64,000 bases of DNA from an uncultured Chloroflexia bacterium. GTDB lineage: Bacteria; Chloroflexota; Limnocylindria; QHBO01. How positions within the stretch are numbered: the stretch's first letter is position 1; every line of letters begins with the position of its first letter. Of the stretch, positions 1 to 64,000 are shown in pieces. The position numbers were made by a program, and so were the translations under genes. Location of the stretch: assembly GCA_963773405.1 (NCBI GenBank), contig CAVZAQ010000013.1, positions 19,758 through 83,757 on the forward strand, read 5' to 3'. The notes under the pieces were generated by a model. It did not search any database. It was not told the DNA's origin and worked only from the letters and a program-made list of their open reading frames with translations.

Positions 1-68
1 GAGTGATGGGGGTCCGAGCCGTCGAGGATGCCAATGACCACTCCGGCGTCCAGGATGGTCAGCGCCAT
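1..68 (-). CDS. vapC: PIN-domain VapC-like toxin, 5' portion only (gene continues past window start)
   Basis: Reverse-strand translation from ATG at 68 gives MALTILDAGVVIGILDGSDPHH..., a typical VapC/PIN N-terminus. Its ATG overlaps the stop of the upstream AbrB-family antitoxin (ATGGCGCTGA overlap). Confidence 0.45.
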   Translation of the reverse strand, partial: MALTILDAGVVIGILDGSDPHH

Positions 69-304
69 TCGTCGCGCAGCTCGTCCAGCTCGCCGGGCCG
101 ATACACGCCGGTCAGGCTCCCCGCATGGCGGGCAACGGGGTCCTCCTCGCGCACCAGCAGCACCCGCCCCGGACCGCGAGCCTCGGCACGCAGGCGATCG
201 CCCGTCCGCAGTCCAGCCCGAGCCATCGCGTCACGCGGGATCGTGACCTGGTGCTTGCTGGAGATCTTCGTCCCAGGGAGGGGACTCTTTACTCGATGCG
301 GCAT
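59..304 (-). CDS. AbrB/MazE (SpoVT-AbrB) family antitoxin
   Basis: ORF 59..394(-); the sequence from internal Met MPHRVKSPLPGTKISSKHQVTIPRDAMARAGLRTGDRL... matches the swapped-hairpin AbrB/MazE fold motif (K.QVTIP...GL..GD.L). Stop overlaps the downstream PIN toxin start. Confidence 0.6.
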   Translation of the reverse strand: MPHRVKSPLPGTKISSKHQVTIPRDAMARAGLRTGDRLRAEARGPGRVLLVREEDPVARHAGSLTGVYRPGELDELRDEWR

Positions 305-369
305 TGGTAAAGAATAGCACCCCTGCCCAGCGCTGCCGGTAGCCAGCTCGATGTACCCTCGCCGTCGCG

Positions 370-1452
370 ATGACCAGCAACCGGGATGACGCACGCGACG
401 GCGTCACGTTCACGAACCTCGATCAGCCCCTCTTCGACGGGGCGGACGCGACGAAGCGGGACCTCGTGGACTACCTCGACGCTGTCCGTGACCGCATCCT
501 CCCCGGCCTCGAGGATCGCCCCCTGTCCGTGATCCGCGTCCATCGGGGCCAGGAGGCCTTCATGCAGAAGAACCTCCCGAAGTACACCCCGGCCTGGGTG
601 CGCCGGGTCCGATGGTGGGCGGAGTCATCGAAGCGGGACGTCGAATACGCCCTGTGCAACGACCGGCGCACGCTGCTGTGGTTCGCGAACCAGCGGGCGG
701 TCGAGTATCACCCGACCCTGGTGCGCGTCGACCAGCCGAACCGCCCCACCCACCTGGTCCTGGACCTGGACCCACCGGATGCCGATGCCTTCCCGATGGC
801 GGTTCGCGCTGCGCGCGCCGTTCGCCAGGCCCTGTCCGATGCCGGCCTCAGCGGCGCGATCAAGACCAGCGGCGCCAAGGGCCTGCACGTGTTCGTGCCG
901 ATTGATCCGGAGACGACGTTCGAGGATTCGGCCGCCGCCACCCGGGCCATCGCCGCTCGGGCGGAGCGGACTCGATCCGGAGGTCGCCACCACCGCGTTC
1001 GTGAAGGCCGACCGGGGCGGGAAGGTCTTCGTGGACTCGACCCGGGTCGGCGGCGCCACGGTGGTCGCCGCCTACAGCCCGCGCGTGCGGCCCGGCGTTC
1101 CGGTCTCCTTCCCCGTCTCCTGGGACGATCCTCGACGACATCACTCCCGGGGACTTCACCATCCACACCGCGCTCGGCATCCTGGGCGACGGCGACCCCT
1201 GGCGCGAGCAGATGCCCGACCCGGCAGCGACTGCCGGCGGACCTGATCGAAGAGGGCCACGCAATCCCGGTTGCCCGGGTCCAGGCCATGCACGAGGGCA
1301 AGCGCCGCGCGCGCCTTCGGCGCACGTCGGGCGCGCGCGAAGGACGCGGGGTGAACCCTCAGCGAGATGTCAGCGGCTCCCTCGCTGCATGCTCGGTGGT
1401 CAGGCGCATCGCGGCGGCGTGCGCGGTGATGCCCTCGACGTCGGCCCGATAG
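370..1452 (+). pseudogene. ligD: LigD polymerase/primase (PolDom) domain protein of NHEJ, interrupted by at least 2 frameshifts (near 970 and 1140)
   Basis: ORF 370..1452 carries hallmark LigD PolDom motifs (RVHRGQ, KTSGAKGLHVFVPI). The homologous sequence continues in a second frame (LDPEVATTAFVKADRGGKVFVDSTRVGGATVVAAYSPRVRPGVPVSFPVSWDD, ORF 779..1246), then a third (LDDITPGDFTIHTALGILGDGDPW), then returns to the first. Single-base insertions are visible at gcggagcggActc and gatcCtcgac. Confidence 0.65.
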
Positions 1453-1517
1453 GAATCGTCGGCGAGTATGGATTCAGTCAAGCTGAACGACGGCAAGCGC
1501 TGGGCCGATCCTCCGCC

Positions 1518-2189
1518 TCAGTCCTCCTCGTTGTCCTCGAAGTCGGGCCAGGCCGCGATGTCGACCTTGTGGTTCTCGGGCGAGGCCAGGGTCCACCAAT
1601 GGGGCACATGCGTGTCGTCCGCCAGGCGTCCGCCGGCTTCGAGTGCTGCCGCGACTCGTGCTTCGGCCTGATCGGCCGGCACGCTGACGTCGATGTGGGT
1701 CCGGCCACGCCCGGGCTTCGGAGGCCGGAGGCCCTGGAACGACACGTGCGGGTTGCGCCGGTGCCGATCGACGACGTCCTCCTTCGGTCCCAGGCTCCTA
1801 TACCCGAGGGCTGCGGCCCAAAAGGGAGCCACGTCGGTATCGGCATCCTGTGCCACCGCGATGCCCACGACCTGGACCTGGGAGGGGTCCGGCTCAAGCT
1901 GCAGCTTCCGAGCCTCTGCCGAAATCCGGCGTGCCACTTCGACGTCACGCTGGCTCAGCGCTCCGTACTCCCCGGAGGCCGTCCGGACCGTGACTCCCTC
2001 GGGTCGGACGTCCACATCGGGGAAATGGCCCACGGCCTCGCCAACTTCGGCGATGGCGGCCACAAACCTCGCGGCCTCCGCGAACGATCCGACGCGGAAG
2101 TACGCATGAGCGCCAGAGAAGAGGACCCGCCAGTCCTGCACTCCGGCGGCCTCGTGGAATGCGCGTGCAGTCGTTCGCTTCTCGCTCAT
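1518..2189 (-). CDS. Pterin-4a-carbinolamine dehydratase-like domain fused to VOC/glyoxalase-like domain protein
   Basis: ORF 1518..2225(-) from internal Met MSEKRTTARAF... N-terminal half has a PCD-like motif (EAVGHFPDVDVRPEGVTVRTAS resembling E..GHHPD...W..V.V.L.TH). C-terminal half is VOC-like (VVGIAVAQDADTDVAPFWAAALGY...). Confidence 0.5.
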   Translation of the reverse strand: MSEKRTTARAFHEAAGVQDWRVLFSGAHAYFRVGSFAEAARFVAAIAEVGEAVGHFPDVDVRPEGVTVRTASGEYGALSQRDVEVARRISAEARKLQLEPDPSQVQVVGIAVAQDADTDVAPFWAAALGYRSLGPKEDVVDRHRRNPHVSFQGLRPPKPGRGRTHIDVSVPADQAEARVAAALEAGGRLADDTHVPHWWTLASPENHKVDIAAWPDFEDNEED

Positions 2190-2270
2190 GGCGCCGATGC
2201 TAGGCAGGAAGCCCGCTCCATGCAACGCGCCGCTGCGGAAGCGCCGGGAGCGAGGATTTCATCGTCCGCG

Positions 2271-3192
2271 CTATCCGAGCGACCGCTCGAACCACTCCTG
2301 CTTCAGGGGGCTCTCGGCGGGCTCGAATTGGAAGCTGGGCAACGTGCGCAGGTCGCGGTTCCAGCGGTAGAAGCCGGTGTTGAAGAGCTTCAGATTGGGT
2401 ATGCGCGCGATCGGCTCCAGGTCCAGGTCACGAATCTTGCCGAAGTTGACGAACTGCAGCGAGGGATGGCCGGCGAGCGGCGCGAGGGTCTCGACGTTGC
2501 GAACCTCAAGGATGTTGAGGAACTGCAGGGCGGGCAGGTCTCGCACCCACTCCAGCGTGGTGATGCGCCGAACGTCGGACAGGACGAGGTGCTCGAGGTT
2601 GGGGGCGTCGGAGATGCCCTGCATGCTGTCGAGATTCGGGCAGCCATCGATGACCAGGCGACGCAAGGTACGTCCGAACGAGCCGATGCCGTCGAGTCCT
2701 TTCAGGTCGGCACCGCCGAGGGTCAACGCAGACAGGGGCATCGGCCCAAGCGGGACGAGGTCGTCGAAGGGATAGCGTCCGACTCCAAGAGAGCGCAGCG
2801 TGCCGTGGCCGGAGCGAAGCGAATCGAGACCGTCCGGCGGGCACTCCTCGACACCGAACCACTCGAGGTGCGGGAACGCCTGGAGGTCGAGCGATGATCG
2901 GAAGCCGGCCAGGTTGAGCGACCGCAGCCGTGCCAGCCCATGAACCGGCGTGACGTCGACGGTGCCCTCGACCGAGAGAAACTCCAGGTCGGGAAGGTCG
3001 CGCCAGGAAGGCCAGGTCCTTGATCCCGACAGGCAGGGCCAGGGCGCGTGCCTGCCTGGCACGCGCCTCGGTCACGATGGCGACAGCTGAGGCTGCCCTA
3101 CCGGCGACCTTCCAGCGTCCCCCCGCGGCCGCGAAGGCCTCCCTCAGGTTGCGTGGGTAGTACTTCAGCTCTGATTGTTGGAGGACGCTCAT
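2271..3192 (-). pseudogene. Leucine-rich-repeat (LRR) protein with one frameshift near 3005-3015
   Basis: ORF 2271..3062(-) shows repeated L..L.L.G motifs (LRSLNLAGF, LSALTLGGADLKGLDGI, LRRLVIDGCPNLDSMQGISDAPNLEHLVLSD, LQFLNILEVRNVETL). The N-terminal continuation MSVLQQSELKYYPRNLREAFAAAGG...ALALPVGIKDLAFLA is in another frame (ORF 2506..3192). Confidence 0.45.
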
Positions 3193-3290
3193 GAATAGCC
3201 GAGGCTCGATGGATACGCTTCCAGATCATCCGCCGGTCGGTCCCAGCGACTACCCTACCGTGCCCGTCGAGGTGGCTCGACTCCGCTGCC

Positions 3291-3309
3291 GATGTATGCT
3301 CTATACATC
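3291..3309. promoter_or_regulatory. Perfect 7-bp inverted repeat GATGTAT-gctc-TATACATC abutting the RHH antitoxin start; putative autoregulatory operator
   Basis: gatgtatgctctatacatc read directly. RHH antitoxins bind palindromic operators overlapping their promoter/start. Confidence 0.5.
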
Positions 3310-3606
3310 ATGAAGCGCACCCAGATCTACCTCGAAGAGGGACAGTCCCGCGAGCTCGCCTCTCGGGCACGGAGGCGCGGTACCACCGCATCCCATGTCA
3401 TCCGCGAGGCGGTGGACGCGTACCTCGCCCAGCCCGAGTCAGCCGACGAGCAGGTCCTGCAGCGGTATCGCGCGGCGCTCGACGCCTCCTTTGGCGTGGC
3501 GCCTCGCCTGGCTCGTGGCGTCGCATACGTCGACCAGCTGCGCTCTGCGGACGCGGATCGGGTCCTTGGACTGGACGAGCGGCGGCACGGGCATCGGCCC
3601 ACGTGA
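3310..3606 (+). CDS. Ribbon-helix-helix (CopG-family) antitoxin, VapB-like
   Basis: From Met MKRTQIYLEEGQSRELASRARRRGTTASHVIREAVDAYL: an RHH motif at the N-terminus. Stop overlaps the GTG start of the downstream PIN toxin. Confidence 0.7.
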   Translation: MKRTQIYLEEGQSRELASRARRRGTTASHVIREAVDAYLAQPESADEQVLQRYRAALDASFGVAPRLARGVAYVDQLRSADADRVLGLDERRHGHRPT

Positions 3607-3971
3607 CGGTCCTCGACACCACCGTCCTGATTGACCACCTGCGTGGCGTCCCGGCCGCCGGGGAGTATCTGCGGTCGCTCCCGGCCGTGCCGACCTGCTC
3701 CGAGGTGACGCGTGCCGAGATCCTCCAGGGCCTGCGAAGCAGCGAACGCGACAGGGCCGAGGCGCTGTTCGTCGTGCTGCACTGGGCCGATGTCGACGAG
3801 AAGATCGCGCGACGCGCCGGTGAGCTGGGGCGCCGGTACCGCCGCAGCCACCCTGGGCTGGCCCTGGCCGACCTCCTGATTGCCGCCACGGCGCTCGAGC
3901 TGGATCAGCCGCTCGCCACCGCGAACACCCGCCACTTCCCGATGTTCGCGCGCCTGCGGGCTCCCTACTGA
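3603..3971 (+). CDS. vapC: PIN-domain VapC toxin
   Basis: MTVLDTTVLIDHLRGVPAAGEYL...ADLLIAATALELDQPLATANTRHF: conserved acidic residues and the VapC fold signature. GTG start at 3603 overlaps the antitoxin stop. Confidence 0.75.
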   Translation: MTVLDTTVLIDHLRGVPAAGEYLRSLPAVPTCSEVTRAEILQGLRSSERDRAEALFVVLHWADVDEKIARRAGELGRRYRRSHPGLALADLLIAATALELDQPLATANTRHFPMFARLRAPY

Positions 3972-4067
3972 TGAGCCGACCGGGGACCGATGCCGTCACG
4001 TGCTCCCGCCGGCTGAAGAACTGACCCCGGCCCTGAGGCCGGGGTCAGCGTCTGCGGGGTGCGAGCT

Positions 4068-4376
4068 CTATCGCTCGCCGGTGCCGCCGCGGCAGAGACC
4101 CAGCTTGCCGGGCGCTCCCTTGGGCAGCCCGTAGTACTTCCACGAGTCCGCTGCGGTCTGCACCTGGGACGAGATCTGACCCGACGAGGTGTCGAGGTCA
4201 TTCAGGCCGCTGGCTGCGCAGGCGGAGTTCGCGTGCTCCAGCGCGCCGGTCACGTTCGTGTTGTTGAGGGTTCCGGGTGGCCCCTTCACCTCGCCCGCCA
4301 GCACGGTGCTGACGCCGAGAGTGAACACGAACAGGGTCGCGCACACGGTGGTGAGCAGTCGCCGAGACATCGGCAT
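4068..4376 (-). CDS. Small secreted cysteine-containing hypothetical protein
   Basis: From internal Met MPMSRRLLTTVCATLFVFTLGVSTVLAGEV: predicted signal peptide; 6 Cys; no recognisable family. Confidence 0.35.
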   Translation of the reverse strand: MPMSRRLLTTVCATLFVFTLGVSTVLAGEVKGPPGTLNNTNVTGALEHANSACAASGLNDLDTSSGQISSQVQTAADSWKYYGLPKGAPGKLGLCRGGTGER

Positions 4377-4610
4377 ATACCTCCCTGCCCGGGCTCGGTC
4401 TCGCCATTGGCATTCGGCACGTGTCTCGGGCGACCGCGGCAAAGGGACACGTGTCGTGGAACGGCTGCAAATTCCAGCCACCCCGCGCAGTTCGCGGATG
4501 ATGCGGTAGCGGGGGGCGCCCGCATGTCAAGTGGGCGACAGGCGCCCTGCCTCAGCCCTGGGCGGCCGAGACCAGCGAATAGAAGCTCACCACCGCGACC
4601 GTGAGGGCCG

Positions 4611-5045
4611 CTAGATGCCCACCGTCTCGCAGCCGTCTCCCCAGACGAAGTCCGGAGTGGGTTGAGGACTGTCACTGAGCGCAAGGCTGCTGCACGTCAG
4701 TCGGTGCCATCCGCCGCCGTACGCGTCCTGCGTGGCGTCAATGAAGATCTCGACGCTGCTGGGTCCCAACACTCGAAGCGTCACCGTGAACGGGTCGCCT
4801 TCGACGGTGGGCCGTGTGCTCACGAACTCCGCTTCTCGGCCCGCCTGGTAGGCCTCCCAGAAGCATTGCCGTGCCTCGATGTTCCACTGGCCACCTCCCC
4901 TGGTGTCTTCGACGCCACACGAGGGGAGCTGCGACCGCGTGAGGTAGCTCAGCGGCGGCGCGAACAGCAGGACGCCTCCGACGACGAGCACCAGCGCAAC
5001 GACCGCGATCGCCACCGGTTTCACGTGCGAGTCCATCTCCACCAC
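4611..5045 (-). CDS. Membrane-anchored hypothetical protein
   Basis: N-terminal TM helix VAIAVVALVLVVGGVLLF followed by a Cys-containing extracytoplasmic domain. Confidence 0.4.
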   Translation of the reverse strand: MVEMDSHVKPVAIAVVALVLVVGGVLLFAPPLSYLTRSQLPSCGVEDTRGGGQWNIEARQCFWEAYQAGREAEFVSTRPTVEGDPFTVTLRVLGPSSVEIFIDATQDAYGGGWHRLTCSSLALSDSPQPTPDFVWGDGCETVGI

Positions 5046-5096
5046 AGGATACGGTCAGCTAACGGCGCGGTAAGCGTTGGTGCGCATGGTGCGAGC

Positions 5097-5330
5097 GTGC
5101 CCACGCTATACGAGGAAGGCGGCTTTGCCTTCCGGTTCAGGTCAACCGATGGCGGCGAGCCTCCGCACGTCCACGTCGAAGGCCAGGGCGGCGCCGCCAA
5201 GTACTGGCTTGCCCCGATCAGAATGGCCAAGAGCCGGGGATACAATCGGCGTCAGCTGGCACGGATCGACGCAATCGTCCGCGGCCACGAGCACGACTTC
5301 GAGGAGAGGTGGCATGAGTACTTCGGCTAG
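5097..5330 (+). CDS. DUF4160 family protein
   Basis: GTG start; MPTLYEEGGFAFRFRSTDGGEPPHVHVEGQGGAAKYWL... matches the DUF4160 hallmark (MPT...F.F..ND..PPH.HV). 17-nt overlap with the downstream DUF2442 gene. Confidence 0.65.
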   Translation: MPTLYEEGGFAFRFRSTDGGEPPHVHVEGQGGAAKYWLAPIRMAKSRGYNRRQLARIDAIVRGHEHDFEERWHEYFG

Positions 5331-5610
5331 GAAGCTTGAGTTCCAGCCCTCGGTGGCCACCTCCGTTCGCGTCGACCGCAGCCGCTTCTACGTCCAGCTC
5401 GCCGATGGCCGCGAGATCAGCGCCCCGCTTGACCGATTCCCGCGCCTGCGGGCCGCAACTCCCGAGCAACTCGCGAAGTGCGAGATCACGGCCTTCGGAA
5501 CAGCGATCCGCTGGCCGCAGCTCGACGAGGACATTGGCGTCGCGGCGCTCCTCGGTGTTCCCGAAGACGACCTCGAGGCCGCCGCCGGCTTCGAGCACGA
5601 CGAGCGCTGA
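5314..5610 (+). CDS. DUF2442 family protein (partner of DUF4160)
   Basis: MSTSARKLEFQPSVATSVRVDRSRFYVQLADGREISAPLDRFPRLRAATPEQLAKCEITAFGTAIRWPQLDEDIGVAALLG: canonical DUF2442 pattern (...V..DG......FP.L..AT..Q...WE....G..I.WP.LDEDI). Confidence 0.65.
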   Translation: MSTSARKLEFQPSVATSVRVDRSRFYVQLADGREISAPLDRFPRLRAATPEQLAKCEITAFGTAIRWPQLDEDIGVAALLGVPEDDLEAAAGFEHDER

Positions 5611-5838
5611 ATCCGACGCCGAACAGCAGCTCGTAGCGGTCGGTGGGTGTCGAGATCGCGGTGCTCGACACCCCGGGGCTCCTACTCCCAGATCTCGTCC
5701 CGTGAAGCAGACAGAATCGCCCTGCCGCCAAGTGCCGTCGTTCCCTCATCTCCCCCTCCTCCTTGTGCCGTGCGCACGACAGCCCGGCGGCTCGTGTCGC
5801 ATCGTCGGCGGTGATTCGCAGCGCACCCGCGCGTCGCC

Positions 5839-7053
5839 TCATTCCGCCAGGGCGATGACCTCGGCGACCCGGACGGGGTGCGAGAACCCCTTCATCGACA
5901 TCTCCCCGGCATCGGCCACCTTGACGTGCCCGCCCATCCGGGCCCGGGTGCGTGTGCTGATGAGGATCGCCCCGTCCCCGGCTTCCGCACACAGCCGCGC
6001 TGCCAGGTTCACGACACTCCCCACCGCGGCGTAGTCGACGCGGCCCTCGAAGCCAATGCGCCCCATGGTGGCGTACCCGGTGGCGATGCCCACGCCGAAG
6101 CCCAGCGCATGGCCCATCAGCCGCCAGCCCTCGGCGAGGGCCGCGACATCGGTTCGCAGGGCGAGTGCCATGCGCACCGCGCGTTCGGCATGTTCCGGCT
6201 GCTCCACCGGGTCGTTGAAGAAGACCATCACCCCATCGCCGGTGAAGCGCTCCAACGTGCCTCCCACCTCCGTGATGCCCCGCCCCAGCACGCCGTGGTA
6301 CTCCCGGAGCACCTGCATGACATCTTCGGGCTCGGCCGCTTCGCTGAAGGCCGTGAAGCCACGCAGGTCGCAGAAGACGACCGTGATCTCGCGCCGATGT
6401 CCCGCCAGCAGCCGCTCCCCCTCCGGGCTCGAGACCAGCGCGGCAACCTGCGGCGACAGGAATCGGGCCAGCTCCTTGCGCTGCCGCTCGATGGTGCCCA
6501 CCAGCTGGGTCGTCGTCACCGCGATCACCGCCTGGTCGGCGAACTGCTGCAGGACCTGGATCTGGTCGTCGCGGAAGGGCGTCGGCCTGTCTCGCCAGAC
6601 CGTCACCACCCCGACCACCTCTTCCTCGCGCATCATGGGCACGCCGACCATGGCGCGGAAGCCGCCCAGCTCCTTTGCCTCCGGGTAGTCGTACTCCGGG
6701 TCCAGCTCCACGTCCGGAATGTGCACCGCACGCCGTTCGACGGCGGTCCGGCCCACCAGCGTCCCGCGCGCCGGCAGGATGGGGTGGGCCAGGTTGAACT
6801 CGATGATGGCTTCCGATGAGCCGATGGCGGCCGCGTGCCGGTAGCGACCGTCCTCGCCGCGGAGGTAGATGAACCCACGCTCTGCATGACAGAGCCGGGT
6901 GGCGTGGCTCAGGATCGTGGCCAGCACCGCCTCGAGGTCGAACGGCGCCCCGCCCAGCGAGCGCAGGACGTCGCCGAGGGCTTCCTGGTAGGCGGCTGAA
7001 CCCTCGTCGGGCGACGGGCTTGCCATCGCCGACGAGTCTACGCGATGCGCCAT
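5839..7053 (-). CDS. GAF domain + class III adenylate/guanylate cyclase
   Basis: ORF 5839..7185(-). GAF-like N-terminal part; C-terminal cyclase homology domain (ITVVFCDLRGFTAFSE...LERFTGDGVMVFFNDP...GIATGYATMGRIGFEGRVDYAAVGSVVNLAARL). Start taken at MAHRV (7053) on RBS grounds; 7026 is an alternative. Confidence 0.7.
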   Translation of the reverse strand: MAHRVDSSAMASPSPDEGSAAYQEALGDVLRSLGGAPFDLEAVLATILSHATRLCHAERGFIYLRGEDGRYRHAAAIGSSEAIIEFNLAHPILPARGTLVGRTAVERRAVHIPDVELDPEYDYPEAKELGGFRAMVGVPMMREEEVVGVVTVWRDRPTPFRDDQIQVLQQFADQAVIAVTTTQLVGTIERQRKELARFLSPQVAALVSSPEGERLLAGHRREITVVFCDLRGFTAFSEAAEPEDVMQVLREYHGVLGRGITEVGGTLERFTGDGVMVFFNDPVEQPEHAERAVRMALALRTDVAALAEGWRLMGHALGFGVGIATGYATMGRIGFEGRVDYAAVGSVVNLAARLCAEAGDGAILISTRTRARMGGHVKVADAGEMSMKGFSHPVRVAEVIALAE

Positions 7054-7096
7054 GACACGGACCTTCGACGGAGCGGGTGGGGCGTACGATCGGGCG

Positions 7097-8527
7097 ATGC
7101 GCATCCTTGTCGTGGGCGCCAGCGGATACATCGGTGGCCGCCTCGCGTCCCTGCTTTCGTCGCTCGGGCATGGGCTCGTGCTCATGAGCCGCGACGCGCG
7201 ACCGCTCGCGGCACGGTTCCCGGACGCCGTGGTGGTGGGCGCAGATCTCCTCGAGGCTTCGTCGCTTGGCCGGGCCCTGGAAGGTGTCGAGGTCGCCTAC
7301 TACCTTGCCCACTCGATGGGTTCGGGGGAACGCGGCTTCGCCGATCGCGACAGGACGGCGGCGCGGAACTTCGCCGCGGCGGCCTCGGAGGCAGGCGTCC
7401 GGCGCATCGTGTACCTGGGTGGGCTCGGCGACGAGACCGCTGACCTCTCGGCTCACCTGGCGAGCCGCCAGCAGACCGGGAAGGAGCTCGCCTCGCACGG
7501 CGTGCCCGTCACCGAGTTCCGGGCCGCGATCATCATCGGCTCCGGCAGCGCGTCCTTCGAGATCCTTCGCCATCTCACCGAGCGGCTGCCGATCATGATC
7601 ACGCCGCGCTGGGTTGGCACCCGTTGCCAGCCAATCGGGATCCGGGATGCGCTCGACTACCTCGTTGGCGCGCTCGACCATCCGGAGATCACCGGCGTCG
7701 TCGAGATCGGCGGGCCGGACATCCTCTCGTACGGCGACATGATGCGAACCTACGCCCGGCTTCGCGGCCTCCGGCGCCTCATGATCCCGGTGCCCGTTTT
7801 GACACCGCGCCTCAGCTCGTACTGGGTCAGTCTCGTCTCTCCCGTCCCGGCCGGGATCGCACGGCCCCTCATCGAGGGTCTGCGGAACGAGGTCATCGTC
7901 CGCGATCCGCGCCCGGCCACGGCCTTCGGCCTCCAGCCCGCGTCGTACGAGACCGCGCTCAGGCACGCCATCGACCGAACCGATCGCCATGCCGTGGAAT
8001 CGACCTGGTTCGACTCGCTCGATACGCCCGGCCGCGAGGAGCTCCCGACCGTGAGCTCACACGAGGGGATGATCATCGAGCGACGTCACCAGATCGTCCC
8101 GGTGCCGGCGGATCGCCTGTTCGCCGAGGTCGAGCGGCTGGGCGGCTCGGCCGGCTGGCCCTACGCCAACTTCCTGTGGCGGACTCGCGGCCTCCTCGAT
8201 CGACTTGTCGGCGGGGTCGGCATGCGGCTTGGGCGCCGATCGCCAACCGAGCTGCGGGTCGGCGACGCCCTCGACTTCTGGCGTGTGGAGGCCGTGGAGC
8301 GCCCAACCTTGCTGCGTCTCCGCGCGGAGATGCGTGTCCCCGGCCGTGCCTGGCTCCAGTACGAGGTGACCGCGACCTCGCGGGGCAGCCGCCTGGAGCA
8401 AACCGCCTTCTTCGAGCCGAAAGGCCTGCCCGGCCTGGCGTACTGGTATCTCCTCTATCCCGTCCACGGCCTGATCTTCCGCGGCACGGTCCGCCGCCTT
8501 GCCGAACGAGCCCTGAGCTCTCCCTAG
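7097..8527 (+). CDS. NmrA-like NAD(P)-binding (atypical SDR) domain fused to DUF2867 domain protein
   Basis: MRILVVGASGYIGGRL Rossmann motif. The C-terminal half (WFDSLDTPGREELPT...LWRTRGLLDRLVGGVGMRLGRR...WRVEAVERP) resembles DUF2867. Confidence 0.7.
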   Translation: MRILVVGASGYIGGRLASLLSSLGHGLVLMSRDARPLAARFPDAVVVGADLLEASSLGRALEGVEVAYYLAHSMGSGERGFADRDRTAARNFAAAASEAGVRRIVYLGGLGDETADLSAHLASRQQTGKELASHGVPVTEFRAAIIIGSGSASFEILRHLTERLPIMITPRWVGTRCQPIGIRDALDYLVGALDHPEITGVVEIGGPDILSYGDMMRTYARLRGLRRLMIPVPVLTPRLSSYWVSLVSPVPAGIARPLIEGLRNEVIVRDPRPATAFGLQPASYETALRHAIDRTDRHAVESTWFDSLDTPGREELPTVSSHEGMIIERRHQIVPVPADRLFAEVERLGGSAGWPYANFLWRTRGLLDRLVGGVGMRLGRRSPTELRVGDALDFWRVEAVERPTLLRLRAEMRVPGRAWLQYEVTATSRGSRLEQTAFFEPKGLPGLAYWYLLYPVHGLIFRGTVRRLAERALSSP

Positions 8528-8806
8528 GAGCAGCCCCGATCCTGCGGCGTCGGCGGACGAGCACAAAGAGCAGCAGGTCCGCCCGCCTTGCTCATCGCGC
8601 GACAGGAACGTGCTCGCCAGGTACCGCGGGATCGGGGTGACCTCGCCGCTGCTCGCCGCGGTCGACGCTCGGAGCGCGGCACGGTGGAACGTGCACGGCG
8701 CGAGCCCGTCCCGGGATGCGGACCTCGGGCCAGCGCGAGATTGACCCGCGGTCGTGGCCTCGATCAGGGCATCCGGCGACGCCATAGCCGGCGCGGCACC
8801 TTCGTC

Positions 8807-9047
8807 ATGACCCGCGGCTTGAAGATTTGCTGCGGCGGGACATGCCTTCCGCTTCCGTGCCAATGACCGCAGCGAACCACCGCACGTCCACGTCGAGGGC
8901 AACGGCGGACGGGCAAAGTTCTGGCTGCCCGATGCAGGACTGGTCCGGAGCGAGGGATACAATCGTCGGCAGTTGGCGGCTATCCAGATCATCGTGGCGG
9001 AGAACGCGGAACGCTGGCTGAGGCAATGGCATGACTTCTTCAACTAG
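8807..9047 (+). pseudogene. DUF4160 family protein (second copy), N-terminus disrupted by a 1-nt frameshift near 8824
   Basis: ATG at 8807 gives MTRGLK in one frame. The DUF4160 body (FAAAGHAFRFRANDRSEPPHVHVEGNGGRAKFWLPDAG...WHDFFN) is in the -1 frame and preceded by an in-frame TGA at 8820. Ends at 9047 with the same 17-nt overlap to its DUF2442 partner as copy 1. Confidence 0.5.
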
Positions 9048-9339
9048 ACCCCTGCTGACCCGTCCCGCTCTCGCGGCCGATGTCCGCGTCACCGATGCAC
9101 AGCTCACCGTGACCCTGACCGATGGGCGCGAGATCAGCATCCCGCTGGCCGAGTTCCCCCGGCTGGTGGCCGCCACCCCCGCACAGCGCGCGAACTGGGA
9201 GATCGTCGATCACCGCACGGCCATCACCTGGCCCGACATCGACGAGGAGATCGGCATGGCTGGTCTGCTCGGTGTCTCCGAAACGGCCGTCGAGGAGGCC
9301 GCCGGCTTCACCATCCTCAACCGCGAACCTGCGCGGTAG
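9031..9339 (+). CDS. DUF2442 family protein (second copy)
   Basis: MTSSTRPLLTRPALAADVRVTDAQLTVTLTDGREISIPLAEFPRLVAATPAQRANWEIVDHRTAITWPDIDEEIGMAGLLG: ~50% identical to the protein at 5314..5610. Confidence 0.65.
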   Translation: MTSSTRPLLTRPALAADVRVTDAQLTVTLTDGREISIPLAEFPRLVAATPAQRANWEIVDHRTAITWPDIDEEIGMAGLLGVSETAVEEAAGFTILNREPAR

Positions 9340-9386
9340 CCGACCGTCTGTCACGGCGCCACGCCGGGCCAGGTCACCGGTACGCG

Positions 9387-9941
9387 TTACGAAGCACCGC
9401 TGTGCACGCCGGGGAACACGGCGAGGATCTCTCCGGTCGCGTCGTCGATGACGAGCGTGCCCTGGGTGGACGGAGCGAGGCAGGCGTACGCCGCCGATGA
9501 CGGGTTGGCGCCCACCTCCTGCGAGAAGTTGCTCGACCAGGCATGGACGCGAAGGTTTAGGTAATCCCCCGCGCCCCTCGTGACCCAGACAATGGCATCC
9601 GACGTCTCGTGCGGGATGCATGTGTCCAGGATCCACGCGTCCGACGCGCGCACCGCCCATACCTGCCCGATGTTCGCGGGGATGTGGAGCTCGGGGGCTG
9701 CGATCTGCGGCGTCTGCTGCGCCAGGTAGTCGCGCGACAGCGACACGGCATCGGCGGCGGTCAGCCGAGGCTGAAGGCCAGGCGCCACCGTCGTGGTGTA
9801 CGGCCCGTTCGTCGGCTCGGCACTCGGCCCGATGAGCCCGCACCCAGCGATCAAGAAGCTGAGCGCGCAGACAGCAGTTGCGGCGAGCCGGCGCACATTC
9901 CCTGCGCTGGCGTCCTGGTCGGCGGGCGGCCGTGGATTCAT
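9387..9941 (-). CDS. Hypothetical lipoprotein
   Basis: Lipobox LSFLIAGCGL after a positively charged N-region. Start uncertain (9941 or 9980). Confidence 0.4.
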   Translation of the reverse strand: MNPRPPADQDASAGNVRRLAATAVCALSFLIAGCGLIGPSAEPTNGPYTTTVAPGLQPRLTAADAVSLSRDYLAQQTPQIAAPELHIPANIGQVWAVRASDAWILDTCIPHETSDAIVWVTRGAGDYLNLRVHAWSSNFSQEVGANPSSAAYACLAPSTQGTLVIDDATGEILAVFPGVHSGAS

Positions 9942-9976
9942 ACCGAGGCCCGCGAACGCGTCATGGTTGTGGCGCA

Positions 9977-10411
9977 TCACACCGCTCCAGATGGGCAGAA
10001 CGGGCTCGGTGGGAATGCATCTTCATCCACCTCCGCGATCTTCCCGGCCGCATCGATGACGAACCACCGTGTAACGGGCTGGATGCCGCCGCTGGGCGGT
10101 GGTGCGGACGGATCCACGGCCGGCGGAGTGGGCACCGCGAAGGTCAGGTCGAGCCTGTCGGTGGGCGTGGTAATGCTGACGGTCGACATCCCCCGACTGA
10201 ACCCTCGCGCGTACTCCCTGCACGGAGGAATCCCCTCAGTCCCCGATCGACCGGCATAGGTATCCGACGAATCCCACCGGAACGAGCCGGTCACACTGCC
10301 CACGTTGGCAATTCGGATCAGGCCGTCTGCCGGCGGTGGCCCGCAGCCCGCAACGAGAACAACCACGATGGCCGCAGCAATCCACCCGTGACGCCGACTC
10401 TCGATGCGCAT
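9977..10411 (-). CDS. Hypothetical lipoprotein
   Basis: From MRIESRRHGWIAAAIVVVLVAGCGPPP: signal peptide + lipobox. Confidence 0.4.
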   Translation of the reverse strand: MRIESRRHGWIAAAIVVVLVAGCGPPPADGLIRIANVGSVTGSFRWDSSDTYAGRSGTEGIPPCREYARGFSRGMSTVSITTPTDRLDLTFAVPTPPAVDPSAPPPSGGIQPVTRWFVIDAAGKIAEVDEDAFPPSPFCPSGAV

Positions 10412-10506
10412 TCCCAGACCCCCAGCACATGCGCTTCCCGGCAAATCCTACTTGAACGACGCGCTACCCTACCGTCGAGCCTGCCCAGCAAGGGGGACCA
10501 AAGCCC

Positions 10507-10656
10507 ATGCCGGATACGACGGCCGGACGCGCTGTCGCCTTGCTTGTTGCCGCCCTCGTGCTGGCTGTCGTAGTCATAGTGGTGTCGAACACCGTGGCTA
10601 CCCCGCAGACATACGTCTTCGATACTGCTCCCGAGCAGATCCTGCATTCGCCATGA
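10507..10656 (+). CDS. Small single-TM peptide (49 aa) translationally coupled to the DUF2075 gene
   Basis: ATG at 10507 preceded by AGGGGGA 9 nt upstream. Encodes MPDTTAGRAVALLVAALVLAVVVIVVSNTVATPQTYVFDTAPEQILHSP. Its TGA overlaps the ATG of the next gene (gccATGAag). Below the ORF-track length cutoff. Confidence 0.35.
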   Translation: MPDTTAGRAVALLVAALVLAVVVIVVSNTVATPQTYVFDTAPEQILHSP

Positions 10657-12527
10657 AGCTCTACGCGGGGACGACCGAGCAGTTCCTAAGGGACGCGATG
10701 ACGCACCGCATCGCGGAGAAGCTGGCGGTCGAGTACAAGGCAGAGCTCGGCCACAAGCCCGGCGCGGCCGAGTACAACTCCTGGCAGAACTCCCTGACCA
10801 GTCTGGGCTGGCTCGTCGACCATGCGGGACTCAAGGACCACGGCATCATCCTCGAGTACCAGCTGCCCCTGAGCTCCCTGCGCCTTGACGCCATGCTCAC
10901 CGGCCACCAGAACACCGCCACCGGCCCGCGCAACGCGGTGATCATCGAGCTCAAGCAGTGGACCGATGTCGCCGCCAGCAACGTCCCGGAATGCGTCGAG
11001 ACGTTCGTGGGTCACGCCACGCGACGCGTCCTCCACCCCAGCGTCCAGGTGGGCCGATACCAGCAGTACCTGCTCGACACCCACACGGCGTTCTACGAAG
11101 GCGGCATCGGCCTGGCGGCTGTCAGCTATGTCCACAACATGGACCACGCCACCGGTGAGCTCTTCGCCCCACGGCACGCGGACGCCCTGAAGGCCAATCC
11201 CCTCTTCACCGGCGACCTGGTCGACGACCTGGCGGACTACCTCCTCGAGCGCCTGGACGGGGGCGACGGCAACACCGTCCTGGCCGAGGTCCTCGCCTCC
11301 AAGTACCGCCCGTCCAAGAAGCTCCTCGACCACACCTACCAGATGGTCAAGGGCCAGACCGAGTTCGTGCTCCTGGACGAGCAGCTGGTGGTCTTCAACT
11401 CCGTCCTGGCCGCCGCCCGCGAGAGCTTCTCCGAGACGAAGAAGGGCGTCATGCTCGTCAAGGGCGGACCGGGCACCGGCAAGAGCGTCATCGCCCTCAA
11501 TCTGGTGGGCGAGCTGGCGAAGCAGGGCTTCAACACCCAGCATGCGACGGGATCCAAGGCGTTCACGGAGAACGTCCGTCGCGTCGTTGGCCCGCGAGCC
11601 TCCACCCAGTTCAAGTACTTCAACTCGTACGGGCCGGCGGAGACCAACGACATCGACGTCCTGATCTGCGACGAGGCGCATCGGCTCCGCGAGACAAGCG
11701 CCAGCCGCTACACGCCAAAGGCGAAGAGGACGGACCTGCCGCAGGTGGACGAGCTGATCCGGGCCGCGAAGGTAAGCGTCTTCTTCATCGACGACCTGCA
11801 GGGCGTGCGCCCCAACGAGGTCGGGACCACCGACCTCATCGCGGAAGCGGCCCTGCGCAATGGCGCGGCCATTGACGTCTTCGAGCTGGAGACCCAGTTC
11901 CGCTGCGCCGGCTCGGAGGCGTTCGTCAGCTGGGTCGACAACACCCTTGGCCTGGCGGAGACCGCCAACCCGGTCTGGGAGGGCAACGAGAACTTCGACT
12001 TCCGCATCGTCGACTCCGTGGAGCAGCTGGACGCGCTGATCCGCACCCGGGCCGCCGAGGGCCATTCCGCGCGCCTGACCGCCGGCTTCTGCTGGCGCTG
12101 GAGCAACCCAGAGCCCGATGGCACCCTCGTCAACGACGTGAAGATCGGCTCCTGGGAGATGCCGTGGAATGCCCGGCCCGATGCCGGCCGCCTCGCCCCC
12201 GACGTTCCCCCGTCCATCTACTGGGCATCGAATCCCAACGGGATCAACCAAGTGGGATGCATCTACACGGCCCAAGGATTCGAGTTCGACTACGTCGGAG
12301 TGATCGTTGGTCCAGACCTGCGGTGGGACGGGACTGCCGAGTGGGTCGGCGATCAAAGCGAGTCCCGGGATCCAGGTCTGCGCGGCAGCGGAGAGCGCCT
12401 TACCCATCTGATCCAGAGCGCCTACAGGGTCTTGCTAACCCGAGGGATGAAAGGCTGCTACGTCTACGTCATTGACGACGAGACGCACCGCCATCTGGAA
12501 TCAAGAGTGTCGGGCGGCCGGACATAG
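10653..12527 (+). CDS. DUF2075 family Schlafen-like P-loop ATPase/helicase-like protein
   Basis: Starts at internal Met MKLYAGTTEQFLRDAM... of ORF 10404..12527. N-terminal nuclease-like/Schlafen-like region (IIELKQW), Walker A (LVKGGPGTGKSVIALNL), Walker B (VLICDEAH), and C-terminal CIYTAQGFEFDYVGVIVG...RVLLTRGMKGCYVY typical of DUF2075 (PF09848). Confidence 0.75.
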   Translation: MKLYAGTTEQFLRDAMTHRIAEKLAVEYKAELGHKPGAAEYNSWQNSLTSLGWLVDHAGLKDHGIILEYQLPLSSLRLDAMLTGHQNTATGPRNAVIIELKQWTDVAASNVPECVETFVGHATRRVLHPSVQVGRYQQYLLDTHTAFYEGGIGLAAVSYVHNMDHATGELFAPRHADALKANPLFTGDLVDDLADYLLERLDGGDGNTVLAEVLASKYRPSKKLLDHTYQMVKGQTEFVLLDEQLVVFNSVLAAARESFSETKKGVMLVKGGPGTGKSVIALNLVGELAKQGFNTQHATGSKAFTENVRRVVGPRASTQFKYFNSYGPAETNDIDVLICDEAHRLRETSASRYTPKAKRTDLPQVDELIRAAKVSVFFIDDLQGVRPNEVGTTDLIAEAALRNGAAIDVFELETQFRCAGSEAFVSWVDNTLGLAETANPVWEGNENFDFRIVDSVEQLDALIRTRAAEGHSARLTAGFCWRWSNPEPDGTLVNDVKIGSWEMPWNARPDAGRLAPDVPPSIYWASNPNGINQVGCIYTAQGFEFDYVGVIVGPDLRWDGTAEWVGDQSESRDPGLRGSGERLTHLIQSAYRVLLTRGMKGCYVYVIDDETHRHLESRVSGGRT

Positions 12528-12540
12528 AGGGAGGAGCACA

Positions 12541-13176
12541 GTGACGACACAGGCTGGCTACTGTCCGAATTGCGGCAAGCAGCGCGAGGGGGCGATGCGT
12601 TTCTGCTCGTCCTGCGGCCATGACTTCTGGGCTGCGGCCGCCGGCGCTGCGTCGGCGCCGATGGCCACTTCGACGGCACCACCTCCGGCACCGGTTGGAG
12701 CTCCTCCGCAAGCGAGCGAGGCTTCCGGCGTACCGCTTCCCACGATCCTCGTCCTCGGTGGCGGCGTCCTGCTCGTCGTGGGTTCGTTTCTCCCGTGGGC
12801 AACTGCGTCGACCGTGTTTGGCTCCCTCTCCCGGAGCGGCGTAGATGGCGGCGACGGATGGATCACGACCATCATCGGCGCGCTCATCCTGCTCTTCGGC
12901 GCAATGACGCTGAGACAGGCGAGCCGCGGCCTGAACCTGCTTATCGCCGTCGGCGCTGCGATCGCATTCCTGATCTTCGTCTTCGACCTCGTCGACGTAA
13001 ACAACCGGATCGCCAGCATCGAGGCCGAAGGGCAGGGCCTGGCGCTCGGCACGGTGGGCTTCGGGCTCTGGCTCGTCGGCCTCGGCGCAATCGTCGCGTT
13101 CTTCGCGAGCTTCTTCCGGCGCAGGTGGCACCAGCAGCCAGCGACACGCAATGTCGGAACCACCGAAGTTCGATGA
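12541..13176 (+). CDS. Zinc-ribbon domain membrane protein (4 predicted TM helices)
   Basis: GTG start with GGAGGAG RBS. CPNCGKQ...CSSCGH zinc ribbon, Ala/Pro-rich linker, then 4 hydrophobic helices. Begins 14 nt after the DUF2075 stop. Confidence 0.6.
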   Translation: MTTQAGYCPNCGKQREGAMRFCSSCGHDFWAAAAGAASAPMATSTAPPPAPVGAPPQASEASGVPLPTILVLGGGVLLVVGSFLPWATASTVFGSLSRSGVDGGDGWITTIIGALILLFGAMTLRQASRGLNLLIAVGAAIAFLIFVFDLVDVNNRIASIEAEGQGLALGTVGFGLWLVGLGAIVAFFASFFRRRWHQQPATRNVGTTEVR

Positions 13177-13179
13177 AGG

Positions 13180-13692
13180 GTGCCGGCTGGCGGTGGCATC
13201 CCGCCCGAGCGCCACTGGGCCAGTGATCCCGCGGGCATCAACCAGGCGGGTTGCATCTACACCGCCCAGGGCTTCGAGCTCGATTACCTGGGCGTCATCA
13301 TCGGCCGCGACCTGCGCTGGGATCCGTCATCCGAGGAGTGGATCGGCGATCCTTCCGAGTCCTTCGACTCGATCGTCAAGCGCTCCGGCGACCGGTTCAC
13401 CGACCTCGTCAAGCGCACCTACCGCGTCCTCCTCACCCGCGGCATGAAGGGCTGCTACGTGTACGGGGCGGACCCGGGGACGCGGGAACACATCACCTTG
13501 CGGACGACTGGCGGAACGGACGCCGATGAGGCTCCGGGAGAGTCAGACCCTGTGTACGAAATCCCAAGCTGCGATCGGGTCGGGGGATGCACCGAGTGGT
13601 GGGCGTCTATGAGAGCGACGCCTGATCAGGAGACCTACCGGGACAGGTGCCTCAGCGGATGGTCAGCGGGTCGGTTCCAGCGTTCTTGTTGA
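13180..13692 (+). pseudogene. C-terminal fragment (~105 aa) of a second DUF2075 gene (gene remnant)
   Basis: ERHWASDPAGINQAGCIYTAQGFELDYLGVIIGRDLRWDPSSEEWIGDP...RVLLTRGMKGCYVYGADP aligns at ~65% identity to residues ~590-700 of the full DUF2075 protein, but lacks the N-terminal 80% of the gene. Its third-position GC is higher than in the full-length copy. Confidence 0.55.
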
Positions 13693-13921
13693 GGTAGCGC
13701 ATCCGCACTCGGGCGGCTTGGATCACGCCACGCAGCAGCGAGCCGGCGACGACGACCCCCACAGCCAGCGTCGCGATCCCCCTCACCCAGTCAATCGCCA
13801 GCCAAGTGTTCAGCACGGCGGCAACGAACAGGCCGGCGACCAAGCTCACCAAAACGCCGAGGGCCGCGCCCAGAATGACGGGGACGGGTCCTGGCCCACC
13901 AGATCGATCTTCTCGGGTCAT
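13652..13921 (-). CDS. Small hypothetical membrane protein
   Basis: 89-aa ORF with two hydrophobic segments; no family recognised; could be spurious. Confidence 0.25.
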   Translation of the reverse strand: MTREDRSGGPGPVPVILGAALGVLVSLVAGLFVAAVLNTWLAIDWVRGIATLAVGVVVAGSLLRGVIQAARVRMRYLNKNAGTDPLTIR

Positions 13922-14039
13922 GATTGTCTCCTGATCGAGCGCCCGCCCTCGTTGGTGCGGAGCAGAGACGGCCTCCAGTCACCGGAGCCTGTACGGCCCC
14001 GATTGGCCTGTCAAGGGCCGAAGGACGCCATCAACGTGT

Positions 14040-14930
14040 GCCGCTGCTCCTGCGGCGCTGGAGGCCAGTACGTTCGCTCTACAGCCGCCCGAGCATGTAG
14101 CCGAACGAGGCCACCTCGAGCCACGCTTTCGCGCTCGTCGCGGTTCCCTCGAAACAACGGGACAGGCGCCGCCAGCGTCCGAGCTCGGCGAAGGCTCGCT
14201 CGACGCGCCAGAGCGGCGCGATCGGGGTGAAGTTGCCCTTGCCCTTGCGGGCCGGCGGTCTGGGAATGCCAGGCTGGGTCTTGGGCGGGACCTTGATGTC
14301 GAGCGCCAGATGGCGATGGTCGGCCAGGTTCCGCAGCCCGCGGTAGCCGCGATCGGCGACGATCGCCTGAACGCGCGGGAGGTCGTTGAGGTTGGCGCGA
14401 AGGAGGTCGCGGCCGGCCGACACGTCGTGTGGTCGCGCCGAATCGACTCTCGCCGCGATCGGCAGGCCGAGGATCTCGACCAGGATGCTGCGCTTGGCGC
14501 CGATCGTGCGCCCGCCGCGCCCGCCGTTGTCGTGGAACGTCGGTCCGGCGCGTCCACCCTTCACCGTCTGGGCGTCGATCATCACCATCGACGGGACGGC
14601 ATCGCGGTTGTGCGCAACGCGGATCCGGCGCGCCAGGCGGGTCGTCGCCAAGGCCCAGACGCCATTGGCTCGCCATCGCCGCCATTGCTGCCAGGCGGCA
14701 CCCCACGGGCCGTATCGCTCCGGCAGGTAGCGCCACTGGCAGCCCGTCCTGGCCAGGAAGAGCATCGCCTCGACCATCTGGCGTCGGGGAACTTGGGCTG
14801 GCGCGCCTCGTCGGCCAAACGGATCGAACAGGTCAGCGACGAGCGCCCATTGCGGATCGGTCAGCTCGTAGATCGCGGCCATCGGAAGCAGCCTGGCATC
14901 ACGGCGCGACAGGTTCTATGGCACGAAAGA
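14040..14930. mobile_element. IS5-family insertion sequence (boundaries approximate; inverted repeats not resolved)
   Basis: Contains a single intact DDE transposase gene; element ends could not be defined by eye. Confidence 0.45.
14079..14882 (-). CDS. IS5-family (DDE_Tnp_1 with N-terminal DUF4096-like) transposase
   Basis: MAAIYELTDPQWALVADLF...GCQWRYLPERYGPW...MIDAQTVKGGRAG...VADRGY...: canonical IS5/IS4-group transposase motifs. Confidence 0.8.
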   Translation of the reverse strand: MAAIYELTDPQWALVADLFDPFGRRGAPAQVPRRQMVEAMLFLARTGCQWRYLPERYGPWGAAWQQWRRWRANGVWALATTRLARRIRVAHNRDAVPSMVMIDAQTVKGGRAGPTFHDNGGRGGRTIGAKRSILVEILGLPIAARVDSARPHDVSAGRDLLRANLNDLPRVQAIVADRGYRGLRNLADHRHLALDIKVPPKTQPGIPRPPARKGKGNFTPIAPLWRVERAFAELGRWRRLSRCFEGTATSAKAWLEVASFGYMLGRL

Positions 14931-15013
14931 CCCGGTCTGATCGGGAACTTTCATACACAGGGTCTCAGATCCCGCGGATGCTCTTCCTAATTCTCCGCTC
15001 GGCTGCGAAGCAG

Positions 15014-15328
15014 TTAACGACCGCTTTCGCTCCTAATCAGCGCCCCGGCCTTCGCCGAAGCGGGGGCCACGGTAGGCTTCTTAGCCTTCTTGCGCTCTGC
15101 ATAGATGTTCTGCGAAACCGTCGCGGCGGTTGTCTGCAGCAACGCGGCGATCTCTTGGTTGGTGAACCCAATCAGCGCCAGCCTTAGACACTTGGCCGCC
15201 TGCGTCGTCCCTTCAGGCATTCCGTCCAACATCCCGAACGCGGCAATCTTGTCCTGCATGGTTGCTCCGCCGCGCCGCGGAGTCACTTCTTCGAGTTCGT
15301 CCTGTCCGTTCCGCTCTCGGTTCGGCAT
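15014..15328 (-). CDS. Small GerE/LuxR-type (sigma-70 region-4-like) HTH protein, paralog A
   Basis: AAKCLRLALIGFTNQEIAALLQTTAATVSQNIY matches the GerE-type HTH consensus. AGGAG RBS 9 nt upstream of the ATG; starts 16 nt after the TIR-like gene stop. Confidence 0.55.
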   Translation of the reverse strand: MPNRERNGQDELEEVTPRRGGATMQDKIAAFGMLDGMPEGTTQAAKCLRLALIGFTNQEIAALLQTTAATVSQNIYAERKKAKKPTVAPASAKAGALIRSESGR

Positions 15329-15343
15329 CAGTCGCGCTCCTAC

Positions 15344-16183
15344 CTAGAGGTTGAAATCGCCAAGAGTCAGCCAATCCGTTCCGTCGGTGTCAACGGCGCA
15401 CCCGGCATTCGACAGCTTGGTCGCCAGCTCGCGGCGGCTTGCGGCGAGATTCGTGAGACGCGTGATGTGCTTCCCGCCGACATCGGAAAAGGGCTTAACA
15501 GCTCCGATCTGCACTAGGACAGTCGAATCCGCGTTACGGCCCACGGCCATGCCTGCTTCGAAGAGCACATTGGGTCGTGCTTGGCGAACCGTCGCGTGTT
15601 CATAAGCCTCATCGCTCGGCTTCCAGAATTCTCTTGCAAGGACAACATCGTCGTCTGGCGTGAGAAGCACAACGACAGCGGCAGCTTCACGAAACGCGGC
15701 GGTAAGCACGTCGTCCAAGGACGGGGTGCCTTTGCCGGTTGCCGCCAGAAGCTTGTTCCACTCCAGTGGTTCGAGGCCGAGTGTTCGCAGGAAGATCGCA
15801 AGTTCGTCGCGCATCTTCGTGTTGCGGCCATGCACGATGAAGACTTTCTTGCCTTTGGTCGTCCGAGGCCCGACTGTCTTCGCCGCTTTCGAGGCTTTGC
15901 GTCTCCGCGGCACCGTTAGCGATTGCGCTTCTGCTCGCTGCGGCGATGTCCCAGTGGAGGAGCGCCCTGCGCCTTGGCGCACGGCCCGCAACTGCGCAAG
16001 GTCATCTTCGCTGTTGACATGGTTGCGAATGCTGATTCCGCTTTCGGCAGCAAGGGCGAGGAGAGCGAGCCGGCGGGGCAGAAGGGTGTCGAGCTCCTTC
16101 TCGCGAATCAGCCGCTGCAGCTGGCGCTCGCTGATATCACGCTTCGTCTGGACTTGCGCACGAAGCGCCTTCTCGTCTGCCAC
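15344..16183 (-). CDS. TIR-like nucleotide-binding domain protein (COG4271 / Cap12-PycTIR-type) with uncharacterised N-terminal region
   Basis: GTG start. C-terminal ~150 aa: KKVFIVHGRNTKMRDELAIFLRTLGLEPLEWNK...AAVVVLLTPDD...RQARPNVLFEAGMAVG, matching the FIVHG...LGLEP...LFE(A/L)G pattern of TIR-like effector domains, including the putative catalytic Glu. N-terminal ~110 aa is helical/charged with a low-complexity linker. Confidence 0.6.
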   Translation of the reverse strand: MADEKALRAQVQTKRDISERQLQRLIREKELDTLLPRRLALLALAAESGISIRNHVNSEDDLAQLRAVRQGAGRSSTGTSPQRAEAQSLTVPRRRKASKAAKTVGPRTTKGKKVFIVHGRNTKMRDELAIFLRTLGLEPLEWNKLLAATGKGTPSLDDVLTAAFREAAAVVVLLTPDDDVVLAREFWKPSDEAYEHATVRQARPNVLFEAGMAVGRNADSTVLVQIGAVKPFSDVGGKHITRLTNLAASRRELATKLSNAGCAVDTDGTDWLTLGDFNL

Positions 16184-16195
16184 CGTTGGCTAGCC

Positions 16196-16414
16196 TCACC
16201 CCTCGGGGCCGGCTCGCTTCGCCGCCTGCGACAGGAATCCGCGAACGGAGCCCTCCGAGGATCCCGTTAGCGCTGAGATCTCCTTGTTTGAGAATCCGGC
16301 GCTGTGCAACAACTTCGCCGCGTCACCCTTCGAAAAGTCCTTGATAGCCGACAGTGCCAGAACGTTCGCGACCTTCCTCAACTGAACGGCGACATCCGCT
16401 TCGTCGGCGGCCAT
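16196..16414 (-). CDS. Small GerE/LuxR-type HTH protein, paralog B
   Basis: Starts at internal Met MAADEADVAVQL... with AAGGAG RBS 8 nt upstream. DAAKLLHSAGFSNKEISALTGSSEGSVRGFL HTH. Confidence 0.55.
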   Translation of the reverse strand: MAADEADVAVQLRKVANVLALSAIKDFSKGDAAKLLHSAGFSNKEISALTGSSEGSVRGFLSQAAKRAGPEG

Positions 16415-16416
16415 CG

Positions 16417-16683
16417 CTACTTCTCCTTCCCGTTTGCGGGAGACGCCTTTTGGGCGGACGCCTTGACGATGTGGCGCAACGAATCGTCCGTGGTCCCAAG
16501 AAGGGCGGCAGCGTCTGCACGGGTAAGCCCCAGATTGTTCATCAGGAAGCGCGCCTGCTCGGCGAGTCCCTTCTCCCGCAATCCCGCGTGGTGCAGACAC
16601 AGGAACGCTTGGGACTTGGCCGCTACAAGGGACCAGTCAGTGACGGTAAGAGGATCGCGGGGCACTTCGCGTTCTCCAGGCAC
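16417..16683 (-). CDS. Small GerE/LuxR-type HTH protein, paralog C
   Basis: FLMNNLGLTRADAAALLGTTDDSLRHIV HTH. Its stop is 2 nt upstream of the paralog B start. Confidence 0.5.
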   Translation of the reverse strand: MPGEREVPRDPLTVTDWSLVAAKSQAFLCLHHAGLREKGLAEQARFLMNNLGLTRADAAALLGTTDDSLRHIVKASAQKASPANGKEK

Positions 16684-16743
16684 GGGATTTGGCCGGACAC
16701 AAATGCTATCAAATGCTTGTGCCTCTAGGCGGCACTATTCCCT

Positions 16744-16762
16744 TTGACTCAAGTCAATTGAC
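16744..16762. promoter_or_regulatory. AT-rich promoter/operator candidate containing perfect palindrome GTCAATTGAC and TTGAC/GTCAA inverted repeats, upstream of the HTH-HTH-TIR-HTH operon
   Basis: ttgactcaaGTCAATTGACtgtctcaag lies in a locally AT-rich gap 60-90 nt upstream of the first operon gene. TTGACT -35-like hexamers occur on both strands. Confidence 0.35.
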
Positions 16763-17002
16763 TGTCTCAAGGGACGCCTCCCCCGCCTCCGCCCAGGGCG
16801 TGGGGCGGGTGCCAGATCGGTCCTAATCGCTGCGCCAGTAACGCCGAAGGTCCGATGCGCCAGGCCACGGGCGCGCGCCCTGTTCAGCTCGAGTTCTGCC
16901 AGATCGACTGCAGCACCACCACGCCACAATCCAAGATCAGCACCCCGCCCACTTGACGAGCGCCACAGCTTGGATAAACTGGCTACTGTGAGCGCGCACG
17001 TT

Positions 17003-17620
17003 ATGAATGCCAGCATCGAGAGCGGCCCAAACCGCCCGCAGTCGCCCCTCACGGCCAGTCCGACCTCCAGACCTCGATCAATCGCGCACCGCCTACGCGC
17101 CAGCTGGCCCGGTCTGCGACCGGACGCCAATCTCACCCGTGAGCGCGCCGCTGGGTTGCTCTTCGCGGGTATCTCCAGCCTGGTGGTCGCCGGCCTGGCT
17201 GCCGCCCTCGGCCACCCCGATCGTGTCGTCTCCGATCTCGTCTTACGCGGGCAGTCGCTCGATCTGACGGTCGCCGGGCTTCCCGCGGCCTTGGTGGCGG
17301 CCTGGTTGACCGCTCCCTATGCCGCCAGGCGGAGCGTGAGCCTCCGGCGCGGGGCAGTGACCGTGGCGCTCGTCGTGGTGGTGTTGACAGACCTCATCGC
17401 CGCGGTCTATTTCACCGCTCCGATGCTGTGGAGTCCACCCTTCGATCCCGGCGCATTCGTTACCTTCCCGGTGATACTTGGCTCCGCCGCCCTGTGGGGC
17501 GCGCTGCTCTACGGTCTACCTGGCTTTGTCCTGGCGCTGTCTGCCGGCCTGCCCGGCTTGCTACTGATCCGCCGCCTCCCACTCCTTTCGCCTACGGCTC
17601 CAGACGGCTCCCGCGAATGA
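17003..17620 (+). CDS. Hypothetical polytopic membrane protein
   Basis: ORF 16970..17620 with 5-6 hydrophobic helices. ATGA overlap with the next gene. Confidence 0.4.
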   Translation: MNASIESGPNRPQSPLTASPTSRPRSIAHRLRASWPGLRPDANLTRERAAGLLFAGISSLVVAGLAAALGHPDRVVSDLVLRGQSLDLTVAGLPAALVAAWLTAPYAARRSVSLRRGAVTVALVVVVLTDLIAAVYFTAPMLWSPPFDPGAFVTFPVILGSAALWGALLYGLPGFVLALSAGLPGLLLIRRLPLLSPTAPDGSRE

Positions 17621-18084
17621 CAGGGCTGGAGCACCTAACCTCGACGGAGGCGGATCGCCGCGCCGCTGTTGGGCGAGCGGCCAAGCGCTACGCGTTCGTT
17701 AGCGCGATAAGCGTCGTGCTGGTGAGTCTCTGGGTGGCGATGGCCTGGGGAGGACCGGCCGCCATCGGCTTCTACCTGGGGCCGATCGCCATCGGCTACC
17801 TGGCAATCACCGCGCCGCCGTTTGCAGCCACGGTCGCTGCCTGGCAGTTATCGCCCTGGGTCCACCGCACTGTCGCGCGAACCTTGGTCGCGGTCCTGGC
17901 CGTGACCGCCTGGGCCACCGTGTTGTTGCTGGTCAGCGCCGTCACCGGCTTCCTGTCACCCGATCCACCGTTGACGATCGCCCGTGCGGTCTTCGGTATC
18001 GCCTTCCTGGCACTGCTGACCTTCGTGCCCGTCAGTCTGAGCCTGCCGTGGGGCTGGCGTCGAGAACCGCGCGCTGCCCAATGA
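17617..18084 (+). CDS. Hypothetical polytopic membrane protein
   Basis: From internal Met MTGLEHLTSTEADRR...; 4 hydrophobic helices; translationally coupled to the preceding gene. Confidence 0.45.
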   Translation: MTGLEHLTSTEADRRAAVGRAAKRYAFVSAISVVLVSLWVAMAWGGPAAIGFYLGPIAIGYLAITAPPFAATVAAWQLSPWVHRTVARTLVAVLAVTAWATVLLLVSAVTGFLSPDPPLTIARAVFGIAFLALLTFVPVSLSLPWGWRREPRAAQ

Positions 18085-18306
18085 TCCGGACCCGAGCAGC
18101 TGGCGTCGTCTTTTTTCTCTGTGGCGTCGTGCCCGGAGGCCGCGTCTCCATACCGCCACACCGCGCGACAGGGGAGCCAGCATTAGCTCAAGGTCCCAAC
18201 CCTAGGGGTCGAGGACAAAGCCGCACGCACCACAGTGGTTCACTAGCCACGTCGGTGGCGGAGGGCCAGATGGCCCTTCCCCTTCTTGCAGGCGGCGGTA
18301 GCATAC

Positions 18307-18321
18307 CTAGACGTACTAGGT
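18307..18321. promoter_or_regulatory. Inverted repeat CCTAG-acgta-CTAGG just upstream of padR start; candidate PadR operator
   Basis: cctagacgtactagg read directly, 9 nt upstream of the ATG at 18330. Confidence 0.3.
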
Positions 18322-18329
18322 ACGACGAA

Positions 18330-18650
18330 ATGCCGCCAAGACTCGACCGCGGTGACTACGCCCTCCTCCTGCTCGGCCTCCTCGGCGAGCGCGAGATGTA
18401 CGGGTATGAGCTGGTCGCCGCGCTGCGTGATCGGTCCAAGGCGGTGATCGACCTGCCCGAGGGGACCGTCTATCCGGCGCTGCGCCGCCTGGAGCGCGAA
18501 GGATTGGTGGCCGGGCGCTGGGTCGAGGTTGCCGGCGGTCCACGGCGCCGCTACTACAGCCTCACCATCGCCGGCGAGCGAGCGTTGGCCGATGGCCGCA
18601 AGGCGTGGCGCCGCTTCGCGGCCGCTGCCGATGGAGTGCTGGGCCGGTGA
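18330..18650 (+). CDS. PadR family transcriptional regulator
   Basis: MPPRLDRGDYALLLLGLLGEREMYGYELVAALRD...GTVYPALRRLEREGLVAGRW: PadR winged-helix signature. Confidence 0.75.
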   Translation: MPPRLDRGDYALLLLGLLGEREMYGYELVAALRDRSKAVIDLPEGTVYPALRRLEREGLVAGRWVEVAGGPRRRYYSLTIAGERALADGRKAWRRFAAAADGVLGR

Positions 18651-20026
18651 GCGAGCCGGGGGGCCCGGGCCCGATGGCGCCGGAATCGGCTGCTCGGCTG
18701 CACGCGCACGTCGCGTCGATCCTGGATGTCTCGGCGGTTCCACCGGAGCTCCGCGAGGACATCGCCGAGGAGCTGTACGGGCATCTCATCGAGCGGGTGC
18801 AGGCGTACCGGGATGCAGGCATGGACGAGCCGGCCTCAGTGGAGCGCGCGGTCCGCGAGCTGGGCGGAGTGGAGCAGCTCGGACGCGACTTCCGGCGGGC
18901 GTACCACTCACGGCTGTGGGCGAGCACGGTGGGGATCCTGCTGCCCGCGGTGGCGCCCCGCGAGGTCCGGCCGCCGTCCGTGGGCTGGCTGCGGTTCACG
19001 CTCGCGGTGGTTGTCGTTCTGACCGGCATCGGTCTGCTGCTCATGCTGCCGCAGGCCACGCCAGTCCGGGCAGTCGGGACACTCGCCGTGGACGGGCTGG
19101 GCCTGTGGGCCATCGCGCTGGCCTTCCTGGCGCTGGCGCGCGGGCAGCGCTGGGCGCTGTGGTACGCGCTGTCCGTCACCGTGGAACTGCTCCTGTGGGG
19201 CATCGGCTCGATGCTGGCCACTCCCGCCGGTTCAGTCACCATTCCGCTGGGCGCCATCCTGGCCGCCGTGGTTCTCTTCCAGGCGATGGCGGACCGATAC
19301 CGGCTGCAGGCGTTCGTCGCCGGCTCGCGCCCCCTCGGTCGGGCCATGGTGGCGGCCCTGGCGCTCGCGCTGCTGCTGCCAGTCACCGTGCCGCCGGCCC
19401 TCGCCGCCCTCCCCGATCCCACCCAGGCCGCTTCCTCCGACCTGCTGCTGACGGCCTCCATGCGCTGTGACCGTGGGGACGTCGCCTTCGACGGCATCGG
19501 CACGGTCGCGAATACCTCGCGGGCAACCTTGGTAGCCGACATGACCTGGCGGCGCTCAGACCTGCTGCCCGAGGGCCTGGCGGGCCTCTTCCGCCCGGCC
19601 GACTACGGGGACAGCGCCGGCTTCCGCCTGGTGAACGATGCCCCCGATGCTCCGCTGCCGGCCTGGATGCTCGCCTCCAACGACGTGCCGGTGGTGGATG
19701 TCGCCACAGGCCAGCCGGCGGGCTGGTTCGGATCCACGGCGCCCAGCGTGGCGCTGCTGCCGGACACCATCGGGAGCTTCACGATCGGGATCGACCTGTC
19801 AGCCATCCGGGCCGGCCATACCCTGCGCGCGACGTGGGTGCTGACCCCCGTGGCAGACGCCGGGGCACCCTGGCCGATGATCGAGGTCGCCTACGCCCAC
19901 CTCGATCACTTCCTGCTGGAGGGAACAGTGAGCTGTGGCCAGACGGTCACGGCCCACGAGGTTCCCGTTCCTTCCCCGGCGTCGCCACAGACGCTCACCG
20001 ACCCGTTCGGTATCGGCTACCCGTAA
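18647..20026 (+). CDS. PadR-associated membrane protein with N-terminal helical (DUF1700/HAAS-like) sensor region and large extracytoplasmic domain
   Basis: GTG start overlapping the padR stop. N-terminal ELREDIAEELYGHLIERVQAYRDAGMDEPASVERAVRELG resembles the helical module commonly partnered with PadR. 6+ TM helices; C-terminal ~180 aa soluble domain. Confidence 0.5.
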   Translation: MSEPGGPGPMAPESAARLHAHVASILDVSAVPPELREDIAEELYGHLIERVQAYRDAGMDEPASVERAVRELGGVEQLGRDFRRAYHSRLWASTVGILLPAVAPREVRPPSVGWLRFTLAVVVVLTGIGLLLMLPQATPVRAVGTLAVDGLGLWAIALAFLALARGQRWALWYALSVTVELLLWGIGSMLATPAGSVTIPLGAILAAVVLFQAMADRYRLQAFVAGSRPLGRAMVAALALALLLPVTVPPALAALPDPTQAASSDLLLTASMRCDRGDVAFDGIGTVANTSRATLVADMTWRRSDLLPEGLAGLFRPADYGDSAGFRLVNDAPDAPLPAWMLASNDVPVVDVATGQPAGWFGSTAPSVALLPDTIGSFTIGIDLSAIRAGHTLRATWVLTPVADAGAPWPMIEVAYAHLDHFLLEGTVSCGQTVTAHEVPVPSPASPQTLTDPFGIGYP

Positions 20027-21236
20027 TCGCCGACCGAAGGCCGGGCCCGTAAGGAGCCCGGGTCAGGGGCCGGTGCCTCCGCCCGGAAACGCGCCATCCG
20101 ATGCCGGGCTGGTAGGTGAGCGTGTAGAACCAGGTGTGGTCGCCATCGGGCAGGTTGAAGTCGCCACCCTGGGTGGTCAGCGTCAGGCCAAAGACCTCCT
20201 CCGTCGCGTTCGGCCGCGCCGGAGTCGGATTGATGTCGAAGCCGATGATCCGGATAGTGCTGGCACAGAACACGTTGGTGTTCGGGGTGAAGGCGGTGGT
20301 CGCCACCGCCAGCGCTGCCGGGCAGTTGCGGTCCTGGACCGCCTGCAGGTACGTGGTGAGCACAGTGAGCGGCGTGGCGTCCACGGGAGGAGCCGACGGC
20401 ACCGGCGAGGCGCTGAACTCGTCGATGGGAACGAACCCCTTCCCTGGGACCTGGTAGCCGACCAGGGTCTTGAGGTCCTCGCCATAGACCGGAACCGCCC
20501 CATCATCAAGCCGACCGAGCAGGTAGGCCTTTGGGGCGTAGCCGGCGATTGACTCCCCGTCGCGGCCATACGTGGAGATGAAGTCCGGCCAGAGCGCGTC
20601 ATAGGCGTCGCCCGCGCTCCCGTACCCGTTTGTTGGAACACGGCCCTTTGTCGGCGAGCGCCAGACGACCTTCTCGATCACCAGCGTGGCATCGCAGTAT
20701 CGGCCGCAGGCAGGCTGCGATTCGGGCCTCACCCGGGCCACGGTGAGCGCACCTGACGTCCGAACAAAGCCGCTCGCCGTCTCAACCTGCGAAAGAACGA
20801 AGTACGGGGCCGGATCATCCGCCGACTCGAGCCGCCACTCCTCGGTGCAGCCGGAAGAACCAGGTGGGCAGCCGGTGCCGACCACTGTGAGCCGACCACC
20901 GACAAGGAAGGTGCCCATCTGGTTCTCCTCGAGGCGGTCAACAATCTGCTGTCCGCGAAGGACGGGCTCCCCGCCGATGGCGATCGGCAACCCGTCACTC
21001 CCCACTCGGATGCCGCCCGGGCCAGGGATGCCGCCAACCTGGAAGAAGACGACGGCCAGCACCAGCACCGATACCACGACCGCGGCCAGGCCTACGGGCA
21101 GCATGAGCTGGGCACGGGTCACCGGTTGGGCCGGGATCGCCGGATAGTCGGCATCGGCCCGAGTCAGCTCGTCGGTCCACAGTCCCTGGAGCCGGGTGGT
21201 GAGCTCGGCATCGGGCAATCGGTCAGTCATCGTCAA
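19995..21236 (-). CDS. Anti-sigma factor-like membrane protein (partner of the ECF sigma at 21223..21732)
   Basis: Start overlaps the sigma gene stop. Short cytoplasmic N-terminus, single TM (LAAVVVSVLVLAVVFF), large extracytoplasmic domain. Confidence 0.5.
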   Translation of the reverse strand: MTMTDRLPDAELTTRLQGLWTDELTRADADYPAIPAQPVTRAQLMLPVGLAAVVVSVLVLAVVFFQVGGIPGPGGIRVGSDGLPIAIGGEPVLRGQQIVDRLEENQMGTFLVGGRLTVVGTGCPPGSSGCTEEWRLESADDPAPYFVLSQVETASGFVRTSGALTVARVRPESQPACGRYCDATLVIEKVVWRSPTKGRVPTNGYGSAGDAYDALWPDFISTYGRDGESIAGYAPKAYLLGRLDDGAVPVYGEDLKTLVGYQVPGKGFVPIDEFSASPVPSAPPVDATPLTVLTTYLQAVQDRNCPAALAVATTAFTPNTNVFCASTIRIIGFDINPTPARPNATEEVFGLTLTTQGGDFNLPDGDHTWFYTLTYQPGIGWRVSGRRHRPLTRAPYGPGLRSAITGSRYRTGR

Positions 21237-21732
21237 GCGCCTCCCGGAGCCGGGCCAGCCCCGTCCTGAGCTGGGTCTTCACCGTGTTCTCGCTGACCCC
21301 CAGCGCGGATGCCGCGTCCCGCACCGGCAGGCCAACCATGTGATGGAGCACCACCGCCGCCCGCATCCGGACCGGCAGGTTCGCCAGGGCGTCCCGCAGG
21401 TCGGCGTGGTCCGCGCGCCGTGCCGGGTCCGATGTCGGATCCGGCTGGTCGTGGCGGTCGTGATCGAGCCGAATCAGGCGACGCAGGCGCCGGACGACGC
21501 GGAACGCCTCGCGGGTCTCGATCCGCAGCAGCCAGCTGCGAAGCGCGGCCGGCTCGCGCAGGGTCTCGATCCTTCTCAGGGCAATCTCGAACGTGGCCTG
21601 GACCAGGTCCTGGGCCTCCGCGTCGTTCAGGGTGATGAGGCGCGCGGCGGCCAGTAGCACCGGTCCGTGCTCGTGGATTGCCTCGACCCCGATCGCCTGG
21701 GCGTCAGGGCGCTCGGCCGTCAACTCGACCAT
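21223..21732 (-). CDS. ECF (sigma-70 family) RNA polymerase sigma factor
   Basis: Region 2 (LVQATFEIALRRIETL...RSWLLRIETREAFRVVRR) and region 4 (LPVRMRAAVVLHHMVGLPVRDAASALGVSENTVKTQLRTGL). Confidence 0.75.
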   Translation of the reverse strand: MVELTAERPDAQAIGVEAIHEHGPVLLAAARLITLNDAEAQDLVQATFEIALRRIETLREPAALRSWLLRIETREAFRVVRRLRRLIRLDHDRHDQPDPTSDPARRADHADLRDALANLPVRMRAAVVLHHMVGLPVRDAASALGVSENTVKTQLRTGLARLREALDDD

Positions 21733-21813
21733 TGCGTCCGCGTCACCCATTCGGCCCTCCCCTCACCCCTTCAGAGGCGCTGACCGAACGATACGGGTGA
21801 TTCCGTGGACTCG

Positions 21814-23079
21814 CTACGTGCCTGCTTTGATGACGAAGGTGACAAACGTCAAGCTCGCAGTGCCCACGTGCCCAGTGACCTCCCAGCATCCTTCGGTCGG
21901 GAAGGTCTCCCCGCTCACCTGGAAGCCGATGGATCCATAGCCTTGCGGGACGTCTGACTGGAGCGGCGGGGCCTCGGCGTCCAAGCGTCGCCCGGTAATC
22001 GTGAGATCGCCGGGCACTTCACGCCACCAGCCCAGCTTCCAGGTGACGAAGCCGTTTGGGTCAATCTGCGAATCGGGCGCGATCATCACTCCGTCGAGGC
22101 CGAGACCGCCGACCCACAAACCGTCGCTTCCGACGGCGTTCGCAGCCCCAAAGAGCGAGCCACCGATCTCCGCGGGCGCTTGGCTGGGCATGGTGACTGG
22201 ACACCGAGCCACGTCGTCCATGGTGACATCGGCCCCGAGGATCGTGACCAGCACATCTGTGGTGCCGCTGGCATTCGGCGTGTGCCACTCGAGGTACACG
22301 TTCACCTGTCCAGGCTCGACGCCATCGGGGATTCGGACTGAGAAGTCCTGGTATCCCGGAGCCCAGGTCGATTCGCTGGGCGAGAGAGCGGCGTGCGCGG
22401 TGATCTGCGGCGCTGCATTTCCGGCGAAGTGGGCGTCAACCGCCGTGACCCCTGGGAGCGCACCGCCGGTAATCAGCCCACCGGCTGAAACAAAGGCACC
22501 AGAGTCCGGACGCCAGACGCTGATGGCGCTGCCGCCCTGGTGCAGATCAACACGAACCTCCGTGCTGGCGCCTCCCGGATATGTGACCGAGAGCACCGCC
22601 GGGGTGTTCGCGGATGGCGGATACAACAGCACCGGTCCAGTGAAGTTGCCTTGGGCGTCGGCCGTGAGCATCGACGCCGACAGCTGCAACGGCTCACTAC
22701 CCGCCGTCGTGAGCTCGGCCACCAGCACGGCCCCGGGTACTGCCCCTGCGCCTGACACCTCCAGAGGCCTTGAGAGCGAGATCTGGTCGCCCTCCTTGGG
22801 AGTCAGGATCGTCAATGTGTTTGACGAGCCGATTGGTGACGGCGTGGGAGCACCGATGTTCGGGCCGGGCGCTCGCGCCAGCAGCGCAACAATCGCGACG
22901 ACGGCCACGACCGTGGGAATCACCGCCAAGACCGCGATTCGGCGCCACCACGGAACCCGGCTTGCGCGATCCGCGAGCCGATCGCGGAGCGCGTCGGCAT
23001 CGACGCGAAGGGGTATCTGCTCGAGCTCGGCCTGCAGGCGCTGACGCAGACGCTGCTCGCGATTCCGGTCATCGGTCAT
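21814..23079 (-). CDS. Anti-sigma factor-like membrane protein (partner of the ECF sigma at 23069..23620)
   Basis: From internal Met MTDDRNREQRLRQRLQAELEQ...; single TM (IAVLAVIPTVVAVVAIVALL); large extracytoplasmic domain; overlaps the sigma gene stop. Confidence 0.5.
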   Translation of the reverse strand: MTDDRNREQRLRQRLQAELEQIPLRVDADALRDRLADRASRVPWWRRIAVLAVIPTVVAVVAIVALLARAPGPNIGAPTPSPIGSSNTLTILTPKEGDQISLSRPLEVSGAGAVPGAVLVAELTTAGSEPLQLSASMLTADAQGNFTGPVLLYPPSANTPAVLSVTYPGGASTEVRVDLHQGGSAISVWRPDSGAFVSAGGLITGGALPGVTAVDAHFAGNAAPQITAHAALSPSESTWAPGYQDFSVRIPDGVEPGQVNVYLEWHTPNASGTTDVLVTILGADVTMDDVARCPVTMPSQAPAEIGGSLFGAANAVGSDGLWVGGLGLDGVMIAPDSQIDPNGFVTWKLGWWREVPGDLTITGRRLDAEAPPLQSDVPQGYGSIGFQVSGETFPTEGCWEVTGHVGTASLTFVTFVIKAGT

Positions 23080-23620
23080 CGGCTGCCTCCGATGGGAGGG
23101 CTTCGTCTCCAAGCTCTGCGCGGAGCCGGCGCAACGCGAGCCGCAGCTCCGTCTTCACCGTGTTGGGACTCCGGTCGAGGGCCTCCGCCAGCTCTGCGAT
23201 GGTCAGGTCGGCGTAGTAGCGCAGGGCGATGGCCGCCCGCATCCTGGGTGGCAGGTGGCTGACCGCGTCGGCGATGGAGAGGCGATCCGCAATCGATCCC
23301 GTTGGATCGGCGCCACCCGCGCTCGGCGGCAGAGGATCGATCTCCCGAGACCGTCGCCGCCGGCTCAGCGCCTTGCGGACCGCGATGCGCAGGAGCCACG
23401 GGCGCAGCCTTGCGGGATCCCGCAGGCGATTGACCTGCTGCCATGCGGTGAGCAGCGTGTCGACGAGGACTTCCTCCGCGTCGGGCGCACTGTGCAGGAC
23501 GAGGTAGGCAACCCCTTGGATCTGGCCGCCATAGGAGGCCAGCAATTGGTCCAGTGCCTCGGGTCGCTGTGCGCGTAGGTCCTCGACGAGCTGGTCTGCC
23601 AGGAGCCCCTCCCCGATTGG
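23069..23620 (-). CDS. ECF sigma factor; N-terminus probably split by a frameshift in a G-run near 23590
   Basis: ORF 23069..23545(-) holds region 2.x to region 4 (LRPWLLRIAVRKALSRRRR...LPPRMRAAIALRYYADLTIAELAEALDRSPNTVKTELRLALRRL). In-frame upstream peptide EGLLADQLVEDLRAQRPEALDQLLASYGGQIQ is typical of region 2.1 but lacks a start. A GTG (VNAEPNRGG...) lies in the adjacent frame. Confidence 0.65.
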   Translation of the reverse strand, partial: PIGEGLLADQLVEDLRAQRPEALDQLLASYGGQIQGVAYLVLHSAPDAEEVLVDTLLTAWQQVNRLRDPARLRPWLLRIAVRKALSRRRRSREIDPLPPSAGGADPTGSIADRLSIADAVSHLPPRMRAAIALRYYADLTIAELAEALDRSPNTVKTELRLALRRLRAELGDEALPSEAADDR

Positions 23621-23738
23621 GTTCGGCGTTCACATCAATACTGACGCGCGCAGCCCGGGTTTCGGGTGAACGGAGAACCGAAAATGTCGCAGCGAGTGGG
23701 CTTTGGGGATACTCTGCGCTCGGCAAGGGGGAACGGCG

Positions 23739-24779
23739 ATGCGGCGAATCACATTGGTCTTGGGGCTGGCAGCGCTGCTGGCTGCCTGCGGCTACGCGAC
23801 GGTACCCAGCGCCGAGCCCACCGCAACCCCGGAGGCCACCCGTACGCCGGTCGTGCCGATCATTGGACCCGACCGGCAACCAGACTGGCCGGAGGACGTG
23901 GTGCTGGCCGTCCCGCCCGGCACCAGCGACGAGACGACCACCAAGGCCTTCGAGCGCTGGCCCCTCATCGAGCAGCAGGCCACCATTCAGGCCTGGAACC
24001 ACGCGGTCTGGCTGCACCCATATCGGCCGGCGGACATGACGGACCTGCTAGCCGCGCTCAACGCGGGTCGAGTCAACATCGCCGTCCTGGATCCCCTGTC
24101 GGTCGCCAAAGCGCTGCACCAGGGAATCGCCATCACCCCGCGCGCCCAGGAAGGAATCCTGCAGGCCGACAACACAGGCGGGGCAAAGGGAACGGTCGCG
24201 GGCTGGATCACCGTTGGGGACGGGCTGTGCACCACGCCGGTGACCCTCAGCGGCGGCCTTGGCTACTGCAACGGAGCCGCTGAGACGGCGCCGCAGCAGG
24301 GCAGCGAGGCGCTGGCGGACCTGGGCCAGGCCGGAATCGTCCTCGGTGAGCGGACCTCGTTCCTCGACTACCTGGTGCCCGGCGATCAGCTCCTGGGTGC
24401 CGGGAGCGATCCGCGCACGACGCTCCCTGCCGTGGCAGATCCAGCCGAGAGGATGACGATGCTCTGCAACGGACAGGCGCAAGTGACCGTCGCGCCGCTC
24501 CCGCTGAGTGATCTCCCCGCACCCTGCGATGGCAAGGACCTGGTGGTGTTCGCCACCACCCCGATGGTGCCCGGCCCAGCCCTGGTCACCTCTGGTCTCC
24601 CTGAACAGATGGCGGAGCAGCTCGCCTTGGACCTGGCTGGCACATCGCAATGCGAGGTTGTCCTCCAGAACTCGGCATGTCCGCCGTTCTGGGTGCCGCT
24701 ATGGGGCCAGCTGCAAATGGCGCCGGCCCAGATTTCCTACCAACCCCTCGCGAAGGCACTCGCCGACCTCGGCCCCTAG
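23739..24779 (+). CDS. Lipoprotein, possible PhnD/SsuA-like periplasmic substrate-binding protein
   Basis: From internal Met MRRITLVLGLAALLAACGYATVP (lipobox). C-terminal region has weak resemblance to phosphonate/aliphatic-sulfonate binding proteins. Confidence 0.45.
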   Translation: MRRITLVLGLAALLAACGYATVPSAEPTATPEATRTPVVPIIGPDRQPDWPEDVVLAVPPGTSDETTTKAFERWPLIEQQATIQAWNHAVWLHPYRPADMTDLLAALNAGRVNIAVLDPLSVAKALHQGIAITPRAQEGILQADNTGGAKGTVAGWITVGDGLCTTPVTLSGGLGYCNGAAETAPQQGSEALADLGQAGIVLGERTSFLDYLVPGDQLLGAGSDPRTTLPAVADPAERMTMLCNGQAQVTVAPLPLSDLPAPCDGKDLVVFATTPMVPGPALVTSGLPEQMAEQLALDLAGTSQCEVVLQNSACPPFWVPLWGQLQMAPAQISYQPLAKALADLGP

Positions 24780-24814
24780 CTCAGGGACACCAAGGACGGG
24801 CGCCCGGCCAGGGG

Positions 24815-25099
24815 TCAGCGGGAACGGGCCCGCCGTTGAGCGACATACTGCTCAGCGAGATCCCGAACCACCTGGCTGACCGACTTGCCATCCTCTTCCG
24901 CGTATCGTGTCAGCTCATTTCGCAGCGTCGCCGGGACTCGAGCCTCGATCTTCGGGGAAGGCGAGCCGTCAGACGCGTCTTCAAGCGAGGGGCGGCCTCG
25001 TCGCCGCCGCCACGTCGTCAGGTCGTAACCGGCCTCGGCCTCTTCAGCCAAGTGGTCGAGGTCGGCGTCTGTGAGTGGGCGCCCGCTCTTTGTCCTCAT
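24815..25099 (-). CDS. brnA: Ribbon-helix-helix antitoxin, BrnA-like
   Basis: From internal Met MRTKSGRPLTDADLDHLAEEAEAGYDLTTWRR...KIEARVPATLRNELTRYAEEDGKSVSQVVRDLAEQYV: RHH at the C-terminus as in BrnA. ATGA overlap with the upstream toxin. Confidence 0.55.
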   Translation of the reverse strand: MRTKSGRPLTDADLDHLAEEAEAGYDLTTWRRRRGRPSLEDASDGSPSPKIEARVPATLRNELTRYAEEDGKSVSQVVRDLAEQYVAQRRARSR

Positions 25100-25356
25100 C
25101 GGTGCCCGTTGACCTCGTAGTACATGTCTTCGTAGGCCTTTCGCAACTTCATCGCGTGGATGATCCACAGCACCCCCTCGTCGTCCTCCACCCCGACCAC
25201 CTCGAGTGGGTTGCCGTGTTGATCAGGCCCGAGGAACATCGTCTGTCCCGGCCAATGTGCGTTATCCAAGGGAAATGGACAGTGATCGACGACATATCTG
25301 ATCCGGTCGTCGCTGATGTTGCGTTTCCGAGCGGACGGACGGATCTCGACTCTCAC
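25096..25356 (-). CDS. brnT: BrnT-like (DUF497) toxin
   Basis: GTG start; ...GNPLEVVGVEDDEGVLWIIHAMKLRKAYEDMYYE resembles the BrnT C-terminal motif (..RLL.VVFT.R.D.IRIISARKA...E...Y). Toxin-first gene order as in brnTA. Confidence 0.45.
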   Translation of the reverse strand: MRVEIRPSARKRNISDDRIRYVVDHCPFPLDNAHWPGQTMFLGPDQHGNPLEVVGVEDDEGVLWIIHAMKLRKAYEDMYYEVNGHR

Positions 25357-25378
25357 CCACGTTCTCCATGGTCGGAAT

Positions 25379-25403
25379 ACTGTACGCCATAAATGCGTAG
25401 AGT
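25379..25403. promoter_or_regulatory. Imperfect inverted repeat ACTGTACGC-N7-GCGTAGAGT upstream of the BrnT-like toxin; candidate operator
   Basis: Read directly; 8/9 arm complementarity, 23-47 nt upstream of the toxin GTG. Confidence 0.3.
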
Positions 25404-25463
25404 CAAGTGACCCGCGGGACGCGGAAGTACGGCGAGGTTCGACGCAGAAGCCCGACACGCGGA

Positions 25464-25488
25464 AGGCCGGGCACTCAGCCCGGCCTTC
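25464..25488 (-). terminator. GC-rich hairpin (10-bp stem AAGGCCGGGC/GCCCGGCCTT, 5-nt loop) immediately downstream of the nrdJ stop; putative intrinsic terminator
   Basis: Read directly. No U-tract, which is common in high-GC genomes. Confidence 0.4.
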
Positions 25489-25509
25489 GAGACTGGAGGA
25501 GCGCTCAGG

Positions 25510-28500
25510 TCAACTGCACCCGCTCGTCGCGCCGCAGTTGATGCACTTGTAGCAGGACCCGTTGCGAACCATGATCGAGCCGCATTCGCTGCACGACGGC
25601 GAGTCCGCGGTGTCGAAGATCACCGTGGGCTGACCAACCGAAAGCCGCTCGTCCCGCGCCTGCGCCACGATCTTCAGCCCATCCAGCAGCCCGTTCTCGT
25701 GCGCCTCTTCCGCCACCTCCCCGGTATCTGGGCCGGCTGGCGCCTCTCCGGCCTGAACCGGGGCTGTGGTCGCGTCAACTTCAGATCGTCTCCCCGTCCG
25801 GAGCCGCAGCGGAACCGGATGGGCGGCGGCGGGCACGCGGCCGCTGAGACGAGGCTCGAGGCGGACGGGGCGTCCTCGCCGCCTCCCCAACTGCCACTGG
25901 CGTGGCTCCGCGAGGGACATCTGCCGATTGACCACGCCCACCCCATCCTGCTCATCCCGCGACAGGAACTTGCTGGCGAGGTACCGGAAGATGTAGTCGA
26001 CGATGGACTTGGCCATGGGCACGTCCTGGTTCCAGGTGAACCCGGCCGGCTCGAAGCGCATGTGGCTGAACTTGTTGACCAGGTCCTTCAGCGGCACCCC
26101 GTACTGGAGGGCGACGCTCACCGCGATGGCGAACGCCTCCATCATCCCGGCGACGGTGCTCCCCTCCTTGGAGATCCGGATGAAGAGCTCGCCCGGCTGC
26201 CCGTCGTCGTACAGGCCCACCGTGAGATACCCCTCGTGCCCGGCCACGTTGAACTTGTGGGTGAACGCGCTGCGCTCATCGGGCAGCCGCCGGCGGATGG
26301 GCCGGTAGACGGTGGTGACCGATGCGGCCGTATCGGTCTTGGCTGCGTCGCCGCCTTCCTTCTTGGTGTTCAGGGGCTGGCTGCGCTTGGAGTTGTCCCG
26401 ATAGACCGCGATGGCCTTGAGGCCCAGCTTCCAGCCGTCGATGTAGACCTGGGCGATCTCCGCCGCGGTCGACGCCTCCGGCATGTTCACCGTCTTGCTG
26501 ATGGCGCCACTGATGAACGGCTGGACCGCGGCCATCATCTTGAGGTGCCCGTTGTAGTGGATGGAGCGGGTGCCGTTGGCCGGCTTGAAGGCGCAGTCGA
26601 AGACGTCCAGATGCTCGTCGCGCAGGTGCGGCGCGCCCTCGATGGTCTCGTGCTCGTCGATGTAGCCGACGATCTCCTCGACCTGGGTCGCGGAGTAGCC
26701 GAGCCGCTTGAGCGCGTGCTGGACCGTGTGGTTCACGATCTTCAGGTAGCCGCCGCCCACCAGGCGCTTGTACTTGATGAGGGCGATATCGGGCTCAACC
26801 CCGGTGGTGTCGCAGTCCATCATGAAGGCGATGGTGCCGGTGGGCGCCAGCACGGACAGCTGCCCATTGCGGAAGCCGGTCTTCTCGCCCAGGGCCACCA
26901 CCTCGTCCCACGCGGTCAGCGTGGCATCCAGCAGGTCCTCGGGGACCAGCTTCGATCGATGCGGTAGGCCGCGTCGCGGTGCATCCCCATGACCTTGAGG
27001 TACGGCTCGCGGTTGACCGCGTAGCCCGCAAACGGCCCGCCCTGGTCGCGGGAGATGCGCGCGCTCTGGAGCGCCGCCTCCGCCTGCATCAGGGCGGTGA
27101 CCGCCGCCGAGTAGGAGCGACCGGCATCGGAGTCATAGGCCAGCCCGCGGTTCATGAGCAGGGCGCCAAGGTTGGCGTAGCCCAGGCCGATGGGGCGGAA
27201 GTCGCGGGAGTTCTCCCCGATCCGCGGCGTGGGGTAGCTCGCGTTGTCGACGATGATCTCCTGCGCGGTGAACACGATCCGCACCGCGTGGCGGTAGTCC
27301 TCGATCGCGAACTCCCCGTCGTCGCTCACGAACTTCATGAGGTTCAGGCTCGCGAGGTTGCAGGCCGAGTCGTCGAGGTACATGTACTCGCTGCACGGGT
27401 TGCTGGCGTTGATGGGGCTCGTGTTGGCGGACGTGTGCCAGCGGTTCACGTTGTCGTGGTACTGGATCCCCGGGTCGCCGCAGACCCAGGCCGCCTCCGC
27501 CATCTTGTTGAGGAGGTATCGGGCCTTGACGGTCTGCATGGGCTCGCCGGTCTTCACCGCGTGGGTGGTCCAGTCGCCGTCGCGCTCGACCGCGTCCATG
27601 AACGCGTCGGTCACGCGCACGGAGTTGTTCGAGTTCTGGAAGAAGACCGATTCGTAGGCGGCGCCGCCGTTGAAGTTGCCGTCATAGCCGGCGTCGATCA
27701 GCGCCCAGGCCTTCTTCTCCTCGACCAGCTTGCAGTCGATGAACTCCTCGACATCGGGGTGGTCGATGTTGAGGATCACCATCTTCGCCGCGCGCCGGGT
27801 CTTGCCGCCGGACTTGATCACGCCGGCGAAGGCGTCGAAGCCCTTCATGAAGCTGACCGGGCCCGATGCGGAGCCGCCGCCCTTGAGCCCCTCGTGCTTG
27901 GACCGCAGGGTGGAGAGGTTGGAGCCGGTGCCGGAGCCGAACTTGAAGAGCATCCCCTCCGTCTTGGCCAGGGTCAGGATGGACTCCATGGTGTCTTCGA
28001 CGGAGTTGATGAAGCACGCGGAGCACTGGGGCTTGACGTCGATCCCCACGTTGAACCAGACCGGGGAGTTGAAGGAGGCACGCTGCTTGAGGAGGATGTC
28101 CTTGAGCTCGTCGCGGAACGCTGGCGGCGTCGCCATCGGTCGCGAAGTAGGCGTCCTTGATGCCCCAGTCGGCGATGGTGTCGGCCACCCGGTCGATCAT
28201 CTGCTTGACGGAGTGCTCGCGCTCCGGGGTGCCCATGGTGCCGCGGAAGTACTTGGAGGCGACCACGTTGGTGGCCAGGGCCGACCAGCTCTTGGGGAAC
28301 TCCAGGTTCTTCTGCTCGAAGACGACCTTGCCGTGCTCGTTGGTGATGGCGGCTTCGCGCTTGTCCCACTCGACGGTGTCGTAGGGGTGGACCCCCTCGC
28401 GGGTGAAGCGCCGCTCGATGGCCAGGCCCTTCCAGGTGCGGGCCGCGCCCGGCTCAAGCTGTGAGTAGCCCGTCTTGCGCTTCGCAACCCCCGTTGCGCC

Positions 28501-28661
28501 CTGGCCGGTGGTGGTCCCGTGGCCGTTGCCGGTTCCGTGGCCGTTGCCGGTTCCGTGGCCGTTGTGGCCGTTGCCGGTTCCGGGCCGTTGCCGGTTCCGT
28601 GGCCGTTGTGGCCGTTGGTCTTGGCGGCTGCGGCCGTGGTGGGGGTCGCGGAGCGTGCCAT
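25510..28661 (-). pseudogene. nrdJ: Class II (adenosylcobalamin-dependent) ribonucleotide reductase NrdJ, split over 4 reading frames by at least 3 single-base indels (near 28580, 28135, 26940); probably sequencing errors
   Basis: ORFs 28197..28661, 27682..28266, 26916..28136 and 25510..26901 (all -) align end-to-end with NrdJ. Recognisable segments: ...VASKYFRGTMGTPEREHSVKQMIDRVADTIADWGIKDAYFATDGDAA / FRDELKDILLKQRASFNSPVWFNVG...NPCSEYMYLDDSACNLASLNL... / ...VALGEKTGFRNGQLSVLAPTGTIAFMMDCDTTGVEPD...CSECGS...CYKCINCG. Confidence 0.8.
28516..28618 (-). repeat. 18-nt in-frame tandem repeat (~5 units) within the nrdJ 5' coding region, encoding (GHGTGN)n; one unit carries a 1-nt deletion
   Basis: Plus strand ccgttgccggttccgtgg units. 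The odd unit ggttccgggccg versus ggttccgtggccg in the others coincides with the first nrdJ frameshift. Confidence 0.6.
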
Positions 28662-28841
28662 CTCTCTTCAGTGCCCTCTGCCTCCGGGGGTCTGCCGCCC
28701 CGGCCTTGTCGATACGTCGCCTGCCGGCCGTTTCTGCGTCTCCCCGCGCCCTTCGCGGCCCTCCGCGGCCGCTCGCGGCCTTTCGGGGCCGGTTCGCGTC
28801 GCTTTGCGCCGTTTCGCGCCCCCGGTTGGGGCACAGTTCGC

Positions 28842-28857
28842 CCTACCCGCGGGTAGG
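28842..28857. promoter_or_regulatory. Perfect 16-bp palindrome CCTACCCGCGGGTAGG in the nrdJ leader
   Basis: Read directly; ~180 bp upstream of the nrdJ ATG; could be an operator or an RNA hairpin. Confidence 0.35.
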
Positions 28858-28989
28858 TTGGGGAGACCAGGGGCGCTGCCGGCGCCGACGGTTATGCGAG
28901 GCGTCGCTGCGGCCCTCATCGCCAGCCGCTCGACGCCGAAGTCAGGAGCGGTAGTGTAGGACGCGCCCACACCCGAGTCAAGCCGAAAA

Positions 28990-29038
28990 CCACAACATGT
29001 GGTGGTACCTTCGGGCAGGTGGCCACAACATGTCGGGG
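28990..29038. promoter_or_regulatory. Two tandem NrdR-box-like 16-bp palindromes (CCACAACATGTGGTGG and CCACAACATGTCGGGG) spaced 33 bp, upstream of nrdJ
   Basis: Both fit CAC-N8-GTG as in the NrdR box consensus acaCwAtATaTwGtgt. Tandem boxes ~3 helical turns apart are the typical NrdR site architecture. Confidence 0.45.
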
Positions 29039-29159
29039 GAGCGTAGGACAAATGTGGACGAAATGTGCATGAGCTGTGGACTCATGGTGGACGGGCGGAT
29101 AGGCGCCGGCCCCGGCCCCATGGCTGTTGCGCAGCGCAAGACTGGCTGCCACCTCCCAC

Positions 29160-29350
29160 CACTGTTACAGCCGATGTAACCCAATGTCGGCAGGAATGAC
29201 TCTGCAGGTCGGTTGTCGACGTGGTGTTGGCCGGTCGTAACGCAGCGTCGCGGATGGGGCGTCCGCGGGTAGTCGGCGGGTTGGCGGCGGTCGGCGGCGG
29301 GTCCCGGAGGCGCGTTCCCCGACGTTACGTTCCAGCCGGTCGAACATGGG
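29160..29350. repeat. Composite intergenic repeat element, copy E5 (three ~30-nt modules; terminal module CGACGTTACGTTCcagccggTCGAACAT)
   Basis: Modules at ~29160, ~29230 and ~29308, homologous to those at 30.9, 39.7, 41.7 and 44.9 kb. Confidence 0.55.
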
Positions 29351-29386
29351 GCGACGGTGGTTGCGGCGGGACGGCAGAATCGGGGC

Positions 29387-30013
29387 ATGCAAGCAGGGTG
29401 GCGGGGGCATCGGCTTCGGCCAGGCGCGACCGTCGCTGCGGTCGTGGCGCTGATGGCGGTCCCGATGCTGGCCGGATGTGGCCTGGGCAGCTCGGAGCGG
29501 GGCACCGCACCATCGGTGGATGCGTCCGCGGTGGCGACCCTGCGTGTCTCCAGCACGGCCTTCCGGGATGGCGCGAACATCCCGGCGACGTTCACGTGCG
29601 ACGCCAAGGACGCCGGAGCGGCGGTGCTCTCCCCCGCCCTGGCCTGGATAGGCGCACCGGCCACTGCGCACGCGATGGCCGTGGTGGTGATTGATCCCGA
29701 CGCGAGCAACTTCGTTCACTGGCTCGCGGCCAACGTCCCGCCGGGGAACGGAGGTTCGGGGTTCCTGGCGCAGGGCTCGTCTGGCAGCGAGGCGTCCGGC
29801 GTGGAGGGACGCAACTCCGCGGGAAAGAGCGGCTGGACGCCGCCGTGCCCGCCGTCGGGGGACAGGAAGCACCGCTACGTGGTGACGGTCTACGGGCTGA
29901 GCGAGCCACTCTCCGTGGAGGCGGGCTTCTCCCTGTCGGACCTGCGAGCGGCCATGGATGGCAAGGTCGTCGCCACGGGCACCATGACCGGCTTCTACGC
30001 GCGCACGACGTAA
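29387..30013 (+). CDS. YbhB/YbcL (PEBP/Raf-kinase-inhibitor-like) family lipoprotein
   Basis: From internal Met MQAGWRGHRL...VALMAVPMLAGCG (lipobox). PEBP motifs TFTCDAKDAGAAVLSPALAW...HRYVVTVYGL. Confidence 0.65.
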   Translation: MQAGWRGHRLRPGATVAAVVALMAVPMLAGCGLGSSERGTAPSVDASAVATLRVSSTAFRDGANIPATFTCDAKDAGAAVLSPALAWIGAPATAHAMAVVVIDPDASNFVHWLAANVPPGNGGSGFLAQGSSGSEASGVEGRNSAGKSGWTPPCPPSGDRKHRYVVTVYGLSEPLSVEAGFSLSDLRAAMDGKVVATGTMTGFYARTT

Positions 30014-30091
30014 GCAGCTGCGAAATCGGCGGCTGGGGGATCGGCGGCTGCGGGATCGGCTGCTGGGGGATCGGTCTATTGCGACATCGGT

Positions 30092-30766
30092 CTAGACCAG
30101 GGCAACCCCGTTCGCGCCCGGATCGCGTCCTTCGTGCAGGGCCGCCAGCACCGACCGTCCGTCCAGGGGCAGCTCGTCGCGGAGGAGCTCCCGGACGGTC
30201 GCCAGTGCTCGACGGTTGGCCGAGGTGTCGGGAAGGACCACGATGAACCGGGCGCCCGGCGGTCCGCCGTCTCGCCACTTGAGGTGCACGGCGCGGAGCT
30301 GGGCCTGCGCGTCTGTCAGGCGAGTGATGACCTCCACGCAGACGGTGACCCGGGTGCGGGGCTCGTGCAGAACCAGGTCGAAGGCGCGCAGGTCTCCGGA
30401 CCTGCGCAGCGGGACCTCGAGGGCGAGGCGCCAGGCAGGCGAGATGCGGTCGCGTAGGCGTCTTGTCACCGCCAGCTGGGCGACGTCCCGCATCGCCGAG
30501 CCGGCCGGGAAGACGCGGACCTGCAGCCGCAACCCCACGACCGCGGCGAGTCCCTCCAGGTCGGGCAGGGGCACGCCGCCGATTTTCCCGGTCTCGACGC
30601 GCGCGACGCGCTGGCGGGCCCAGCCCACCCGCGCAGCCACCTGCGCCTGCGTCATTCCCGCGGCGAGCCTGGCGCGGCGGATCTCCTCGCCGGCGTCCCG
30701 AAGGTGACGGGCCGCCGTCCGTTGCGCCTCGGTCACGCGCCGTACCCGCCCGGTCATGCGGTGCAT
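30092..30766 (-). CDS. XRE-family HTH transcriptional regulator with C-terminal uncharacterised domain
   Basis: Cro/C1-type HTH (LRDAGEEIRRARLAAGMTQAQVAARVGWARQRVARVETGK); ~130-aa C-terminal domain of unknown function. Confidence 0.55.
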   Translation of the reverse strand: MHRMTGRVRRVTEAQRTAARHLRDAGEEIRRARLAAGMTQAQVAARVGWARQRVARVETGKIGGVPLPDLEGLAAVVGLRLQVRVFPAGSAMRDVAQLAVTRRLRDRISPAWRLALEVPLRRSGDLRAFDLVLHEPRTRVTVCVEVITRLTDAQAQLRAVHLKWRDGGPPGARFIVVLPDTSANRRALATVRELLRDELPLDGRSVLAALHEGRDPGANGVALV

Positions 30767-30859
30767 CGTGCGCGCGGTTGGTTACCGGCGGCTTAAGGCG
30801 GGCTTGGTGCGGGTTTGGTGCGCCGGCTCAGTGGCGGGTCGGCGCGGCCTCAGTGGCGG

Positions 30860-31070
30860 TTCCGAGGCCGATGTTCGGGTGGGCCGGCGCTGGCTCGGTG
30901 GCGGGTCGGCGGCCGATGTTCGGGTGGGTCGAACGTAACGTCGCGGAGGGTGCCCTTTCGGGGCCGTTGCCGACGCCATGTTCGGGAGGGTCGAACGCTG
31001 CGTCGGGGATGAGGGGTCCGCGGGCTGTTCACCGACGTTGCGTTACAGCCGCTGTAACACGCAGCCGAGG
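30860..31070. repeat. Composite intergenic repeat element, copy E4 (modules cgATGTTCGggtgggTCGAACGTAACGTCGcgg, ccATGTTCGggagggTCGAACGctgCGTCGggg, inverted CGACGTTgCGTTAcagccgcTGTAACA), plus a ~45-nt local duplication upstream
   Basis: Read directly, 30860-31070; ggccgatgttcgggtggg occurs twice (30867, 30912). Confidence 0.55.
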
Positions 31071-31339
31071 AGGCCGGGGTGATCTGCCGAGGAGGCCGGG
31101 GCGATCTGCCGAGGAGGCCGGGGCGATCTGCCGAGGAGGCCGGGCGCCGGGGGGCCGCGCCGGAAGCGGAGGGCGCGAGGCCGAGGGTGCCGGGATCGCG
31201 GGGCTCGGGGCCCGGGCCGGGGCGGCGGGCTCGGGAGAGGCCGCGGACACTGGGGCGTCGGGGCTCGGAGCGCGGCGGGTCCTGAGCGTCCGGAGGGCCA
31301 CTGGTCCCAAACGACGATCCTTTCGGCCCGTTGCCCTAT

Positions 31340-31385
31340 CCGCATAGATGCTTAGAACATATAGCATACGAAGGCCTATAGATGG
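31340..31385. promoter_or_regulatory. AT-rich segment with imperfect inverted repeats (CATATAG...CTATAGATG) upstream of the arsR-like regulator and sulfur operon
   Basis: atagatgcttagaacatatagcatacgaaggcctatagatgg is about 40% GC in a 70% GC genome. Confidence 0.3.
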
Positions 31386-31585
31386 ACCAGGCATCGAAAA
31401 GGACTGCCGGAACGGCAAGGGAGGCGGGTTGACATGCAGAGCATCACGCGGCGACGGACCAGGTACCGCCGCCTCTTCTCATCGCCGGATTGTCTGTGCT
31501 GGCGGCTGGGCTCGCTCGCCCTGCGGCTGTCATCGCGGCGCTGAGTGACTGGACCGTTGGAACACCGAAGCCGGAGGAGCTGACC

Positions 31586-31975
31586 ATGCTGCGAGCATTG
31601 GAAGACATCTACGCCATCCAGGCGTCAATCCTCCGCACCCTCGGAAGCCCCCGCCGGCTGGAGATCATCCACGTCCTGGGCACAGGGCCGACGGAGGTTC
31701 ACCGCATCGCGGAGGAGCTGGGTGTCAGCCAGCCCACCGTCAGCCAGCACCTGGCCGCCCTCCGGGGCGCCGGCCTGGTCGACGCCGTCCGGGACGGCAG
31801 GAACGTCCGCTACGCGCTCACCGATCCGGGGATCCTGCAGGCCTGCGACCTGATGCGCGACGTCCTCTTCCGGCGTCTCGGCCGTCTCTCCAGCCTGGCC
31901 GCCACATTCGACACACCCCAGCGCCCTCGCCGGCGCACAGAGCGCGCACGCGCGCTGGAGGTTGCACACCGATGA
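31586..31975 (+). CDS. ArsR/SmtB family transcriptional regulator (sHdrR-like position)
   Basis: ATG with GGAGGA RBS. ...ILRTLGSPRRLEIIHVLGTGPTEVHRIAEELGVSQPTVSQHLAALRGAGLVDAVRDGRNVRYAL: ArsR winged helix. Confidence 0.75.
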   Translation: MLRALEDIYAIQASILRTLGSPRRLEIIHVLGTGPTEVHRIAEELGVSQPTVSQHLAALRGAGLVDAVRDGRNVRYALTDPGILQACDLMRDVLFRRLGRLSSLAATFDTPQRPRRRTERARALEVAHR

Positions 31976-32385
31976 GCGAATCCCTCTCCATCGTCCTCAG
32001 CTCGGGGACGGATGACAAGCTCCAATCCGCGGCGATCATGGCCGCGGGCGCCGCTGCCCTTGGGCAGAAGGTCAACATCCTGCTCCAGTTCTGGGCGCTC
32101 GACGCCTTCCGGTCCGATCGCATCGGCGCGGACCACGGCCTGATGCCGGAGGCGGGCGAGGCCGGCGCGGCCGCCGTCCGCGATCACACCCCACACGGGA
32201 GGCTCGAGTGGCAGGAGACCCTGCGCCAGGCGAAGGAGCTTGGCGAGGTGGAGATCCACGCCTGCACGAACTCCCTTGAGCTGCTTGGCATCGATGCCAT
32301 GGACCTCGACCCGATCGTGGACGGGGCCGGCGGCATCGCAACGTTCTTCCTGAAGGCCGAAGACGGCCCCATCGTCTTCATCTAA
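31972..32385 (+). CDS. DsrE/DsrF-like family sulfur-relay protein
   Basis: LSIVLSSGTDDKLQSAAIMAAGAAALGQKVNILLQFWALDAF...VEIHACTNSLELLGID: DsrE/YchN fold with conserved Cys. Confidence 0.6.
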   Translation: MSESLSIVLSSGTDDKLQSAAIMAAGAAALGQKVNILLQFWALDAFRSDRIGADHGLMPEAGEAGAAAVRDHTPHGRLEWQETLRQAKELGEVEIHACTNSLELLGIDAMDLDPIVDGAGGIATFFLKAEDGPIVFI

Positions 32386-32400
32386 GGAGTCGCACGAAAA

Positions 32401-32769
32401 ATGGCAGACCACGAGAAGCTCGTCTTCATGGTTACCCACGGACCCGAGCATCCGGAGCACGCGACGATCCCGTTCGTCATGGCCTGCGCGGCCCTGGCGT
32501 CCGATGTCGAAGTGGTCATGGGTTTCCAGGCTGATGGCGTCTGCATCGTCCGCGAGGGCGAGGCGGAGCACGTCGAGGCGAAGGCCTTCCCGCCCCTCAC
32601 CAAGCTCATCAACGACTTCCGCGAGCTGGGCGGAACCATGCTCGTCTGCGGGCCCTGCCTGAAGGGTCGCGAGATCGCAGAGACCGATCTTGTCGTCGGC
32701 GCCGAAGTGGTGGCCGCCGGACGGTTCATCGCCGAGATCACGTCGGCAACCAACGCCCTCGTCTACTAA
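32401..32769 (+). CDS. DsrE/DsrF-like family sulfur-relay protein
   Basis: KLVFMVTHGPEHPEHATIPFVMACAALASDVEVVMGFQADGV...MLVCGPCLKGREIA: DsrE-family with active-site Cys. Confidence 0.65.
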   Translation: MADHEKLVFMVTHGPEHPEHATIPFVMACAALASDVEVVMGFQADGVCIVREGEAEHVEAKAFPPLTKLINDFRELGGTMLVCGPCLKGREIAETDLVVGAEVVAAGRFIAEITSATNALVY

Positions 32770-32818
32770 CCCATCAACCATCCCGATCCGCCGTGCGGAT
32801 CGAATCAAAGGAGCCGAC

Positions 32819-33082
32819 ATGGACACCACCACCATCCAGCCGCTCGAAGAGATCACCGCCGCCAAGGTCATCGACGCCCGCGGCGCCGCCTGCCCGGGGC
32901 CCCTGCTGGAGGCCAAGAAGGGCATGGGCACCGTCGCCATCGGCGAGGTGATCGAGATCTGGTCCACCGATCCGGTGACCAAGACCGACATCGGCGCATG
33001 GTCCGGCAAGGTCGGGCACGAGTACCTGGGCGCCGTGCAGGACGCCGGCTACGACCGCGTCTTCGTGCGACGGATGAAGTAG
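32819..33082 (+). CDS. tusA: TusA-like sulfurtransferase
   Basis: From internal Met MDTTTIQPLEEITAAKVIDARGAACPGPLLEAKKGM...: CPxP active-site motif. Confidence 0.75.
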   Translation: MDTTTIQPLEEITAAKVIDARGAACPGPLLEAKKGMGTVAIGEVIEIWSTDPVTKTDIGAWSGKVGHEYLGAVQDAGYDRVFVRRMK

Positions 33083-33151
33083 GCGAACCGCCTGGATCAC
33101 GGGGCGCGGCTGCCGCGCCCCGGATCCGCCACCAAGGGAGTCGATGAACAG

Positions 33152-33601
33152 ATGAGCGCGCAGATAGTCGCCGAGGCTCCGGTGGCCCACACGGGCCCAC
33201 CGAGGATCCTGGTCTTCTCCACGAACAACATCAGCGACCCGGGGATCGACCTGGCGGGCAGCGCCCACATGCACTACTCCCCGGGCGTCAAGGTGATCAA
33301 CCTGCCGTGCACCAGCGGCATCCGCCCGTCGTGGATCCTCCACGCCCTGGAGACCGGCTTCGACGGCGTGTTCGTGGCCTCCGACGGCGACGAGTGCGCC
33401 TACCTGCCCGACTGCGGCAAGCGCTCCTCGCGGATCCTTGCCGAGGCCCAGGCGACGATGAAGGAGCGCGGCATCGACCCGAACCGGGTGCGCCTGGCCG
33501 CGATCTGCTCCGTCTGCTCGGAGCCGTTCACCAAGCACGTCACCCAGTTCTCAACCGCCCTGGCCGAGCTTGCGCCCGGCGACCACGAGGTGACCAGATG
33601 A
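33152..33601 (+). CDS. MvhD/FlpD-like (methyl-viologen-reducing hydrogenase delta subunit family) iron-sulfur protein
   Basis: ILVFSTNNISDPGIDLAGSAHMHYSPGVKVINLPCTSGIRPSWILHALETGFDGVFVASDGDECAYLPDCG: MvhD signature. Confidence 0.7.
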   Translation: MSAQIVAEAPVAHTGPPRILVFSTNNISDPGIDLAGSAHMHYSPGVKVINLPCTSGIRPSWILHALETGFDGVFVASDGDECAYLPDCGKRSSRILAEAQATMKERGIDPNRVRLAAICSVCSEPFTKHVTQFSTALAELAPGDHEVTR

Positions 33602-36382
33602 CCGAAGCGTGCGCGGTTCCGACCGCGAACAAGGTCGACTACGACGTCATGGTCGTGGGCAGCGGCATCGGCGGCATGGAGTCCGCCCTGAAGCTGGGCG
33701 ACATGGGCTACAAGGTCCTGCTGGTCGAGAAGGAAGCCAGTGTCGGCGGCAAGATGATCCTGCTGTCGAAGGTCTTCCCCACCCTCGACTGCGCCAGCTG
33801 CATCTCGACCCCCAAGATGGCGGCGACCATTCATCACCCGAACATCACCGCCCTGACCTACGCGCAGGTGGACGGCATCCGCAAGTCCGCCGACGGGCGC
33901 TTCCACGCTTCCGTGACCAAGAAGGCCCGGTTCGTGGACATCGACACCTGCACCGGCTGCCAGAAGTGCGAGACCGCCTGCACCGTCGCCATTCCCGACC
34001 AGTTCAACGCCGACCTGGTGGCGCGCCGCGCGGCGTACATCGCGTTCCCGCAGGCCGTGCCCAAGAAGGCGGTCATCGACCGCCAGGGAAGCTCGCCGTG
34101 CTCGTTCGCGTGCCCGGCCGGCATCCAGGCCCACGGCTACGTCTCCCTGATCCGATCAGGTGAGTACGAGAAGGCCTACGAGCTGGTGCTCGACGCCACG
34201 CCGCTGGTGGGCACCCTGGGACGCGCCTGCTACGCCCCGTGCGAGGGCGAATGCACCCGCGGATCGCTGGAGGGGACGCTCCCCATCCGGCGCCTCAAGC
34301 GCTTCATCTCCGATCAGCATGACGAGGCCGGCACAGGGCCGGGAATCGAGATCGCGCCGCCGAACGGCAAGCGTGTGGCCGTCGTGGGCTCCGGGCCCAC
34401 GGGTCTCACCGCCGCATGGCAGCTGGCCCGCCTGGGCTACGCGGTCCGGATCCTGGAGTCCGCGCCCGTCGCGGGCGGCTTCCTGCGGTTGGGCATCCCG
34501 TCCTACCGACTGCCCGAGTCCGTGGTGGAACGCGACATTGCCGAACCTGACCGATGTCGGCGTCGAGATCGTGACCGACACGGTCGTTCGTGACGTGACC
34601 GCACTCAAGGCCGAGGGCTACGACGCCGTGCTCGTCGCCACCGGAACCCACAAGTCCCTGGGCCTGGGCGTACCCGGCGAGGACCGCCTGGGCGTCCTGG
34701 GCGGCACCGACTTCCTGCGCAAGGTCAAGCTGGGGACGCCCATGGACCTCGCCGGCCGGACCGTCGTGGTCGTGGGCGGCGGCAACGTGGCCATGGACGC
34801 CGCACGGACCGCGCGCCGCCTGGGCGCCGAGTCCGTCACCGTCGCCTACCGGCGCGGACGGCACGAGATGCCCGCCAACCACGTTGAGGCCACCGACACC
34901 GAGGCCGAGGGCGTGCAGTTCGCCTTCCAGGTCGCCCCGGCCGAGGTGACCGGGGACGCGAACGGTGCGGTCAACGGACTGCGCTGCACGCGGATGCAGC
35001 TGGGCGAGCCGGATGCCTCCGGGCGTCGTCGCCCCGAGCCCATTCAGGGCAGCGAGCACGTCATCCCCTGCGACCTGGTGATCGCCGCCATCGGCATGAA
35101 GCCGGAGCTCTCCGCCTTTGGCGGTCAGCTGGCCACCAGCGACAACGGCCGCCTGCTGGCGGACACGGTGACCCGCCGCACGGAGCTCGAGTACGTGTTC
35201 GCCGCGGGCGACGCGGTGCACGGGCCCACCGACATCACCCGCGCCGTGGGCGAGGGACGCCGCGCGGCGCACATGATCGACCGCTGGCTCACCGGCGGGA
35301 CCATGGACGGCTTCGACGACCGGCTCCCGGTCGTGGACAAGCAGGCGGTCCTGGCGCGCCAGAAGGAATACAGCCTGCGACCGCCGACCCCGGACGCCAC
35401 GACCCTGGTCGCAGCGCCCACCGACTTCAGCGAGGTCGAGGCGGGGCTCACCGAGGCCGAGGCGCGTGCCGCGGCCGGGCGGTGCATCGACTGCGCGGTC
35501 TGCAGTGAATGCGGCGAGTGCGTGGCGGCCTGCCCGGTTGACGGCTGCATTGACCTCCACGCGCGCGACGAGACCTTCGAGGCCGATATCGGCGCCGTCG
35601 TGGTCTCGACCGGCTTCAAGCTCTTCCCCGCCGACCTCAAGCCGGAGTACGGCTTTGGTCGCTTCACCAACGTCATCACCGGGATGCAGATGGACCGCCT
35701 GCTGGCGCCCACCCGTCCCTTCAACACGATCCTGCGCCCGGGCGACGGCAAGGTCCCGGAGCGGATCGCCTACATCCTGTGCACCGGCTCGCGTGACGAG
35801 ACGGTGGGCAACCCCCTCTGCTCGCGGTTCTGCTGCATGTACTCCATCAAGCAGAACCAGCTCCTGATGGGCGCCCTGCCGCTGGCCGACGTGACCGTCC
35901 ACTACATGGACATCCGGGCCCCGGGCAAGCGCTACGACGAGTTCTACGAGCAGGCGAAGGCCATGGGCGCCACGTACGTCAAGGGCCGTGTCGCCGATGT
36001 CAGCGAGAAGCCGAACGGCGACCTCGTCCTCAAGTACGAGGACATCGAGAACGGCGGCAAGATCGTGGAGGCGGAGTACGACCTGGTCGTGCTGGCCGTG
36101 GGCGTCCAGCCCAACCACGATGCGGAGCAGCTGTTCGAGGTGGGCGAGCTGGGGCTCGACGAGTGGAGCTACGTCGGCGAGCCGGAGGAGGACCTCAACC
36201 CGGGCCAGACCAACATCCCCGGGGTGTTCGTGGCCGGGGCGGCCTCGGGAGCCAAGGACATCGCGGACTCGATCGTCCACGCGGGGGCCGCTGCGGCCCA
36301 GGTGGCCGCTCACCTCGAGCAGACGAAGGTCGAAGCCCCCGAGACGGAAGCACTCGAGACGATTGCGATGGTGACGGCATGA
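33598..36382 (+). CDS. hdrA: Large HdrA-like flavoprotein with inserted GltD-like NAD(P)H-binding domain (~928 aa), interrupted by one frameshift near 34540
   Basis: ORF 33307..34593 from MTEACAVP (VDYDVMVVGSGIGGMESALKLGDMGYKVLLVEKEASVGGKM...DCASCISTPKM; GltD-like VAVVGSGPTGLTAAWQLARLGYAVRILE) continues in ORF 34160..36382 (NLTDVGVEIVTDT...CIDCAVCSECGECVAACPVDGCI...ILCTGSRDETVGNPLCSRFCCMYSIKQNQ: HdrA 4Fe-4S and C-terminal signatures). Confidence 0.7.
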
Positions 36383-38127
36383 CCACCAAGAAGAAGAAGG
36401 ACGAGGGGCGCCGGATAGGCGTCTACGTCTGCCACTGCGGCGGCAACATCAGTGACTACGTCGACGTCGACAAGGTCATCAAGGGGATCGAGGACGACGG
36501 CGACGTCGTCGTGGCCAAGACCGCCATGTTCGCCTGCTCGGACGCCACGCAGGGCGAGATGATCGCGGACATCGAGGCCCAGAAGCTCGACGGCCTGGTG
36601 GTCGCCAGCTGCTCGCCCAAGCTCCACACCTACACGTTCCGCGGCGTCGCCTCGCGCGCGGGCCTGAACCCCTACGAGTACACGCAGGTCAACATCCGCG
36701 AGCAGTGCTCGTGGGTGCACACCGACGACGAAGCGGCGGCCACCGAGAAGGCGACGGACCTGGTCCGGGCCGGCATCGCGCGGACGCGCCTGACGACCCC
36801 GCTGGAGCCCATGGTGGTCGACACGCTGCCGCACACCCTGGTGATCGGCGCCGGGATCGCCGGCCTGCGAGCCGCCATCGGCCTCGCCGACATCGGCCTC
36901 AAGGTCACCGTCGTGGAGCGCGAGCTGGAGGTGGGCGGCTGGGTCCGCGACTTCGGCCCCATGTACCCCCACGGTCGCAAGGGCAGCGAGCTGATCGCCG
37001 AGCTGGTGGCCGAGGTCCGCAAGCGACCAGCCATCACAGTACTGACCGGAGCCGCAGTGGTCGGCAAGGCCGGCAGCTTCGGCAACTACCAGGTCAGCGT
37101 CCGGGTGGGCGACCCGGGCTCCGCCACGATCGAGGTCGCGGTGGGAACCATCATCACCGCCACCGGGTTCGACGCCTACGAGCCGGAGGCCGGAGAGTTC
37201 GGCTACGGGATCGACGGCGTGGTCACCCTCCCGCAGTTCAAGGCCATGGTCGACGGCGCCACCGGTCCGCTCACACAGAACGGGCGCCCGGTTCGCAGCG
37301 TTGCCTACGTCTACTGCGTGGGAAGCCGGAACACGAACGGCTGCTCGAACGCCTACTGCTCGCGCTTCTGCTGCGCGGCAACGGTCCAGACGGCTGTCGA
37401 CGTGGCCGGCCTGGACCCGACGGTTCGCCAGTTCCACCTGTACCGGGACATGCGGACCTACGGGAAGTTCGAGCCGATCTACGAGGAGGCTCGCAAGACG
37501 GGCTCGGTCTTCATCAAGTTCGACAACGACGCGCCGCCCGCCGTGGAGCGCAGCGATGCCGGCGAGATGACCGTGACCGTGCGCGACCTGCTCACCGAGA
37601 ACACGGAGCTGGCCATCCCGGTCGACCTCGTGGTCCTGGTGACCGGCATGGTCCCGCGCGAGAACTCCGAGCTGGTGGACGTGCTCAAGCTGCCCGCCGG
37701 CACCGACGGCTTCTTCAACGAGATCCATCCCAAGCTCCGCCCGGTCGAGACCGTGGTGGACGGGGTGCTGATCGCCGGCACCTGCCAGGGACCCAAGACC
37801 TCGGCCGAGAGCGTTGCCTCCGGTCTGGCAGCGGTGACACAGAGCGCCGCGGTCCTGAAGAAGGGCTACACGGAGCTGGACCCGCTGGTCGCCATCGTGA
37901 GCCCGGAGGCCTGCACCGCCTGTGGCGACTGCCTCACCGCCTGTCCATACGACGCGATCTCCATGACCGAGGAGGGTGACCGGCACTTCGCCGTGATCAG
38001 CCCCACCGGCTGCAAGGGCTGCGGCGGCTGCGTGCCGATCTGCCCCGAGAACGCGATCGACCTGCTCGGCTACACCGACGGCCAGATCAGCGCCATGATC
38101 GAGAGCCTCGTGGAGGTACCCGCCTGA
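36379..38127 (+). CDS. hdrA: HdrA-like flavoprotein (QmoA-like)
   Basis: From MTTKKKKDEGRRIGVYVCHCGGNISDYVD (HdrA N-terminal Cys cluster). FAD motif LVIGAGIAGLRAAIGLADIGLKVTVVERE; YVYCVGSRNTNGCSNAYCSRFCC; C-terminal ferredoxin CTACGDCLTACP...CKGCGGCVPICP. ATGA overlap with the upstream gene. Confidence 0.75.
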   Translation: MTTKKKKDEGRRIGVYVCHCGGNISDYVDVDKVIKGIEDDGDVVVAKTAMFACSDATQGEMIADIEAQKLDGLVVASCSPKLHTYTFRGVASRAGLNPYEYTQVNIREQCSWVHTDDEAAATEKATDLVRAGIARTRLTTPLEPMVVDTLPHTLVIGAGIAGLRAAIGLADIGLKVTVVERELEVGGWVRDFGPMYPHGRKGSELIAELVAEVRKRPAITVLTGAAVVGKAGSFGNYQVSVRVGDPGSATIEVAVGTIITATGFDAYEPEAGEFGYGIDGVVTLPQFKAMVDGATGPLTQNGRPVRSVAYVYCVGSRNTNGCSNAYCSRFCCAATVQTAVDVAGLDPTVRQFHLYRDMRTYGKFEPIYEEARKTGSVFIKFDNDAPPAVERSDAGEMTVTVRDLLTENTELAIPVDLVVLVTGMVPRENSELVDVLKLPAGTDGFFNEIHPKLRPVETVVDGVLIAGTCQGPKTSAESVASGLAAVTQSAAVLKKGYTELDPLVAIVSPEACTACGDCLTACPYDAISMTEEGDRHFAVISPTGCKGCGGCVPICPENAIDLLGYTDGQISAMIESLVEVPA

Positions 38128-38402
38128 TGACCACGACCGCAACGCGCACCGGGCCCGCGCCGAACCCGAACCGGGACATCCGCGAGGTGATCCGCGAGGA
38201 GCCGGTGATGCGCGCCCGGATCCTGGCCGCCCTCGACGACGGGCCGCTCACGGTGCCGCAGATCGCCACCGCCATCAACGCCCCGACCCACGAGGTCGTC
38301 TACTGGGTGATGGGCATGCGTCGCTTCGGCTGGCTCGCAGAGGTCAAGGGCAGCGAAGACGACGGCTACTTCACCTACGAGCCGACCGGAAGGACCTCGT
38401 AA
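38127..38402 (+). CDS. Small winged-helix-like hypothetical protein
   Basis: 91 aa; RARILAALDDGPLTVPQIATAINAPTHEVVYWVMGMRRFGWL suggests a wHTH; overlaps neighbours by 1-4 nt. Confidence 0.4.
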   Translation: MTTTATRTGPAPNPNRDIREVIREEPVMRARILAALDDGPLTVPQIATAINAPTHEVVYWVMGMRRFGWLAEVKGSEDDGYFTYEPTGRTS

Positions 38403-39607
38403 TGACCGCAACGACCACCCCGGTGCCGGCCACCAGGATCGACCTGGGGCTCTATCCCGACATCAGGCGCTTCGGCGCGGCCGATGTCTCCGCCTGCTTC
38501 AGCTGCGGCACATGCACCGCCAGCTGTCCGCTCTCCGAGACCGATACCGCCTTCCCGCGCCGCGTGATCCGCTTCGCGCAGCTGGGCATGAAGGATGCGC
38601 TCCTGTCGTCGAAGGAGCTGTGGACCTGCTACGCCTGCGGCGAGTGCAGCGAGAGCTGCCCCATGTCCGCGGAGCCGTCCGAGTTCATGGCCGCCGCGCG
38701 CCGCTATGCGATCGCCAGCTACGACCACACGGGGCTCGCTCGCACCATGTACACCATGCCGGTGATCGGCACCGGGATCGCCCTGATCCTGGCCGCCGTC
38801 TTCGCGGCGTTCATGTACGCGTCGCACGGCCCGCAGGACGCCGCGACCCTGGCGCTCTTCGGGTTCATCCCCAACGAGCTGATCCACAGCATGGGCCTGA
38901 TCGTGATGGCCGTCGTGTTCCTGGCCGGCCTGGCCGGGATCGTGACCATGGGCCGCCGCCTGGCCCGGGTGGAGGGCGTGACGCTGCGCTCGACGCTTGG
39001 CAGCCGCGCGGCGCTGGCCCGCAGCGCTCGGGCGCTGTGGAGCGCCATCGGCATGGAGTCGCTGGGACAGGCTCGCTACCGCACGGACTGCGACGTGGAG
39101 AACGAGTCCGCCGTGGCGTGGTATCGGCGCCGCTGGTTCATCCACGCCATGACCGTCTGGGGCTTCCTTGGCCTGCTGGGCGCAACGATCGCCGACTACG
39201 GCCTGGAGATCATTGGCTGGAAGGCCACGGGCACCCCGGTGCCGATGTGGTACCCGGTCCGCCTGCTTGGCACCGTGGCGGGGATCGCGCTGATCTACGG
39301 GACGACCATGCTGATCATGGACCGCGTGCGGAAGTCGCACCGCTCGGTGCGGACCTCCTCGCCGGCGGACTGGACGCTGCTGGTCCTGCTCTGGATCACC
39401 GGGGTCACCGGCTTCGGGATCGAGCTGGCACTGTACCTGCCGCAGGCGCCGGCCTGGGGCTACTGGTTCTTCCTCTTCCACGTGGCGATTGCCATGGAGC
39501 TGGTCCTGCTGGCCCCGTTCATGAAGCTGGCCCACGCGGTCTACCGGCCGGTGGCGCTCTTCTTCTTCGCCCTGCGCAAGGAGGGCGCCGGATCGCCCGC
39601 GCAGTAA
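38402..39607 (+). CDS. Fusion of HdrC-like 2x[4Fe-4S] ferredoxin domain and NarI/HdrE-like membrane di-heme cytochrome b domain (QmoC-like)
   Basis: CFSCGTCTASCP and CYACGECSESCP cluster motifs, followed by 5-6 TM helices with conserved His (IHSMGL, FIHAMTVWGF, LFHVAIAMEL). Confidence 0.7.
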   Translation: MTATTTPVPATRIDLGLYPDIRRFGAADVSACFSCGTCTASCPLSETDTAFPRRVIRFAQLGMKDALLSSKELWTCYACGECSESCPMSAEPSEFMAAARRYAIASYDHTGLARTMYTMPVIGTGIALILAAVFAAFMYASHGPQDAATLALFGFIPNELIHSMGLIVMAVVFLAGLAGIVTMGRRLARVEGVTLRSTLGSRAALARSARALWSAIGMESLGQARYRTDCDVENESAVAWYRRRWFIHAMTVWGFLGLLGATIADYGLEIIGWKATGTPVPMWYPVRLLGTVAGIALIYGTTMLIMDRVRKSHRSVRTSSPADWTLLVLLWITGVTGFGIELALYLPQAPAWGYWFFLFHVAIAMELVLLAPFMKLAHAVYRPVALFFFALRKEGAGSPAQ

Positions 39608-39645
39608 CGACAGCCGAGCCGCCCGGCGGGGCCATCCGTCGGGCG

Positions 39646-39720
39646 GCCCCACGTCGGGCGGCCCCACGTCGGGCGGCCTCCGGGCCGGGGCCGGGGCCCG
39701 GGCCGGGGCAATGTTCGGGC
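39646..39720. repeat. GC-rich short tandem repeats (ccacgtcgggcggcc x2.5; gggccgg units) downstream of the sulfur operon
   Basis: Read directly. Confidence 0.4.
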
Positions 39721-39885
39721 GGCCGTAACGTAACGTCGCCCAAGCGGGCTGGTCCAGGGTTGGTACCGGGTCGTCCGGGCGGTCCAGCGCTCGTGGGTTA
39801 CGGCTGGTCGAACACAGCGTCGGTGAATCGGCCCCGGCAGGCCATCCGCCGACGATACGTTCGGGTGGCTCGAACATCCCGCCCG
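39700..39885. repeat. Composite intergenic repeat element, copy E3 (caATGTTCGggcggccGTAACGTAACGTCGccc; gGTTACGgctggTCGAACAcagCGTCG; inverted CGACGaTACGTTCGggtggcTCGAACAT)
   Basis: Read directly. Confidence 0.55.
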
Positions 39886-39946
39886 CTCCGGCCGCTCCGC
39901 CGCTCCGGTCGCTCCGGTCGCTCCGGTCGCTCCGGCCGCTCGCGGG
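39882..39946. repeat. Tandem repeat of 9-nt unit CGCTCCGGY (~7 copies)
   Basis: cccgctccggccgctccgccgctccggtcgctccggtcgctccggtcgctccggccgctcgcgg; intergenic, just upstream of the second padR. Confidence 0.55.
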
Positions 39947-39953
39947 GCTCGAT

Positions 39954-39976
39954 GAGTGTCCGCGCCCTATACACTC
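39954..39976. promoter_or_regulatory. Inverted repeat GAGTGT-N11-ACACTC upstream of padR; candidate operator
   Basis: gagtgtccgcgccctatacactc, 10 nt upstream of the ATG at 39986. Confidence 0.3.
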
Positions 39977-39985
39977 TCCGGGCAT

Positions 39986-40429
39986 ATGACTAAGCGTTCG
40001 CCCGGGCGCGACCCGATCGCATCCGGCCGGGACAAGCGCGGCACCCCCATCCACCATGGGTGGGCGACGCTCGGTGGCCGCCGCCGCTGGATGGAGCCCT
40101 TCATGCTGGTCCTCCTGGCGGAGGGATCGGCGCACGGGTACGCGCTGGTGGGGCAGCTGGAGGAGATGGGCGTGGCCACCGGCTCGCAGCTCGACTTCGG
40201 GCAGGTCTACCGCACGCTGCGCGACCTCGAGCGGGACGGCCTGGTGAGCTCCACCTGGTCGACCGAGCCGGCCGGGCCACAGCGTCGCGAGTACGAGCTG
40301 ACCGATGCCGGCTACGCCACCCTGGACGAATGGGCCGCGGTCATGCGCGAGCGCGCACGGCTGATGGCCGAGTTCGACGGGCGCTACCTGTCGGCTGTCG
40401 CCCGGCCCCCAAGGCGCTCCCGGAGCTAG
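39986..40429 (+). CDS. PadR family transcriptional regulator
   Basis: ...MEPFMLVLLAEGSAHGYALVGQLEEMGVATGSQLDFGQVYRTLRDLERDGLVSSTW...YELTDAG: PadR signature. Confidence 0.7.
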   Translation: MTKRSPGRDPIASGRDKRGTPIHHGWATLGGRRRWMEPFMLVLLAEGSAHGYALVGQLEEMGVATGSQLDFGQVYRTLRDLERDGLVSSTWSTEPAGPQRREYELTDAGYATLDEWAAVMRERARLMAEFDGRYLSAVARPPRRSRS

Positions 40430-40917
40430 ATCGGCTGAGCCATGGCGTGGTCCAGGGACTGCGCCAGCGCGTCGCGCTCCTCGGGCGAGAGGCTCCCCTC
40501 CAGCACGGCGAGGTAGTGCTCCTCCTCCGCGAGGTGCACCTTGTACATGGCGTGCAGCCGGTAGAGCGCGCGGCGCAGGCCCATGGCCTCGCCGGGGTCG
40601 AGGGTGCAGGCGATGACATTGGGCCGGTAGTCACCCAGCGTCCCGATCAGGCGCCGCAGCTCGCGGTGCTCGTGGCGCATGGGGATCATGGAGTGCCGGT
40701 TCTGAAGAAGCCGCTCCAGCTCGGGGTAGATGCTGCTCTCGACCGCGTCGATGTGCGGCAGCATCTGGTCGTGGATGAAGCGGTACTCGGCCTCGAAGCG
40801 CGCGGCGAACGCCTCCGGGCGGACCGTGTCGATGGTCTCCGCAAGGGCGGGCAGGGCGTCGATGTGGGGCATCATCAGCTCATGGTGATGCTGGGTCGTC
40901 TCGGGCAGGGACCGCAT
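40426..40917 (-). CDS. Hemerythrin HHE cation-binding domain protein
   Basis: H-rich helical motifs (MMPHIDALP..., HDQMLPHIDAVESSIYPELE, HEHRELRRLIG, LHAMYKVHLAEEEHY). Confidence 0.6.
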   Translation of the reverse strand: MRSLPETTQHHHELMMPHIDALPALAETIDTVRPEAFAARFEAEYRFIHDQMLPHIDAVESSIYPELERLLQNRHSMIPMRHEHRELRRLIGTLGDYRPNVIACTLDPGEAMGLRRALYRLHAMYKVHLAEEEHYLAVLEGSLSPEERDALAQSLDHAMAQPI

Positions 40918-41039
40918 GGTCGCGCTCAGCTCTCTATCCGTTGCCCGCTCCGCCGGCCGGTCCGGGCCTTGCTCGCAGCATCATCCGGGTTCGCGCGCGC
41001 CCGTAGGGCCATCCGGCCCTGATCGGGGGCCGCGCGGGC

Positions 41040-41085
41040 CGGGCCGTTGCGCCGCCGGCCGGGCCGGGCCGTTGCGCCGCCGCGG
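41040..41085. repeat. Direct repeat GGGCCGTTGCGCCGCCG x2 between the hemerythrin paralogs
   Basis: Read directly. Confidence 0.4.
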
Positions 41086-41092
41086 ACGAGGG

Positions 41093-41584
41093 TCAGAGGG
41101 GCTCTGCGATGGCGTGGTCGATGGCACGCGCCAGGGTCGAGCGCTCCTCCGGCGAGAGGTTGTGCTCCAGCACGCCGATGTAGTGCTCCTCCTCCGCGAG
41201 GTGCACCTTCAGGATCGCGTAGAGCCGGTACAGGACCCGGCGCAGCCCGGTCGCCTCCGCTGCGCTCAGACGACCGCCGGCCACCTGCTCGCGGTACTTG
41301 CCGAGCGAGCCGATGAGGCGGTGGATCTGCCGATGCTCGTGGCGCATGGGCAGCATGGAGTGGCGGTTCTGCATCAGCCGCTCGAGCTCGGGGTAGATGG
41401 TCTCCTCGATCCGCTCCACGTGCGGCACCAGCTCATCGACGATGAACGTGTACTCCGCCTCGAACAGCGGCGCATAGGCGCTCGTGGCACCCTCGGCGAC
41501 CATCTCGGCCAGCCTCCCCAGCGCGTCCACGTGGGGCAGGATCTGCTCGTGACGCTGGTGCTCGGTCTCGGGAAGCGACAGCAT
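41093..41584 (-). CDS. Hemerythrin HHE cation-binding domain protein (paralog)
   Basis: From internal Met MLSLPETEHQRHEQILPHVDALGRLAEMV...; ~55% identical to 40426..40917. Confidence 0.6.
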   Translation of the reverse strand: MLSLPETEHQRHEQILPHVDALGRLAEMVAEGATSAYAPLFEAEYTFIVDELVPHVERIEETIYPELERLMQNRHSMLPMRHEHRQIHRLIGSLGKYREQVAGGRLSAAEATGLRRVLYRLYAILKVHLAEEEHYIGVLEHNLSPEERSTLARAIDHAIAEPL

Positions 41585-41737
41585 GGCAATGCTCCTACAG
41601 CTACGGCGCGATCCGGGACGTTGGGCGACCTTCCCCACCCGCTGCACTCCGGGCTCCAAGGCTGCGCGCGCGCCTGCCGCCTCGCCAGTGCCACCCGGAC
41701 CGCCGCCGGGGGTCGCACCGGGCCACCACCGGCATTG

Positions 41738-41915
41738 CGCGGCGGATGTTCGGATGGTTGGAACGTAACGTCGGGGAACGCGGCCGCGAGGGCCGCCGGC
41801 AGCCAGCGCCCGACGCAATGTTCGGGTGGCTGTTACCGGGCATGCCCCCGGGTCGTGGAGTGCGGCCCGTCGGCGGTCCCCGGCGACGTTATGTTCGAGC
41901 AGGCGTAACCCAGGA
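41738..41915. repeat. Composite intergenic repeat element, copy E2 (ggATGTTCGgatggtTGGAACGTAACGTCGggg; caATGTTCGggtggcTGTTACcggg; inverted CGACGTTAtGTTCGAgcaggcGTAAC)
   Basis: Read directly. Confidence 0.55.
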
Positions 41916-43134
41916 ACGGGGTGTCAGCGGGCCGATGGCGCCGTGACAGAGGGACCAGCCGGGGAGGCTCCGCCCACGGCGGGTGCGACGGGGCCGGCGG
42001 GGCAACCAGCCGGAAGAGCATGGGCCCCAGGGTGGAGGACACCGCGGCGAGCAGGACGATGCTCGACTGCAGTGGGCGGTCGATGACGCCCAGCCGCACG
42101 CCCAGCTCGGCCACCGCGATGATCAGGCTCAGTCGGGCGGAGAGCAGGAGCCCCGCAGCCAGGACGGAGCGCATCGGCAGACCCAGCAGGCGCAGGGGGA
42201 GCGCCGCCGACGACCTTGATCGCCAGCGCCAGGGCGATGAGCGCCAACGTGATGCGGAGCGCCACGGGGTCGCCCAGCGCGGAGAGGTCGAAGCGGATCC
42301 CGACCCCAATGAAGAAGACCGGGATCAGGAACCCGTAGGCAAAGCCGGCGAGCTTCTGGTCCAGCGTTCCCCGGTACGGGAAGACGAGGGCGAAGACGGA
42401 TCCGGCCATGAAGGCGCCCAGGATCGGCTCGATCCCCAGCACCAGGGCCAAACCCACCAGGACCAGCATCAGGGCCAGCGTGGCGCGGATTCCGACCTCC
42501 TCCGGATCGTCCACGTCGAAGAGGCGCCGGAACGACTCCGGCCACCACCAGGCCATGCCGCCTCACCGCCATCAGCCCAAAGCCGATGACCGCGAAGAAG
42601 GCGGGGACCGCCAGCAGCGAGACCGCGGTTCCCGAGTCAGTGACGAGCGCCAGGCAGGTGACGGCGATCAGGGTCAGGAAGTCCGCGACCAGCGCGGATA
42701 CCAGGATCGCCTGGCCCAGCGCGGTGCCCATGTGGCGCGTGGTGCGCAGGGTGGGCACCACCATCCCGACGCTGGTGGTGGCCAGCACGAACATCGTGAA
42801 GAGGCCGTACCCGAGCAGCCAGACGGATCCGGCCGAGGCCGCCAGGGTGATCCCGAAGACGAGCAGGCCCACCGCCAGCTGGGCGCGCGCCCGTCGACCG
42901 AAGCCCGGCCAGGTTGATCTCGAAGCCCGAGAGGAACATGAGCAGGAAGAAGCCCAGCTCCCCGAGCTGGCTGATGAAGTCCGTCAGGCTGACGAGGTGC
43001 AGGACCGGGCCTACCGCGACCCCGAAGAGGATCTCCAGGACCGGCGCCGGAACGCCCACCCGGCGCGCGACGAGCGGCAGGGCGAACGCTGCAACCGCGA
43101 TGACGATGAGGGTCGCGGCGGCGCTGGAGTCCAC
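41833..43134 (-). pseudogene. Monovalent cation:proton antiporter (CPA/Kef-type Na+/H+ exchanger family), split over 4 frames by at least 3 frameshifts
   Basis: N-terminus MDSSAAATLIVIAVAAFALPLVARRVGVPAPVLEILFGVAVGPVLH...FLLMFLSGFEINLAG (ORF 42637..43134) continues in ORF 42129..42872 (LLVFGITLAASAGSVWLLGYGLFTMFVLATTSVGMVVPTLR...), then ORF 41924..42556 (LALMLVLVGLALVLGIEPILGAFMAGSVFAL...GFLIPVFFIGVGIRFDLSAL), then ORF 41833..42309 (LRLLGLPMRSVLAAGLLLSARLSLIIAVAELGV...). Confidence 0.65.
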
Positions 43135-43139
43135 GCGCC

Positions 43140-44746
43140 TAGCTGCCGCGCCCGGACGGCGGCGTCGTGCTCGTGGGGACGCCGGGGACGAGCAGGACCG
43201 AGCATGGGCGCGCGAAGGACGAGGTGACCGGCAATGCCCGGAGCCCAGACCCGCGGCGTCGTGGACGGCAGGCCCATGACCAGCAGGTCCGCGTTGGCCG
43301 CCTCTGCCCGCAGGATGCGCACGGGGTTCCCCTCGCGGACCATGCGCCGAAGGTGGATCCCCTGCACGGAAGCCGCCTCACGCATCCGCCCCAGGGCCAC
43401 GACCGCCTCCGCCCGGGCATCGCTGGCGGCCATGAACGCCGGCGGGCGGACCGCGATCCCGGTCAGCTGAGCCTTGGTCTGCACCGCAAGGTCAATGGCC
43501 GCCTGCGAGGCGGCCCGCCCGGCATGCGTCTCGCGCGCCGGGGCCAGGATGGTCGCGATAGCCGGCGCCCTCGCCCCGGACCAGGAGCACGGCGACGTGC
43601 TGGGCCAGCGCGGCGCGCAGGAGCCCCACCGCCGCGAATCGGCCGCCCGGAGGGGGCAGGACGGCAACCCCGGCATGAGCGGCGCGTGCCGCGGCGATCA
43701 CGGCATCCGCGGAGCCCGACTCCAGCGCCGCCTCCGTTACGGTGATCCCCTCCGCCCGCTCGGTCGCCGCCTGGATCAGGGCCCGGATCTCTCGCGTCTC
43801 CACGGAGGGCTCGGCGGACGCCTCCTCCGGGCCCGGCTCCCCGTCGTCGTCGACGTCGCCATTCCCGCGCGGAGACCTTGGCCTCCGGCTCGCCGTTGGG
43901 CCCCATGGGCCTGTGCAGCAGCAGCAACCCCTCCGCCGCGCTGTTGCGGACGAGGTGGATCGCCGCGGGCAGCAGGCGCTCCAGGTCCTCCGGCGAATGG
44001 AGGCGCACCGCAATGAGGCTGCCGAAATCGGCCGGGAATCGGGCCGTGGCGGTCGTGAAGGTGCGCACCACCATGGGGTAGTCCGCCGTGGCGCAGACCA
44101 CGGTCACCAGGTCCCCCTCCTCGAGGACCGTGGCGCCGTGCGGCACGATCAGCGCCCCCCGGCGGCTGATGGCGGCGATCAGCGTCCGCTCCAGCTCGAG
44201 CTCTCGCAGGGGGCGACCAACCAGCGGCGAGTCCGCCGCGATCCGGAACTCGATCGCCTGGGCCATCCCCTCCGCGAACGCGGCCGAGCTGACCCGGCGC
44301 GGCTCGAGCTGGATCTCCAGGCGACGCGCCGTCAGGCGCGCCGGGGAGAAGGCGACGAAGTCCTCGCTGCGGTACGCGTTGATGCTCTCCGGACCGGCAG
44401 CCACGGCCGCGATGCGCGGGACGCCCGCCGCCTTCGCGATCCGGCACACCTCCAGGTTGGCGCGGTCGTTGCCGATGGCGGCCACCACCGCATCGGCCCG
44501 GTCCAGGCCCGCCCGCTCGAGCACCACCCGGCTGGTGCCGTCGCCCAGCTCCAGGCGCGTCTCCCCCGCCGATGCCGCCGATGCCGCCGGCCGGCCCGAT
44601 CCATTGCCCGTTTCGCCGGAGCGCGCGTCGCGAAGCAGGTCGAGCCGTTCCTGGTCGTTGTCGACGACCGTGACCTGCCAGGCCTCCGAGAGTCCTCGCA
44701 ACAGATCGCGGGTGATGCCACCCGCCCCGACGACGATGAGCTGCAC
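43140..44746 (-). pseudogene. TrkA-N/TrkA-C (RCK) domain protein with two C-terminal universal stress protein (UspA) domains, split by at least 2 frameshifts
   Basis: MQLIVVGAGGITRDLLRGL...VVDND (Rossmann) ... TrkA-C (SPLVGRPLRELELERTLIAAISRRGALIVPHGATVLEEGDLVTVV), then Usp-like ...AEGLLLLH / (frame 2) ITVTEAALESGSADAVIAAARAAHAGVAVLPPPG...HVAVLLVRGE / (frame 3) AIDLAVQTKAQLTGIAV...ADLLVMGLPS...GHLVLRAPMLVLLVP. Sits directly upstream of the antiporter. Confidence 0.55.
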
Positions 44747-44859
44747 CGATCCTCCGACCCTGGGCGCGGTACCGGGGGGTTCCGGTTGGCGCGCATTATC
44801 CGGGACGGCCGGGCCGCGGCGCGCGGGGTGTCAGCGCCGGCCCGATACCGGGCATGGTC

Positions 44860-45020
44860 GGCCATGCCATGTTCGAGCAGCTGGAACGTAACGTCGCCCG
44901 TGGCGCCGCCCCGAGGGTCTTACCGACACGGTGTTCGACCCGCCGTGACGTACCGTCGCCAGAACAGCGGGAGACCGCCTCTCGCCGACGTTACGTTCGG
45001 GTGGGTGTAACAACGGGCGG
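44860..45020. repeat. Composite intergenic repeat element, copy E1 (ccATGTTCGagcagcTGGAACGTAACGTCGccc; gGTGTTCGAcccgccGTGACGTACCGTCGcc; inverted CGACGTTACGTTCGggtgggTGTAACAA)
   Basis: Read directly, between the divergent trkA-like and dipeptidase genes. Confidence 0.55.
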
Positions 45021-45091
45021 ATCCAGGTGGGGTTTGCCGCGAGATTCGTGCCGCCTGAAGAGGGCGCCATCGGCCTAGACTACGCGCGCCC

Positions 45092-46296
45092 ATGAGCAGC
45101 ACCGCGGCCCTCAAGCACGCGCGCAGACCTTCTCCGCCGGCAGATCCTGATCGACGGGCACAACGACCTGCCCTGGGCGATCCGCGAACGCGGAGGGCGC
45201 GCCGGGCGACATCGGCGCCTACGAGCTCGTCCGGGAGCGGCGCCAGCCGGGGATCGCCCGGGGCCACACGGATTTCGCGCGCGCCCGACGGGGCGGGCTG
45301 GGCGGCCAGTTCTGGAGCGTCTACGTCCCCGGCGAGGGCGGGATGGACGCCCGTCCGGCGCGCACCCAGCTGGAGCAGCTGGACCTGGCGCGGCGGCTCA
45401 TCGACCGCTACCCGCGACACCTTCGCTTCGCGTGGTCAGCGCGCGAGGTCCGCGAGGCGTTCGCCGCGGGGCGCATCGCCAGCCTGCTGGGTATGGAGGG
45501 CGGGCACGTCATCGAGAACTCGCTGGGCGCCCTGCGTGCGTTCGCCGACCTGGGCGCCCGCTACATGACCCTGACCCACAACAGGGCCAACGACTGGGCG
45601 GACTCCGCCACCGATGCGCCGCGCCACGACGGCCTCTCCGACTTCGGCCGCGAGGTGGTCCGGGAGATGAACCGGATCGGGATGCTGGTGGATCTCTCCC
45701 ACGTGGCGCCGTCGACGATGCGCGACGCGCTCGACACCTCCGAGGCGCCGGTGATCTTCTCCCACTCCTCGGCGCGGGCCCTGTGCGACGTCCCGCGCAA
45801 TGTCCCCGACGAGATCCTGCGCCGGGTGCCGGCCAACGGCGGGGTGGTGATGATCACCTTCGTCGCCGGCTTCGTCTCGCCCGATGCCGCCGCGATCCTG
45901 GTGCCGGCCATCGCGGAAGTCGGCGAGCGGCTGGCCGGCGTCACGGATCCAGCCGAGCGGCGCGCCATCCAGCGCGAGGTCCTCGAGGGGCTGGAGGTGC
46001 CCATCCCGCCGCTCTCGGTGGTGGCCGACCACGTCGAGCACGTGGTGGCGGTGGCGGGGATGGAGCACGTGGGGCTGGGTGGCGACTTCGACGGCACGGT
46101 CTTCCTCACCCGCGGGCTCGAGGATGTCTCCGGCTACCCGAACCTGTTCGCAGAGCTGCTGTCGCGCGGATGGTCCGATGCCGATCTCGCCCGCCTGGCG
46201 GGCGGCAACGTCCTGCGCGTGATGCGCGAGGCGGAGGGTGTCGCGGCGCGCCTGCGGCGCGCCGGGCGCGAGGCGTCGCTGGCCGCCATCGGCTGA
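45092..46296 (+). pseudogene. Membrane dipeptidase (peptidase family M19), N-terminal 40 codons spread over 3 frames (2 indels)
   Basis: ORF 45343..46296: GHVIENSLGALRAFADLGARYMTLTHNRANDWADSA...VDLSHVAPSTMRDALD...VIFSHSSARALCDVPRNVPDEIL...HVGLGGDFDG: M19 motifs. Upstream, MSSTAALKHAR (frame 1), LLRRQILIDGHNDLPWAIRERGG (frame 2) and GDIGAYELVRERRQPGIARGHTDFARARRGGLGGQFWSVYVP (frame 3) form the conserved N-terminus. Confidence 0.65.
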
Positions 46297-46458
46297 CGGC
46301 GGCCGCCGGGCAGGCACCGGGTCCACCGGGGGGGCGCCCGCTGTCGGAGGTTTCGTGCGGCAGGAACGCACGACTGGACGACCGCACGACTGCACGGGTG
46401 CACGAAAGGGCCCGACGGCCGCTCGCGACCGATCAGCCCGGCGCGAACAGCGGCCTGA

Positions 46459-47112
46459 TCAGGTGAGGAGCGAGAGGACCAGCAGGGCCTGCCCCAGGTG
46501 GTACGCGACCCTGCGCGGCAGGCGGCCGCCGGGCAGGCGTGCGACGAACCGATCCCAGCCCAGCAGCCCGTCGGAGACGAAGAAGAAGATTGCTCCCGCG
46601 GCGGCCGTGGCGTCACCGATCCCGGCAGCGGCGGCGGTCATCAACGAGATGACGGCAAGGTAGACGGCGACCGCGGTGCCCAGACGCCAGCCGCTCTTCG
46701 CGACCGCGGCGCGCACGATGCGGCTGCCGACCCAGGTGCCGGCCACCCAGACGAAGACCGCGCCCATCGCCAGCTCGCCCGGCGCCTGCTGCTCCCCGAC
46801 GAAGGCGCCCAGGTACGCGACGGTGAGCGACGAGGAAGAGGCCCAGCCCCATCGCCGAACCAGCGTCGCTCGCCGGGGACCACGGACAAGGAGCGCGACG
46901 TCGCCGGCGAGCGAGACGGCGAGCGCGAACGCAAACCACGAACGCTCGCCCGGGCTGCGCGGGTCCAGGACCAGCGCGGCGACCAGCAGGGCAGCGAGCA
47001 CCGCCGGCTTGGTCACCAGCTCCACCCGGCGGCGGCCGGTGCCCACGGCCATCCAGTCTGCGAGCGCCGCCACGGCGGCAAGGCCGAAGCAGATCGAGGC
47101 GGCTGGCGTCAT
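46459..47112 (-). CDS. YhhN-family (lysoplasmalogenase-like) membrane protein
   Basis: ...AGAIFFFVSDGLLGWDRFVARLPGGRLPRVAYHLGQALLVLSLL: YhhN C-terminal signature; 6-7 TM helices. Start at MTPAASICFG (47112) or MGPYD (47133). Confidence 0.5.
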   Translation of the reverse strand: MTPAASICFGLAAVAALADWMAVGTGRRRVELVTKPAVLAALLVAALVLDPRSPGERSWFAFALAVSLAGDVALLVRGPRRATLVRRWGWASSSSLTVAYLGAFVGEQQAPGELAMGAVFVWVAGTWVGSRIVRAAVAKSGWRLGTAVAVYLAVISLMTAAAAGIGDATAAAGAIFFFVSDGLLGWDRFVARLPGGRLPRRVAYHLGQALLVLSLLT

Positions 47113-47175
47113 GAAGGCATCGTACGGCCCCATTGCGCCCAGGTGGGATGATCCACGCCATGTCCGCGACCGTAC

Positions 47176-48007
47176 CCCGGACGTGAACGCGCTGCTGGAC
47201 GCCGTCGGTGCGGCCTTGCCCAATCTCGGCCTCGCCCTCGTGGCGGTTCTTGCCCTGATGACCGCCCTGTGGCTGCTCAGCCTGCCGCTGCGCAACGCGA
47301 GCATCGTGGACATCGCCTGGGGGCCGCTCTTCGCGCTCCAGGCGCTCGTCTACCTGGCGGTCACCCCGGATGGGTTCGGGGGCCGCAAGCTGATCCTCGC
47401 CGTCCTGGTCGTGGTCTGGGCCGCGCGCCTTGCCTGGCACGTTGCATCCCGCAACCTGGGCCAAGGGGAGGACTTCCGCTACGCCGCGTGGCGCCGCGAC
47501 GCCGGCGCATCGTGGTGGTGGCGCTCGTTCCTCCGCGTCTTCGTCCTCCAGGGCGTCCTGGCCTGGGTGATCGGCATGCCCCTCTTCGCCGCAATGGTCG
47601 GCGGACCGCAGCACTGGACGCCGATCGACGCCATCGGCGCAGTGGTGTGGGCCATCGGCTTCTTCTTCGAGGCGGTCGGTGACTGGCAGCTGCGGCGCTT
47701 CGTCGCGAACCCCGCCAACCGGGGAACCACCATGCGCTCCGGCCTGTGGGCCCTCACCCGCCACCCGAACTACTTCGGCGACGCCACGCAGTGGTGGGGA
47801 TTCTGGTTCCTCGCGCTCGCGGCCGGGGGCTGGTGGAGCGTCTTCTCCCCCGCCCTCATGACCTTCCTGCTCGTCCGCGTCTCCGGGGTGGGCCTCCTGG
47901 AACGCGAGATCGTCGCCCGCCGCCCCGACTACGCCGAGTACATGCAGACGACCTCCGCCTTCATCCCGTGGTTCCCACGCCACCGCACCGGGAGATCAGC
48001 CCAATGA
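47176..48007 (+). CDS. DUF1295 family (steroid 5-alpha-reductase-like) membrane protein
   Basis: ...SLPLRNASIVDIAWGPLFAL...LTRHPNYFGDATQWWGFWFLALAAGG: DUF1295 signature. Start uncertain (ATG 47111, GTG 47176 or ATG 47258). Confidence 0.5.
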
Positions 48008-49792
48008 TCCTCAGCAGCTCCGAGACGATCCGCGCCTACACGAATGCCGGCTGGTGGGGCACCACCACCCTCCTGGACCTGTGGAACGCGAACGTCGCCG
48101 CCCACCCGGAGCGCACCGCCCTGGTCGATCCCCCGAACCGCGCGCGAGCTGACCGTGGGCGCGCCGCAGCGCTGGACCTACGCGGAGGCCGATGACCGGG
48201 CCACCCGCCTCGCGAGCGCGCTCCGCACGGCCGGAGTCGGGCGCGACGACGTGGTCATGGTCCAGCTCCCCAACATCGTGGAGCTGCCGCTCGTCTACCT
48301 CGCGGCGCTGAAGCTTGGGGCCGTGGTCTCGCCGCTGCCGGTCCAGTACCGGCAGCACGAGCTGCGCCACACCATGGGCGTGGTGCAGCCGCGGGCCTTC
48401 ATCACCGCGACCCGATGCACCGGGTTCGACCACGTGGCCATGGTCTCCGCGCTGCGCTCCGAGGTGCCATCGCTCTCGCCGGATGTGGTCGTCGCACTGG
48501 CGGAAGACGGCGATGCGCTGCCGGACGGCGTGCTGGCGCTGCGCGGCATCCTCGAGACCGATGGCGCCCTCCCCGCGTTCGAGGGCCTCACTCCGGGGTG
48601 GGACGCCAACGAGATCACCACCATCTGCTGGACCTCCGGCACGGAGGCGGAGCCCAAGGGCGTCCCGCGCAGCCACAACATGTGGATCAGCATCGCCTAC
48701 GGGACGACGGACGGCGCCCGCCTGGCCGATGGCGCGGTGATGCTCAACCCGTTCCCCATGGTCAACATGTCGGGGATCGGCGGGATGCTGGTGCCCTGGC
48801 TGCAGGTGGCGGGCACGCTGGTCATGCACCATCCCATGAGCCTCCCCGTGTTCCTTGCCCAGGTCGCGACGGAGCACGCCGAGTACACGGTGGCGCCGCC
48901 CATCCTGCTGAACATGCTGCTCGCCAACGAGGCGCTGCTGGCCGCGGCCGATCTCTCGTCGATGCGGGTCATCGGCTCCGGCAGCGCGCCGCTCTCCGCC
49001 TTCATGGTGGAGGGCTGGAAGAACCGGTTCGGTATCGACGTCCTCAACTTCTTCGGGTCGAACGAGGGGATCGCGCTGGTCGGCGACCCGGCGACCGTGC
49101 CCGATCCGGGCGAGCGGGCGCGCTACTTCCCGCGCTTCGGGACACCCGGTCCGCGCGCCGCTGGCGGCGACCTCGGGGAGTGGGGCAACCGCGCCGCCCT
49201 GGGCATGGAGACCCGGCTCCTGGACCCGCTCAGCGGGGAGCCGCTCACCGCCCCGGACCAGCCCGGCGAGCTTGCCTTCCGCGGCCCCACCCTCTTCCCC
49301 GGCTACTACCACCGGCCGGAGATGACCGCGCGCGCCTTTGACGCGGACGGCTTCTACCGCACCGGCGACCTGTTCGAGGTCCCGGCGGAGCGGCGGGATC
49401 GACTTCGCTTCGTGGGACGTGCCCGCGACCTCATCATCCGCGGCGGGATGAAGGTGGCCCCGGAGGAGCTGGAGGCGCTCATCGCCAGCCATCCGGCGGT
49501 CGCCGAGGTGGCGGTGGTGGGAATCGAGGACCGGCGGCTGGAGGGCGAGCAGCGGATCTGCGCCGTGGCGGTCCTGCGTCCGGAGACGTCGCTGACCATG
49601 GGCGAGCTGCGGGCGTATCTCGCGGAGCGGCAGATCGCCGCCTACAAGATGCCCAAGGAGCTGCTGATCCTGGACGCACTGCCGCGCAACCCGGTGGGCA
49701 AGGTCCTCAAGCGCGATCTTCGCATGCGGCTCGAGGGTCGGGGTGTCGGGCGCTCGGTGGCCGAGTCCGAGGGCGAAGCGACCCACGCCTGA
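48005..49792 (+). CDS. AMP-dependent acyl-CoA synthetase/ligase, with one frameshift near 48140
   Basis: MILSSSETIRAYTNAGWWGTTTLLDLWNANVAAHPERTALVDPPNR (ORF 47746..48195 tail), then ELTVGAPQRWTYAEADDRATRLASAL... in ORF 48044..49792, with AMP-binding motif ICWTSGTEAEPKGV and C-terminal YRTGDL...GRARDLIIRGGMKVAPEELE. Confidence 0.7.
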
Positions 49793-49836
49793 ACCGCGGA
49801 CGCCGGCCGCCCGCATCGGCCTAGACTGGGCCGCCG

Positions 49837-50469
49837 ATGCAGCAGCCACCACCCGGAATCACCCGCCTGGGCGCGCTCGACGTGATCCTGGTTCGCCACG
49901 CACAGCCGATTCCGTCGTGGTCTCCGGGCTGGGAGGATCGCGACAACGAGCGCCCGCTGGACGCCGCCGGCCAGCGTGCAGCCGACGAGCTCGCCGACGA
50001 GCTGGAGCGGTACGGGCTCACAGCCATCTACTCCAGCCCGTACCCGCGCGCGCGTCAGACCGTGGAGCCGGCGGCACGCCGCCACGAGCTCCAGGTCCAG
50101 GAGCTGGCAGACCTGCGTGAGCGGCTCCTGAACGCCGATGCGCCGCGCGACGACTGGCGCGAGGTGCTCGAGCACAGCTGGTCGGATCCCGACTACGCCC
50201 TCCCCGGCGGCGAGTCCGGCCGCACGGCACAGCGGCGGGCGCTCGCGGTCCTGGACCTGCTCCGCGTCCGCCACCCGGACGGCGGCCGCCTCCTCGTCGC
50301 GAGCCACGGCAACCTGATCGCCCTCATCCTCCAGGCGCTCGAGCCCGGCGTGGACTGCGCCTTCCACCTCGCCATGCCCATGCCCGCGCTCTACCACCTC
50401 CAGCACGACGGAATCGGATGGCGGGTGATGGGCGGCTCCGGCTTCGTCCCCCTCTCGGCCACCAACTGA
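49837..50469 (+). CDS. Histidine phosphatase (phosphoglycerate-mutase-like) family protein
   Basis: ILVRHAQPIPSWSPGWEDRDNERPLDAAGQRAADELADEL...SSPYPRARQT...LVASHGNLIALI: RHG catalytic motif and family signatures. Confidence 0.65.
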   Translation: MQQPPPGITRLGALDVILVRHAQPIPSWSPGWEDRDNERPLDAAGQRAADELADELERYGLTAIYSSPYPRARQTVEPAARRHELQVQELADLRERLLNADAPRDDWREVLEHSWSDPDYALPGGESGRTAQRRALAVLDLLRVRHPDGGRLLVASHGNLIALILQALEPGVDCAFHLAMPMPALYHLQHDGIGWRVMGGSGFVPLSATN

Positions 50470-50478
50470 CCGGAAGGC

Positions 50479-51687
50479 TCAGGCGTCGCGGGAGGTGAGG
50501 TCCTCCAGCGTCTCGCGGCGACGAGAGAGTCGCGCCTCACCCCCCTCCACGACGACCTCCGCCGCGCGCGGACGACCGTTGTAGGTCATCGACATCGCAG
50601 CGCCGTAGGCGCCCGCGCGCCCGATCGCCAGCAGGGCGCCCCGCCCGCACCGCGCCAGCTCCCCGGGGGAGAGCCAGCGGCGGAGATCGCGGGAGAGGAC
50701 GTCGCCCGCCTCGCAGATCGGCCCCGCCAGATCGACGCGCGGCGCGGCGGCGAGGGCCTCCCCGGGGGCCAGCAGCGCGACGGGATGGTCCGCCCCGTAG
50801 AGGACCGGGCGGATCAGATCGGTCATGCCCGCATCGGCCACCAGGTAGGTCAGGCCCTCCGCTGCCCGCGGCTGGACGCGCACCACCCGGGTGACCAGCC
50901 AGCCGGCATCGGCGACCAGGCTGCGACCCGGTTCGCAGATGAGCCGATGGCGCCCGAACCGCGCCCCTGCCGCATCCGCGAGCCGCGACAGGATCTCCGG
51001 GTCCGTGGCGGCGAGCCCGCCGCCCAGGTCGATCCGCTCCGGCGCCAGGCCGGCGGCGAACGCCGTCGCCTCGACCTCGGCCAGGCGGTCGAGGAGGGCC
51101 AGGTGGGCCGCCACGCCCTCGATACCGGAGCCGATGTGGGCGCCCAACCCGGCCAGCGGCAACCCGGCACCGCCCAGCATGGCGAGCGCGGCGGGAAGAT
51201 TGTCGAGCGGAATGCCGAACTTTGCCGACCCGGCGCCGGTGGCCAGGTGCGGATGGGTCGCTGCCTCCAGCGCCGGGTTGACGCGCAGCCCGATCCGCGG
51301 ATGCGTGGCGGCCGGGGCGAGACGCATCAGGACGTCCAGGTCGTCGAGCGACTCCGCGTTCACCAGCGCGCCGGCCTCGAGGCCCTCCCGCAGCTCCTCG
51401 TCGCGGCGCCCGACCCCGTTCATCACGATCCGATCCGGGGGACAGCCGGCGCGCAGCGCGAGCGCCAGCTCAACATCGGTGACCACCTCGCAGCCCGCGC
51501 CATCGGCGACGAGCCGGCGCAGGAGCGCCGGATCCGCGTTGGCCTTGACGGCGTAGGCGACCAGCGCCTCCGGGAACGCTGCGCGGTAACGGGCCAGGTT
51601 GGCGGCCGCGGCGTCCAGGTCGGTGATCCAGACGGGCGTCCCCCAGCGAGAGGCTGCGTCGACGAGGAAGGCGGGGGTGGCGGTCAC
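50479..51687 (-). CDS. PLP-dependent Orn/DAP/Arg decarboxylase family protein (diaminopimelate decarboxylase-like)
   Basis: ORF 50479..52143(-). Conserved part begins ~VTATPAFLVDAASRWGTPVWITDL...YAVKAN...; ...GGGLAA...; C-terminal ...ICEAGDVL... Start taken at GTG 51687; the upstream in-frame 150 codons are not family-like. Confidence 0.6.
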   Translation of the reverse strand: MTATPAFLVDAASRWGTPVWITDLDAAAANLARYRAAFPEALVAYAVKANADPALLRRLVADGAGCEVVTDVELALALRAGCPPDRIVMNGVGRRDEELREGLEAGALVNAESLDDLDVLMRLAPAATHPRIGLRVNPALEAATHPHLATGAGSAKFGIPLDNLPAALAMLGGAGLPLAGLGAHIGSGIEGVAAHLALLDRLAEVEATAFAAGLAPERIDLGGGLAATDPEILSRLADAAGARFGRHRLICEPGRSLVADAGWLVTRVVRVQPRAAEGLTYLVADAGMTDLIRPVLYGADHPVALLAPGEALAAAPRVDLAGPICEAGDVLSRDLRRWLSPGELARCGRGALLAIGRAGAYGAAMSMTYNGRPRAAEVVVEGGEARLSRRRETLEDLTSRDA

Positions 51688-52161
51688 CGCCCGGAGGGTG
51701 TCTCGCTCGAGCGCGCCTCGACCGGTCGCCCGGGACGGCGGCCCGAGTCGGCGTCCGGCTTCCACGCCCGGGCGCGGTAGGCCGTCACGTAGTCCGCGGC
51801 ACCCCGCTCGGCGAAAAAGGCGTCGGCGGCTGCTGCGGCCGCCGCTCTGCCTCACGGAAGCGCCCGCGGCCAGGTGCCCCACCGCCAACCGGAGCCGGGC
51901 GAGGAGCGTGATCTCACCAACGTCGTCGAGGGCTCGTTGCGCGGCGCCGAACGCGATCCGGCCCTCCTCCCAGCGTTGCGTCGACGAGCTTCGCAAGGGT
52001 AGTGCCCATCTGGTGGATGGCCAGCGTGCGGGGTGCGCCATCGGCGATCGGCTCGAGCGCCTGCAGCGCGGGCGCGATCCACTCACCCTGCGCGGATGCC
52101 GCTCCGGCGAAAAGAATGGCCGTGGCGCCCGCAAGGGCCGCATCGCCCACGCTCTGGCCCT

Positions 52162-55100
52162 TCAGTCCAGCCTCGCGAGCCTCCTCCCAGCGACCCTGGG
52201 CGATGTGCAGCTCGCCCAGCAGGGACGAGAGGCCTGCGGTGGCCTGCGCGCTGTCCAGGACGACCGGCCGGCTCGTGCAGGCAGCCGCAGCTGCGTCTCC
52301 GCCTCATCCGGGTCGCCGCGGTAGATCCGCCTGCGAATGAGCTCCGTCTCGAACCAGGTCGCGTAGAAGCCGGAGGCATCGGCCCGCTCAACCTCCATTT
52401 CGGGCAGCCACGCGTCCCAATCACCCAGGTCGAACGACGTGCCCAGCGCGACACCGATCGCCTGCTGCATCCGGGTGCGCAGCCCGAACCGCTCGGCGAT
52501 CTCATGCTGCTCTCCAACCAGGGTCAGCGCCGAGCGGAGGCTGATCCCACCAATCAGGATCTGCAGGTTGTTGCGGGCGCGGAGCGCGTTCATGGGGTTG
52601 CCGGCCAGGTCCGCCACGCTGATGCAGCCGCGAAGGGTCACCTCCGCCTCCGTGATGACGCCGACGTTGAGGAGCGCGGTCCCCTTGGTGATCAGGATGT
52701 CGACGAGGTCGGTCTGGGTGAGGACGGCCTGCTGGGCGAGAACGCGGTCGCACCATTCGATCGAGCGGCGATCGCCCGAAATCATCAGCGCCCGTGCCAG
52801 CTCCGCCTGGGCTCGCGCCACCTCCCGCGATGACGGGAGGCCCTCTGCGTCGGCGAGCGCCGCCTCGAGGATCTGGATCGCGGCGCGGTCACCGTGCTCC
52901 GTGAGCTTGGCGGTGGCCTGCAGCGTGCGCGCGCGCAGGATCCCGACGCGGTCGCCGAGTCGGCGGGAGATCTGCTCCGCCTCGTGGCCGTGGGCGATTG
53001 CCGCCTCGATGCGGCCCGAATGCATCGCCGCATTGCCGGCGCGCTCCTGGAGTGCTGCCTGCTCGGCCGGATCCGCGGTCACCTCGAGCGCCTGCTCCAG
53101 GTACTGCTCCGCGCCCACGAACGAGTGCAGCGCCATGGCCCGATCCGCGGCCGCGCGCAGGACGATCCGCGCCTGCGCCGCGAGCGCATCGGCTTCCGCT
53201 CCGTCGGCGGTGGCGCGGTAGGCCGCGAGGTAGTGGCTGGCCAGGACGCCGGCGATCTCGTCCTCGCCCAGCGCCTCGTAGAAGCGCGCCGCGGCCACGT
53301 GCTTCGCACGACGGTCCCGCTTCGCGAGCGACTGGTAGGCGACCTCGCGGACCACGCCCTGGACGAACCGGTGCTGGCCGCGCTCAGGCGATCGGGGGTC
53401 CGCGTCCAGGGCCAGGATCTCGTGCCGCACCAAACCCGTCAGGCGCTCCTCCAGGCTGTGGCCATCGAGACCGCTCACCGCCGTAAGCGCATCCAGGCTG
53501 AAGGAGAGGCCCAGCACGGACGCATCCGTGACGAGGGACCGCTCCTCGGGATCAAGCGAGTCGAGGCGGGCGGCGATCAGCGCGTGCAGCGACTCGGGAA
53601 CCACCAGCTCCGGGAGATCCTGCACCAGCGTGTATCGGCCGTCCTGCTCGTGGAGGATGCCGCGGTCCAGGAGCATTCGCAGCGTCTCCACCGCGTAAAG
53701 CGGCACGCCCTCCGCTCGCCCCACGATGGCGCGCAGCGCCGGCTCCGGCATCCCAGGCACCAGGCCGGTGAGCAGGAGGCGCATGTCGTCGTCGGAGAGG
53801 GGCTCGAGGTGGATGGAGGTCGCCGCGCGGACGCCCTGCCCCCACCCGGGGCGCCGCTCGAGGAGCTCGGGGCGTGCCTCAGCCAGGACGAAGATCGGCG
53901 AGCTGCGGGCCCAGGTGAGCAGATGTTCCACGAAGTCGAGCAGACCCTGGTCCGCCCACTGCAGGTCCCAGAAGACGAGGAGCACCGTTCCCTGTTCCGC
54001 CATCCGCTCGAAGAAGGTGCGCCAGGCCGCGAAGAGCTCTTCGCGGGACTCCTCCGGGAGATCGTCCAGGCCCAGCAGACCGGCCAGGCGGGGCTCGATC
54101 CAGCGCCGCTCGGCCGGATCCGTCACGAACTGCTCCACGGTCGCGCGCAGCTGCTCTCGTGCGACCGCCGGGTCGTCCGACTCCGCGATCCCCGCGCGGC
54201 CGCGCACCATCTCGGCCAGCGCCCAGTAGCTGATCCCCTCGCCGTACGACGGGGAGCGGCCCTCGTGGAACCAGATGTTCTCCACGACCCCGTCGAGGTA
54301 CTTCTCGAGCTCCCAGCCGAGCCGGCTCTTGCCGATGCCTGCCTGGCCGATGATCGTCACCAGCCGCGGCTTGCCCTCGCGGGCGGTGGCGTGGAACTGC
54401 TCCTTGAGCGCACGCAGCTCCTCGTCTCGCCCGACGAACGGCGGCTCAAGCTGGGCCGCGCGCCCGGATCCGCCGCGCCGGGCGACGACCGCGGTCGCGC
54501 GCCAGACGGGGACGGGGGCGGCCTTTCCCTTGAGCTCGCGATCACCCGCCTCCTCGAAGGCGATGGCGTTCGATGCGGCGCGCATGGTCGCCTCGCCCAC
54601 CAGGACGTTCCCCGGCTGCGCCGCCGACTGGATGCGAGACGCGGTGTTGACCAGGTCGCCGGCGACCATGCCCTGGTTCGTGGCGCCAATGGTGACCGCC
54701 GCCTCCCCGGTCAGGACCCCTGCCCGGGCCGCCAGGTGCTCGTCGCCGATCTCCATGGCTCCGACGGCGGCGACCAGCTCCAGGGCGGTGCGGACCGCGC
54801 GCTCCGCGTCGTCCTCGTGCGCGGTGGGTGTGCCCCAGACCGCCATCACCGCGTCCCCGATGAACTTCTCGATGATGCCGCCGTGGCGTTCGACGATCTC
54901 CTGGGCCGTCTCGAAGTAGCGGCTCAGCAGGTCGCGCGTCTCCTCCGCGTCGTGATGCTCCGAGACGGTGGTGAACCCCACCAGGTCGGTGAACATGACC
55001 GAGACGAGGCGACGCTCCGCGACGGCGGCGGTCGGCTGTCCCTCGCCCGTGGCTGATCCCGGGGTGGCTGAGGGCTCAGCAGGGGCAGATGCTCCCGACA

Positions 55101-55248
55101 TCGCGGTGCCGCACTCCCGGCAGAACTTGGCACCACCGGGGTTGTCCGTGCCACACGACGGGCAGGCGACCGCCATGCGCGCTCCGCACTCGATGCAGAA
55201 CTTGGCGCCGGGCTCATTGGCCGTGCCGCAGGCGGTGCAGGTCAGCAT
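52162..55248 (-). CDS. Multidomain signalling protein: double zinc ribbon + class III adenylate/guanylate cyclase + AAA/NB-ARC-like ATPase + TPR repeats; C-terminus probably frameshifted
   Basis: MLTCTACGTANEPGAKFCIECG...CPSCGTDNPGGAKFCRECG; cyclase VSVMFTDLVGFT...GDAVMAVWG; Walker A IIGQAGIGKSRL; long helical TPR-like C-terminal half. The final ~45 residues of the ORF look non-native, and TPR-like sequence continues in another frame downstream. Confidence 0.7.
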   Translation of the reverse strand: MLTCTACGTANEPGAKFCIECGARMAVACPSCGTDNPGGAKFCRECGTAMSGASAPAEPSATPGSATGEGQPTAAVAERRLVSVMFTDLVGFTTVSEHHDAEETRDLLSRYFETAQEIVERHGGIIEKFIGDAVMAVWGTPTAHEDDAERAVRTALELVAAVGAMEIGDEHLAARAGVLTGEAAVTIGATNQGMVAGDLVNTASRIQSAAQPGNVLVGEATMRAASNAIAFEEAGDRELKGKAAPVPVWRATAVVARRGGSGRAAQLEPPFVGRDEELRALKEQFHATAREGKPRLVTIIGQAGIGKSRLGWELEKYLDGVVENIWFHEGRSPSYGEGISYWALAEMVRGRAGIAESDDPAVAREQLRATVEQFVTDPAERRWIEPRLAGLLGLDDLPEESREELFAAWRTFFERMAEQGTVLLVFWDLQWADQGLLDFVEHLLTWARSSPIFVLAEARPELLERRPGWGQGVRAATSIHLEPLSDDDMRLLLTGLVPGMPEPALRAIVGRAEGVPLYAVETLRMLLDRGILHEQDGRYTLVQDLPELVVPESLHALIAARLDSLDPEERSLVTDASVLGLSFSLDALTAVSGLDGHSLEERLTGLVRHEILALDADPRSPERGQHRFVQGVVREVAYQSLAKRDRRAKHVAAARFYEALGEDEIAGVLASHYLAAYRATADGAEADALAAQARIVLRAAADRAMALHSFVGAEQYLEQALEVTADPAEQAALQERAGNAAMHSGRIEAAIAHGHEAEQISRRLGDRVGILRARTLQATAKLTEHGDRAAIQILEAALADAEGLPSSREVARAQAELARALMISGDRRSIEWCDRVLAQQAVLTQTDLVDILITKGTALLNVGVITEAEVTLRGCISVADLAGNPMNALRARNNLQILIGGISLRSALTLVGEQHEIAERFGLRTRMQQAIGVALGTSFDLGDWDAWLPEMEVERADASGFYATWFETELIRRRIYRGDPDEAETQLRLPARAGRSSWTARRPPQASRPCWASCTSPRVAGRRLARLD

Positions 55249-55306
55249 TTGGCTCCGCGTGCTCAAGGATCTGAGCACGGAGTATGACGGGTGTTGTCCC
55301 TTGCGC

Positions 55307-55987
55307 CTACCCGGGATCCCGCACCCGGAGGAGCGTCAGCCCGTCGCCGATGGGCACCATGGCCACCTCGACCCGCTCATCGGTGGCGAGCTTCGCGTTG
55401 AGCGCACGGATGGCGAGGGTGCTGCCGTCGTCGACCGCCGGATCCGCCACCCGACCGGACCACAGGACATTGTCGATGGCGATCACGCCGCCCGGCCGGA
55501 CCAGGCGCAGCGCCCGCTCCACGTATCCGTCGTAGTTGGGCTTGTCCGCATCAATGAAGGCGAAGTCGAAGGTGCCGGCGGCGCCATCGGCGAGCAGCGC
55601 GTCGAGCGTGTCGATGGCCGGGCCCAGGCGCAGCTCCACGTGGTCGGCGACGCCGGCGGCCTCCCAGGTCTGACGGGCGATATCGGTCCATTCCGCGCTG
55701 ACGTCGCAGCAGAGCAGGTGGCCATCGGACGGCAGGGCCAGGGCCACCGCGGTGGAGCTGTACCCGGTGAAGGTCCCCACCTCGAGGCAGCGTCGCGCGC
55801 CCGTGAGCCGCACGAGGAGCGCCATGAATGCGCCCTGCTCGGGCGCGATCTGCATGCCATGCTGCGGGAGGGCAGCCGTGCGCTCGCGGAGCGCGCGCAG
55901 GACCTCCGGCTCGCGGACGCCCACCCCCACGAGGTAATCGCCAAGCGTCTCGTCGAGGCCGATGCTGGTGTTGGACATGGGTGGCAT
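55307..55987 (-). CDS. Class I SAM-dependent O-methyltransferase (caffeoyl-CoA OMT family)
   Basis: ...LEVGTFTGYSSTAVALALPSDGHLLCCDVSAEW...FDFAFIDADKPNYDGY...LVRPGGVIAIDNVLW: family-3 OMT motifs. Confidence 0.7.
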   Translation of the reverse strand: MPPMSNTSIGLDETLGDYLVGVGVREPEVLRALRERTAALPQHGMQIAPEQGAFMALLVRLTGARRCLEVGTFTGYSSTAVALALPSDGHLLCCDVSAEWTDIARQTWEAAGVADHVELRLGPAIDTLDALLADGAAGTFDFAFIDADKPNYDGYVERALRLVRPGGVIAIDNVLWSGRVADPAVDDGSTLAIRALNAKLATDERVEVAMVPIGDGLTLLRVRDPG

Positions 55988-56015
55988 GGTAGCCCCCGCG
56001 CGGGCGAGCGTGACG

Positions 56016-57014
56016 CTACAGGCCGGCGAAGAGGGAGTCCTCGCGCCCGGTGGACGGGGCATCGTGGCCTCGCCAGGTGGCCAGGACGAAGTCCTCGCTC
56101 GAGAGCGCCCGATCGACAAGGTCCTTCGGCATGTCCAGCAGCCAGCCGAAGTCCTGGCGCTGGGTCCGGTGGCAATCCATGCTGCGGTGCTTCACGGCGA
56201 TCCACCCTGAGACGTCGACGCGGGCCGTGACATCGGCATCCGGCGTGCCAAAGGCGTTCGGCTGGTCCCCGCTCGCGAGGGTCTCTGCGATCTGGCGCAG
56301 TGCCTCGACGTTGGTGGGGTTGAGCGCGTCGGGCCCGTACTGGGCAGCCGCGGCCTCGACCTTCTCGAGCGTGTCACCAAAGTCCCAGGGGAGCTTCAGG
56401 CCGCGCCGATGGAGCTCCAGCATCAGGCCCAGCAGAGCCTCGCGGTTGAACGCCGTCTCGTAGAGCTTCGCAACGGCATGCGGCTCGCCCGCGTCGCGGT
56501 AGCGTCGGGGATCCGCCGCGGCTTCGAAGGCGCCCACCGCAAGGCGGTGGGCGTTGATGTGGTCGGGGTGGCCGTAGCCTCCGTTGCTGTCGTAGCTGAC
56601 CATGACCGCCGGGCGCGCCTCGCGCACGATGCGCGCCACCCGGCCGATCGCCTCGTCGAGATCCTGGCGCCAGAAGGCATCCGCCCGCTCGTTCGACGGC
56701 GTGCCCATCATCCCCGAGTCTCGATAGCCGAGGAGGTGCAGACGCAGCTCGCCGCCGTTGGCGGCCGCCTCGCCGAGCGCCGCCACGGAGCACTCGAGCT
56801 CCGCGCGCCGAATCTGGCGCAGGCGCGGCTTGGCCTCCTCCGGATCCAGGGCCGGATCGTGGATCTCTCCCTCCTCGCCGCCGGTGCAGGTGACGAGGTC
56901 CACGCGGCGCCCCTCTGCCAGCGACCGCGCGATGAGCCCGCCGGTCGACATGCATTCGTCGTCGGGATGGGCGTGGACGAGGAGGAGCCCTCCGGCGGGC
57001 GTGGCCTTGGTCAT
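56016..57014 (-). CDS. LmbE/PIG-L family N-acetylglucosaminyl deacetylase (MshB/Mca-like)
   Basis: From internal Met MTKATPAGGLLLVHAHPDDE: diagnostic metal-binding motif; HPDH further downstream. Confidence 0.7.
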   Translation of the reverse strand: MTKATPAGGLLLVHAHPDDECMSTGGLIARSLAEGRRVDLVTCTGGEEGEIHDPALDPEEAKPRLRQIRRAELECSVAALGEAAANGGELRLHLLGYRDSGMMGTPSNERADAFWRQDLDEAIGRVARIVREARPAVMVSYDSNGGYGHPDHINAHRLAVGAFEAAADPRRYRDAGEPHAVAKLYETAFNREALLGLMLELHRRGLKLPWDFGDTLEKVEAAAAQYGPDALNPTNVEALRQIAETLASGDQPNAFGTPDADVTARVDVSGWIAVKHRSMDCHRTQRQDFGWLLDMPKDLVDRALSSEDFVLATWRGHDAPSTGREDSLFAGL

Positions 57015-57060
57015 GGGCAGGTTGATCTCCGGCTGCGGGACGGGATGCGGGACGCGCGGA

Positions 57061-57402
57061 TCACGAGGCGGTGCGGTGCTCCGGGCACTGGCACAGCTCG
57101 CGAAGCCGCGCGTAGGTGAAGAGGCCGGTGTCGTGCCCGTCGGCCCAGATGGGAGCCAGCGCGTAGCGGCCAATCCACTTCACGCGCTCGATCGTCGTCT
57201 GCTCCGGTCCGAAGTACGTCTCCAGGGTCACGAGGCCGGGCATGCTTCCCTCCCCGGCGCACAGCGCGCAGGGGCAGGCGCGGCGGAGATCGGTCCATTC
57301 CCATTCGCCCAGGTGGCCGTCGTCCCACCGGATGCGGATGATGCGGGCCGTCTCGTCGAGCTCGATGCCAATCGGATTGACGATCTCGGGTCGCGGGCTC
57401 AT
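57061..57402 (-). CDS. DUF971 domain protein
   Basis: IIRIRWDDGHLGEWEWTDLRRACPCALCAGE: DUF971 signature. Confidence 0.55.
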   Translation of the reverse strand: MSPRPEIVNPIGIELDETARIIRIRWDDGHLGEWEWTDLRRACPCALCAGEGSMPGLVTLETYFGPEQTTIERVKWIGRYALAPIWADGHDTGLFTYARLRELCQCPEHRTAS

Positions 57403-57427
57403 CGGTCTCGAACGCAGGGCGAAAGGC

Positions 57428-59083
57428 TCATGGCTGCCAGAATTGTGCGACACCCAGCCATTCCGCGCCAAAGGTCGCCCCGTTGGCGGTCAGCTGGGTC
57501 GGCTTCCTGCCATTGGCCAGATCCCAGACGTAGAGGTCCTGGCGGACGCCTCCGCCCGACGCATTGATGCCCAGGGTGAAGACCACGTGGTCTCCCTTTG
57601 GCGACCAGCGAAGGTGGCTGAGCAGCCCCGTGACCTGGACGCGGGAGATGGTGGCGCCGGTGGCGTCCACGACGGCGAGGGTCGAGATGGCGCCGCTCTC
57701 CGTGACCGAGATACGCCGCGTTCCATCCGGCGACCAGAGGACCGGCGGCCGGGCGACCGCAATGGTATCGCCGATGACCGGATCGATTCGCCACTGGCCG
57801 GCGTTCGCAATCCAGAGGACGACGTTGCCGTCGCTCGTGCCGAACAGACGGTCCGTCCCACCCTCGTCAAAGAAGCGTGCCGCATTCAGCTGCGATCGCT
57901 GCTCCGACGCGGGGTGCGGGAAGTTGATGGTCGACAGGGTCGTGGTGGTGCCCGACGCGAAGCTGATGGCGTACACCGTCGCATCGTCGTTTGCGCCGCC
58001 GCGGGTCACCTTCGCCACGTAGATGGTGCTCGCATCACTGCCGAACGTCACCGCGTCGACACCGGACGCCAGGACGCGGTCCGGCTTGCCCGGCGTGATG
58101 GCCAGGAGCTTGCCGCTCACGATGGCGACCATGACGGTGCCGTCCGGGGCCACGGCATAGTGCCCAATGTCGAGGCTGGACTTGGCCACGACCGTCGGGG
58201 CCTTGGAGGTCGCGAAATCGTCGCGGTACAGCTCGCTCGCCCCGAGAGCGGTGGGCCGCGCCAGGTAGAGCATCTCCATGGCGCCGTAGGTGGGCACCGG
58301 AGTCGGGGCCGGTGTGACGGTGGCCGATGCCGGGACGCTCTCGGAGGGAGTCGCGAGGACTGGCAGGCTGGCCACCAGAGACGCGGACGGACGGACCCCG
58401 ATGCTCGGCGATGTGCTCGCCGCAAAGCCGCCGTTCGCCTCGGTGTAGATGAGCGCCAGCAGGACGATGACGATCCCCGCCAGGGCGAGGACCATGCCGA
58501 TCAGCCAGGGGACCGCCTGCTCGGCCGTGGTCGGGCGCCGGCGATCGCCGTATCGGCGCGTGTCCCAGATCTCGAGTGCTGGCGTCGACGGCTCCGCCTC
58601 CACGACCTCGCCGCCGGCCGCTGCCGCGGCCACGTCCGGAACCACGTCGCGGTTCTCGTCCCGGGCCTCGTCGTGGTCCTCGTCCCGGGCCTCGTCATAG
58701 GCCCCGTCGCCGGCCTCGTGATAGGCCCCGTCCCGGGCGTCGTCGCGGGCCTGGCCGTAGGCCTCGCCGTAGGGGCCTTCCTGCGACTCCGGTCGGTCGG
58801 TCCCGGGTGGGTCGCCCCATGTGCCGGTGTCCTCGGACGGCCAGGAGAGTGGGCCTGGCGTGCCGAAAGGGCCCTCATCCCGGGGGTCGCGAGATTCGAA
58901 CGGGCCTTCATCCCGGGGATCGGCTCCGAAAGGACCGTGCGGCTCCCGGGGATCGTCCGGCTCGAAGGGATCGCCGGGCTCGCGGGGATCGTCCGGCTCG
59001 AAGGGATCGTCCGGCCCGAAGGGATCGCGCGGACCCGTCATCCAGGCACCACCACGGCTGTTGGGCTCATCGCGCCCGATCAT
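57428..59083 (-). CDS. Membrane-anchored protein with repetitive acidic/Pro-rich cytoplasmic N-terminus and C-terminal beta-propeller-like (TolB/WD40-like) domain
   Basis: N-terminal repeats DDPFEPDDPREPG x2 and DPRDEGPF x2; single TM (VPWLIGMVLALAGIVIVLLALIY); C-terminal ~330 aa with repeated beta-strand-rich segments. Confidence 0.5.
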   Translation of the reverse strand: MIGRDEPNSRGGAWMTGPRDPFGPDDPFEPDDPREPGDPFEPDDPREPHGPFGADPRDEGPFESRDPRDEGPFGTPGPLSWPSEDTGTWGDPPGTDRPESQEGPYGEAYGQARDDARDGAYHEAGDGAYDEARDEDHDEARDENRDVVPDVAAAAAGGEVVEAEPSTPALEIWDTRRYGDRRRPTTAEQAVPWLIGMVLALAGIVIVLLALIYTEANGGFAASTSPSIGVRPSASLVASLPVLATPSESVPASATVTPAPTPVPTYGAMEMLYLARPTALGASELYRDDFATSKAPTVVAKSSLDIGHYAVAPDGTVMVAIVSGKLLAITPGKPDRVLASGVDAVTFGSDASTIYVAKVTRGGANDDATVYAISFASGTTTTLSTINFPHPASEQRSQLNAARFFDEGGTDRLFGTSDGNVVLWIANAGQWRIDPVIGDTIAVARPPVLWSPDGTRRISVTESGAISTLAVVDATGATISRVQVTGLLSHLRWSPKGDHVVFTLGINASGGGVRQDLYVWDLANGRKPTQLTANGATFGAEWLGVAQFWQP

Positions 59084-59181
59084 AGCGAAGGCCGGCCTCG
59101 TCGGACCCGGTGCCCGCGTGCCCCGCAGCCTTTCCCGCCTGCGGCCGGGCGTGGTGGGTCGGCGAAGACAGCCCGCGTAAG

Positions 59182-60072
59182 ATGGCGCGCATGAGCGTGA
59201 AGGTGGCAGCCTGCCAGATCGACCCCCAGCTCGGTGAGGTCGACCGCAACCTGGAGCGGATCGAGCGGGCGGTGGGTGAGGCGGCGCGCAGCGGCGTCAG
59301 TCTCGCCGTCCTGCCCGAGGCTGCGGTCACCGGCTATGCCTTCGATTCACTCGACGAGGCGAGGCCGGTGGCGCGCCGGGCAAAGATGGTTGCCGAGGAT
59401 CGCCTCGCGGAGCTCGCCCGCATCCACGACATGGCGATCATCTGCGGCTCCCTGGAGCCAGAGGCCAACCAGATCTACAACCTGGCCCACATCATCACCG
59501 CCGATGGCCGCCGCTTCCGCTATCGCAAGACCCACCTTCCCTTTCTGGGCGTCGACCGCTTCGCCACCCCGGGGCCGGATGCGCCACAGGTCTACGAGCT
59601 GGGCGGCCTTCAGGTTGGGGTCCTGATCTGCTACGACCTGCGCTTCCCGGAAGCGTCGCGGATCGTGAGCCTGGACGGCGCCGATCTCATCGCCCTGCCC
59701 ACGAACTGGCCCGTGGGCGTGGAGTTCCATCCGGAGCTCTTCGCGCCGGCCCGCGCGGCGGAGAACCACTGCTATCTGCTGGCCTGCGACCGCGTGGGGA
59801 CCGAACGCGGGACCACGTTCCTCGGCCGCTCGATCCTGCTCGACTACGACGGGAAGCGGCTGGCGACGGCGAGCGACGTCGAAGAGACGTTGCTGGTTGG
59901 CGAGGTGGATGCCGACAGCGCCCGTGAGACGCACGTGCGCCTGCGCCCCGGCGAGCATGAATGGGACACGATCGCGGATCGTCGTCCCGGACTCTATGAG
60001 CGGCTTCTCACCCCAGGCGTCAACCGCCGGCGGCCTCCGGGTGCCAACCTGTACTCAGGGAATGGCGAGTAG
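59182..60072 (+). CDS. Carbon-nitrogen hydrolase (nitrilase superfamily) protein
   Basis: MARMSVKVAACQ...LAVLPEAAVTGY...RKTHLP...VGVLICYDLRFPE...: E-K-C catalytic triad context. Confidence 0.7.
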   Translation: MARMSVKVAACQIDPQLGEVDRNLERIERAVGEAARSGVSLAVLPEAAVTGYAFDSLDEARPVARRAKMVAEDRLAELARIHDMAIICGSLEPEANQIYNLAHIITADGRRFRYRKTHLPFLGVDRFATPGPDAPQVYELGGLQVGVLICYDLRFPEASRIVSLDGADLIALPTNWPVGVEFHPELFAPARAAENHCYLLACDRVGTERGTTFLGRSILLDYDGKRLATASDVEETLLVGEVDADSARETHVRLRPGEHEWDTIADRRPGLYERLLTPGVNRRRPPGANLYSGNGE

Positions 60073-60081
60073 CTGCTCGTC

Positions 60082-60285
60082 CTACTCCGATGCGGCCCAC
60101 ATGATGAGGCCCACCGTGACGACGCCCGTGACCAGCCCCACGAACGCGGCAAGGCCTTCCGGCCCGTTCCCATTCACGGTGGGGGCGATGTCGTTGATCA
60201 CCGCCAGCCCAACGGCCATATAGCCAAGCCAGAGCACGGTCGCGACAGCGGCGATGATGCTCCGCCGCGTACGGTCCTTGGACAT
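60082..60285 (-). CDS. Small hypothetical membrane protein
   Basis: 67 aa, two hydrophobic helices. Confidence 0.3.
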   Translation of the reverse strand: MSKDRTRRSIIAAVATVLWLGYMAVGLAVINDIAPTVNGNGPEGLAAFVGLVTGVVTVGLIMWAASE

Positions 60286-60390
60286 TCAGCGCATCGTAGC
60301 AGACGCTCAGACGCCCGACGCCGCCAGCCGAACACGCTCCGGGACGGCGTGGAACAGGGTCGGATTCGCCCGCTTGGGCAGCCCCACTGC

Positions 60391-61347
60391 TCAGGCGAGC
60401 AGGCTGCCGGGCCGATCTGTTCCGGGACGCATCTCCTCGAGGATGGCCAGGAACGCAGCCGCCGGCGCCGAGGGCTCGATCGCGTCCCGCCGGCGAGCCA
60501 CGACGATCTGGCGGCTGATGGGCGGAAGGTCCGCCACGACCACGGGAACCAGGCGCCCGGTGCCAATCTCCATCTGCACCGAGGTCCGCGGCAGGAGCGC
60601 AATGCCCAGCCGCTGCTCCACCATCCGCTTCGCCGCATCGATGTTGTCCACCTCGATGGTCCCGCGCGGCGCGATCCCGGCCTGCCGCACCAGCGCGCTG
60701 GTCAGCTCGTGATAGCTGCTCGTCCGGTCGAAGAGGATGAGGTGCTCCGTCGAGAGCTGGCCCATGTTCACCGTACCCGCCAGGGCGAAGGGATGGCCCC
60801 GGTGGACCACGAGCACCAGCGTATCGGTGTAGAGCAGGACGCTCGTGATGTCGGCGTGGCGGATGGGTCGCATCAGCCCCAGCTCGATCTCCTCGCGAAG
60901 GACCATCTGGAGCACCTCCTCGGAGTGTCCGGCGCGCACGGCGAGCTGGACCCGCGGATGGCTCTCCTGGAAGTGATGCAGGACGGCGGGCAGGACGTAG
61001 GTGCTGATCGCCGGTGCCGCGCCGATGGCGAGGCGTCCGGCCGCGCCGGACGCGATCTCGGCAACCTGCTCGCGCCCCGTGGCCAGCGCGGCCCGCGCTC
61101 GCTGCGCGTACGGAAGGAAGGCGCGGCCGGCATCGGTCAGGTGGCTGCCGGAGCGTCCGCGAACCAGGAGCCGGGCGCCCAGGACCGCCTCGAGCGCCTG
61201 GATGCGCGCCGTCACTGCGGGCTGCGTCACGAAGAGCCGCTCGGCCGCGGAGCCGATGCTCCCCGTGTCCGCCACCGCCACCAGGGCATCCACCTGCGCC
61301 AGGAGGAGCGCCTCAACCGGCGGCTGGTTGGGTCTCTCAAACGCCAT
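60391..61347 (-). CDS. LysR family transcriptional regulator
   Basis: N-terminal HTH (LLAQVDALVAVADTGSIGSAAERLFVTQPAVTARIQALE) and LysR substrate-binding domain. Confidence 0.8.
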   Translation of the reverse strand: MAFERPNQPPVEALLLAQVDALVAVADTGSIGSAAERLFVTQPAVTARIQALEAVLGARLLVRGRSGSHLTDAGRAFLPYAQRARAALATGREQVAEIASGAAGRLAIGAAPAISTYVLPAVLHHFQESHPRVQLAVRAGHSEEVLQMVLREEIELGLMRPIRHADITSVLLYTDTLVLVVHRGHPFALAGTVNMGQLSTEHLILFDRTSSYHELTSALVRQAGIAPRGTIEVDNIDAAKRMVEQRLGIALLPRTSVQMEIGTGRLVPVVVADLPPISRQIVVARRRDAIEPSAPAAAFLAILEEMRPGTDRPGSLLA

Positions 61348-61788
61348 CGGACATCAGTGTCGCTTATGACCTTCATCTGAGCAATTGCTTTGACTGATAC
61401 TACGCCATCGGCCAGAGTAGATGCATGACGTATCAAAACCTGACCACGAACGCGCTGCCGCGACTGAGGTTCGGCACGCGTCGCACCCCCCGCATCTCCG
61501 CGATCCTGGAGGGGCTGCGCCTGCGCCGGCCTCCCGTCGACGAGCCCGAGGTCATGACGACCGCGGAGCTCGCCGAGTGCGGCTGCCCCGACTGGTGCCA
61601 CCGCGACCACCACAACGAGTAGGCACCCCACCCCTCGCAGCTCATCGTGGAGGTCCATTCCATGACCGTGACCCAGCTCCCGCCTGCCCCGCCGGGCAAC
61701 GACGCCCGAGACGGGCCTCGTCGAGACGCCGCTCCTGCCCCCGGGCTTCGGCATCCCCGCGTCCCGATTCGAGAATCCATCCACGCGC

Positions 61789-62838
61789 ATGCGCCGCCTG
61801 CTCGAGACGGAGCCCTACCTCTTCGGCCCGGGCGTCTACGACCCCATGGGCGCGCAGCTCGCCATGTACCACGGGTACAAGGCCATGTACTTCAGCGGCT
61901 ACAGCTTCGCCATCGCCCACCTGGGCACCACCGACATGGACCTCTACTCCGGCCCGGAGATCGCCGATGGCGCCCGCCGGACGGTGAGTGCGCTGCGCAA
62001 GTTCCAGCTGACCCAGGCGGTGGGCGATCCCGAGAAGGGGGTCGCTCCGCGCCACCTGGAGATCCCGCCCCTCGTGGTGGACATGGACGGTGGGTACGGG
62101 AACATCTTCAACGTCCAGCGCACCACCGAGCTGTACGTCGGGGCGGGGGTTGCCGCGGCGCATATCGAGGACCAGGTCCTCCCCAAGCGCTGCGGGCACA
62201 TTGGCGGAAAGGCGCTCATCCCGGCATCCGAGATGGTCGGCAAGCTGCGGATGGCGCGCGCGGTCGCGGACGACCTGGGGAATCACGATTTCGTGGTCAT
62301 CGCCCGCACGGACGGCCTCTCCGCGATCGACGCGCCCGAGCCCGCGCGTGGCCTGGACCTGGCCGTGGAGCGAGCGCTGCGCTACCTGGACACCGGGATC
62401 CCCGACCTCGTGTGGTGCGAGTTCCCCACCTCGGACCGCGGACCGGTGGAGGAGTTCTCGCAGCGGGTCCGCTCGCGCTTCCCGGAGGCGCGCTTCGCCT
62501 TCAACTGGTCGAGCAGCTTCAAGTGGTTCCGCGATCCGGAGCCGATCACCTTCGCCCAGCTGGGCGAGCTGGGGTTCCGCTTCATCTTCATCACCCTGGG
62601 CGCCCAGCACGCCACCGGCTATGGACTCAACCAGCTCCTGGTGGAGATGGCAGATGGTCAGCAGGACGGATACATCGCCCTGCAGCGCCGGGAGTGGGAG
62701 GGCAACCTGGACGTGCCCACGCGCTCGCACCACCAGTTCAGCGGGGTCCCCTACCACCACCTGATGGGCAAGGCGTATGACGCCGCGCGCCTGGGATCCG
62801 ACTTCGTGGAGGAGCTTGACGAGGAGCGCGTGGTCTAG
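61789..62838 (+). CDS. Isocitrate lyase / PEP mutase family protein (short ICL or 2-methylisocitrate-lyase-like)
   Basis: KAMYFSGYSFAIAHLG...DMDGGYGN...EDQVLPKRCGHIGGKALIP...IARTD...FNWSSSFKW: ICL-family catalytic motifs (K-C-G-H). Possible N-terminal extension in a neighbouring frame. Confidence 0.7.
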   Translation: MRRLLETEPYLFGPGVYDPMGAQLAMYHGYKAMYFSGYSFAIAHLGTTDMDLYSGPEIADGARRTVSALRKFQLTQAVGDPEKGVAPRHLEIPPLVVDMDGGYGNIFNVQRTTELYVGAGVAAAHIEDQVLPKRCGHIGGKALIPASEMVGKLRMARAVADDLGNHDFVVIARTDGLSAIDAPEPARGLDLAVERALRYLDTGIPDLVWCEFPTSDRGPVEEFSQRVRSRFPEARFAFNWSSSFKWFRDPEPITFAQLGELGFRFIFITLGAQHATGYGLNQLLVEMADGQQDGYIALQRREWEGNLDVPTRSHHQFSGVPYHHLMGKAYDAARLGSDFVEELDEERVV

Positions 62839-62859
62839 GCGCACGCGGGCCGCGGAGCG

Positions 62860-64000
62860 TCAGGGAGCCGCAGAAGGGAGTGCACCCCCGGGCGGCTCCT
62901 TCGCACCTGCTCGATCCCGGACCGACGCCACCAGCAGTGCCGCCCCCACGTACGAGCAGGCCATTACCCCGAAGGCGGCCGGATAGCCGAGGCCCTGGGC
63001 GACCAGCCCAATCACCCAGGCCCACGCCGCACCGATCCCGAACGCGGCGGTGAAGTACACCGCGAACGCCACGTCCCGCAGAGGCCCGGTGGCGCGGTCG
63101 GCCAGGAAGGCCTGCAGTACGGGCGACTCGGAGAAGACGGCGGCGCCGAAGGGGAGGAGGAGCGGCACCAGGACGACGAGATTCGCGCCCGCGGCCAGGA
63201 ACGCCACGATCCCCGCGGCCATGAGGCTGTAGTAGACGATGAGGGTCCGCCGTCGGCCGTATCGGTCACTGATCCAGCCCGCCAGGAGCGGCCCCACCAC
63301 CGCGCCCACCAGGAGCAGCGCGTAGAGGGTGGCGGTGGTGCCCTCGTCGAAGCCCAGCGGCCCGGACAGGTAGAGGAGCATGAACGGGGCGAGGATGTCC
63401 AGGCCCCGCCCGCCGGCCGCGACCAGGGCAGCGGCGAGGATGGCACGCAGGTCGCGACGGGCCAGCACCTCCCGGACCTGTCCGCGCACGGAACCCTGCG
63501 CACGAGCCGCCCGGCGGTACGCATGGTGGTCCTCGCGGACGAAGACCAGGATCGCGATCCCCACCAGGACCGCGGGTGCGCCAAACAGCGCCAGCGTCGC
63601 CTGCCAGCCCACGCTATGGATGAGCGCAACTCCCACGAACGGGACCAGGATGGTGCCCACGTTCCCCCCGCTGATATGGGCGCTGATGCGCGAAGCCGCG
63701 CCGGTCGGACGGGTAGACGTCCGAGAGGAGCGCGTTGCCCACCGGGTGCTGGGGACTGCTCCCGATCCGCGAGGCGCTGATGGCGGCCAGCAGCTGCCCC
63801 ATCCCGCGGGAGAGCCCGCCGGCCATGAGGCTCACCCCGAACAGGATCTGGCCGCCGCCGAGGAGGACGGGCCTGGCCACGTACCGGGTAAGGACCCCGT
63901 ACGACAGCTGCATGAGCCCACCGACCGCCGTGGTGATGGCGATGAAAAGGCCGATGTCGCTGGGCCGCAGCCCGAACTGCACGACCACGACCGCGTAGAT
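62860..64000 (-). CDS. MFS transporter, 5' end beyond window; one frameshift near 63670
   Basis: ORF 63614..63988(-) (…GNALLSDVYP) and ORF 62860..63660(-) (GTILVPFVGVALIHSVGW...) are contiguous MFS sequence in two frames; 10+ TM helices. Confidence 0.6.

Follow-up and report, generated by a model that had tools for sequence, protein, structure and literature searches.

A 16-kb cluster of stress genes in an uncultured Chloroflexia bacterium carries composite intergenic repeats, which raises the question whether these are mobile elements, RNA structures or protein binding sites. The window analyzed is a stretch of 64,000 nucleotides, within which the elements are restricted to this cluster. An initial annotation had offered all three options; the last is favored here, whereas a mobile element and an RNA are disfavored.

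Architecture and distribution of the elements

The five intergenic loci for which a common architecture had been reported are all present at their places. Each harbors three modules of the type TGTTCG-N7-CGAAC-N4-CGTCG, the outer two inverted and the middle one often bidirectional. A full module reads (CGACG-N4-)GTTCG-N7-CGAAC-N4-CGTCG(G-N-GRA), with a conserved tail that reaches CGTCGG-N-GRA, and the three 17-bp GTTCG-N7-CGAAC dyads of an element show dyad symmetry of the size of an HTH dimer. The canonical element is 143 nt long with dyad centers 62+62 bp apart, and inverted module pairs converge at this distance of 62 bp. E1, E3 and E4 exceed the canonical length by insertions of 42, 22 and 10+11 bp, respectively.

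E1 (29163-29346; no strand is assigned to any of the five elements) lies between nrdJ (minus strand) and a PEBP gene (plus strand). Its modules at 29163-29189 (+), 29224-29250 (+, weak) and 29320-29346 (-) have dyad spacings of 61 and 104 bp; the ortholog in the related genome L007 measures 143 nt, and the extra 42 bp of the window are a 10-11-nt tandem repeat at 29265-29303. E2 (30917-31059) is a canonical element of 143 nt between an HTH-nuclease gene (minus strand) and an ArsR operon (plus strand), with modules at 30917-30943 (+), 30971-31005 (bidirectional) and 31033-31059 (-) and spacings of 62/62. Its left edge is copied by a 45-nt tandem duplication (30836-30928, plus strand), which yields a partial extra module at about 30871. 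E3 (39712-39876), between the end of a QmoC-like gene and a PadR gene, has modules at 39712-39738 (+), 39796-39822 (+) and 39850-39876 (-) spaced 84/62, its extra 22 bp being an 11-nt repeat at 39745-39771. E4 (41747-41910) is located directly 3' of a Na/H-exchanger gene (minus strand) and upstream of a hemerythrin gene (minus strand), with modules at 41747-41773 (+), 41811-41837 (-) and 41884-41910 (-) spaced 72/73. E5 (44870-45012), again canonical with 143 nt, separates a TrkA-Usp gene (minus strand) from an M19 dipeptidase gene (plus strand); its modules at 44870-44896 (+), 44924-44958 (bidirectional) and 44986-45012 (-) are spaced 62/62. The earlier description of the middle module as a degenerate direct copy is thus too simple, as this module is reversed in E4 and bidirectional in E2 and E5, where it forms the 35-nt palindrome CGACG-N4-GTTCG-N7-CGAAC-N4-CGTCG. 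Short tandem repeats had also been noted next to the elements, in agreement with TRF, which places 9 nt x7.1 at 39879-39941, 15 nt x2.8 at 39637-39678, 25 nt x1.9 at 41035-41082 and 22 nt x3.7 at 31064-31144.

The terminal inverted repeats are real and span 12-14 bp, but they consist of conserved module tails, and the spacer positions are not complementary. Positions 16-27, which belong to these tails, pair with positions 117-128 in 8-11 of 11 canonical elements at 10 of 12 positions, the two exceptions pairing in 6/11 and 3/11. Such termini, the small size and the intergenic location would suit a classical MITE or REP family mobilized in trans by a DDE or Y1 transposase, and the window does contain an IS4/5 transposase gene (14079-14882). 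However, this insertion sequence has no related or module-like ends, neither a Y1_Tnp domain nor a RAYT was found among the ORFs scanned, paralogous elements share modules but not spacers, and plasmid records gave no match to the family. Copies are not dispersed either. The pattern GTTCGN7CGAACGTAACGTCG with up to 3 mismatches has 11 matches against 0.00 expected from shuffles, of which 10 lie inside the five loci, and AACGTAACGTCG with up to 2 mismatches has 13 against 2.2 expected. A weight-matrix scan located 15 dyads at 29.1-45.1 kb and a single weak match, in the coding region 57820-57846, in the remaining 48 kb, which hold no further locus. An exact-pattern scan of 185,579 GTDB species genomes returned 13 matches where about 17 were estimated by chance; only two are real, both from one related MAG. 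Confinement to this span, which the initial annotation had named as evidence against its repeat family, is essentially what the window shows, yet related genomes carry the family. The resemblance to mobile MITE- or REP/BIME-like elements holds in form only (inverted modules, tandem copies, presence or absence between relatives). A classical MITE or REP family, with no dispersed copies in the scans above and no related transposase or RAYT among the ORFs scanned, is largely refuted and is regarded as very improbable.

Duplex spacing and conservation of the modules

The internal GTTCG/CGAAC hairpin proposed for each module is reliably complementary at GTT/AAC only. Among 67 unique dyads just these 3 bp are kept; positions 5-15 pair in 40 and positions 6-14 in 27 of the 67, and which left variant (CG/AC) a dyad has is independent of its right one (CG/GT/GG). 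Neither stem covariation nor selection for pairing was found in these dyads, and spacers pair at background level only. The inverted repeats permit a long rod (E2, plus strand, -75.8 kcal/mol, z -3.4), and E3 and E4 are positioned 3' of operons, as might be expected of a cis-regulatory leader, small RNA, terminator or stabilizer, or of a cruciform in single-stranded DNA. However, folds differ between copies, with z-scores from -3.4 to -0.06, and module types of other lineages lack the internal dyad. Rfam gave no match at gathering thresholds in the whole window, and at E<=1 only two chance-level miRNA matches at 28.9-45.3 kb. Indels quantized at about 10.5 bp suit duplex DNA and not RNA. The transcript-stabilizing role suggested earlier is not borne out, and we consider a structured RNA or single-stranded element of any kind highly unlikely.

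Spacing between dyad centers across 10 loci is 62 (+/-1) bp in the great majority of cases, the others being 40, 60, 72, 73, 84 and 104. Nine of the ten exceptional spacings deviate from 62 by a multiple of 10.5 +/-1, a statistic chosen post hoc. Because 62 bp correspond to about six helical turns, dyads at this distance would lie on one face of the helix, and the exceptions at about 10.5n bp suggest that this phase is retained. Several of the insertions behind the exceptional spacings are themselves 10-11-nt tandem repeats. The tandem-repeat periods are 10-11 inside the elements and 6, 9, 15, 22 and 45 abutting them.

MAGs of related uncultured Chloroflexota carry elements at the orthologous positions, with one to four modules per element as against three here. 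Module cores are conserved while spacers drift, and some sites have lost or duplicated their element. E2 and its L007 ortholog are 97% identical in the cores and 87% in the spacers, with unalignable flanks, and for E5 and its L146 ortholog the values are 87% and 46%. Judged by this excess of core over spacer identity, the module cores are under purifying selection. Sites S1-S3 are occupied even where the protein encoded by the HTH-nuclease gene is only 65-82% identical, and relatives with 82-93% nucleotide identity across these blocks differ in which of S3-S5 they fill. The E3 site holds two tandem copies in L020/L147, only the PadR-proximal module in L146 and none in L016 and L017, and whole elements are tandemly duplicated in some relatives. 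At the E4 site, L146 is empty, and L143 and L144 have their orthologous element between convergent genes, in a spacer without a promoter. Single modules were located beside the PadR promoter (L146) and in a [NiFe]-hydrogenase cluster (L009). The presence/absence variation that the initial annotation proposed to look for thus exists; its target-site duplications were not visible when filled and empty sites S3 and S4 were aligned, where divergence and tandem repeats leave no sharp junctions.

The HTH-nuclease gene among the elements

E1 and E2 bracket the PEBP gene and a gene (30092-30766, minus strand) for a protein of 224 aa (P0121) in which a lambda-repressor-like HTH is fused to a PD-(D/E)XK nuclease-fold domain. 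Neither this gene nor the 62-bp phasing was part of the initial annotation. The protein matches no family in Pfam, NCBIfam or PADLOC. It belongs to a set of 656 clusters at 50% identity, almost all of a ~217-aa architecture, which has no family model. The domain has the alpha-beta-beta-beta-alpha-beta core of the PD-(D/E)XK superfamily, and three of its acidic residues do not vary: E117, D130, with which beta-2 begins, and E145 within beta-3. In place of the lysine of the canonical (D/E)xK motif stands a hydrophobic residue at +2 (E145-x-x-x-R149); R149, conserved at >=90%, or the invariant K163 could take over its role.

In all six gene contexts examined (window/L007/L020, L014, the two paralogs of L021, L022 and L148; five lineages, one with two paralogs) two copies of one lineage-specific composite repeat bracket the gene. 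The bracketing copies are inverted in the window and direct in L014, L021, L022 and L148; in L021 and L022 the downstream copy lies in a convergent spacer without a promoter. The repeat type is specific to the lineage or paralog of the gene. Recognition helices with RQ(R/K) go with GTT[CA][GC] dyads, those with SAA(H/T)IS with TTGC.. modules and those with AQSTLS with GGGCGCTCC..GGCGATAG modules; for paralog 2 of L021 the module types lack a dyad, and spacings of 60-62 recur. L015 has ArsR and PadR but neither the partner gene nor modules.

These associations are consistent with the elements being cognate double-stranded binding arrays of the partner protein, which probably forms looped complexes on them that would regulate the cluster; we give this reading about an even chance of being correct. 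In this reading the 224-aa protein would recognize the modules that surround its gene. HTH dimers would dock on every dyad, and the C-terminal domains would link each dimer to its neighbors and possibly also one array to another farther away, so that the DNA would be looped or wrapped in a nucleoprotein complex. From the sequence we infer not only this binding but also the oligomeric state and the regulatory outcome, which would most likely be autoregulation, with the transcription units of this stress/persistence cluster being insulated or controlled in concert. Besides the partner's own gene these would comprise nrdJ, PEBP, ArsR-DsrE-TusA-Qmo, PadR, the hemerythrins, Na/H exchanger-TrkA-Usp and M19 dipeptidase, and the hydrogenase cluster of a relative may also belong. 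An Xre complex is able to bind two sites in one promoter (PMC12204516). Several observations weigh against this reading. Although three of the five elements are in regions of divergent promoters, they keep a distance of about 60-390 bp from the promoter-like hexamers and do not cover them. Some copies occupy convergent spacers without a promoter, S3-S5 occupancy is variable and whole elements are tandemly duplicated. The C-terminal domain has invariant acidic residues as in an active nuclease, which a plain repressor would not need. In L017 the gene is 76% identical and the modules are only degenerate.

The arrays might instead bind some different regulator, or else a nucleoid-associated protein, gyrase or IHF in the way of E. 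coli BIMEs, the HTH-nuclease gene being a mere neighbor. Varying distances from promoters agree with this, and phased dyads would serve a wrapping or architectural protein just as well. However, the repeat always brackets the HTH-nuclease gene and differs between paralogs and lineages of this gene, and recognition-helix classes follow module classes, while a general architectural protein would have sites all over the 64 kb and not in 16 kb alone. ArsR and PadR are unlikely binders on sequence grounds, because their genes keep separate operator-like motifs, which are conserved whether or not a genome has elements. A different binder is considered improbable.

More weight is due to a tentative alternative in which the elements are substrates of the partner protein as a site-specific nuclease in a REPIN/RAYT-like or recombination-site system. 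The protein would duplicate, move or homogenize the elements or recombine at them, cassettes being gained, lost or shuffled, and regulation would be secondary. The nuclease fold with its invariant E117/D130/E145 is in keeping with this, as are the convergent inverted module pairs, the polymorphic occupancy with tandem whole-element copies, and the finding that each gene context examined, convergent spacers included, has the gene between copies of its own type of repeat. Derived features are common to many copies within a genome (CGTCC tails in ERZ25039495, CGCAC halves in L014), and several rearrangements have their junctions at elements: in L019 a 3-4-kb S26/S24 cassette between direct copies of the element takes E1's position, a Na_Ca_ex indel falls at E4, and the PEBP gene is relocated in L014. 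On the other hand, the alignments of S3 and S4, with the blurring described above, gave no clean empty-site junction, copy number is very low and limited to one cluster within the window, and the canonical lysine is absent. Bracketing orientation differs by lineage, and it is not obvious what helical phasing of dyads would contribute to transposition. Across genera it is the same five sites that are filled, with diverged spacers, which argues for old, vertically inherited copies under selection and not for recent transposition.

Relation to known systems

Operator arrays of XRE/Cro-CI-type repressors, such as lambda OR/OL, resemble the predicted binding arrays in that 17-bp dyads (GTTC-N9-GAAC) suit an HTH dimer, occur in many copies and several orientations, lie beside the gene of their regulator and are proposed to be bound by a cooperative oligomer. 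However, the sites here are 62 bp apart and not adjacent, and lie upstream of core promoters or in convergent spacers, not over promoters. The protein carries a putative oligomerization/effector domain of nuclease fold with conserved acidic residues, and the sites form discrete 143-nt units that are duplicated and lost whole. Among arrays of this kind, SinR sites read GTTCTYT (PMC3163267), and a two-site promoter is known for Xre-RES (PMC12204516).

Intergenic mosaics of short inverted repeats, sometimes in tandem and, as predicted here, serving as protein-binding platforms, are also typical of the BIMEs of enterobacteria, in which REPs alternate in orientation and are bound by IHF or gyrase. 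The elements differ by having no sequence relation to BIMEs, a low, regional copy number and a dedicated lineage-specific partner gene. Type IIF/IIE/IIS restriction enzymes of the PD-(D/E)XK fold (SfiI, FokI) loop DNA between two sites, which they require and which at short spacing act in a manner dependent on helical phase. They share a separate recognition part and a PD-(D/E)XK domain that must pair; here, however, there is no methyltransferase nearby, and the sites are conserved in the host's own chromosome. Integron attC sites and CALINs are likewise imperfect palindromes of about 60-140 bp that bound gene cassettes, comparable to the L019 cassette between direct copies. The modules nevertheless lack a GTTRRRY/RYYYAAC core in the right order (GTT...AAC lies within the module, and ACGTAAC misfits RYYYAAC), the 'cassettes' are multigene, of mixed orientation and with own promoters, non-complementary spacers give no sign of single-strand folding, and no integrase/IntI gene was found among the ORFs scanned.

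REPIN-RAYT systems combine REP doublets with a single-copy Y1 transposase (PMC3337134). Likenesses are the short modules inverted pairwise, the gene flanked by its own repeat type, the tandem clusters, a repeat sequence specific to each paralog or lineage, and vertical persistence. By contrast, the partner is an HTH and PD-(D/E)XK-fold protein and not an HUH/Y1 transposase, a genome has about 5 loci, all within one gene cluster, where REPs are dispersed in tens to hundreds, and the modules are helically phased dyads, not stable hairpins, and lack a 5' GTAG. The relation of the bracketed gene to REPIN-RAYT is analogous, not homologous. By this analogy it is conceivable, though doubtful, that the HTH-PD-(D/E)XK family and its bracketing repeats are an unrecognized REPIN-RAYT-like partnership built on an enzyme of the restriction-endonuclease fold, with the 143-nt elements as cleavage or recombination sites. 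If so, transcription units of the stress/persistence island (nrdJ, hemerythrins, Usp, Qmo, hydrogenase) would be duplicated, lost or exchanged at the elements, and uncultured Chloroflexota would harbor a system of a new class, either a selfish element or one for site-specific DNA rearrangement.

Anatomy, spacing and folding of the elements

The five repeat loci described in the initial annotation are present with the content reported there, as elements E1 to E5 (29163-29346, 30917-31059, 39712-39876, 41747-41910 and 44870-45012). A search of the window with GTTCGN7CGAACGTAACGTCG, allowing at most three mismatches, gave 11 matches against 0.00 in shuffled sequences, and 10 of these fall within the five loci. 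The query AACGTAACGTCG (at most two mismatches) gave 13 matches where 2.2 were expected. A weight matrix built from modules of the window and of the related contig L014 placed 15 dyads within 29.1-45.1 kb; in the other 48 kb of the window it gave a single weak match, in the coding region 57820-57846. This matrix is too narrow for the diverged modules of five further contigs from related uncultured Chloroflexota (L016, L017, L021, L022 and L148), which were found by repeat search. The window has a G+C content of 69.4%, and its base composition gives no island signal.

The module reads TGTTCG-N7-(C/G)(G/T)AAC-N4-CGTCG, usually followed by G-N-GRA, and the tails of the outer modules face inward. 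The middle module is reversed in E4 and bidirectional in E2 and E5, where it forms a 35-nt palindrome (CGACG-N4-GTTCG-N7-CGAAC-N4-CGTCG). Relatives contain many elements of the canonical length, 143 nt, which E2 and E5 also have. Because the elements are pseudo-symmetric, orienting them whole with MAFFT was unreliable, and they were oriented by end type, A being GGAACGTAACGTC and B GTAACCCAAYGTC. The GC-rich tandem repeats already noticed next to the elements were borne out by TRF. GC-rich microsatellite-like tracts lie at 30017-30074 (periods 15/30), 31064-31144 (22), 39637-39709 (15 and 6), 39879-39941 (9) and 41027-41082 (25). They crowd the element edges and neighboring gene ends and are the source of most length differences between orthologous spacers.

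Across ten loci a large majority of the distances between dyad centers equal 62 bp, the other values being 40, 60, 72, 73, 84 and 104. The offset from 62 is a multiple of 10.5 (+/-1) in nine of the ten non-62 cases; we roughly estimate the chance of each agreement at about 0.3, the events are partly dependent, and the test is post hoc on a small sample. TRF reported tandem repeats with a period of 10-11 within elements (29265-29303, 39745-39771) and with periods of 6, 9, 15, 22 and 45 abutting them. Viewed post hoc, spacing and repeat periods are consistent with the pattern expected from a same-face constraint on duplex DNA.

The initial annotation also described a hairpin in each module and listed regulatory or transcript-stabilizing structures among the options. 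In a set of 67 unique dyads, GTT/AAC alone is retained; positions 5 and 15 pair in 40 of them and positions 6 and 14 in 27. Variants of the left half (CG, AC) and of the right half (CG, GT, GG) combine as under independence, AC with GT being observed five times versus 4.7 expected. In 11 canonical elements, complementarity about the center is limited to conserved module positions and the spacers pair at background level. RNA folding gave z-scores from -3.4 to -0.06 and structures that differ among copies, and Rfam returned no match at gathering thresholds and just two chance-level miRNA matches at E<=1. Based on the absence of covariation, the inconsistent folds and the Rfam result, RNA readings were rejected and a structured RNA element is considered very unlikely.

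Gene context and conservation of position

According to Pfam assignments, E1 is flanked by nrdJ(-), which encodes class II RNR, and by a PEBP gene(+). E2 has an XRE-type HTH gene(-) on one side and on the other an ArsR-DsrE-DsrE-MvhD-HdrA-like-QmoC-like operon(+), which in relatives also contains TusA. E3 stands between QmoC and the gene for a PadR protein. E4 is 3' of a Na/H-exchanger gene and lies upstream of a hemerythrin gene, the second of a pair, and E5 separates a TrkA-Usp gene(-) from an M19 dipeptidase gene(+). In the window nrdJ(-) is split into four ORFs across 25510-29051 (25510-26901, 26916-28136, 28197-28661 and 28668-29051), and frameshifts also interrupt the genes for TrkA-Usp, the Na/H exchanger and M19 dipeptidase, which are intact in relatives. 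The frameshifts in window genes suggest long-read assembly errors. The nrdJ of L017 carries an intein with a LAGLIDADG domain.

Several neighboring genes have sequence motifs of their own. Repeated CCACA..TGTGG boxes upstream of nrdJ (28953-29060) are conserved in L007, L017 and L021 and resemble NrdR boxes; a promoter-like TTGACT-17-TACACT is found at 28981-28953(-). In the PadR promoter region (about 39955-39990) an inverted repeat, GAGTGT-N11-ACACTC, overlaps a TATACA -10-like hexamer. It is near-invariant in five genomes, with elements present or not, and is probably the operator of PadR itself. The ArsR operon has an AT-rich motif upstream, ATAGATG...CTATAGATGG (31343-31480), that is conserved in L016 and L017, and a small conserved ORF (start ATG 31434) precedes the ArsR start (ATG 31587). 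PadR and ArsR keep their own conserved operator-like motifs with or without elements, also in genomes that lack modules, and on this basis both were rejected as unlikely binders of the modules. No apparent relation to the elements was seen for a LigD primase-polymerase gene (370-1452) or for the genes within 10404-14882, which encode a Schlafen-group-3-like helicase (10404-12527), a zinc-ribbon protein (12472-13176) and an IS4/5 DDE transposase (14079-14882(-)), the only transposase in the window.

Occupancy was compared at five sites: S1 upstream of nrdJ, S2 between the HTH gene and ArsR, S3 between QmoC and PadR, S4 3' of the Na/H exchanger and S5 between M19 and TrkA. All are occupied in the window. 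Elements were found at S1 and S2 in L007, at S1-S3 in L014 (in a four-dyad 62-84-62 form), at S1-S4 in L019, L020 and L147 (several as tandem pairs), at S3 and S4 in L143, and at S4 and S5 in L144 and L145, with a remnant at S3. The closest relative, L146, has an element at S5, just one module at S3 and nothing at S4; L016 and L017 contain degenerate modules only and L015 no elements. Module cores of orthologous elements are 97% (E2 versus L007) and 87% (E5 versus L146) identical, compared with 87% and 46% for the spacers, and the flanking intergenic DNA is unalignable. This indicates that the elements are old and positionally conserved and that their modules are under selection, yet that gain, loss and duplication affect whole elements.

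The source is similar to uncultured Chloroflexota from soil. Synteny is seen with the MAG MFD02416.bin.1.124, which bears the label 'uncultured Chloroflexia', and the protein matches carry the names Limnocylindria or Limnocylindrales. Another contig of this MAG, L009, harbors outside the element cluster a lone, perfectly symmetric module (2692-2718). It belongs to a [NiFe]-hydrogenase cluster, where the gene for a hydrogenase maturation protease (HycI) has the module at its 3' end. An exact-module scan of GTDB representatives, which do not include the source genome, gave 13 matches versus about 17 by our own chance estimate, the real ones being L007 and L009 only. A metagenome scan with GTTCGN8GAACN4CGTCN{27,53}GACGN4GTT gave at least 120 single matches; among the matches listed none was multi-module and lengths were mostly multiples of 3, with 87 nt recurrent, so that they look coding or due to chance.

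A candidate partner protein

The HTH gene next to E2 (30092-30766(-)) encodes P0121, a 224-aa protein with HTH_31/HTH_3 at residues 26-80. The rest of the protein matched no family in Pfam, NCBIfam or PADLOC, and a PDB sequence search returned HTH proteins only. The AlphaFold2 model (pLDDT 90.4) predicts a C-terminal alpha/beta domain of the PD-(D/E)XK nuclease fold, for which Foldseek adds McrC, EndoMS, Bax1 and Can2 as structural matches. Seven residues are invariant in 30 homologs (E117, D125, R127, D130, E145, R158 and K163). Searched against 1.84 billion representatives, the C-terminal domain alone found 656 clusters at E<=1e-3; almost every one is about 217 aa long and carries the domain at 85-216. 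The HTH-nuclease family is small, unnamed and constant in architecture.

In all six contexts examined, a composite repeat specific to the lineage brackets the HTH-nuclease gene, with one copy on either side. In the window, L007 and L020 the order is E2, the gene, PEBP and E1; in L014 the gene (1756-2421) stands between repeats at 1431-1657 and 2523-2749. L021 has two paralogs. The first (48% identical; gene 4844-5500) is flanked by 4657-4769 and 5559-5671, the downstream copy being in a convergent spacer. The second (37%, full length) is accompanied by GGGCGCTCC-N13-GGCGATAG modules at 8385, 8445 and 8505 (spacing 60/60), with further modules at 9317 and 9378 (spacing 61) just upstream of nrdJ. 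L022 (42%) carries CCTTGCGCGTGCCGGCGCTATCGACGGA modules on both sides of the gene in a housekeeping neighborhood, and L148 (44%) a 148-nt direct repeat with inverted TTGCATCCGGTGGCGGCAACCAGCGGAG modules in each copy. Predicted recognition-helix classes track module classes, in a post hoc comparison of a small sample. L015 retains ArsR, PadR and the operon and lacks both the HTH-nuclease gene and the modules. GGDEF/EAL (cyclic-di-GMP turnover) genes adjoin the HTH-nuclease gene or the cluster in L021 (1933-4575), L147 (7494-9869) and L015 (13991-16501).

Proposed roles: regulatory sites or mobile repeats

The elements are probably cognate duplex-DNA sites of the HTH-PD-(D/E)XK protein, a view common to both leading readings. 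Other known site types were dismissed from the sequence alone: the LexA/Cheo box has its halves in the wrong order, PadR ATGT-N8-ACAT, ArsR 12-2-12 and GlnR/PhoP direct repeats mismatch in spacing or orientation, and integron attC was ruled out. The MITE or REP identity proposed in the initial annotation did not hold up. No clear TSD was found between filled and empty sites, the ends of the IS4/5 copy (14079-14882) are unrelated to the elements, no RAYT or integrase occurs among the ORFs scanned, and plasmid records gave no DNA match and a protein match at HTH level only. A classical MITE or REP is therefore most improbable.

We favor a regulatory or architectural role, to which we give about an even chance, because of the dyad phasing, the selection on modules, the conserved positions and low copy number, the coherent stress gene set, the single-module sites and the SinR and Xre-RES precedents. 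A REPIN/RAYT-like or recombination-site system, which takes the predicted nuclease fold at face value, is possible and rather less probable. It would fit the flanking of the gene by repeats even where the spacer has no promoter, the unit-wise gain, loss and duplication, and the derived features common to many copies in one genome; the S4 element lies between convergent genes in L143 and L144. It would also fit the presence of elements at rearrangement junctions, namely those of an S26/S24 cassette, a Na_Ca_ex indel at E4 and a PEBP relocation. In L019 a 3-gene S26/S24 peptidase-like cassette (2282-5307) occupies the position of E1 between near-identical direct element copies (c; d and e in tandem), and the same cassette has degenerate flanks in L017. 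L019 contains duplicated nrdJ fragments and may be ambiguous in assembly. A 1.2-kb Na_Ca_ex gene separates the Na/H-exchanger and hemerythrin genes in L146 (7891-9056), L143 and L144; it is absent from the window and L147, and E4 is exactly at that junction (41919-41925). REPIN-RAYT systems are a parallel in repeat-protein biology, but the enzyme here is unrelated.

If the pairing is real, it would provide a DNA target and a testable activity for an uncharacterized family of constant architecture in abundant uncultured soil Chloroflexota. It would also provide sequence-defined, helically phased multi-site arrays, in which one could examine how an HTH protein with a nuclease-fold domain loops DNA cooperatively. 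With an active nuclease domain, the system would reach a repeat-protein symbiosis of the REPIN-RAYT type by a second route, unrelated in mechanism; with an inactive one, it would be an ordinary if unusual regulon, conspicuous in its operator architecture. A real pairing would further imply a shared layer of control or rearrangement over genes that are characteristic of dormancy and of energy limitation, comprising class II RNR, hemerythrins, Usp proteins, Qmo/Hdr-like redox complexes and hydrogenase.

Follow-up and report, generated by a model that had tools for sequence, protein, structure and literature searches.

The operon analysed here shares features with several described systems. Canonical qmoABC belongs to a sat-aprBA-qmoABC cluster in numerous sulfate reducers and sulfur oxidisers; the Qmo literature recognises a swap between QmoABC and QmoAB-HdrBC/HdrD, and already envisages a third partner of low potential, for example an NADH dehydrogenase. 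In the Sulfolobales, a dsrE3A-dsrE2B-tusA module that transfers thiosulfonate groups in vitro flanks Hdr-like genes, and Chloroflexota such as Thermomicrobium roseum possess sHdr clusters with tusA and dsrE. In addition, fusions of HdrA with GltD ('HdrL') adjoining mvhD were described in 2009 and form a very large family, members of which also work outside sulfur metabolism, alongside formate dehydrogenase or hydrogenase. Here, sulfur carriers adjoin a membrane-anchored flavin/iron-sulfur complex predicted to reach both NAD(P)H and the quinone pool. Consistent with the preliminary description of this DNA, which knew of no such arrangement, we found no description of the combination of carriers, Qmo-like subunits and an NAD(P)H-binding HdrA in the searchable literature.

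A nine-gene operon conserved across Limnocylindria

Domain profile searches of a 64,000-nt stretch of DNA (the window) identified nine genes on the plus strand at 31586-39607, in the order arsR, dsrE2B-like, dsrE (CxxC), tusA, mvhD, large hdrA, second hdrA, a winged-helix gene and qmoC-like. The genes are tightly packed, either overlapping or separated by 15-69 nt. Strong domain matches upheld the gene order given in the preliminary description; the start of arsR (31586) and the stop of qmoC (39607) agree with it exactly, and the starts of tusA (32819) and the second hdrA (36379) were refined. The host, thought at first to be probably actinobacterial, is a member of the Chloroflexota, class Limnocylindria (Ellin6529).

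The operon is conserved across Limnocylindria, an abundant group of uncultured soil and freshwater bacteria, which accounted for almost all of the best 80 of 359 genome matches. Its recurrence in identical order in dozens of independent genomes goes far beyond what chance would produce, and the nine-gene operon is confirmed as genuine. TusA, MvhD, both HdrAs and QmoC were found in all 64 loci with enough flanking sequence, and all nine genes together in 37 of these. Since the CxxC DsrE was absent in 15 of the 64 and the DsrE2-like protein in nine, TusA is the one carrier that could be an obligatory partner.

Regulator and sulfur carriers

Upstream of the operon, a conserved AT-rich element (31342..31385, plus strand) may act as a promoter or as the operator of ArsR. 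When the window was aligned with five relatives, the element's three blocks, GCATAGATG (31342-31350), ACATATA (31358-31364) and CCTATAGATGG (31375-31385), are invariant and the flanks are divergent; neither an inverted repeat nor a match to the sigma-70 consensus was found within it. Between the element and arsR lies a 36-codon ORF (31434..31544, plus strand; MQSITRRRTRYRRLFSSPDCLCWRLGSLALRLSSRR) preceded by GGAGG. Its peptide is kept at 68-86% identity in loci L003, L005, L006, L007 and L008, with DNA differences among relatives being mostly synonymous, and is absent in more distant loci. The ORF may encode a leader peptide or a small protein.

The 129-aa ArsR-family regulator (31586..31975, plus strand; HTH_5, 4.9e-16; NCBIfam HTH_metalloreg, 79.7 bits against a cutoff of 55) is encoded by a gene whose stop codon overlaps the dsrE2 start. 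It had been regarded as a hallmark of sHdr loci, equivalent to sHdrR. In contrast to sulfane-sulfur sensors of the sHdrR/SqrR/BigR type, for which two conserved cysteines are the family's own criterion, the window protein has a single one: Cys87 is present in 100% of orthologues, and no second conserved cysteine was found among them. By that criterion it is no sHdrR/SqrR-type sensor, and the protein is not assignable to any sensor subfamily. It probably acts as the operon's repressor, at the conserved element upstream.

The carrier genes fared better as sHdr-type hallmarks. The DsrE2B-like protein (31972..32385, plus strand, 137 aa; Pfam DrsE_2, 4.4e-14) has Cys98 in 100% of orthologues, is soluble, with no transmembrane segment found, and matches 2QS7 best in the PDB (3.9e-21). 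The DsrE-family protein (32401..32769, plus strand, 122 aa; Pfam DsrE, 7.1e-18; best PDB match 3MC3, 9e-07) carries an invariant Cys83-Gly-Pro-Cys86 motif with both cysteines in 100% of orthologues, and TusA (32819..33082, plus strand, 87 aa; Pfam TusA, 1.6e-17) has its active-site Cys25 in Cys-Pro-Gly-Pro within the invariant motif DARGAACPGPLLEAKK. Liu et al. cite 2QS7 and 3MC3 as the S. solfataricus counterparts of DsrE3A/DsrE2B, and the trio matches the module found beside the sHdr clusters of Sulfolobales.

The redox subunits and their partners

MvhD (33152..33601, plus strand, 149 aa; Pfam FlpD, 7.3e-28) is a [2Fe-2S] electron-transfer subunit with five conserved cysteines, and its stop codon overlaps the start of the large hdrA (ATGA). 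The large, HdrL-type HdrA (33598..36382, plus strand; NCBIfam PRK12771, 2.6e-85, and HdrA2, 1.1e-83) contains the NAD(P)H-binding insertion proposed earlier, a complete NfnB/GltD-type NAD(P)H/FAD/2x[4Fe-4S] module set inside the inserted-ferredoxin region of HdrA. In PDB comparisons, residues 165-642 match Stn/Nfn-type subunits and residues 630-913 match HdrA 288-572, and about 24 cysteines are conserved. With HdrL fusions already described, this subunit is not unusual in itself. In the window its gene is broken, reading in one frame from 33598 to 34545 and in the next onward to 36382; frame analysis located one extra base at 34540-34543, where the window has GCCG and relatives have GCC or CAG. 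Relatives encode an intact protein of 901-923 aa, and the frameshift looks like an assembly error, correction of which yields 927 aa.

The second HdrA (36379..38127, plus strand, 582 aa; NCBIfam HdrA2, 1.6e-142) comprises an N-terminal 4-Cys domain, an FAD domain, a CX13CX3CC cluster motif and a C-terminal 2x[4Fe-4S] ferredoxin, and its sequence contains neither an inserted ferredoxin domain nor a DCxxC motif. It matches HdrA of 5ODC at 7.3e-108 and sHdrA (6TJR) at 2.7e-29; by PDB comparison, both window HdrAs are far closer to methanogen-type HdrA than to sHdrA. The following gene, which overlaps hdrA2 and qmoC at its start and stop in the window and in relatives, encodes a 91-aa winged-helix protein (38127..38402, plus strand) with an 81-aa conserved core and 569 homologues. 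An alignment of 43 sequences has 30 invariant columns, AF2 predicts an H-H-H-H-beta-beta topology (mean pLDDT 85), and structural matches are limited to generic winged-helix folds of the MarR/ArsR type (E ~2e-3). This protein is probably a subunit of the complex.

The last gene (38402..39607, plus strand, 401 aa; Pfam Fer4_8 and Nitrate_red_gam) encodes a QmoC-like membrane subunit that joins an HdrC-like 2x[4Fe-4S] domain to a di-haem cytochrome-b domain of six helices. Eight cysteines and His162/248/360/378 are invariant, six hydrophobic segments are present, and the N-terminus matches HdrC in the PDB. The Qmo-like architecture outlined in the preliminary description, in which the sulfur carriers accompany a pair of HdrA paralogues, MvhD as a gene of its own and a membrane subunit of the HdrC::HdrE type, is supported by domain matches, including an NCBIfam qmoC hit (2.9e-59) in which the whole model aligned at 201 bits, under the equivalog cutoff of 300.

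This end-to-end alignment, together with the JGI label of QmoC on some orthologues and reports of type II Qmo proteins in hosts both with and without Apr/Dsr, could indicate an ordinary, type II QmoABC serving an enzyme encoded elsewhere, either APS reductase or a different one that forms or consumes sulfite, with TusA/DsrE merely feeding the pathway. We consider this improbable. Besides the sub-cutoff score, there is a distinct gene for MvhD, and an NAD(P)H module sits in the large subunit. As had been anticipated, an AprAB partner is missing nearby: aprAB, sat, soe and lbpA were all absent from the window ORFs scanned, no Apr or Sat appears among the Pfam domains listed for the related loci inspected, and, PadR and hemerythrin genes apart, no other gene family recurs in more than ~22 of 85 loci. 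Limnocylindria are, moreover, regarded as aerobic heterotrophs.

The missing HdrB was likewise corroborated. The window contains no CCG-motif ORF with coding character and no HdrB among the Pfam-scanned ORFs, and the 85 related loci have no CCG/HdrB gene within 10 kb. A canonical Hdr/sHdr-type system, with HdrB (CCG) and lipoate-binding proteins encoded elsewhere and heterodisulfide-like TusA/DsrE species reduced or oxidised at a CCG site, would agree with the sHdr clusters of other Chloroflexota and with a sister operon of 53% GC. This operon keeps the ArsR, DsrE2, TusA, MvhD, HdrL, HdrA, small-protein and DsrE genes, with components other than tusA sharing only 33-49% identity with their window counterparts, and ends in an HdrD-like CCG protein whose N-terminus is 36% identical to that of QmoC. 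The difference mirrors the QmoABC versus QmoAB-HdrBC/HdrD dichotomy. However, since QmoC occupies the exact slot of the CCG protein, it replaces rather than supplements it, and this, together with the methanogen-type affinity of both HdrAs, makes a canonical Hdr/sHdr system very improbable.

Possible coupling of the carriers to the complex

It is reasonable to infer that the operon handles protein-bound persulfide, coupled to menaquinone or NAD(P)H. The reading we favour, to which we give a little under half of our confidence, is a type-II-like Qmo complex that contains its own NAD(P)H arm of the HdrL type and in which a TusA-centred sulfur relay would replace APS reductase as the redox partner. 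MvhD, the large and second HdrAs, the winged-helix subunit and QmoC would form the membrane-anchored complex, and the relay would always involve TusA and usually the DsrE2B-like protein and CxxC DsrE, their physical contact with the complex being suggested by gene linkage only. All cofactor-binding residues are conserved. Also in favour of this reading are the tight packing and wide conservation of the operon, the match of the carriers to the Sulfolobales module, the Qmo-like swap seen in the sister operon and the third partner already envisaged for Qmo. The HdrA flavin would couple three arms: NAD(P)(H), via the insert in the large HdrA; the quinone pool, via QmoC; and a cytoplasmic route in which MvhD, together with the second HdrA's ferredoxin domain, would exchange electrons with sulfur bound to cysteines of TusA/DsrE (persulfide, disulfide or thiosulfonate). 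QmoC should exchange electrons with menaquinone because it combines an HdrC-like di-cluster domain with a six-helix domain bearing four invariant histidines. Textbook midpoint potentials of menaquinone (~ -75 mV) and NAD(P) (~ -320 mV) have a mean near -200 mV, and thiol/persulfide/sulfide couples lie at ~ -200 to -270 mV. Given this proximity, flavin-based bifurcation or confurcation among the three pools would run near equilibrium.

One operon variant lacks the NAD(P)H insert but retains the carriers and QmoC, and for this reason we lean slightly towards the oxidative direction, in which sulfide-level carrier sulfur would be oxidised and its electrons split to menaquinone and NAD(P)+. In reverse, NAD(P)H and menaquinol would reduce carrier-bound sulfur, following the confurcation model favoured for canonical Qmo. 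Also in line with the favoured reading, the surroundings of one variant locus include rhodaneses, TauE, DUF302, glutaredoxin and a further ArsR-DsrE2-TusA-DsrE2 cluster.

Such clusters also stand free of Hdr genes (locus L084), which would fit two independent modules on one transcript with no electrons passing between complex and carriers: ArsR-DsrE-TusA for sulfane-sulfur buffering or trafficking, and a Fix/EtfABCX-like module in which menaquinone and, by bifurcation, a low-potential carrier (e.g. ferredoxin) would receive electrons from NAD(P)H. The non-sulfur roles of HdrL-type proteins and the dispensability of DsrE and DsrE2 in part of the loci point the same way, as does the lack, in every subunit, of a catalytic site known for sulfur chemistry (no CCG domain, AprA or lipoate protein). 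We regard this as a credible minority reading, against which stand the placement of tusA immediately before mvhD in each of the 64 loci with enough flanking sequence, its retention in the sister operon despite the divergence of the other components, and the variant without the insert, which has no built-in donor except quinol or the carriers.

Downstream of the operon, a PadR-family regulator (40103..40429, plus strand; Pfam PadR, 3.4e-17; boundaries set by tblastn with the L001 orthologue) is followed on the minus strand by two copies of a hemerythrin-domain protein (40426..40917 and 41093-41818), with Pfam Hemerythrin scores of 1e-07 and 2.1e-09 for the two copies. Within 4.5 kb downstream, a PadR gene occurs in 54 of 76 loci and a hemerythrin gene in 63 of 76.

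Gene content and integrity of the operon

Because the window has a G+C content of 65-75%, raw ORF lists were full of spurious frames, and real genes were chosen by third-position GC together with domain searches. Nine genes on the + strand at 31586-39607 were recovered in this way, encoding, in order, an ArsR/SmtB-type regulator, a DrsE_2 (DsrE2-like) protein, DsrE, TusA, FlpD/MvhD, a large HdrA with a GltD/NfnB module, a second HdrA, a small protein faintly resembling HTH proteins and a QmoC-like subunit. The genes are packed as in an operon: the stop codon of arsR overlaps the start of dsrE2, the large hdrA overlaps both mvhD before it and the second hdrA after it, the small gene shares 1 base with each of its neighbours, and the remaining intergenic gaps measure 15-69 nt. 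Both the domain matches and this packing agree with the coordinates and gene order of the preliminary description, and its reading of the locus as sulfur carriers joined to a Qmo-like HdrA-HdrA-HdrC/E module is supported by domain, ligand and structure matches.

The large hdrA gene is interrupted in the window. Its frame is open from 33598, shifts by one base at 34540-34543 and runs onward to 36382, with the first frame encoding the FAD-binding N-terminus, a 4-Cys motif and the Fer4_20 domain of GltD/NfnB. The orthologues are unbroken (901-923 aa). The shift site is ATT-GCCG-AAC in the window, ATT-CAG-AAC in a 98%-identical relative and ATT-GCC-AAC in the others, and the window's version looks like a consensus of two alleles found in relatives. 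At least three genes of the window are broken by single frameshifts, the other two being a class II ribonucleotide reductase gene (25510-28136, - strand) and an M19 dipeptidase gene (45126-45182). In addition, the nearest relatives are MAGs, with contig names that suggest a long-read assembler. Taken together, the two-allele hybrid, the other split genes and the long-read-type MAG relatives suggest that the frameshift is a consensus error of long-read metagenome assembly. A programmed frameshift or a pseudogene was not our first choice, given the hybrid site and the other broken genes.

We found no RNA genes in the whole window, using Rfam at gathering thresholds and a tRNA scan. The ORFs scanned in the remainder of the window encode proteins of unrelated function, among them LigD, adenylate cyclases, a Schlafen-like helicase, a transposase, the ribonucleotide reductase, an acyl-CoA synthetase-type enzyme and others. 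The Schlafen-group-3-like DNA/RNA helicase domain is matched twice, once in each of two ORFs (10392-12527 and 13177-13692) that adjoin an IS4/IS5-type transposase gene (14079-14915, - strand), which may reflect duplication or disruption of a gene next to a mobile element. Two proteins with adenylate/guanylate cyclase domains are encoded at 5839-7296 and 52162-55335, both on the - strand. A GAF domain is present in one; the second, of about 1057 aa, has zinc ribbons and an AAA_16 ATPase domain, and its gene is syntenic with the related locus L001.

Distribution, natural variants and regulation

To follow the operon in other genomes, one-genome-per-species contigs were scanned with a pattern from an alignment of QmoC-like proteins, which gave 359 confirmed stretches encoding a relative of this subunit. 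The best 80 of the 359 come almost all from MAGs labelled Chloroflexia, Chloroflexota or Candidatus Limnocylindria/Limnocylindrales, and since the best relatives nearly all lie there, the host is a member of the Limnocylindria (Ellin6529), not the actinobacterium originally presumed. 'Nanopelagicales' and 'Steroidobacteraceae' labels on two short-contig matches were set aside as probable mis-binning rather than wider distribution. The protein database contains over 1,600 clusters that match the QmoC-like subunit, with identities of 66-93% among those listed. Named public records label these proteins generically, as 'ferredoxin', 'FAD-dependent oxidoreductase' or similar.

Conservation was assessed across the 64 related loci in which the sequence upstream of qmoC extends for 7.2 kb or more. 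The genes for TusA, MvhD, both HdrAs and QmoC were present in 64/64 loci in constant order, and all nine genes were detected in 37/64. Among the 64 loci dsrE was missing from 15, the dsrE2-like gene from 9, arsR from 6 and the small gene from 3, counts of which some may reflect search sensitivity. Downstream of the operon, most Limnocylindria loci encode a PadR regulator and hemerythrin-domain proteins (40103-41818 in the window), with a PadR gene in 54/76 loci and one or two hemerythrin genes in 63/76. These neighbours, which were not found with the sister operon described in the next paragraph, may connect the operon with the sensing of oxygen, NO or iron, or with repair of its numerous Fe-S clusters. 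Beyond PadR and hemerythrin, no neighbour recurred in more than about 22 of the 85 loci compared.

Two variants of the operon were identified. In the first, version B, found in at least six loci, the NAD(P)H module is absent and a 460-aa, QmoA-sized HdrA with an intact two-cluster ferredoxin insert is followed by a 680-700-aa HdrA, the small protein and QmoC. The related loci L058, L084 and L085 are of this kind, as are probably L030, L032, L048, L050 and L059. Both dsrE genes are missing inside the operon of L084, and its surroundings encode rhodaneses, TauE, DUF302, glutaredoxin and a second ArsR-DsrE2-TusA-DsrE2 set. The second variant, a sister operon on 53%-GC contigs (related loci L088, at 7192-15581, and L089, and a JGI contig), encodes DsrE2, ArsR, TusA, MvhD, HdrL (901-903 aa), HdrA (675-681 aa), the small protein (84 aa), an HdrD-like protein and a DsrE with a CxxC motif. 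All of its components are homologous to those of the window (HdrL 46%, HdrA 44%, TusA 48%, DsrE 49%, ArsR 39% and small protein 33% identical). The sister operon differs in its GC content, in a slightly changed gene order and in that the membrane QmoC is replaced by a soluble HdrD/TfrB-like protein of 380-382 aa with a di-cluster (4Fe-4S) domain and two CCG motifs. Since the N-termini of QmoC and the HdrD-like protein are homologous (36% identical), a common HdrC-like domain is joined to either a CCG domain or a membrane cytochrome, and the same swap is known between QmoABC and QmoAB-HdrBC/HdrD (Neukirchen et al.). Lipoate synthase/ligase genes downstream in L088 might have hinted at sHdr, but they resemble ordinary lipA/lplA and lie about 4.5 kb away.

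The ArsR protein had been proposed to be of the sHdrR type. The sulfane-sulfur-sensing repressors SqrR, BigR, SoxR and sHdrR share a conserved pair of cysteines (Cys50 and Cys116 in H. denitrificans sHdrR) between which an intraprotomer tetrasulfide forms (PMC12423496). In contrast, the orthologue alignment of the window protein has Cys87 in the C-terminal helix as its sole conserved cysteine, kept in the sister operon too within ...DACEM..., and none before the HTH. The protein passes the general ArsR/SmtB threshold and no specific one, scoring 48 bits against a cutoff of 155 for BigR and 54 against 150 for CmtR, and its PDB neighbours are metal sensors mixed with BigR (E about 1e-10 to 1e-8). 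With one of the two required cysteines and a BigR score far below cutoff, the assignment was not upheld. Many ArsR genes near shdr clusters lack the two cysteines and may work differently (PMC12423496).

Upstream of arsR, the alignment of close relatives revealed three invariant AT-rich blocks (GCATAGATG, ACATATA and CCTATAGATGG, 31342-31385) within an intergenic region that is GC-rich and diverges elsewhere. A direct repeat, ATAGATG, is common to the two outer blocks, with about 33 nt between the copies. Detected from the alignment only, the element may be a candidate operator or promoter; a search of the upstream region for a usable inverted repeat or palindrome, a sigma-70 promoter or a terminator found none. 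Between this element and arsR lies a 36-codon ORF (31434-31544, + strand) with its own GGAGG, whose predicted product is Arg-rich and contains PDCLCW (CxC). The peptide is kept in five related loci (L003, L005, L006, L007 and L008), where the DNA changes are mostly synonymous, and distant loci lack it; the ORF may encode a leader peptide or a small protein.

Subunit ligands and comparison with Qmo, sHdr and HdrL systems

We examined the conserved cofactor ligands of each subunit in orthologue alignments. The active-site Cys25 of TusA lies in Cys-Pro-Gly-Pro, as expected of a Cys-Pro-X-Pro family member, and ACPGP is invariant in 67 orthologues. Cys98 is conserved in the DsrE2-like protein, and Cys83-Gly-Pro-Cys86 is invariant in DsrE. 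MvhD, a separate 149-aa gene product encoded upstream of both HdrAs, has five conserved cysteines. The large HdrA has about 24: a DCxxC motif (Cys65/68) after the FAD fold, a ferredoxin-type motif, five Fer4_20 (NfnB-type) cysteines, a double ferredoxin motif following the insert, and CX12CX3CC, which is characteristic of HdrA. The second HdrA comprises an N-terminal 4-Cys domain, CX13CX3CC (Cys313/327/331/332) and a C-terminal 2x[4Fe-4S] ferredoxin domain, and its sequence has neither the DCxxC motif nor the inserted ferredoxin domain. Finally, the HdrC-like domain of the QmoC-like protein has eight invariant cysteines, and the protein combines six hydrophobic segments with invariant His162, His248, His360 and His378, as a di-haem cytochrome b requires.

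The nearest solved structures agree with these assignments. For the insert of the large HdrA they are the NfnB-like parts of Stn/Nfn-type transhydrogenase subunits, and for the QmoC N-terminus HdrC. The HdrA parts of both proteins are nearest to methanogen HdrA (5ODC), far above sHdrA (6TJR), with 365 versus 106 bits for the second HdrA and 327 versus 142 bits for the large one. PDB comparison thus shows homologues of HdrA and of NfnB, each a known bifurcating flavoprotein module, to be present. None of the PDB matches listed for the HdrAs and QmoC was named Qmo; in NCBIfam, a Qmo-specific A or B model was absent among the matches listed, and the HdrA-like proteins matched methanogen HdrA models below cutoff.

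Homologues of the small protein number 569 and have an 81-aa core in common; a 43-sequence alignment contains 30 invariant columns. A winged helix is confidently predicted, and because the protein is strongly conserved and its gene has start/stop overlaps with both neighbours, we infer that it is a subunit rather than a regulator. Its structure matches are generic MarR/ArsR-type folds only (E about 2e-3), for which reason a DsrD-like or other specific fold was dropped. A JGI label, 'DprA/Smf Rossmann fold protein', was taken as an annotation artefact of the winged-helix domain.

In its core the operon resembles both canonical and 'type II' QmoABC, the quinone-interacting membrane-bound oxidoreductase found in sulfate reducers and in certain sulfur oxidisers. 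Two soluble HdrA-like FAD/Fe-S subunits are encoded together, as identified by HdrA models and PDB HdrA matches; an MvhD module is present; and in QmoC an HdrC-like domain is joined to an HdrE-like di-haem-b membrane domain, with the qmoC model aligned over 2-360 of its 360 positions. Likewise, replacement of QmoC by HdrBC or HdrD is an alternative known in both families. 'Type II' Qmo proteins resemble typical HdrA and are found in organisms with or without Dsr/Apr, and their role needs experiments (Neukirchen et al.). Unlike QmoABC, the operon has an NfnB/GltD NAD(P)H module in one HdrA, an extra winged-helix subunit, and an MvhD module that is unfused rather than within QmoB. It is linked to TusA/DsrE and ArsR, not to aprBA/sat as in sat-aprBA-qmoABC: the scanned window ORFs include no Apr or Sat protein, and apart from PadR and hemerythrin no gene family lies beside the operon in more than about 22 of the 85 loci. 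The NCBIfam qmoC equivalog score is 201.3 bits against a cutoff of 300 (203.4 for a version B orthologue). The operon is therefore not a canonical Qmo, given the absent Apr link, the QmoC score below cutoff, the unfused MvhD and the extra modules.

Features of sulfur-oxidising heterodisulfide-reductase-like (sHdr) systems are present in part. As in the M. cuprina dsrE3A-dsrE2B-tusA-hdrC1B1AhyphdrC2B2 cluster and the Thermomicrobium roseum type II cluster, an associated trio of DsrE2B-like, DsrE3-like and TusA carriers adjoins HdrA-family genes, and some sHdr clusters have an ArsR-type regulator nearby. The two DsrE-family proteins have their best PDB matches in 2QS7 and 3MC3, two S. solfataricus entries cited as equivalents of DsrE2B and DsrE3A from Metallosphaera cuprina (Liu et al.). 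The M. cuprina dsrE3A-dsrE2B-tusA genes are flanked by a dihydrolipoamide dehydrogenase gene on one side and by the Hdr-like cluster on the other, and thiosulfonate groups are borne by the DsrE3A and TusA proteins (Liu et al.). The window DsrE belongs to this fold family (Pfam DsrE, 3MC3) but has Cys83-X2-Cys86 in place of the Cys-X7-Cys of DsrE3A, the first cysteine of which is the DsrE active-site cysteine (Liu et al.). HdrB was said at the outset to be missing from the window, and indeed the CCG motif occurs in no window ORF with coding character. An hdrB gene just outside the operon would have completed a canonical Hdr complex; across 85 loci with 10 kb on each side, no ORF carried a CCG-domain signature. 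Among the window ORFs scanned with Pfam there was no apr, sat, soe, lbpA or hdrB and no maturation gene. Thus, unlike sHdr, the operon has no HdrB1/B2, separate HdrC1/C2, LbpA or Etf, and both of its HdrAs are of the methanogen type rather than the short, 349-aa sHdrA type. With HdrB, HdrC and LbpA absent and HdrA of the wrong type, the operon is not an sHdr system.

The large HdrA has the architecture of HdrL, an HdrA/glutamate-synthase fusion encoded beside mvhD that was described in 2009 and occurs in Desulfobacterium autotrophicum, there together with dsrABC, and in further anaerobes. Here too an HdrA with a GltD/NfnB-type NAD(P)H-binding module adjoins mvhD, and it is intact in the orthologues. 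The NAD(P)H-binding module reported earlier was confirmed, but it is not unusual in itself, as the HdrL type has long been known, and database matches indicate that the architecture is widespread and very common. In two other HdrL loci that we inspected, the fusion accompanies HdrBC, formate dehydrogenase or hydrogenase genes. Unlike these, the window's HdrL is combined with sulfur carriers, QmoC and a second HdrA, and its lineage is considered aerobic. EtfABCX/FixABCX and FlxABCD-HdrABC, in which a flavin splits or combines NADH-derived electrons between a high-potential (quinone or disulfide) and a low-potential carrier, are functional analogues only: the Etf subunits are unrelated, those of Flx-Hdr are soluble with an HdrB catalytic site, and sulfur carriers are found in neither.

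A possible link between TusA-bound sulfur, menaquinone and NAD(P)

Judged from its conserved ligands, the complex is equipped for NAD(P)H binding by its NfnB-type module, for three flavins and some dozen Fe-S clusters, and, in the quinone-facing subunit, for two haems; it is genetically inseparable from TusA. For the function of the operon we offer a reasoned hypothesis. The HdrC-like domain of QmoC would wire the HdrA flavin to menaquinone, by analogy with HdrC, which wires HdrA to HdrB. In methanogen HdrA, the ferredoxin-like insert is thought to form a low-potential exit; since the NfnB-type module is spliced in where that insert would lie, NAD(P) would be placed on the low-potential branch. 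The third arm would consist of MvhD together with the second HdrA's ferredoxin domain, and because TusA is the constant companion in all three operon versions, the partner of this arm may be cysteine-bound sulfur on TusA, handed on by DsrE2 and DsrE where these are present.

By textbook potentials, menaquinone and NAD(P) average about -200 mV, near the thiol/persulfide/sulfide couples, and a three-way bifurcation or confurcation would be thermodynamically natural and nearly reversible. In the oxidative direction, electrons would pass from sulfur to menaquinone and NAD(P)+, which would be the simpler account of version B; in the reductive direction, NAD(P)H and menaquinol would pass electrons to carrier-bound sulfur, in line with the confurcation model of Qmo. 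The mechanism of Qmo and the nature of its HdrA-like subunits and 'third partner' have been open since its description. The confurcation model, which counts NADH dehydrogenase among the candidate third partners, is favoured, but confurcation has never been demonstrated, since menaquinol-to-APS electron transfer could not be reconstituted (Qmo literature).

In its most specific form, which we hold to be rather unlikely, the operon encodes a respiratory enzyme of abundant aerobic soil and freshwater Chloroflexota that oxidizes TusA-held sulfane or thiol sulfur, with the HdrA flavin bifurcating electrons to menaquinone and, via the NfnB-like arm, to NAD(P)+. If true, NAD(P)H would be made directly from sulfide-level sulfur without HdrB, lipoate or Dsr, by a Qmo complex that bears the hypothetical 'third partner' within its own subunit. 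For the proposed mechanism as a whole, in either direction, the main weakness is that the complex contains no recognised sulfur-active catalytic site.

The HdrL-type subunit, the QmoC/HdrD swap and the DsrE/TusA trio beside Hdr-like genes are known already. In contrast, a search of open-access papers and bioRxiv found no description of the TusA/DsrE and MvhD-HdrL-HdrA-QmoC operon, its insert-less version or its HdrD-ending sister, in keeping with the initial view of the arrangement as undescribed, and no link of Limnocylindria to Qmo, HdrA or TusA. Limnocylindria/Ellin6529 is one of the dominant, uncultivated soil Chloroflexota lineages and is regarded as aerobic; should this system connect reduced sulfur with the respiratory chain or with NAD(P)H, a lineage outside accounts of the sulfur cycle would be credited with a sulfur-handling trait. 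The system is widespread, well conserved and modular, and its natural variants isolate the variables, comprising a core with the NAD(P)H site, a core without it, and one in which a CCG subunit replaces the quinone subunit. As TusA, a small protein that is easy to produce, accompanies each of them, the Qmo coupling problem could become testable in vitro.
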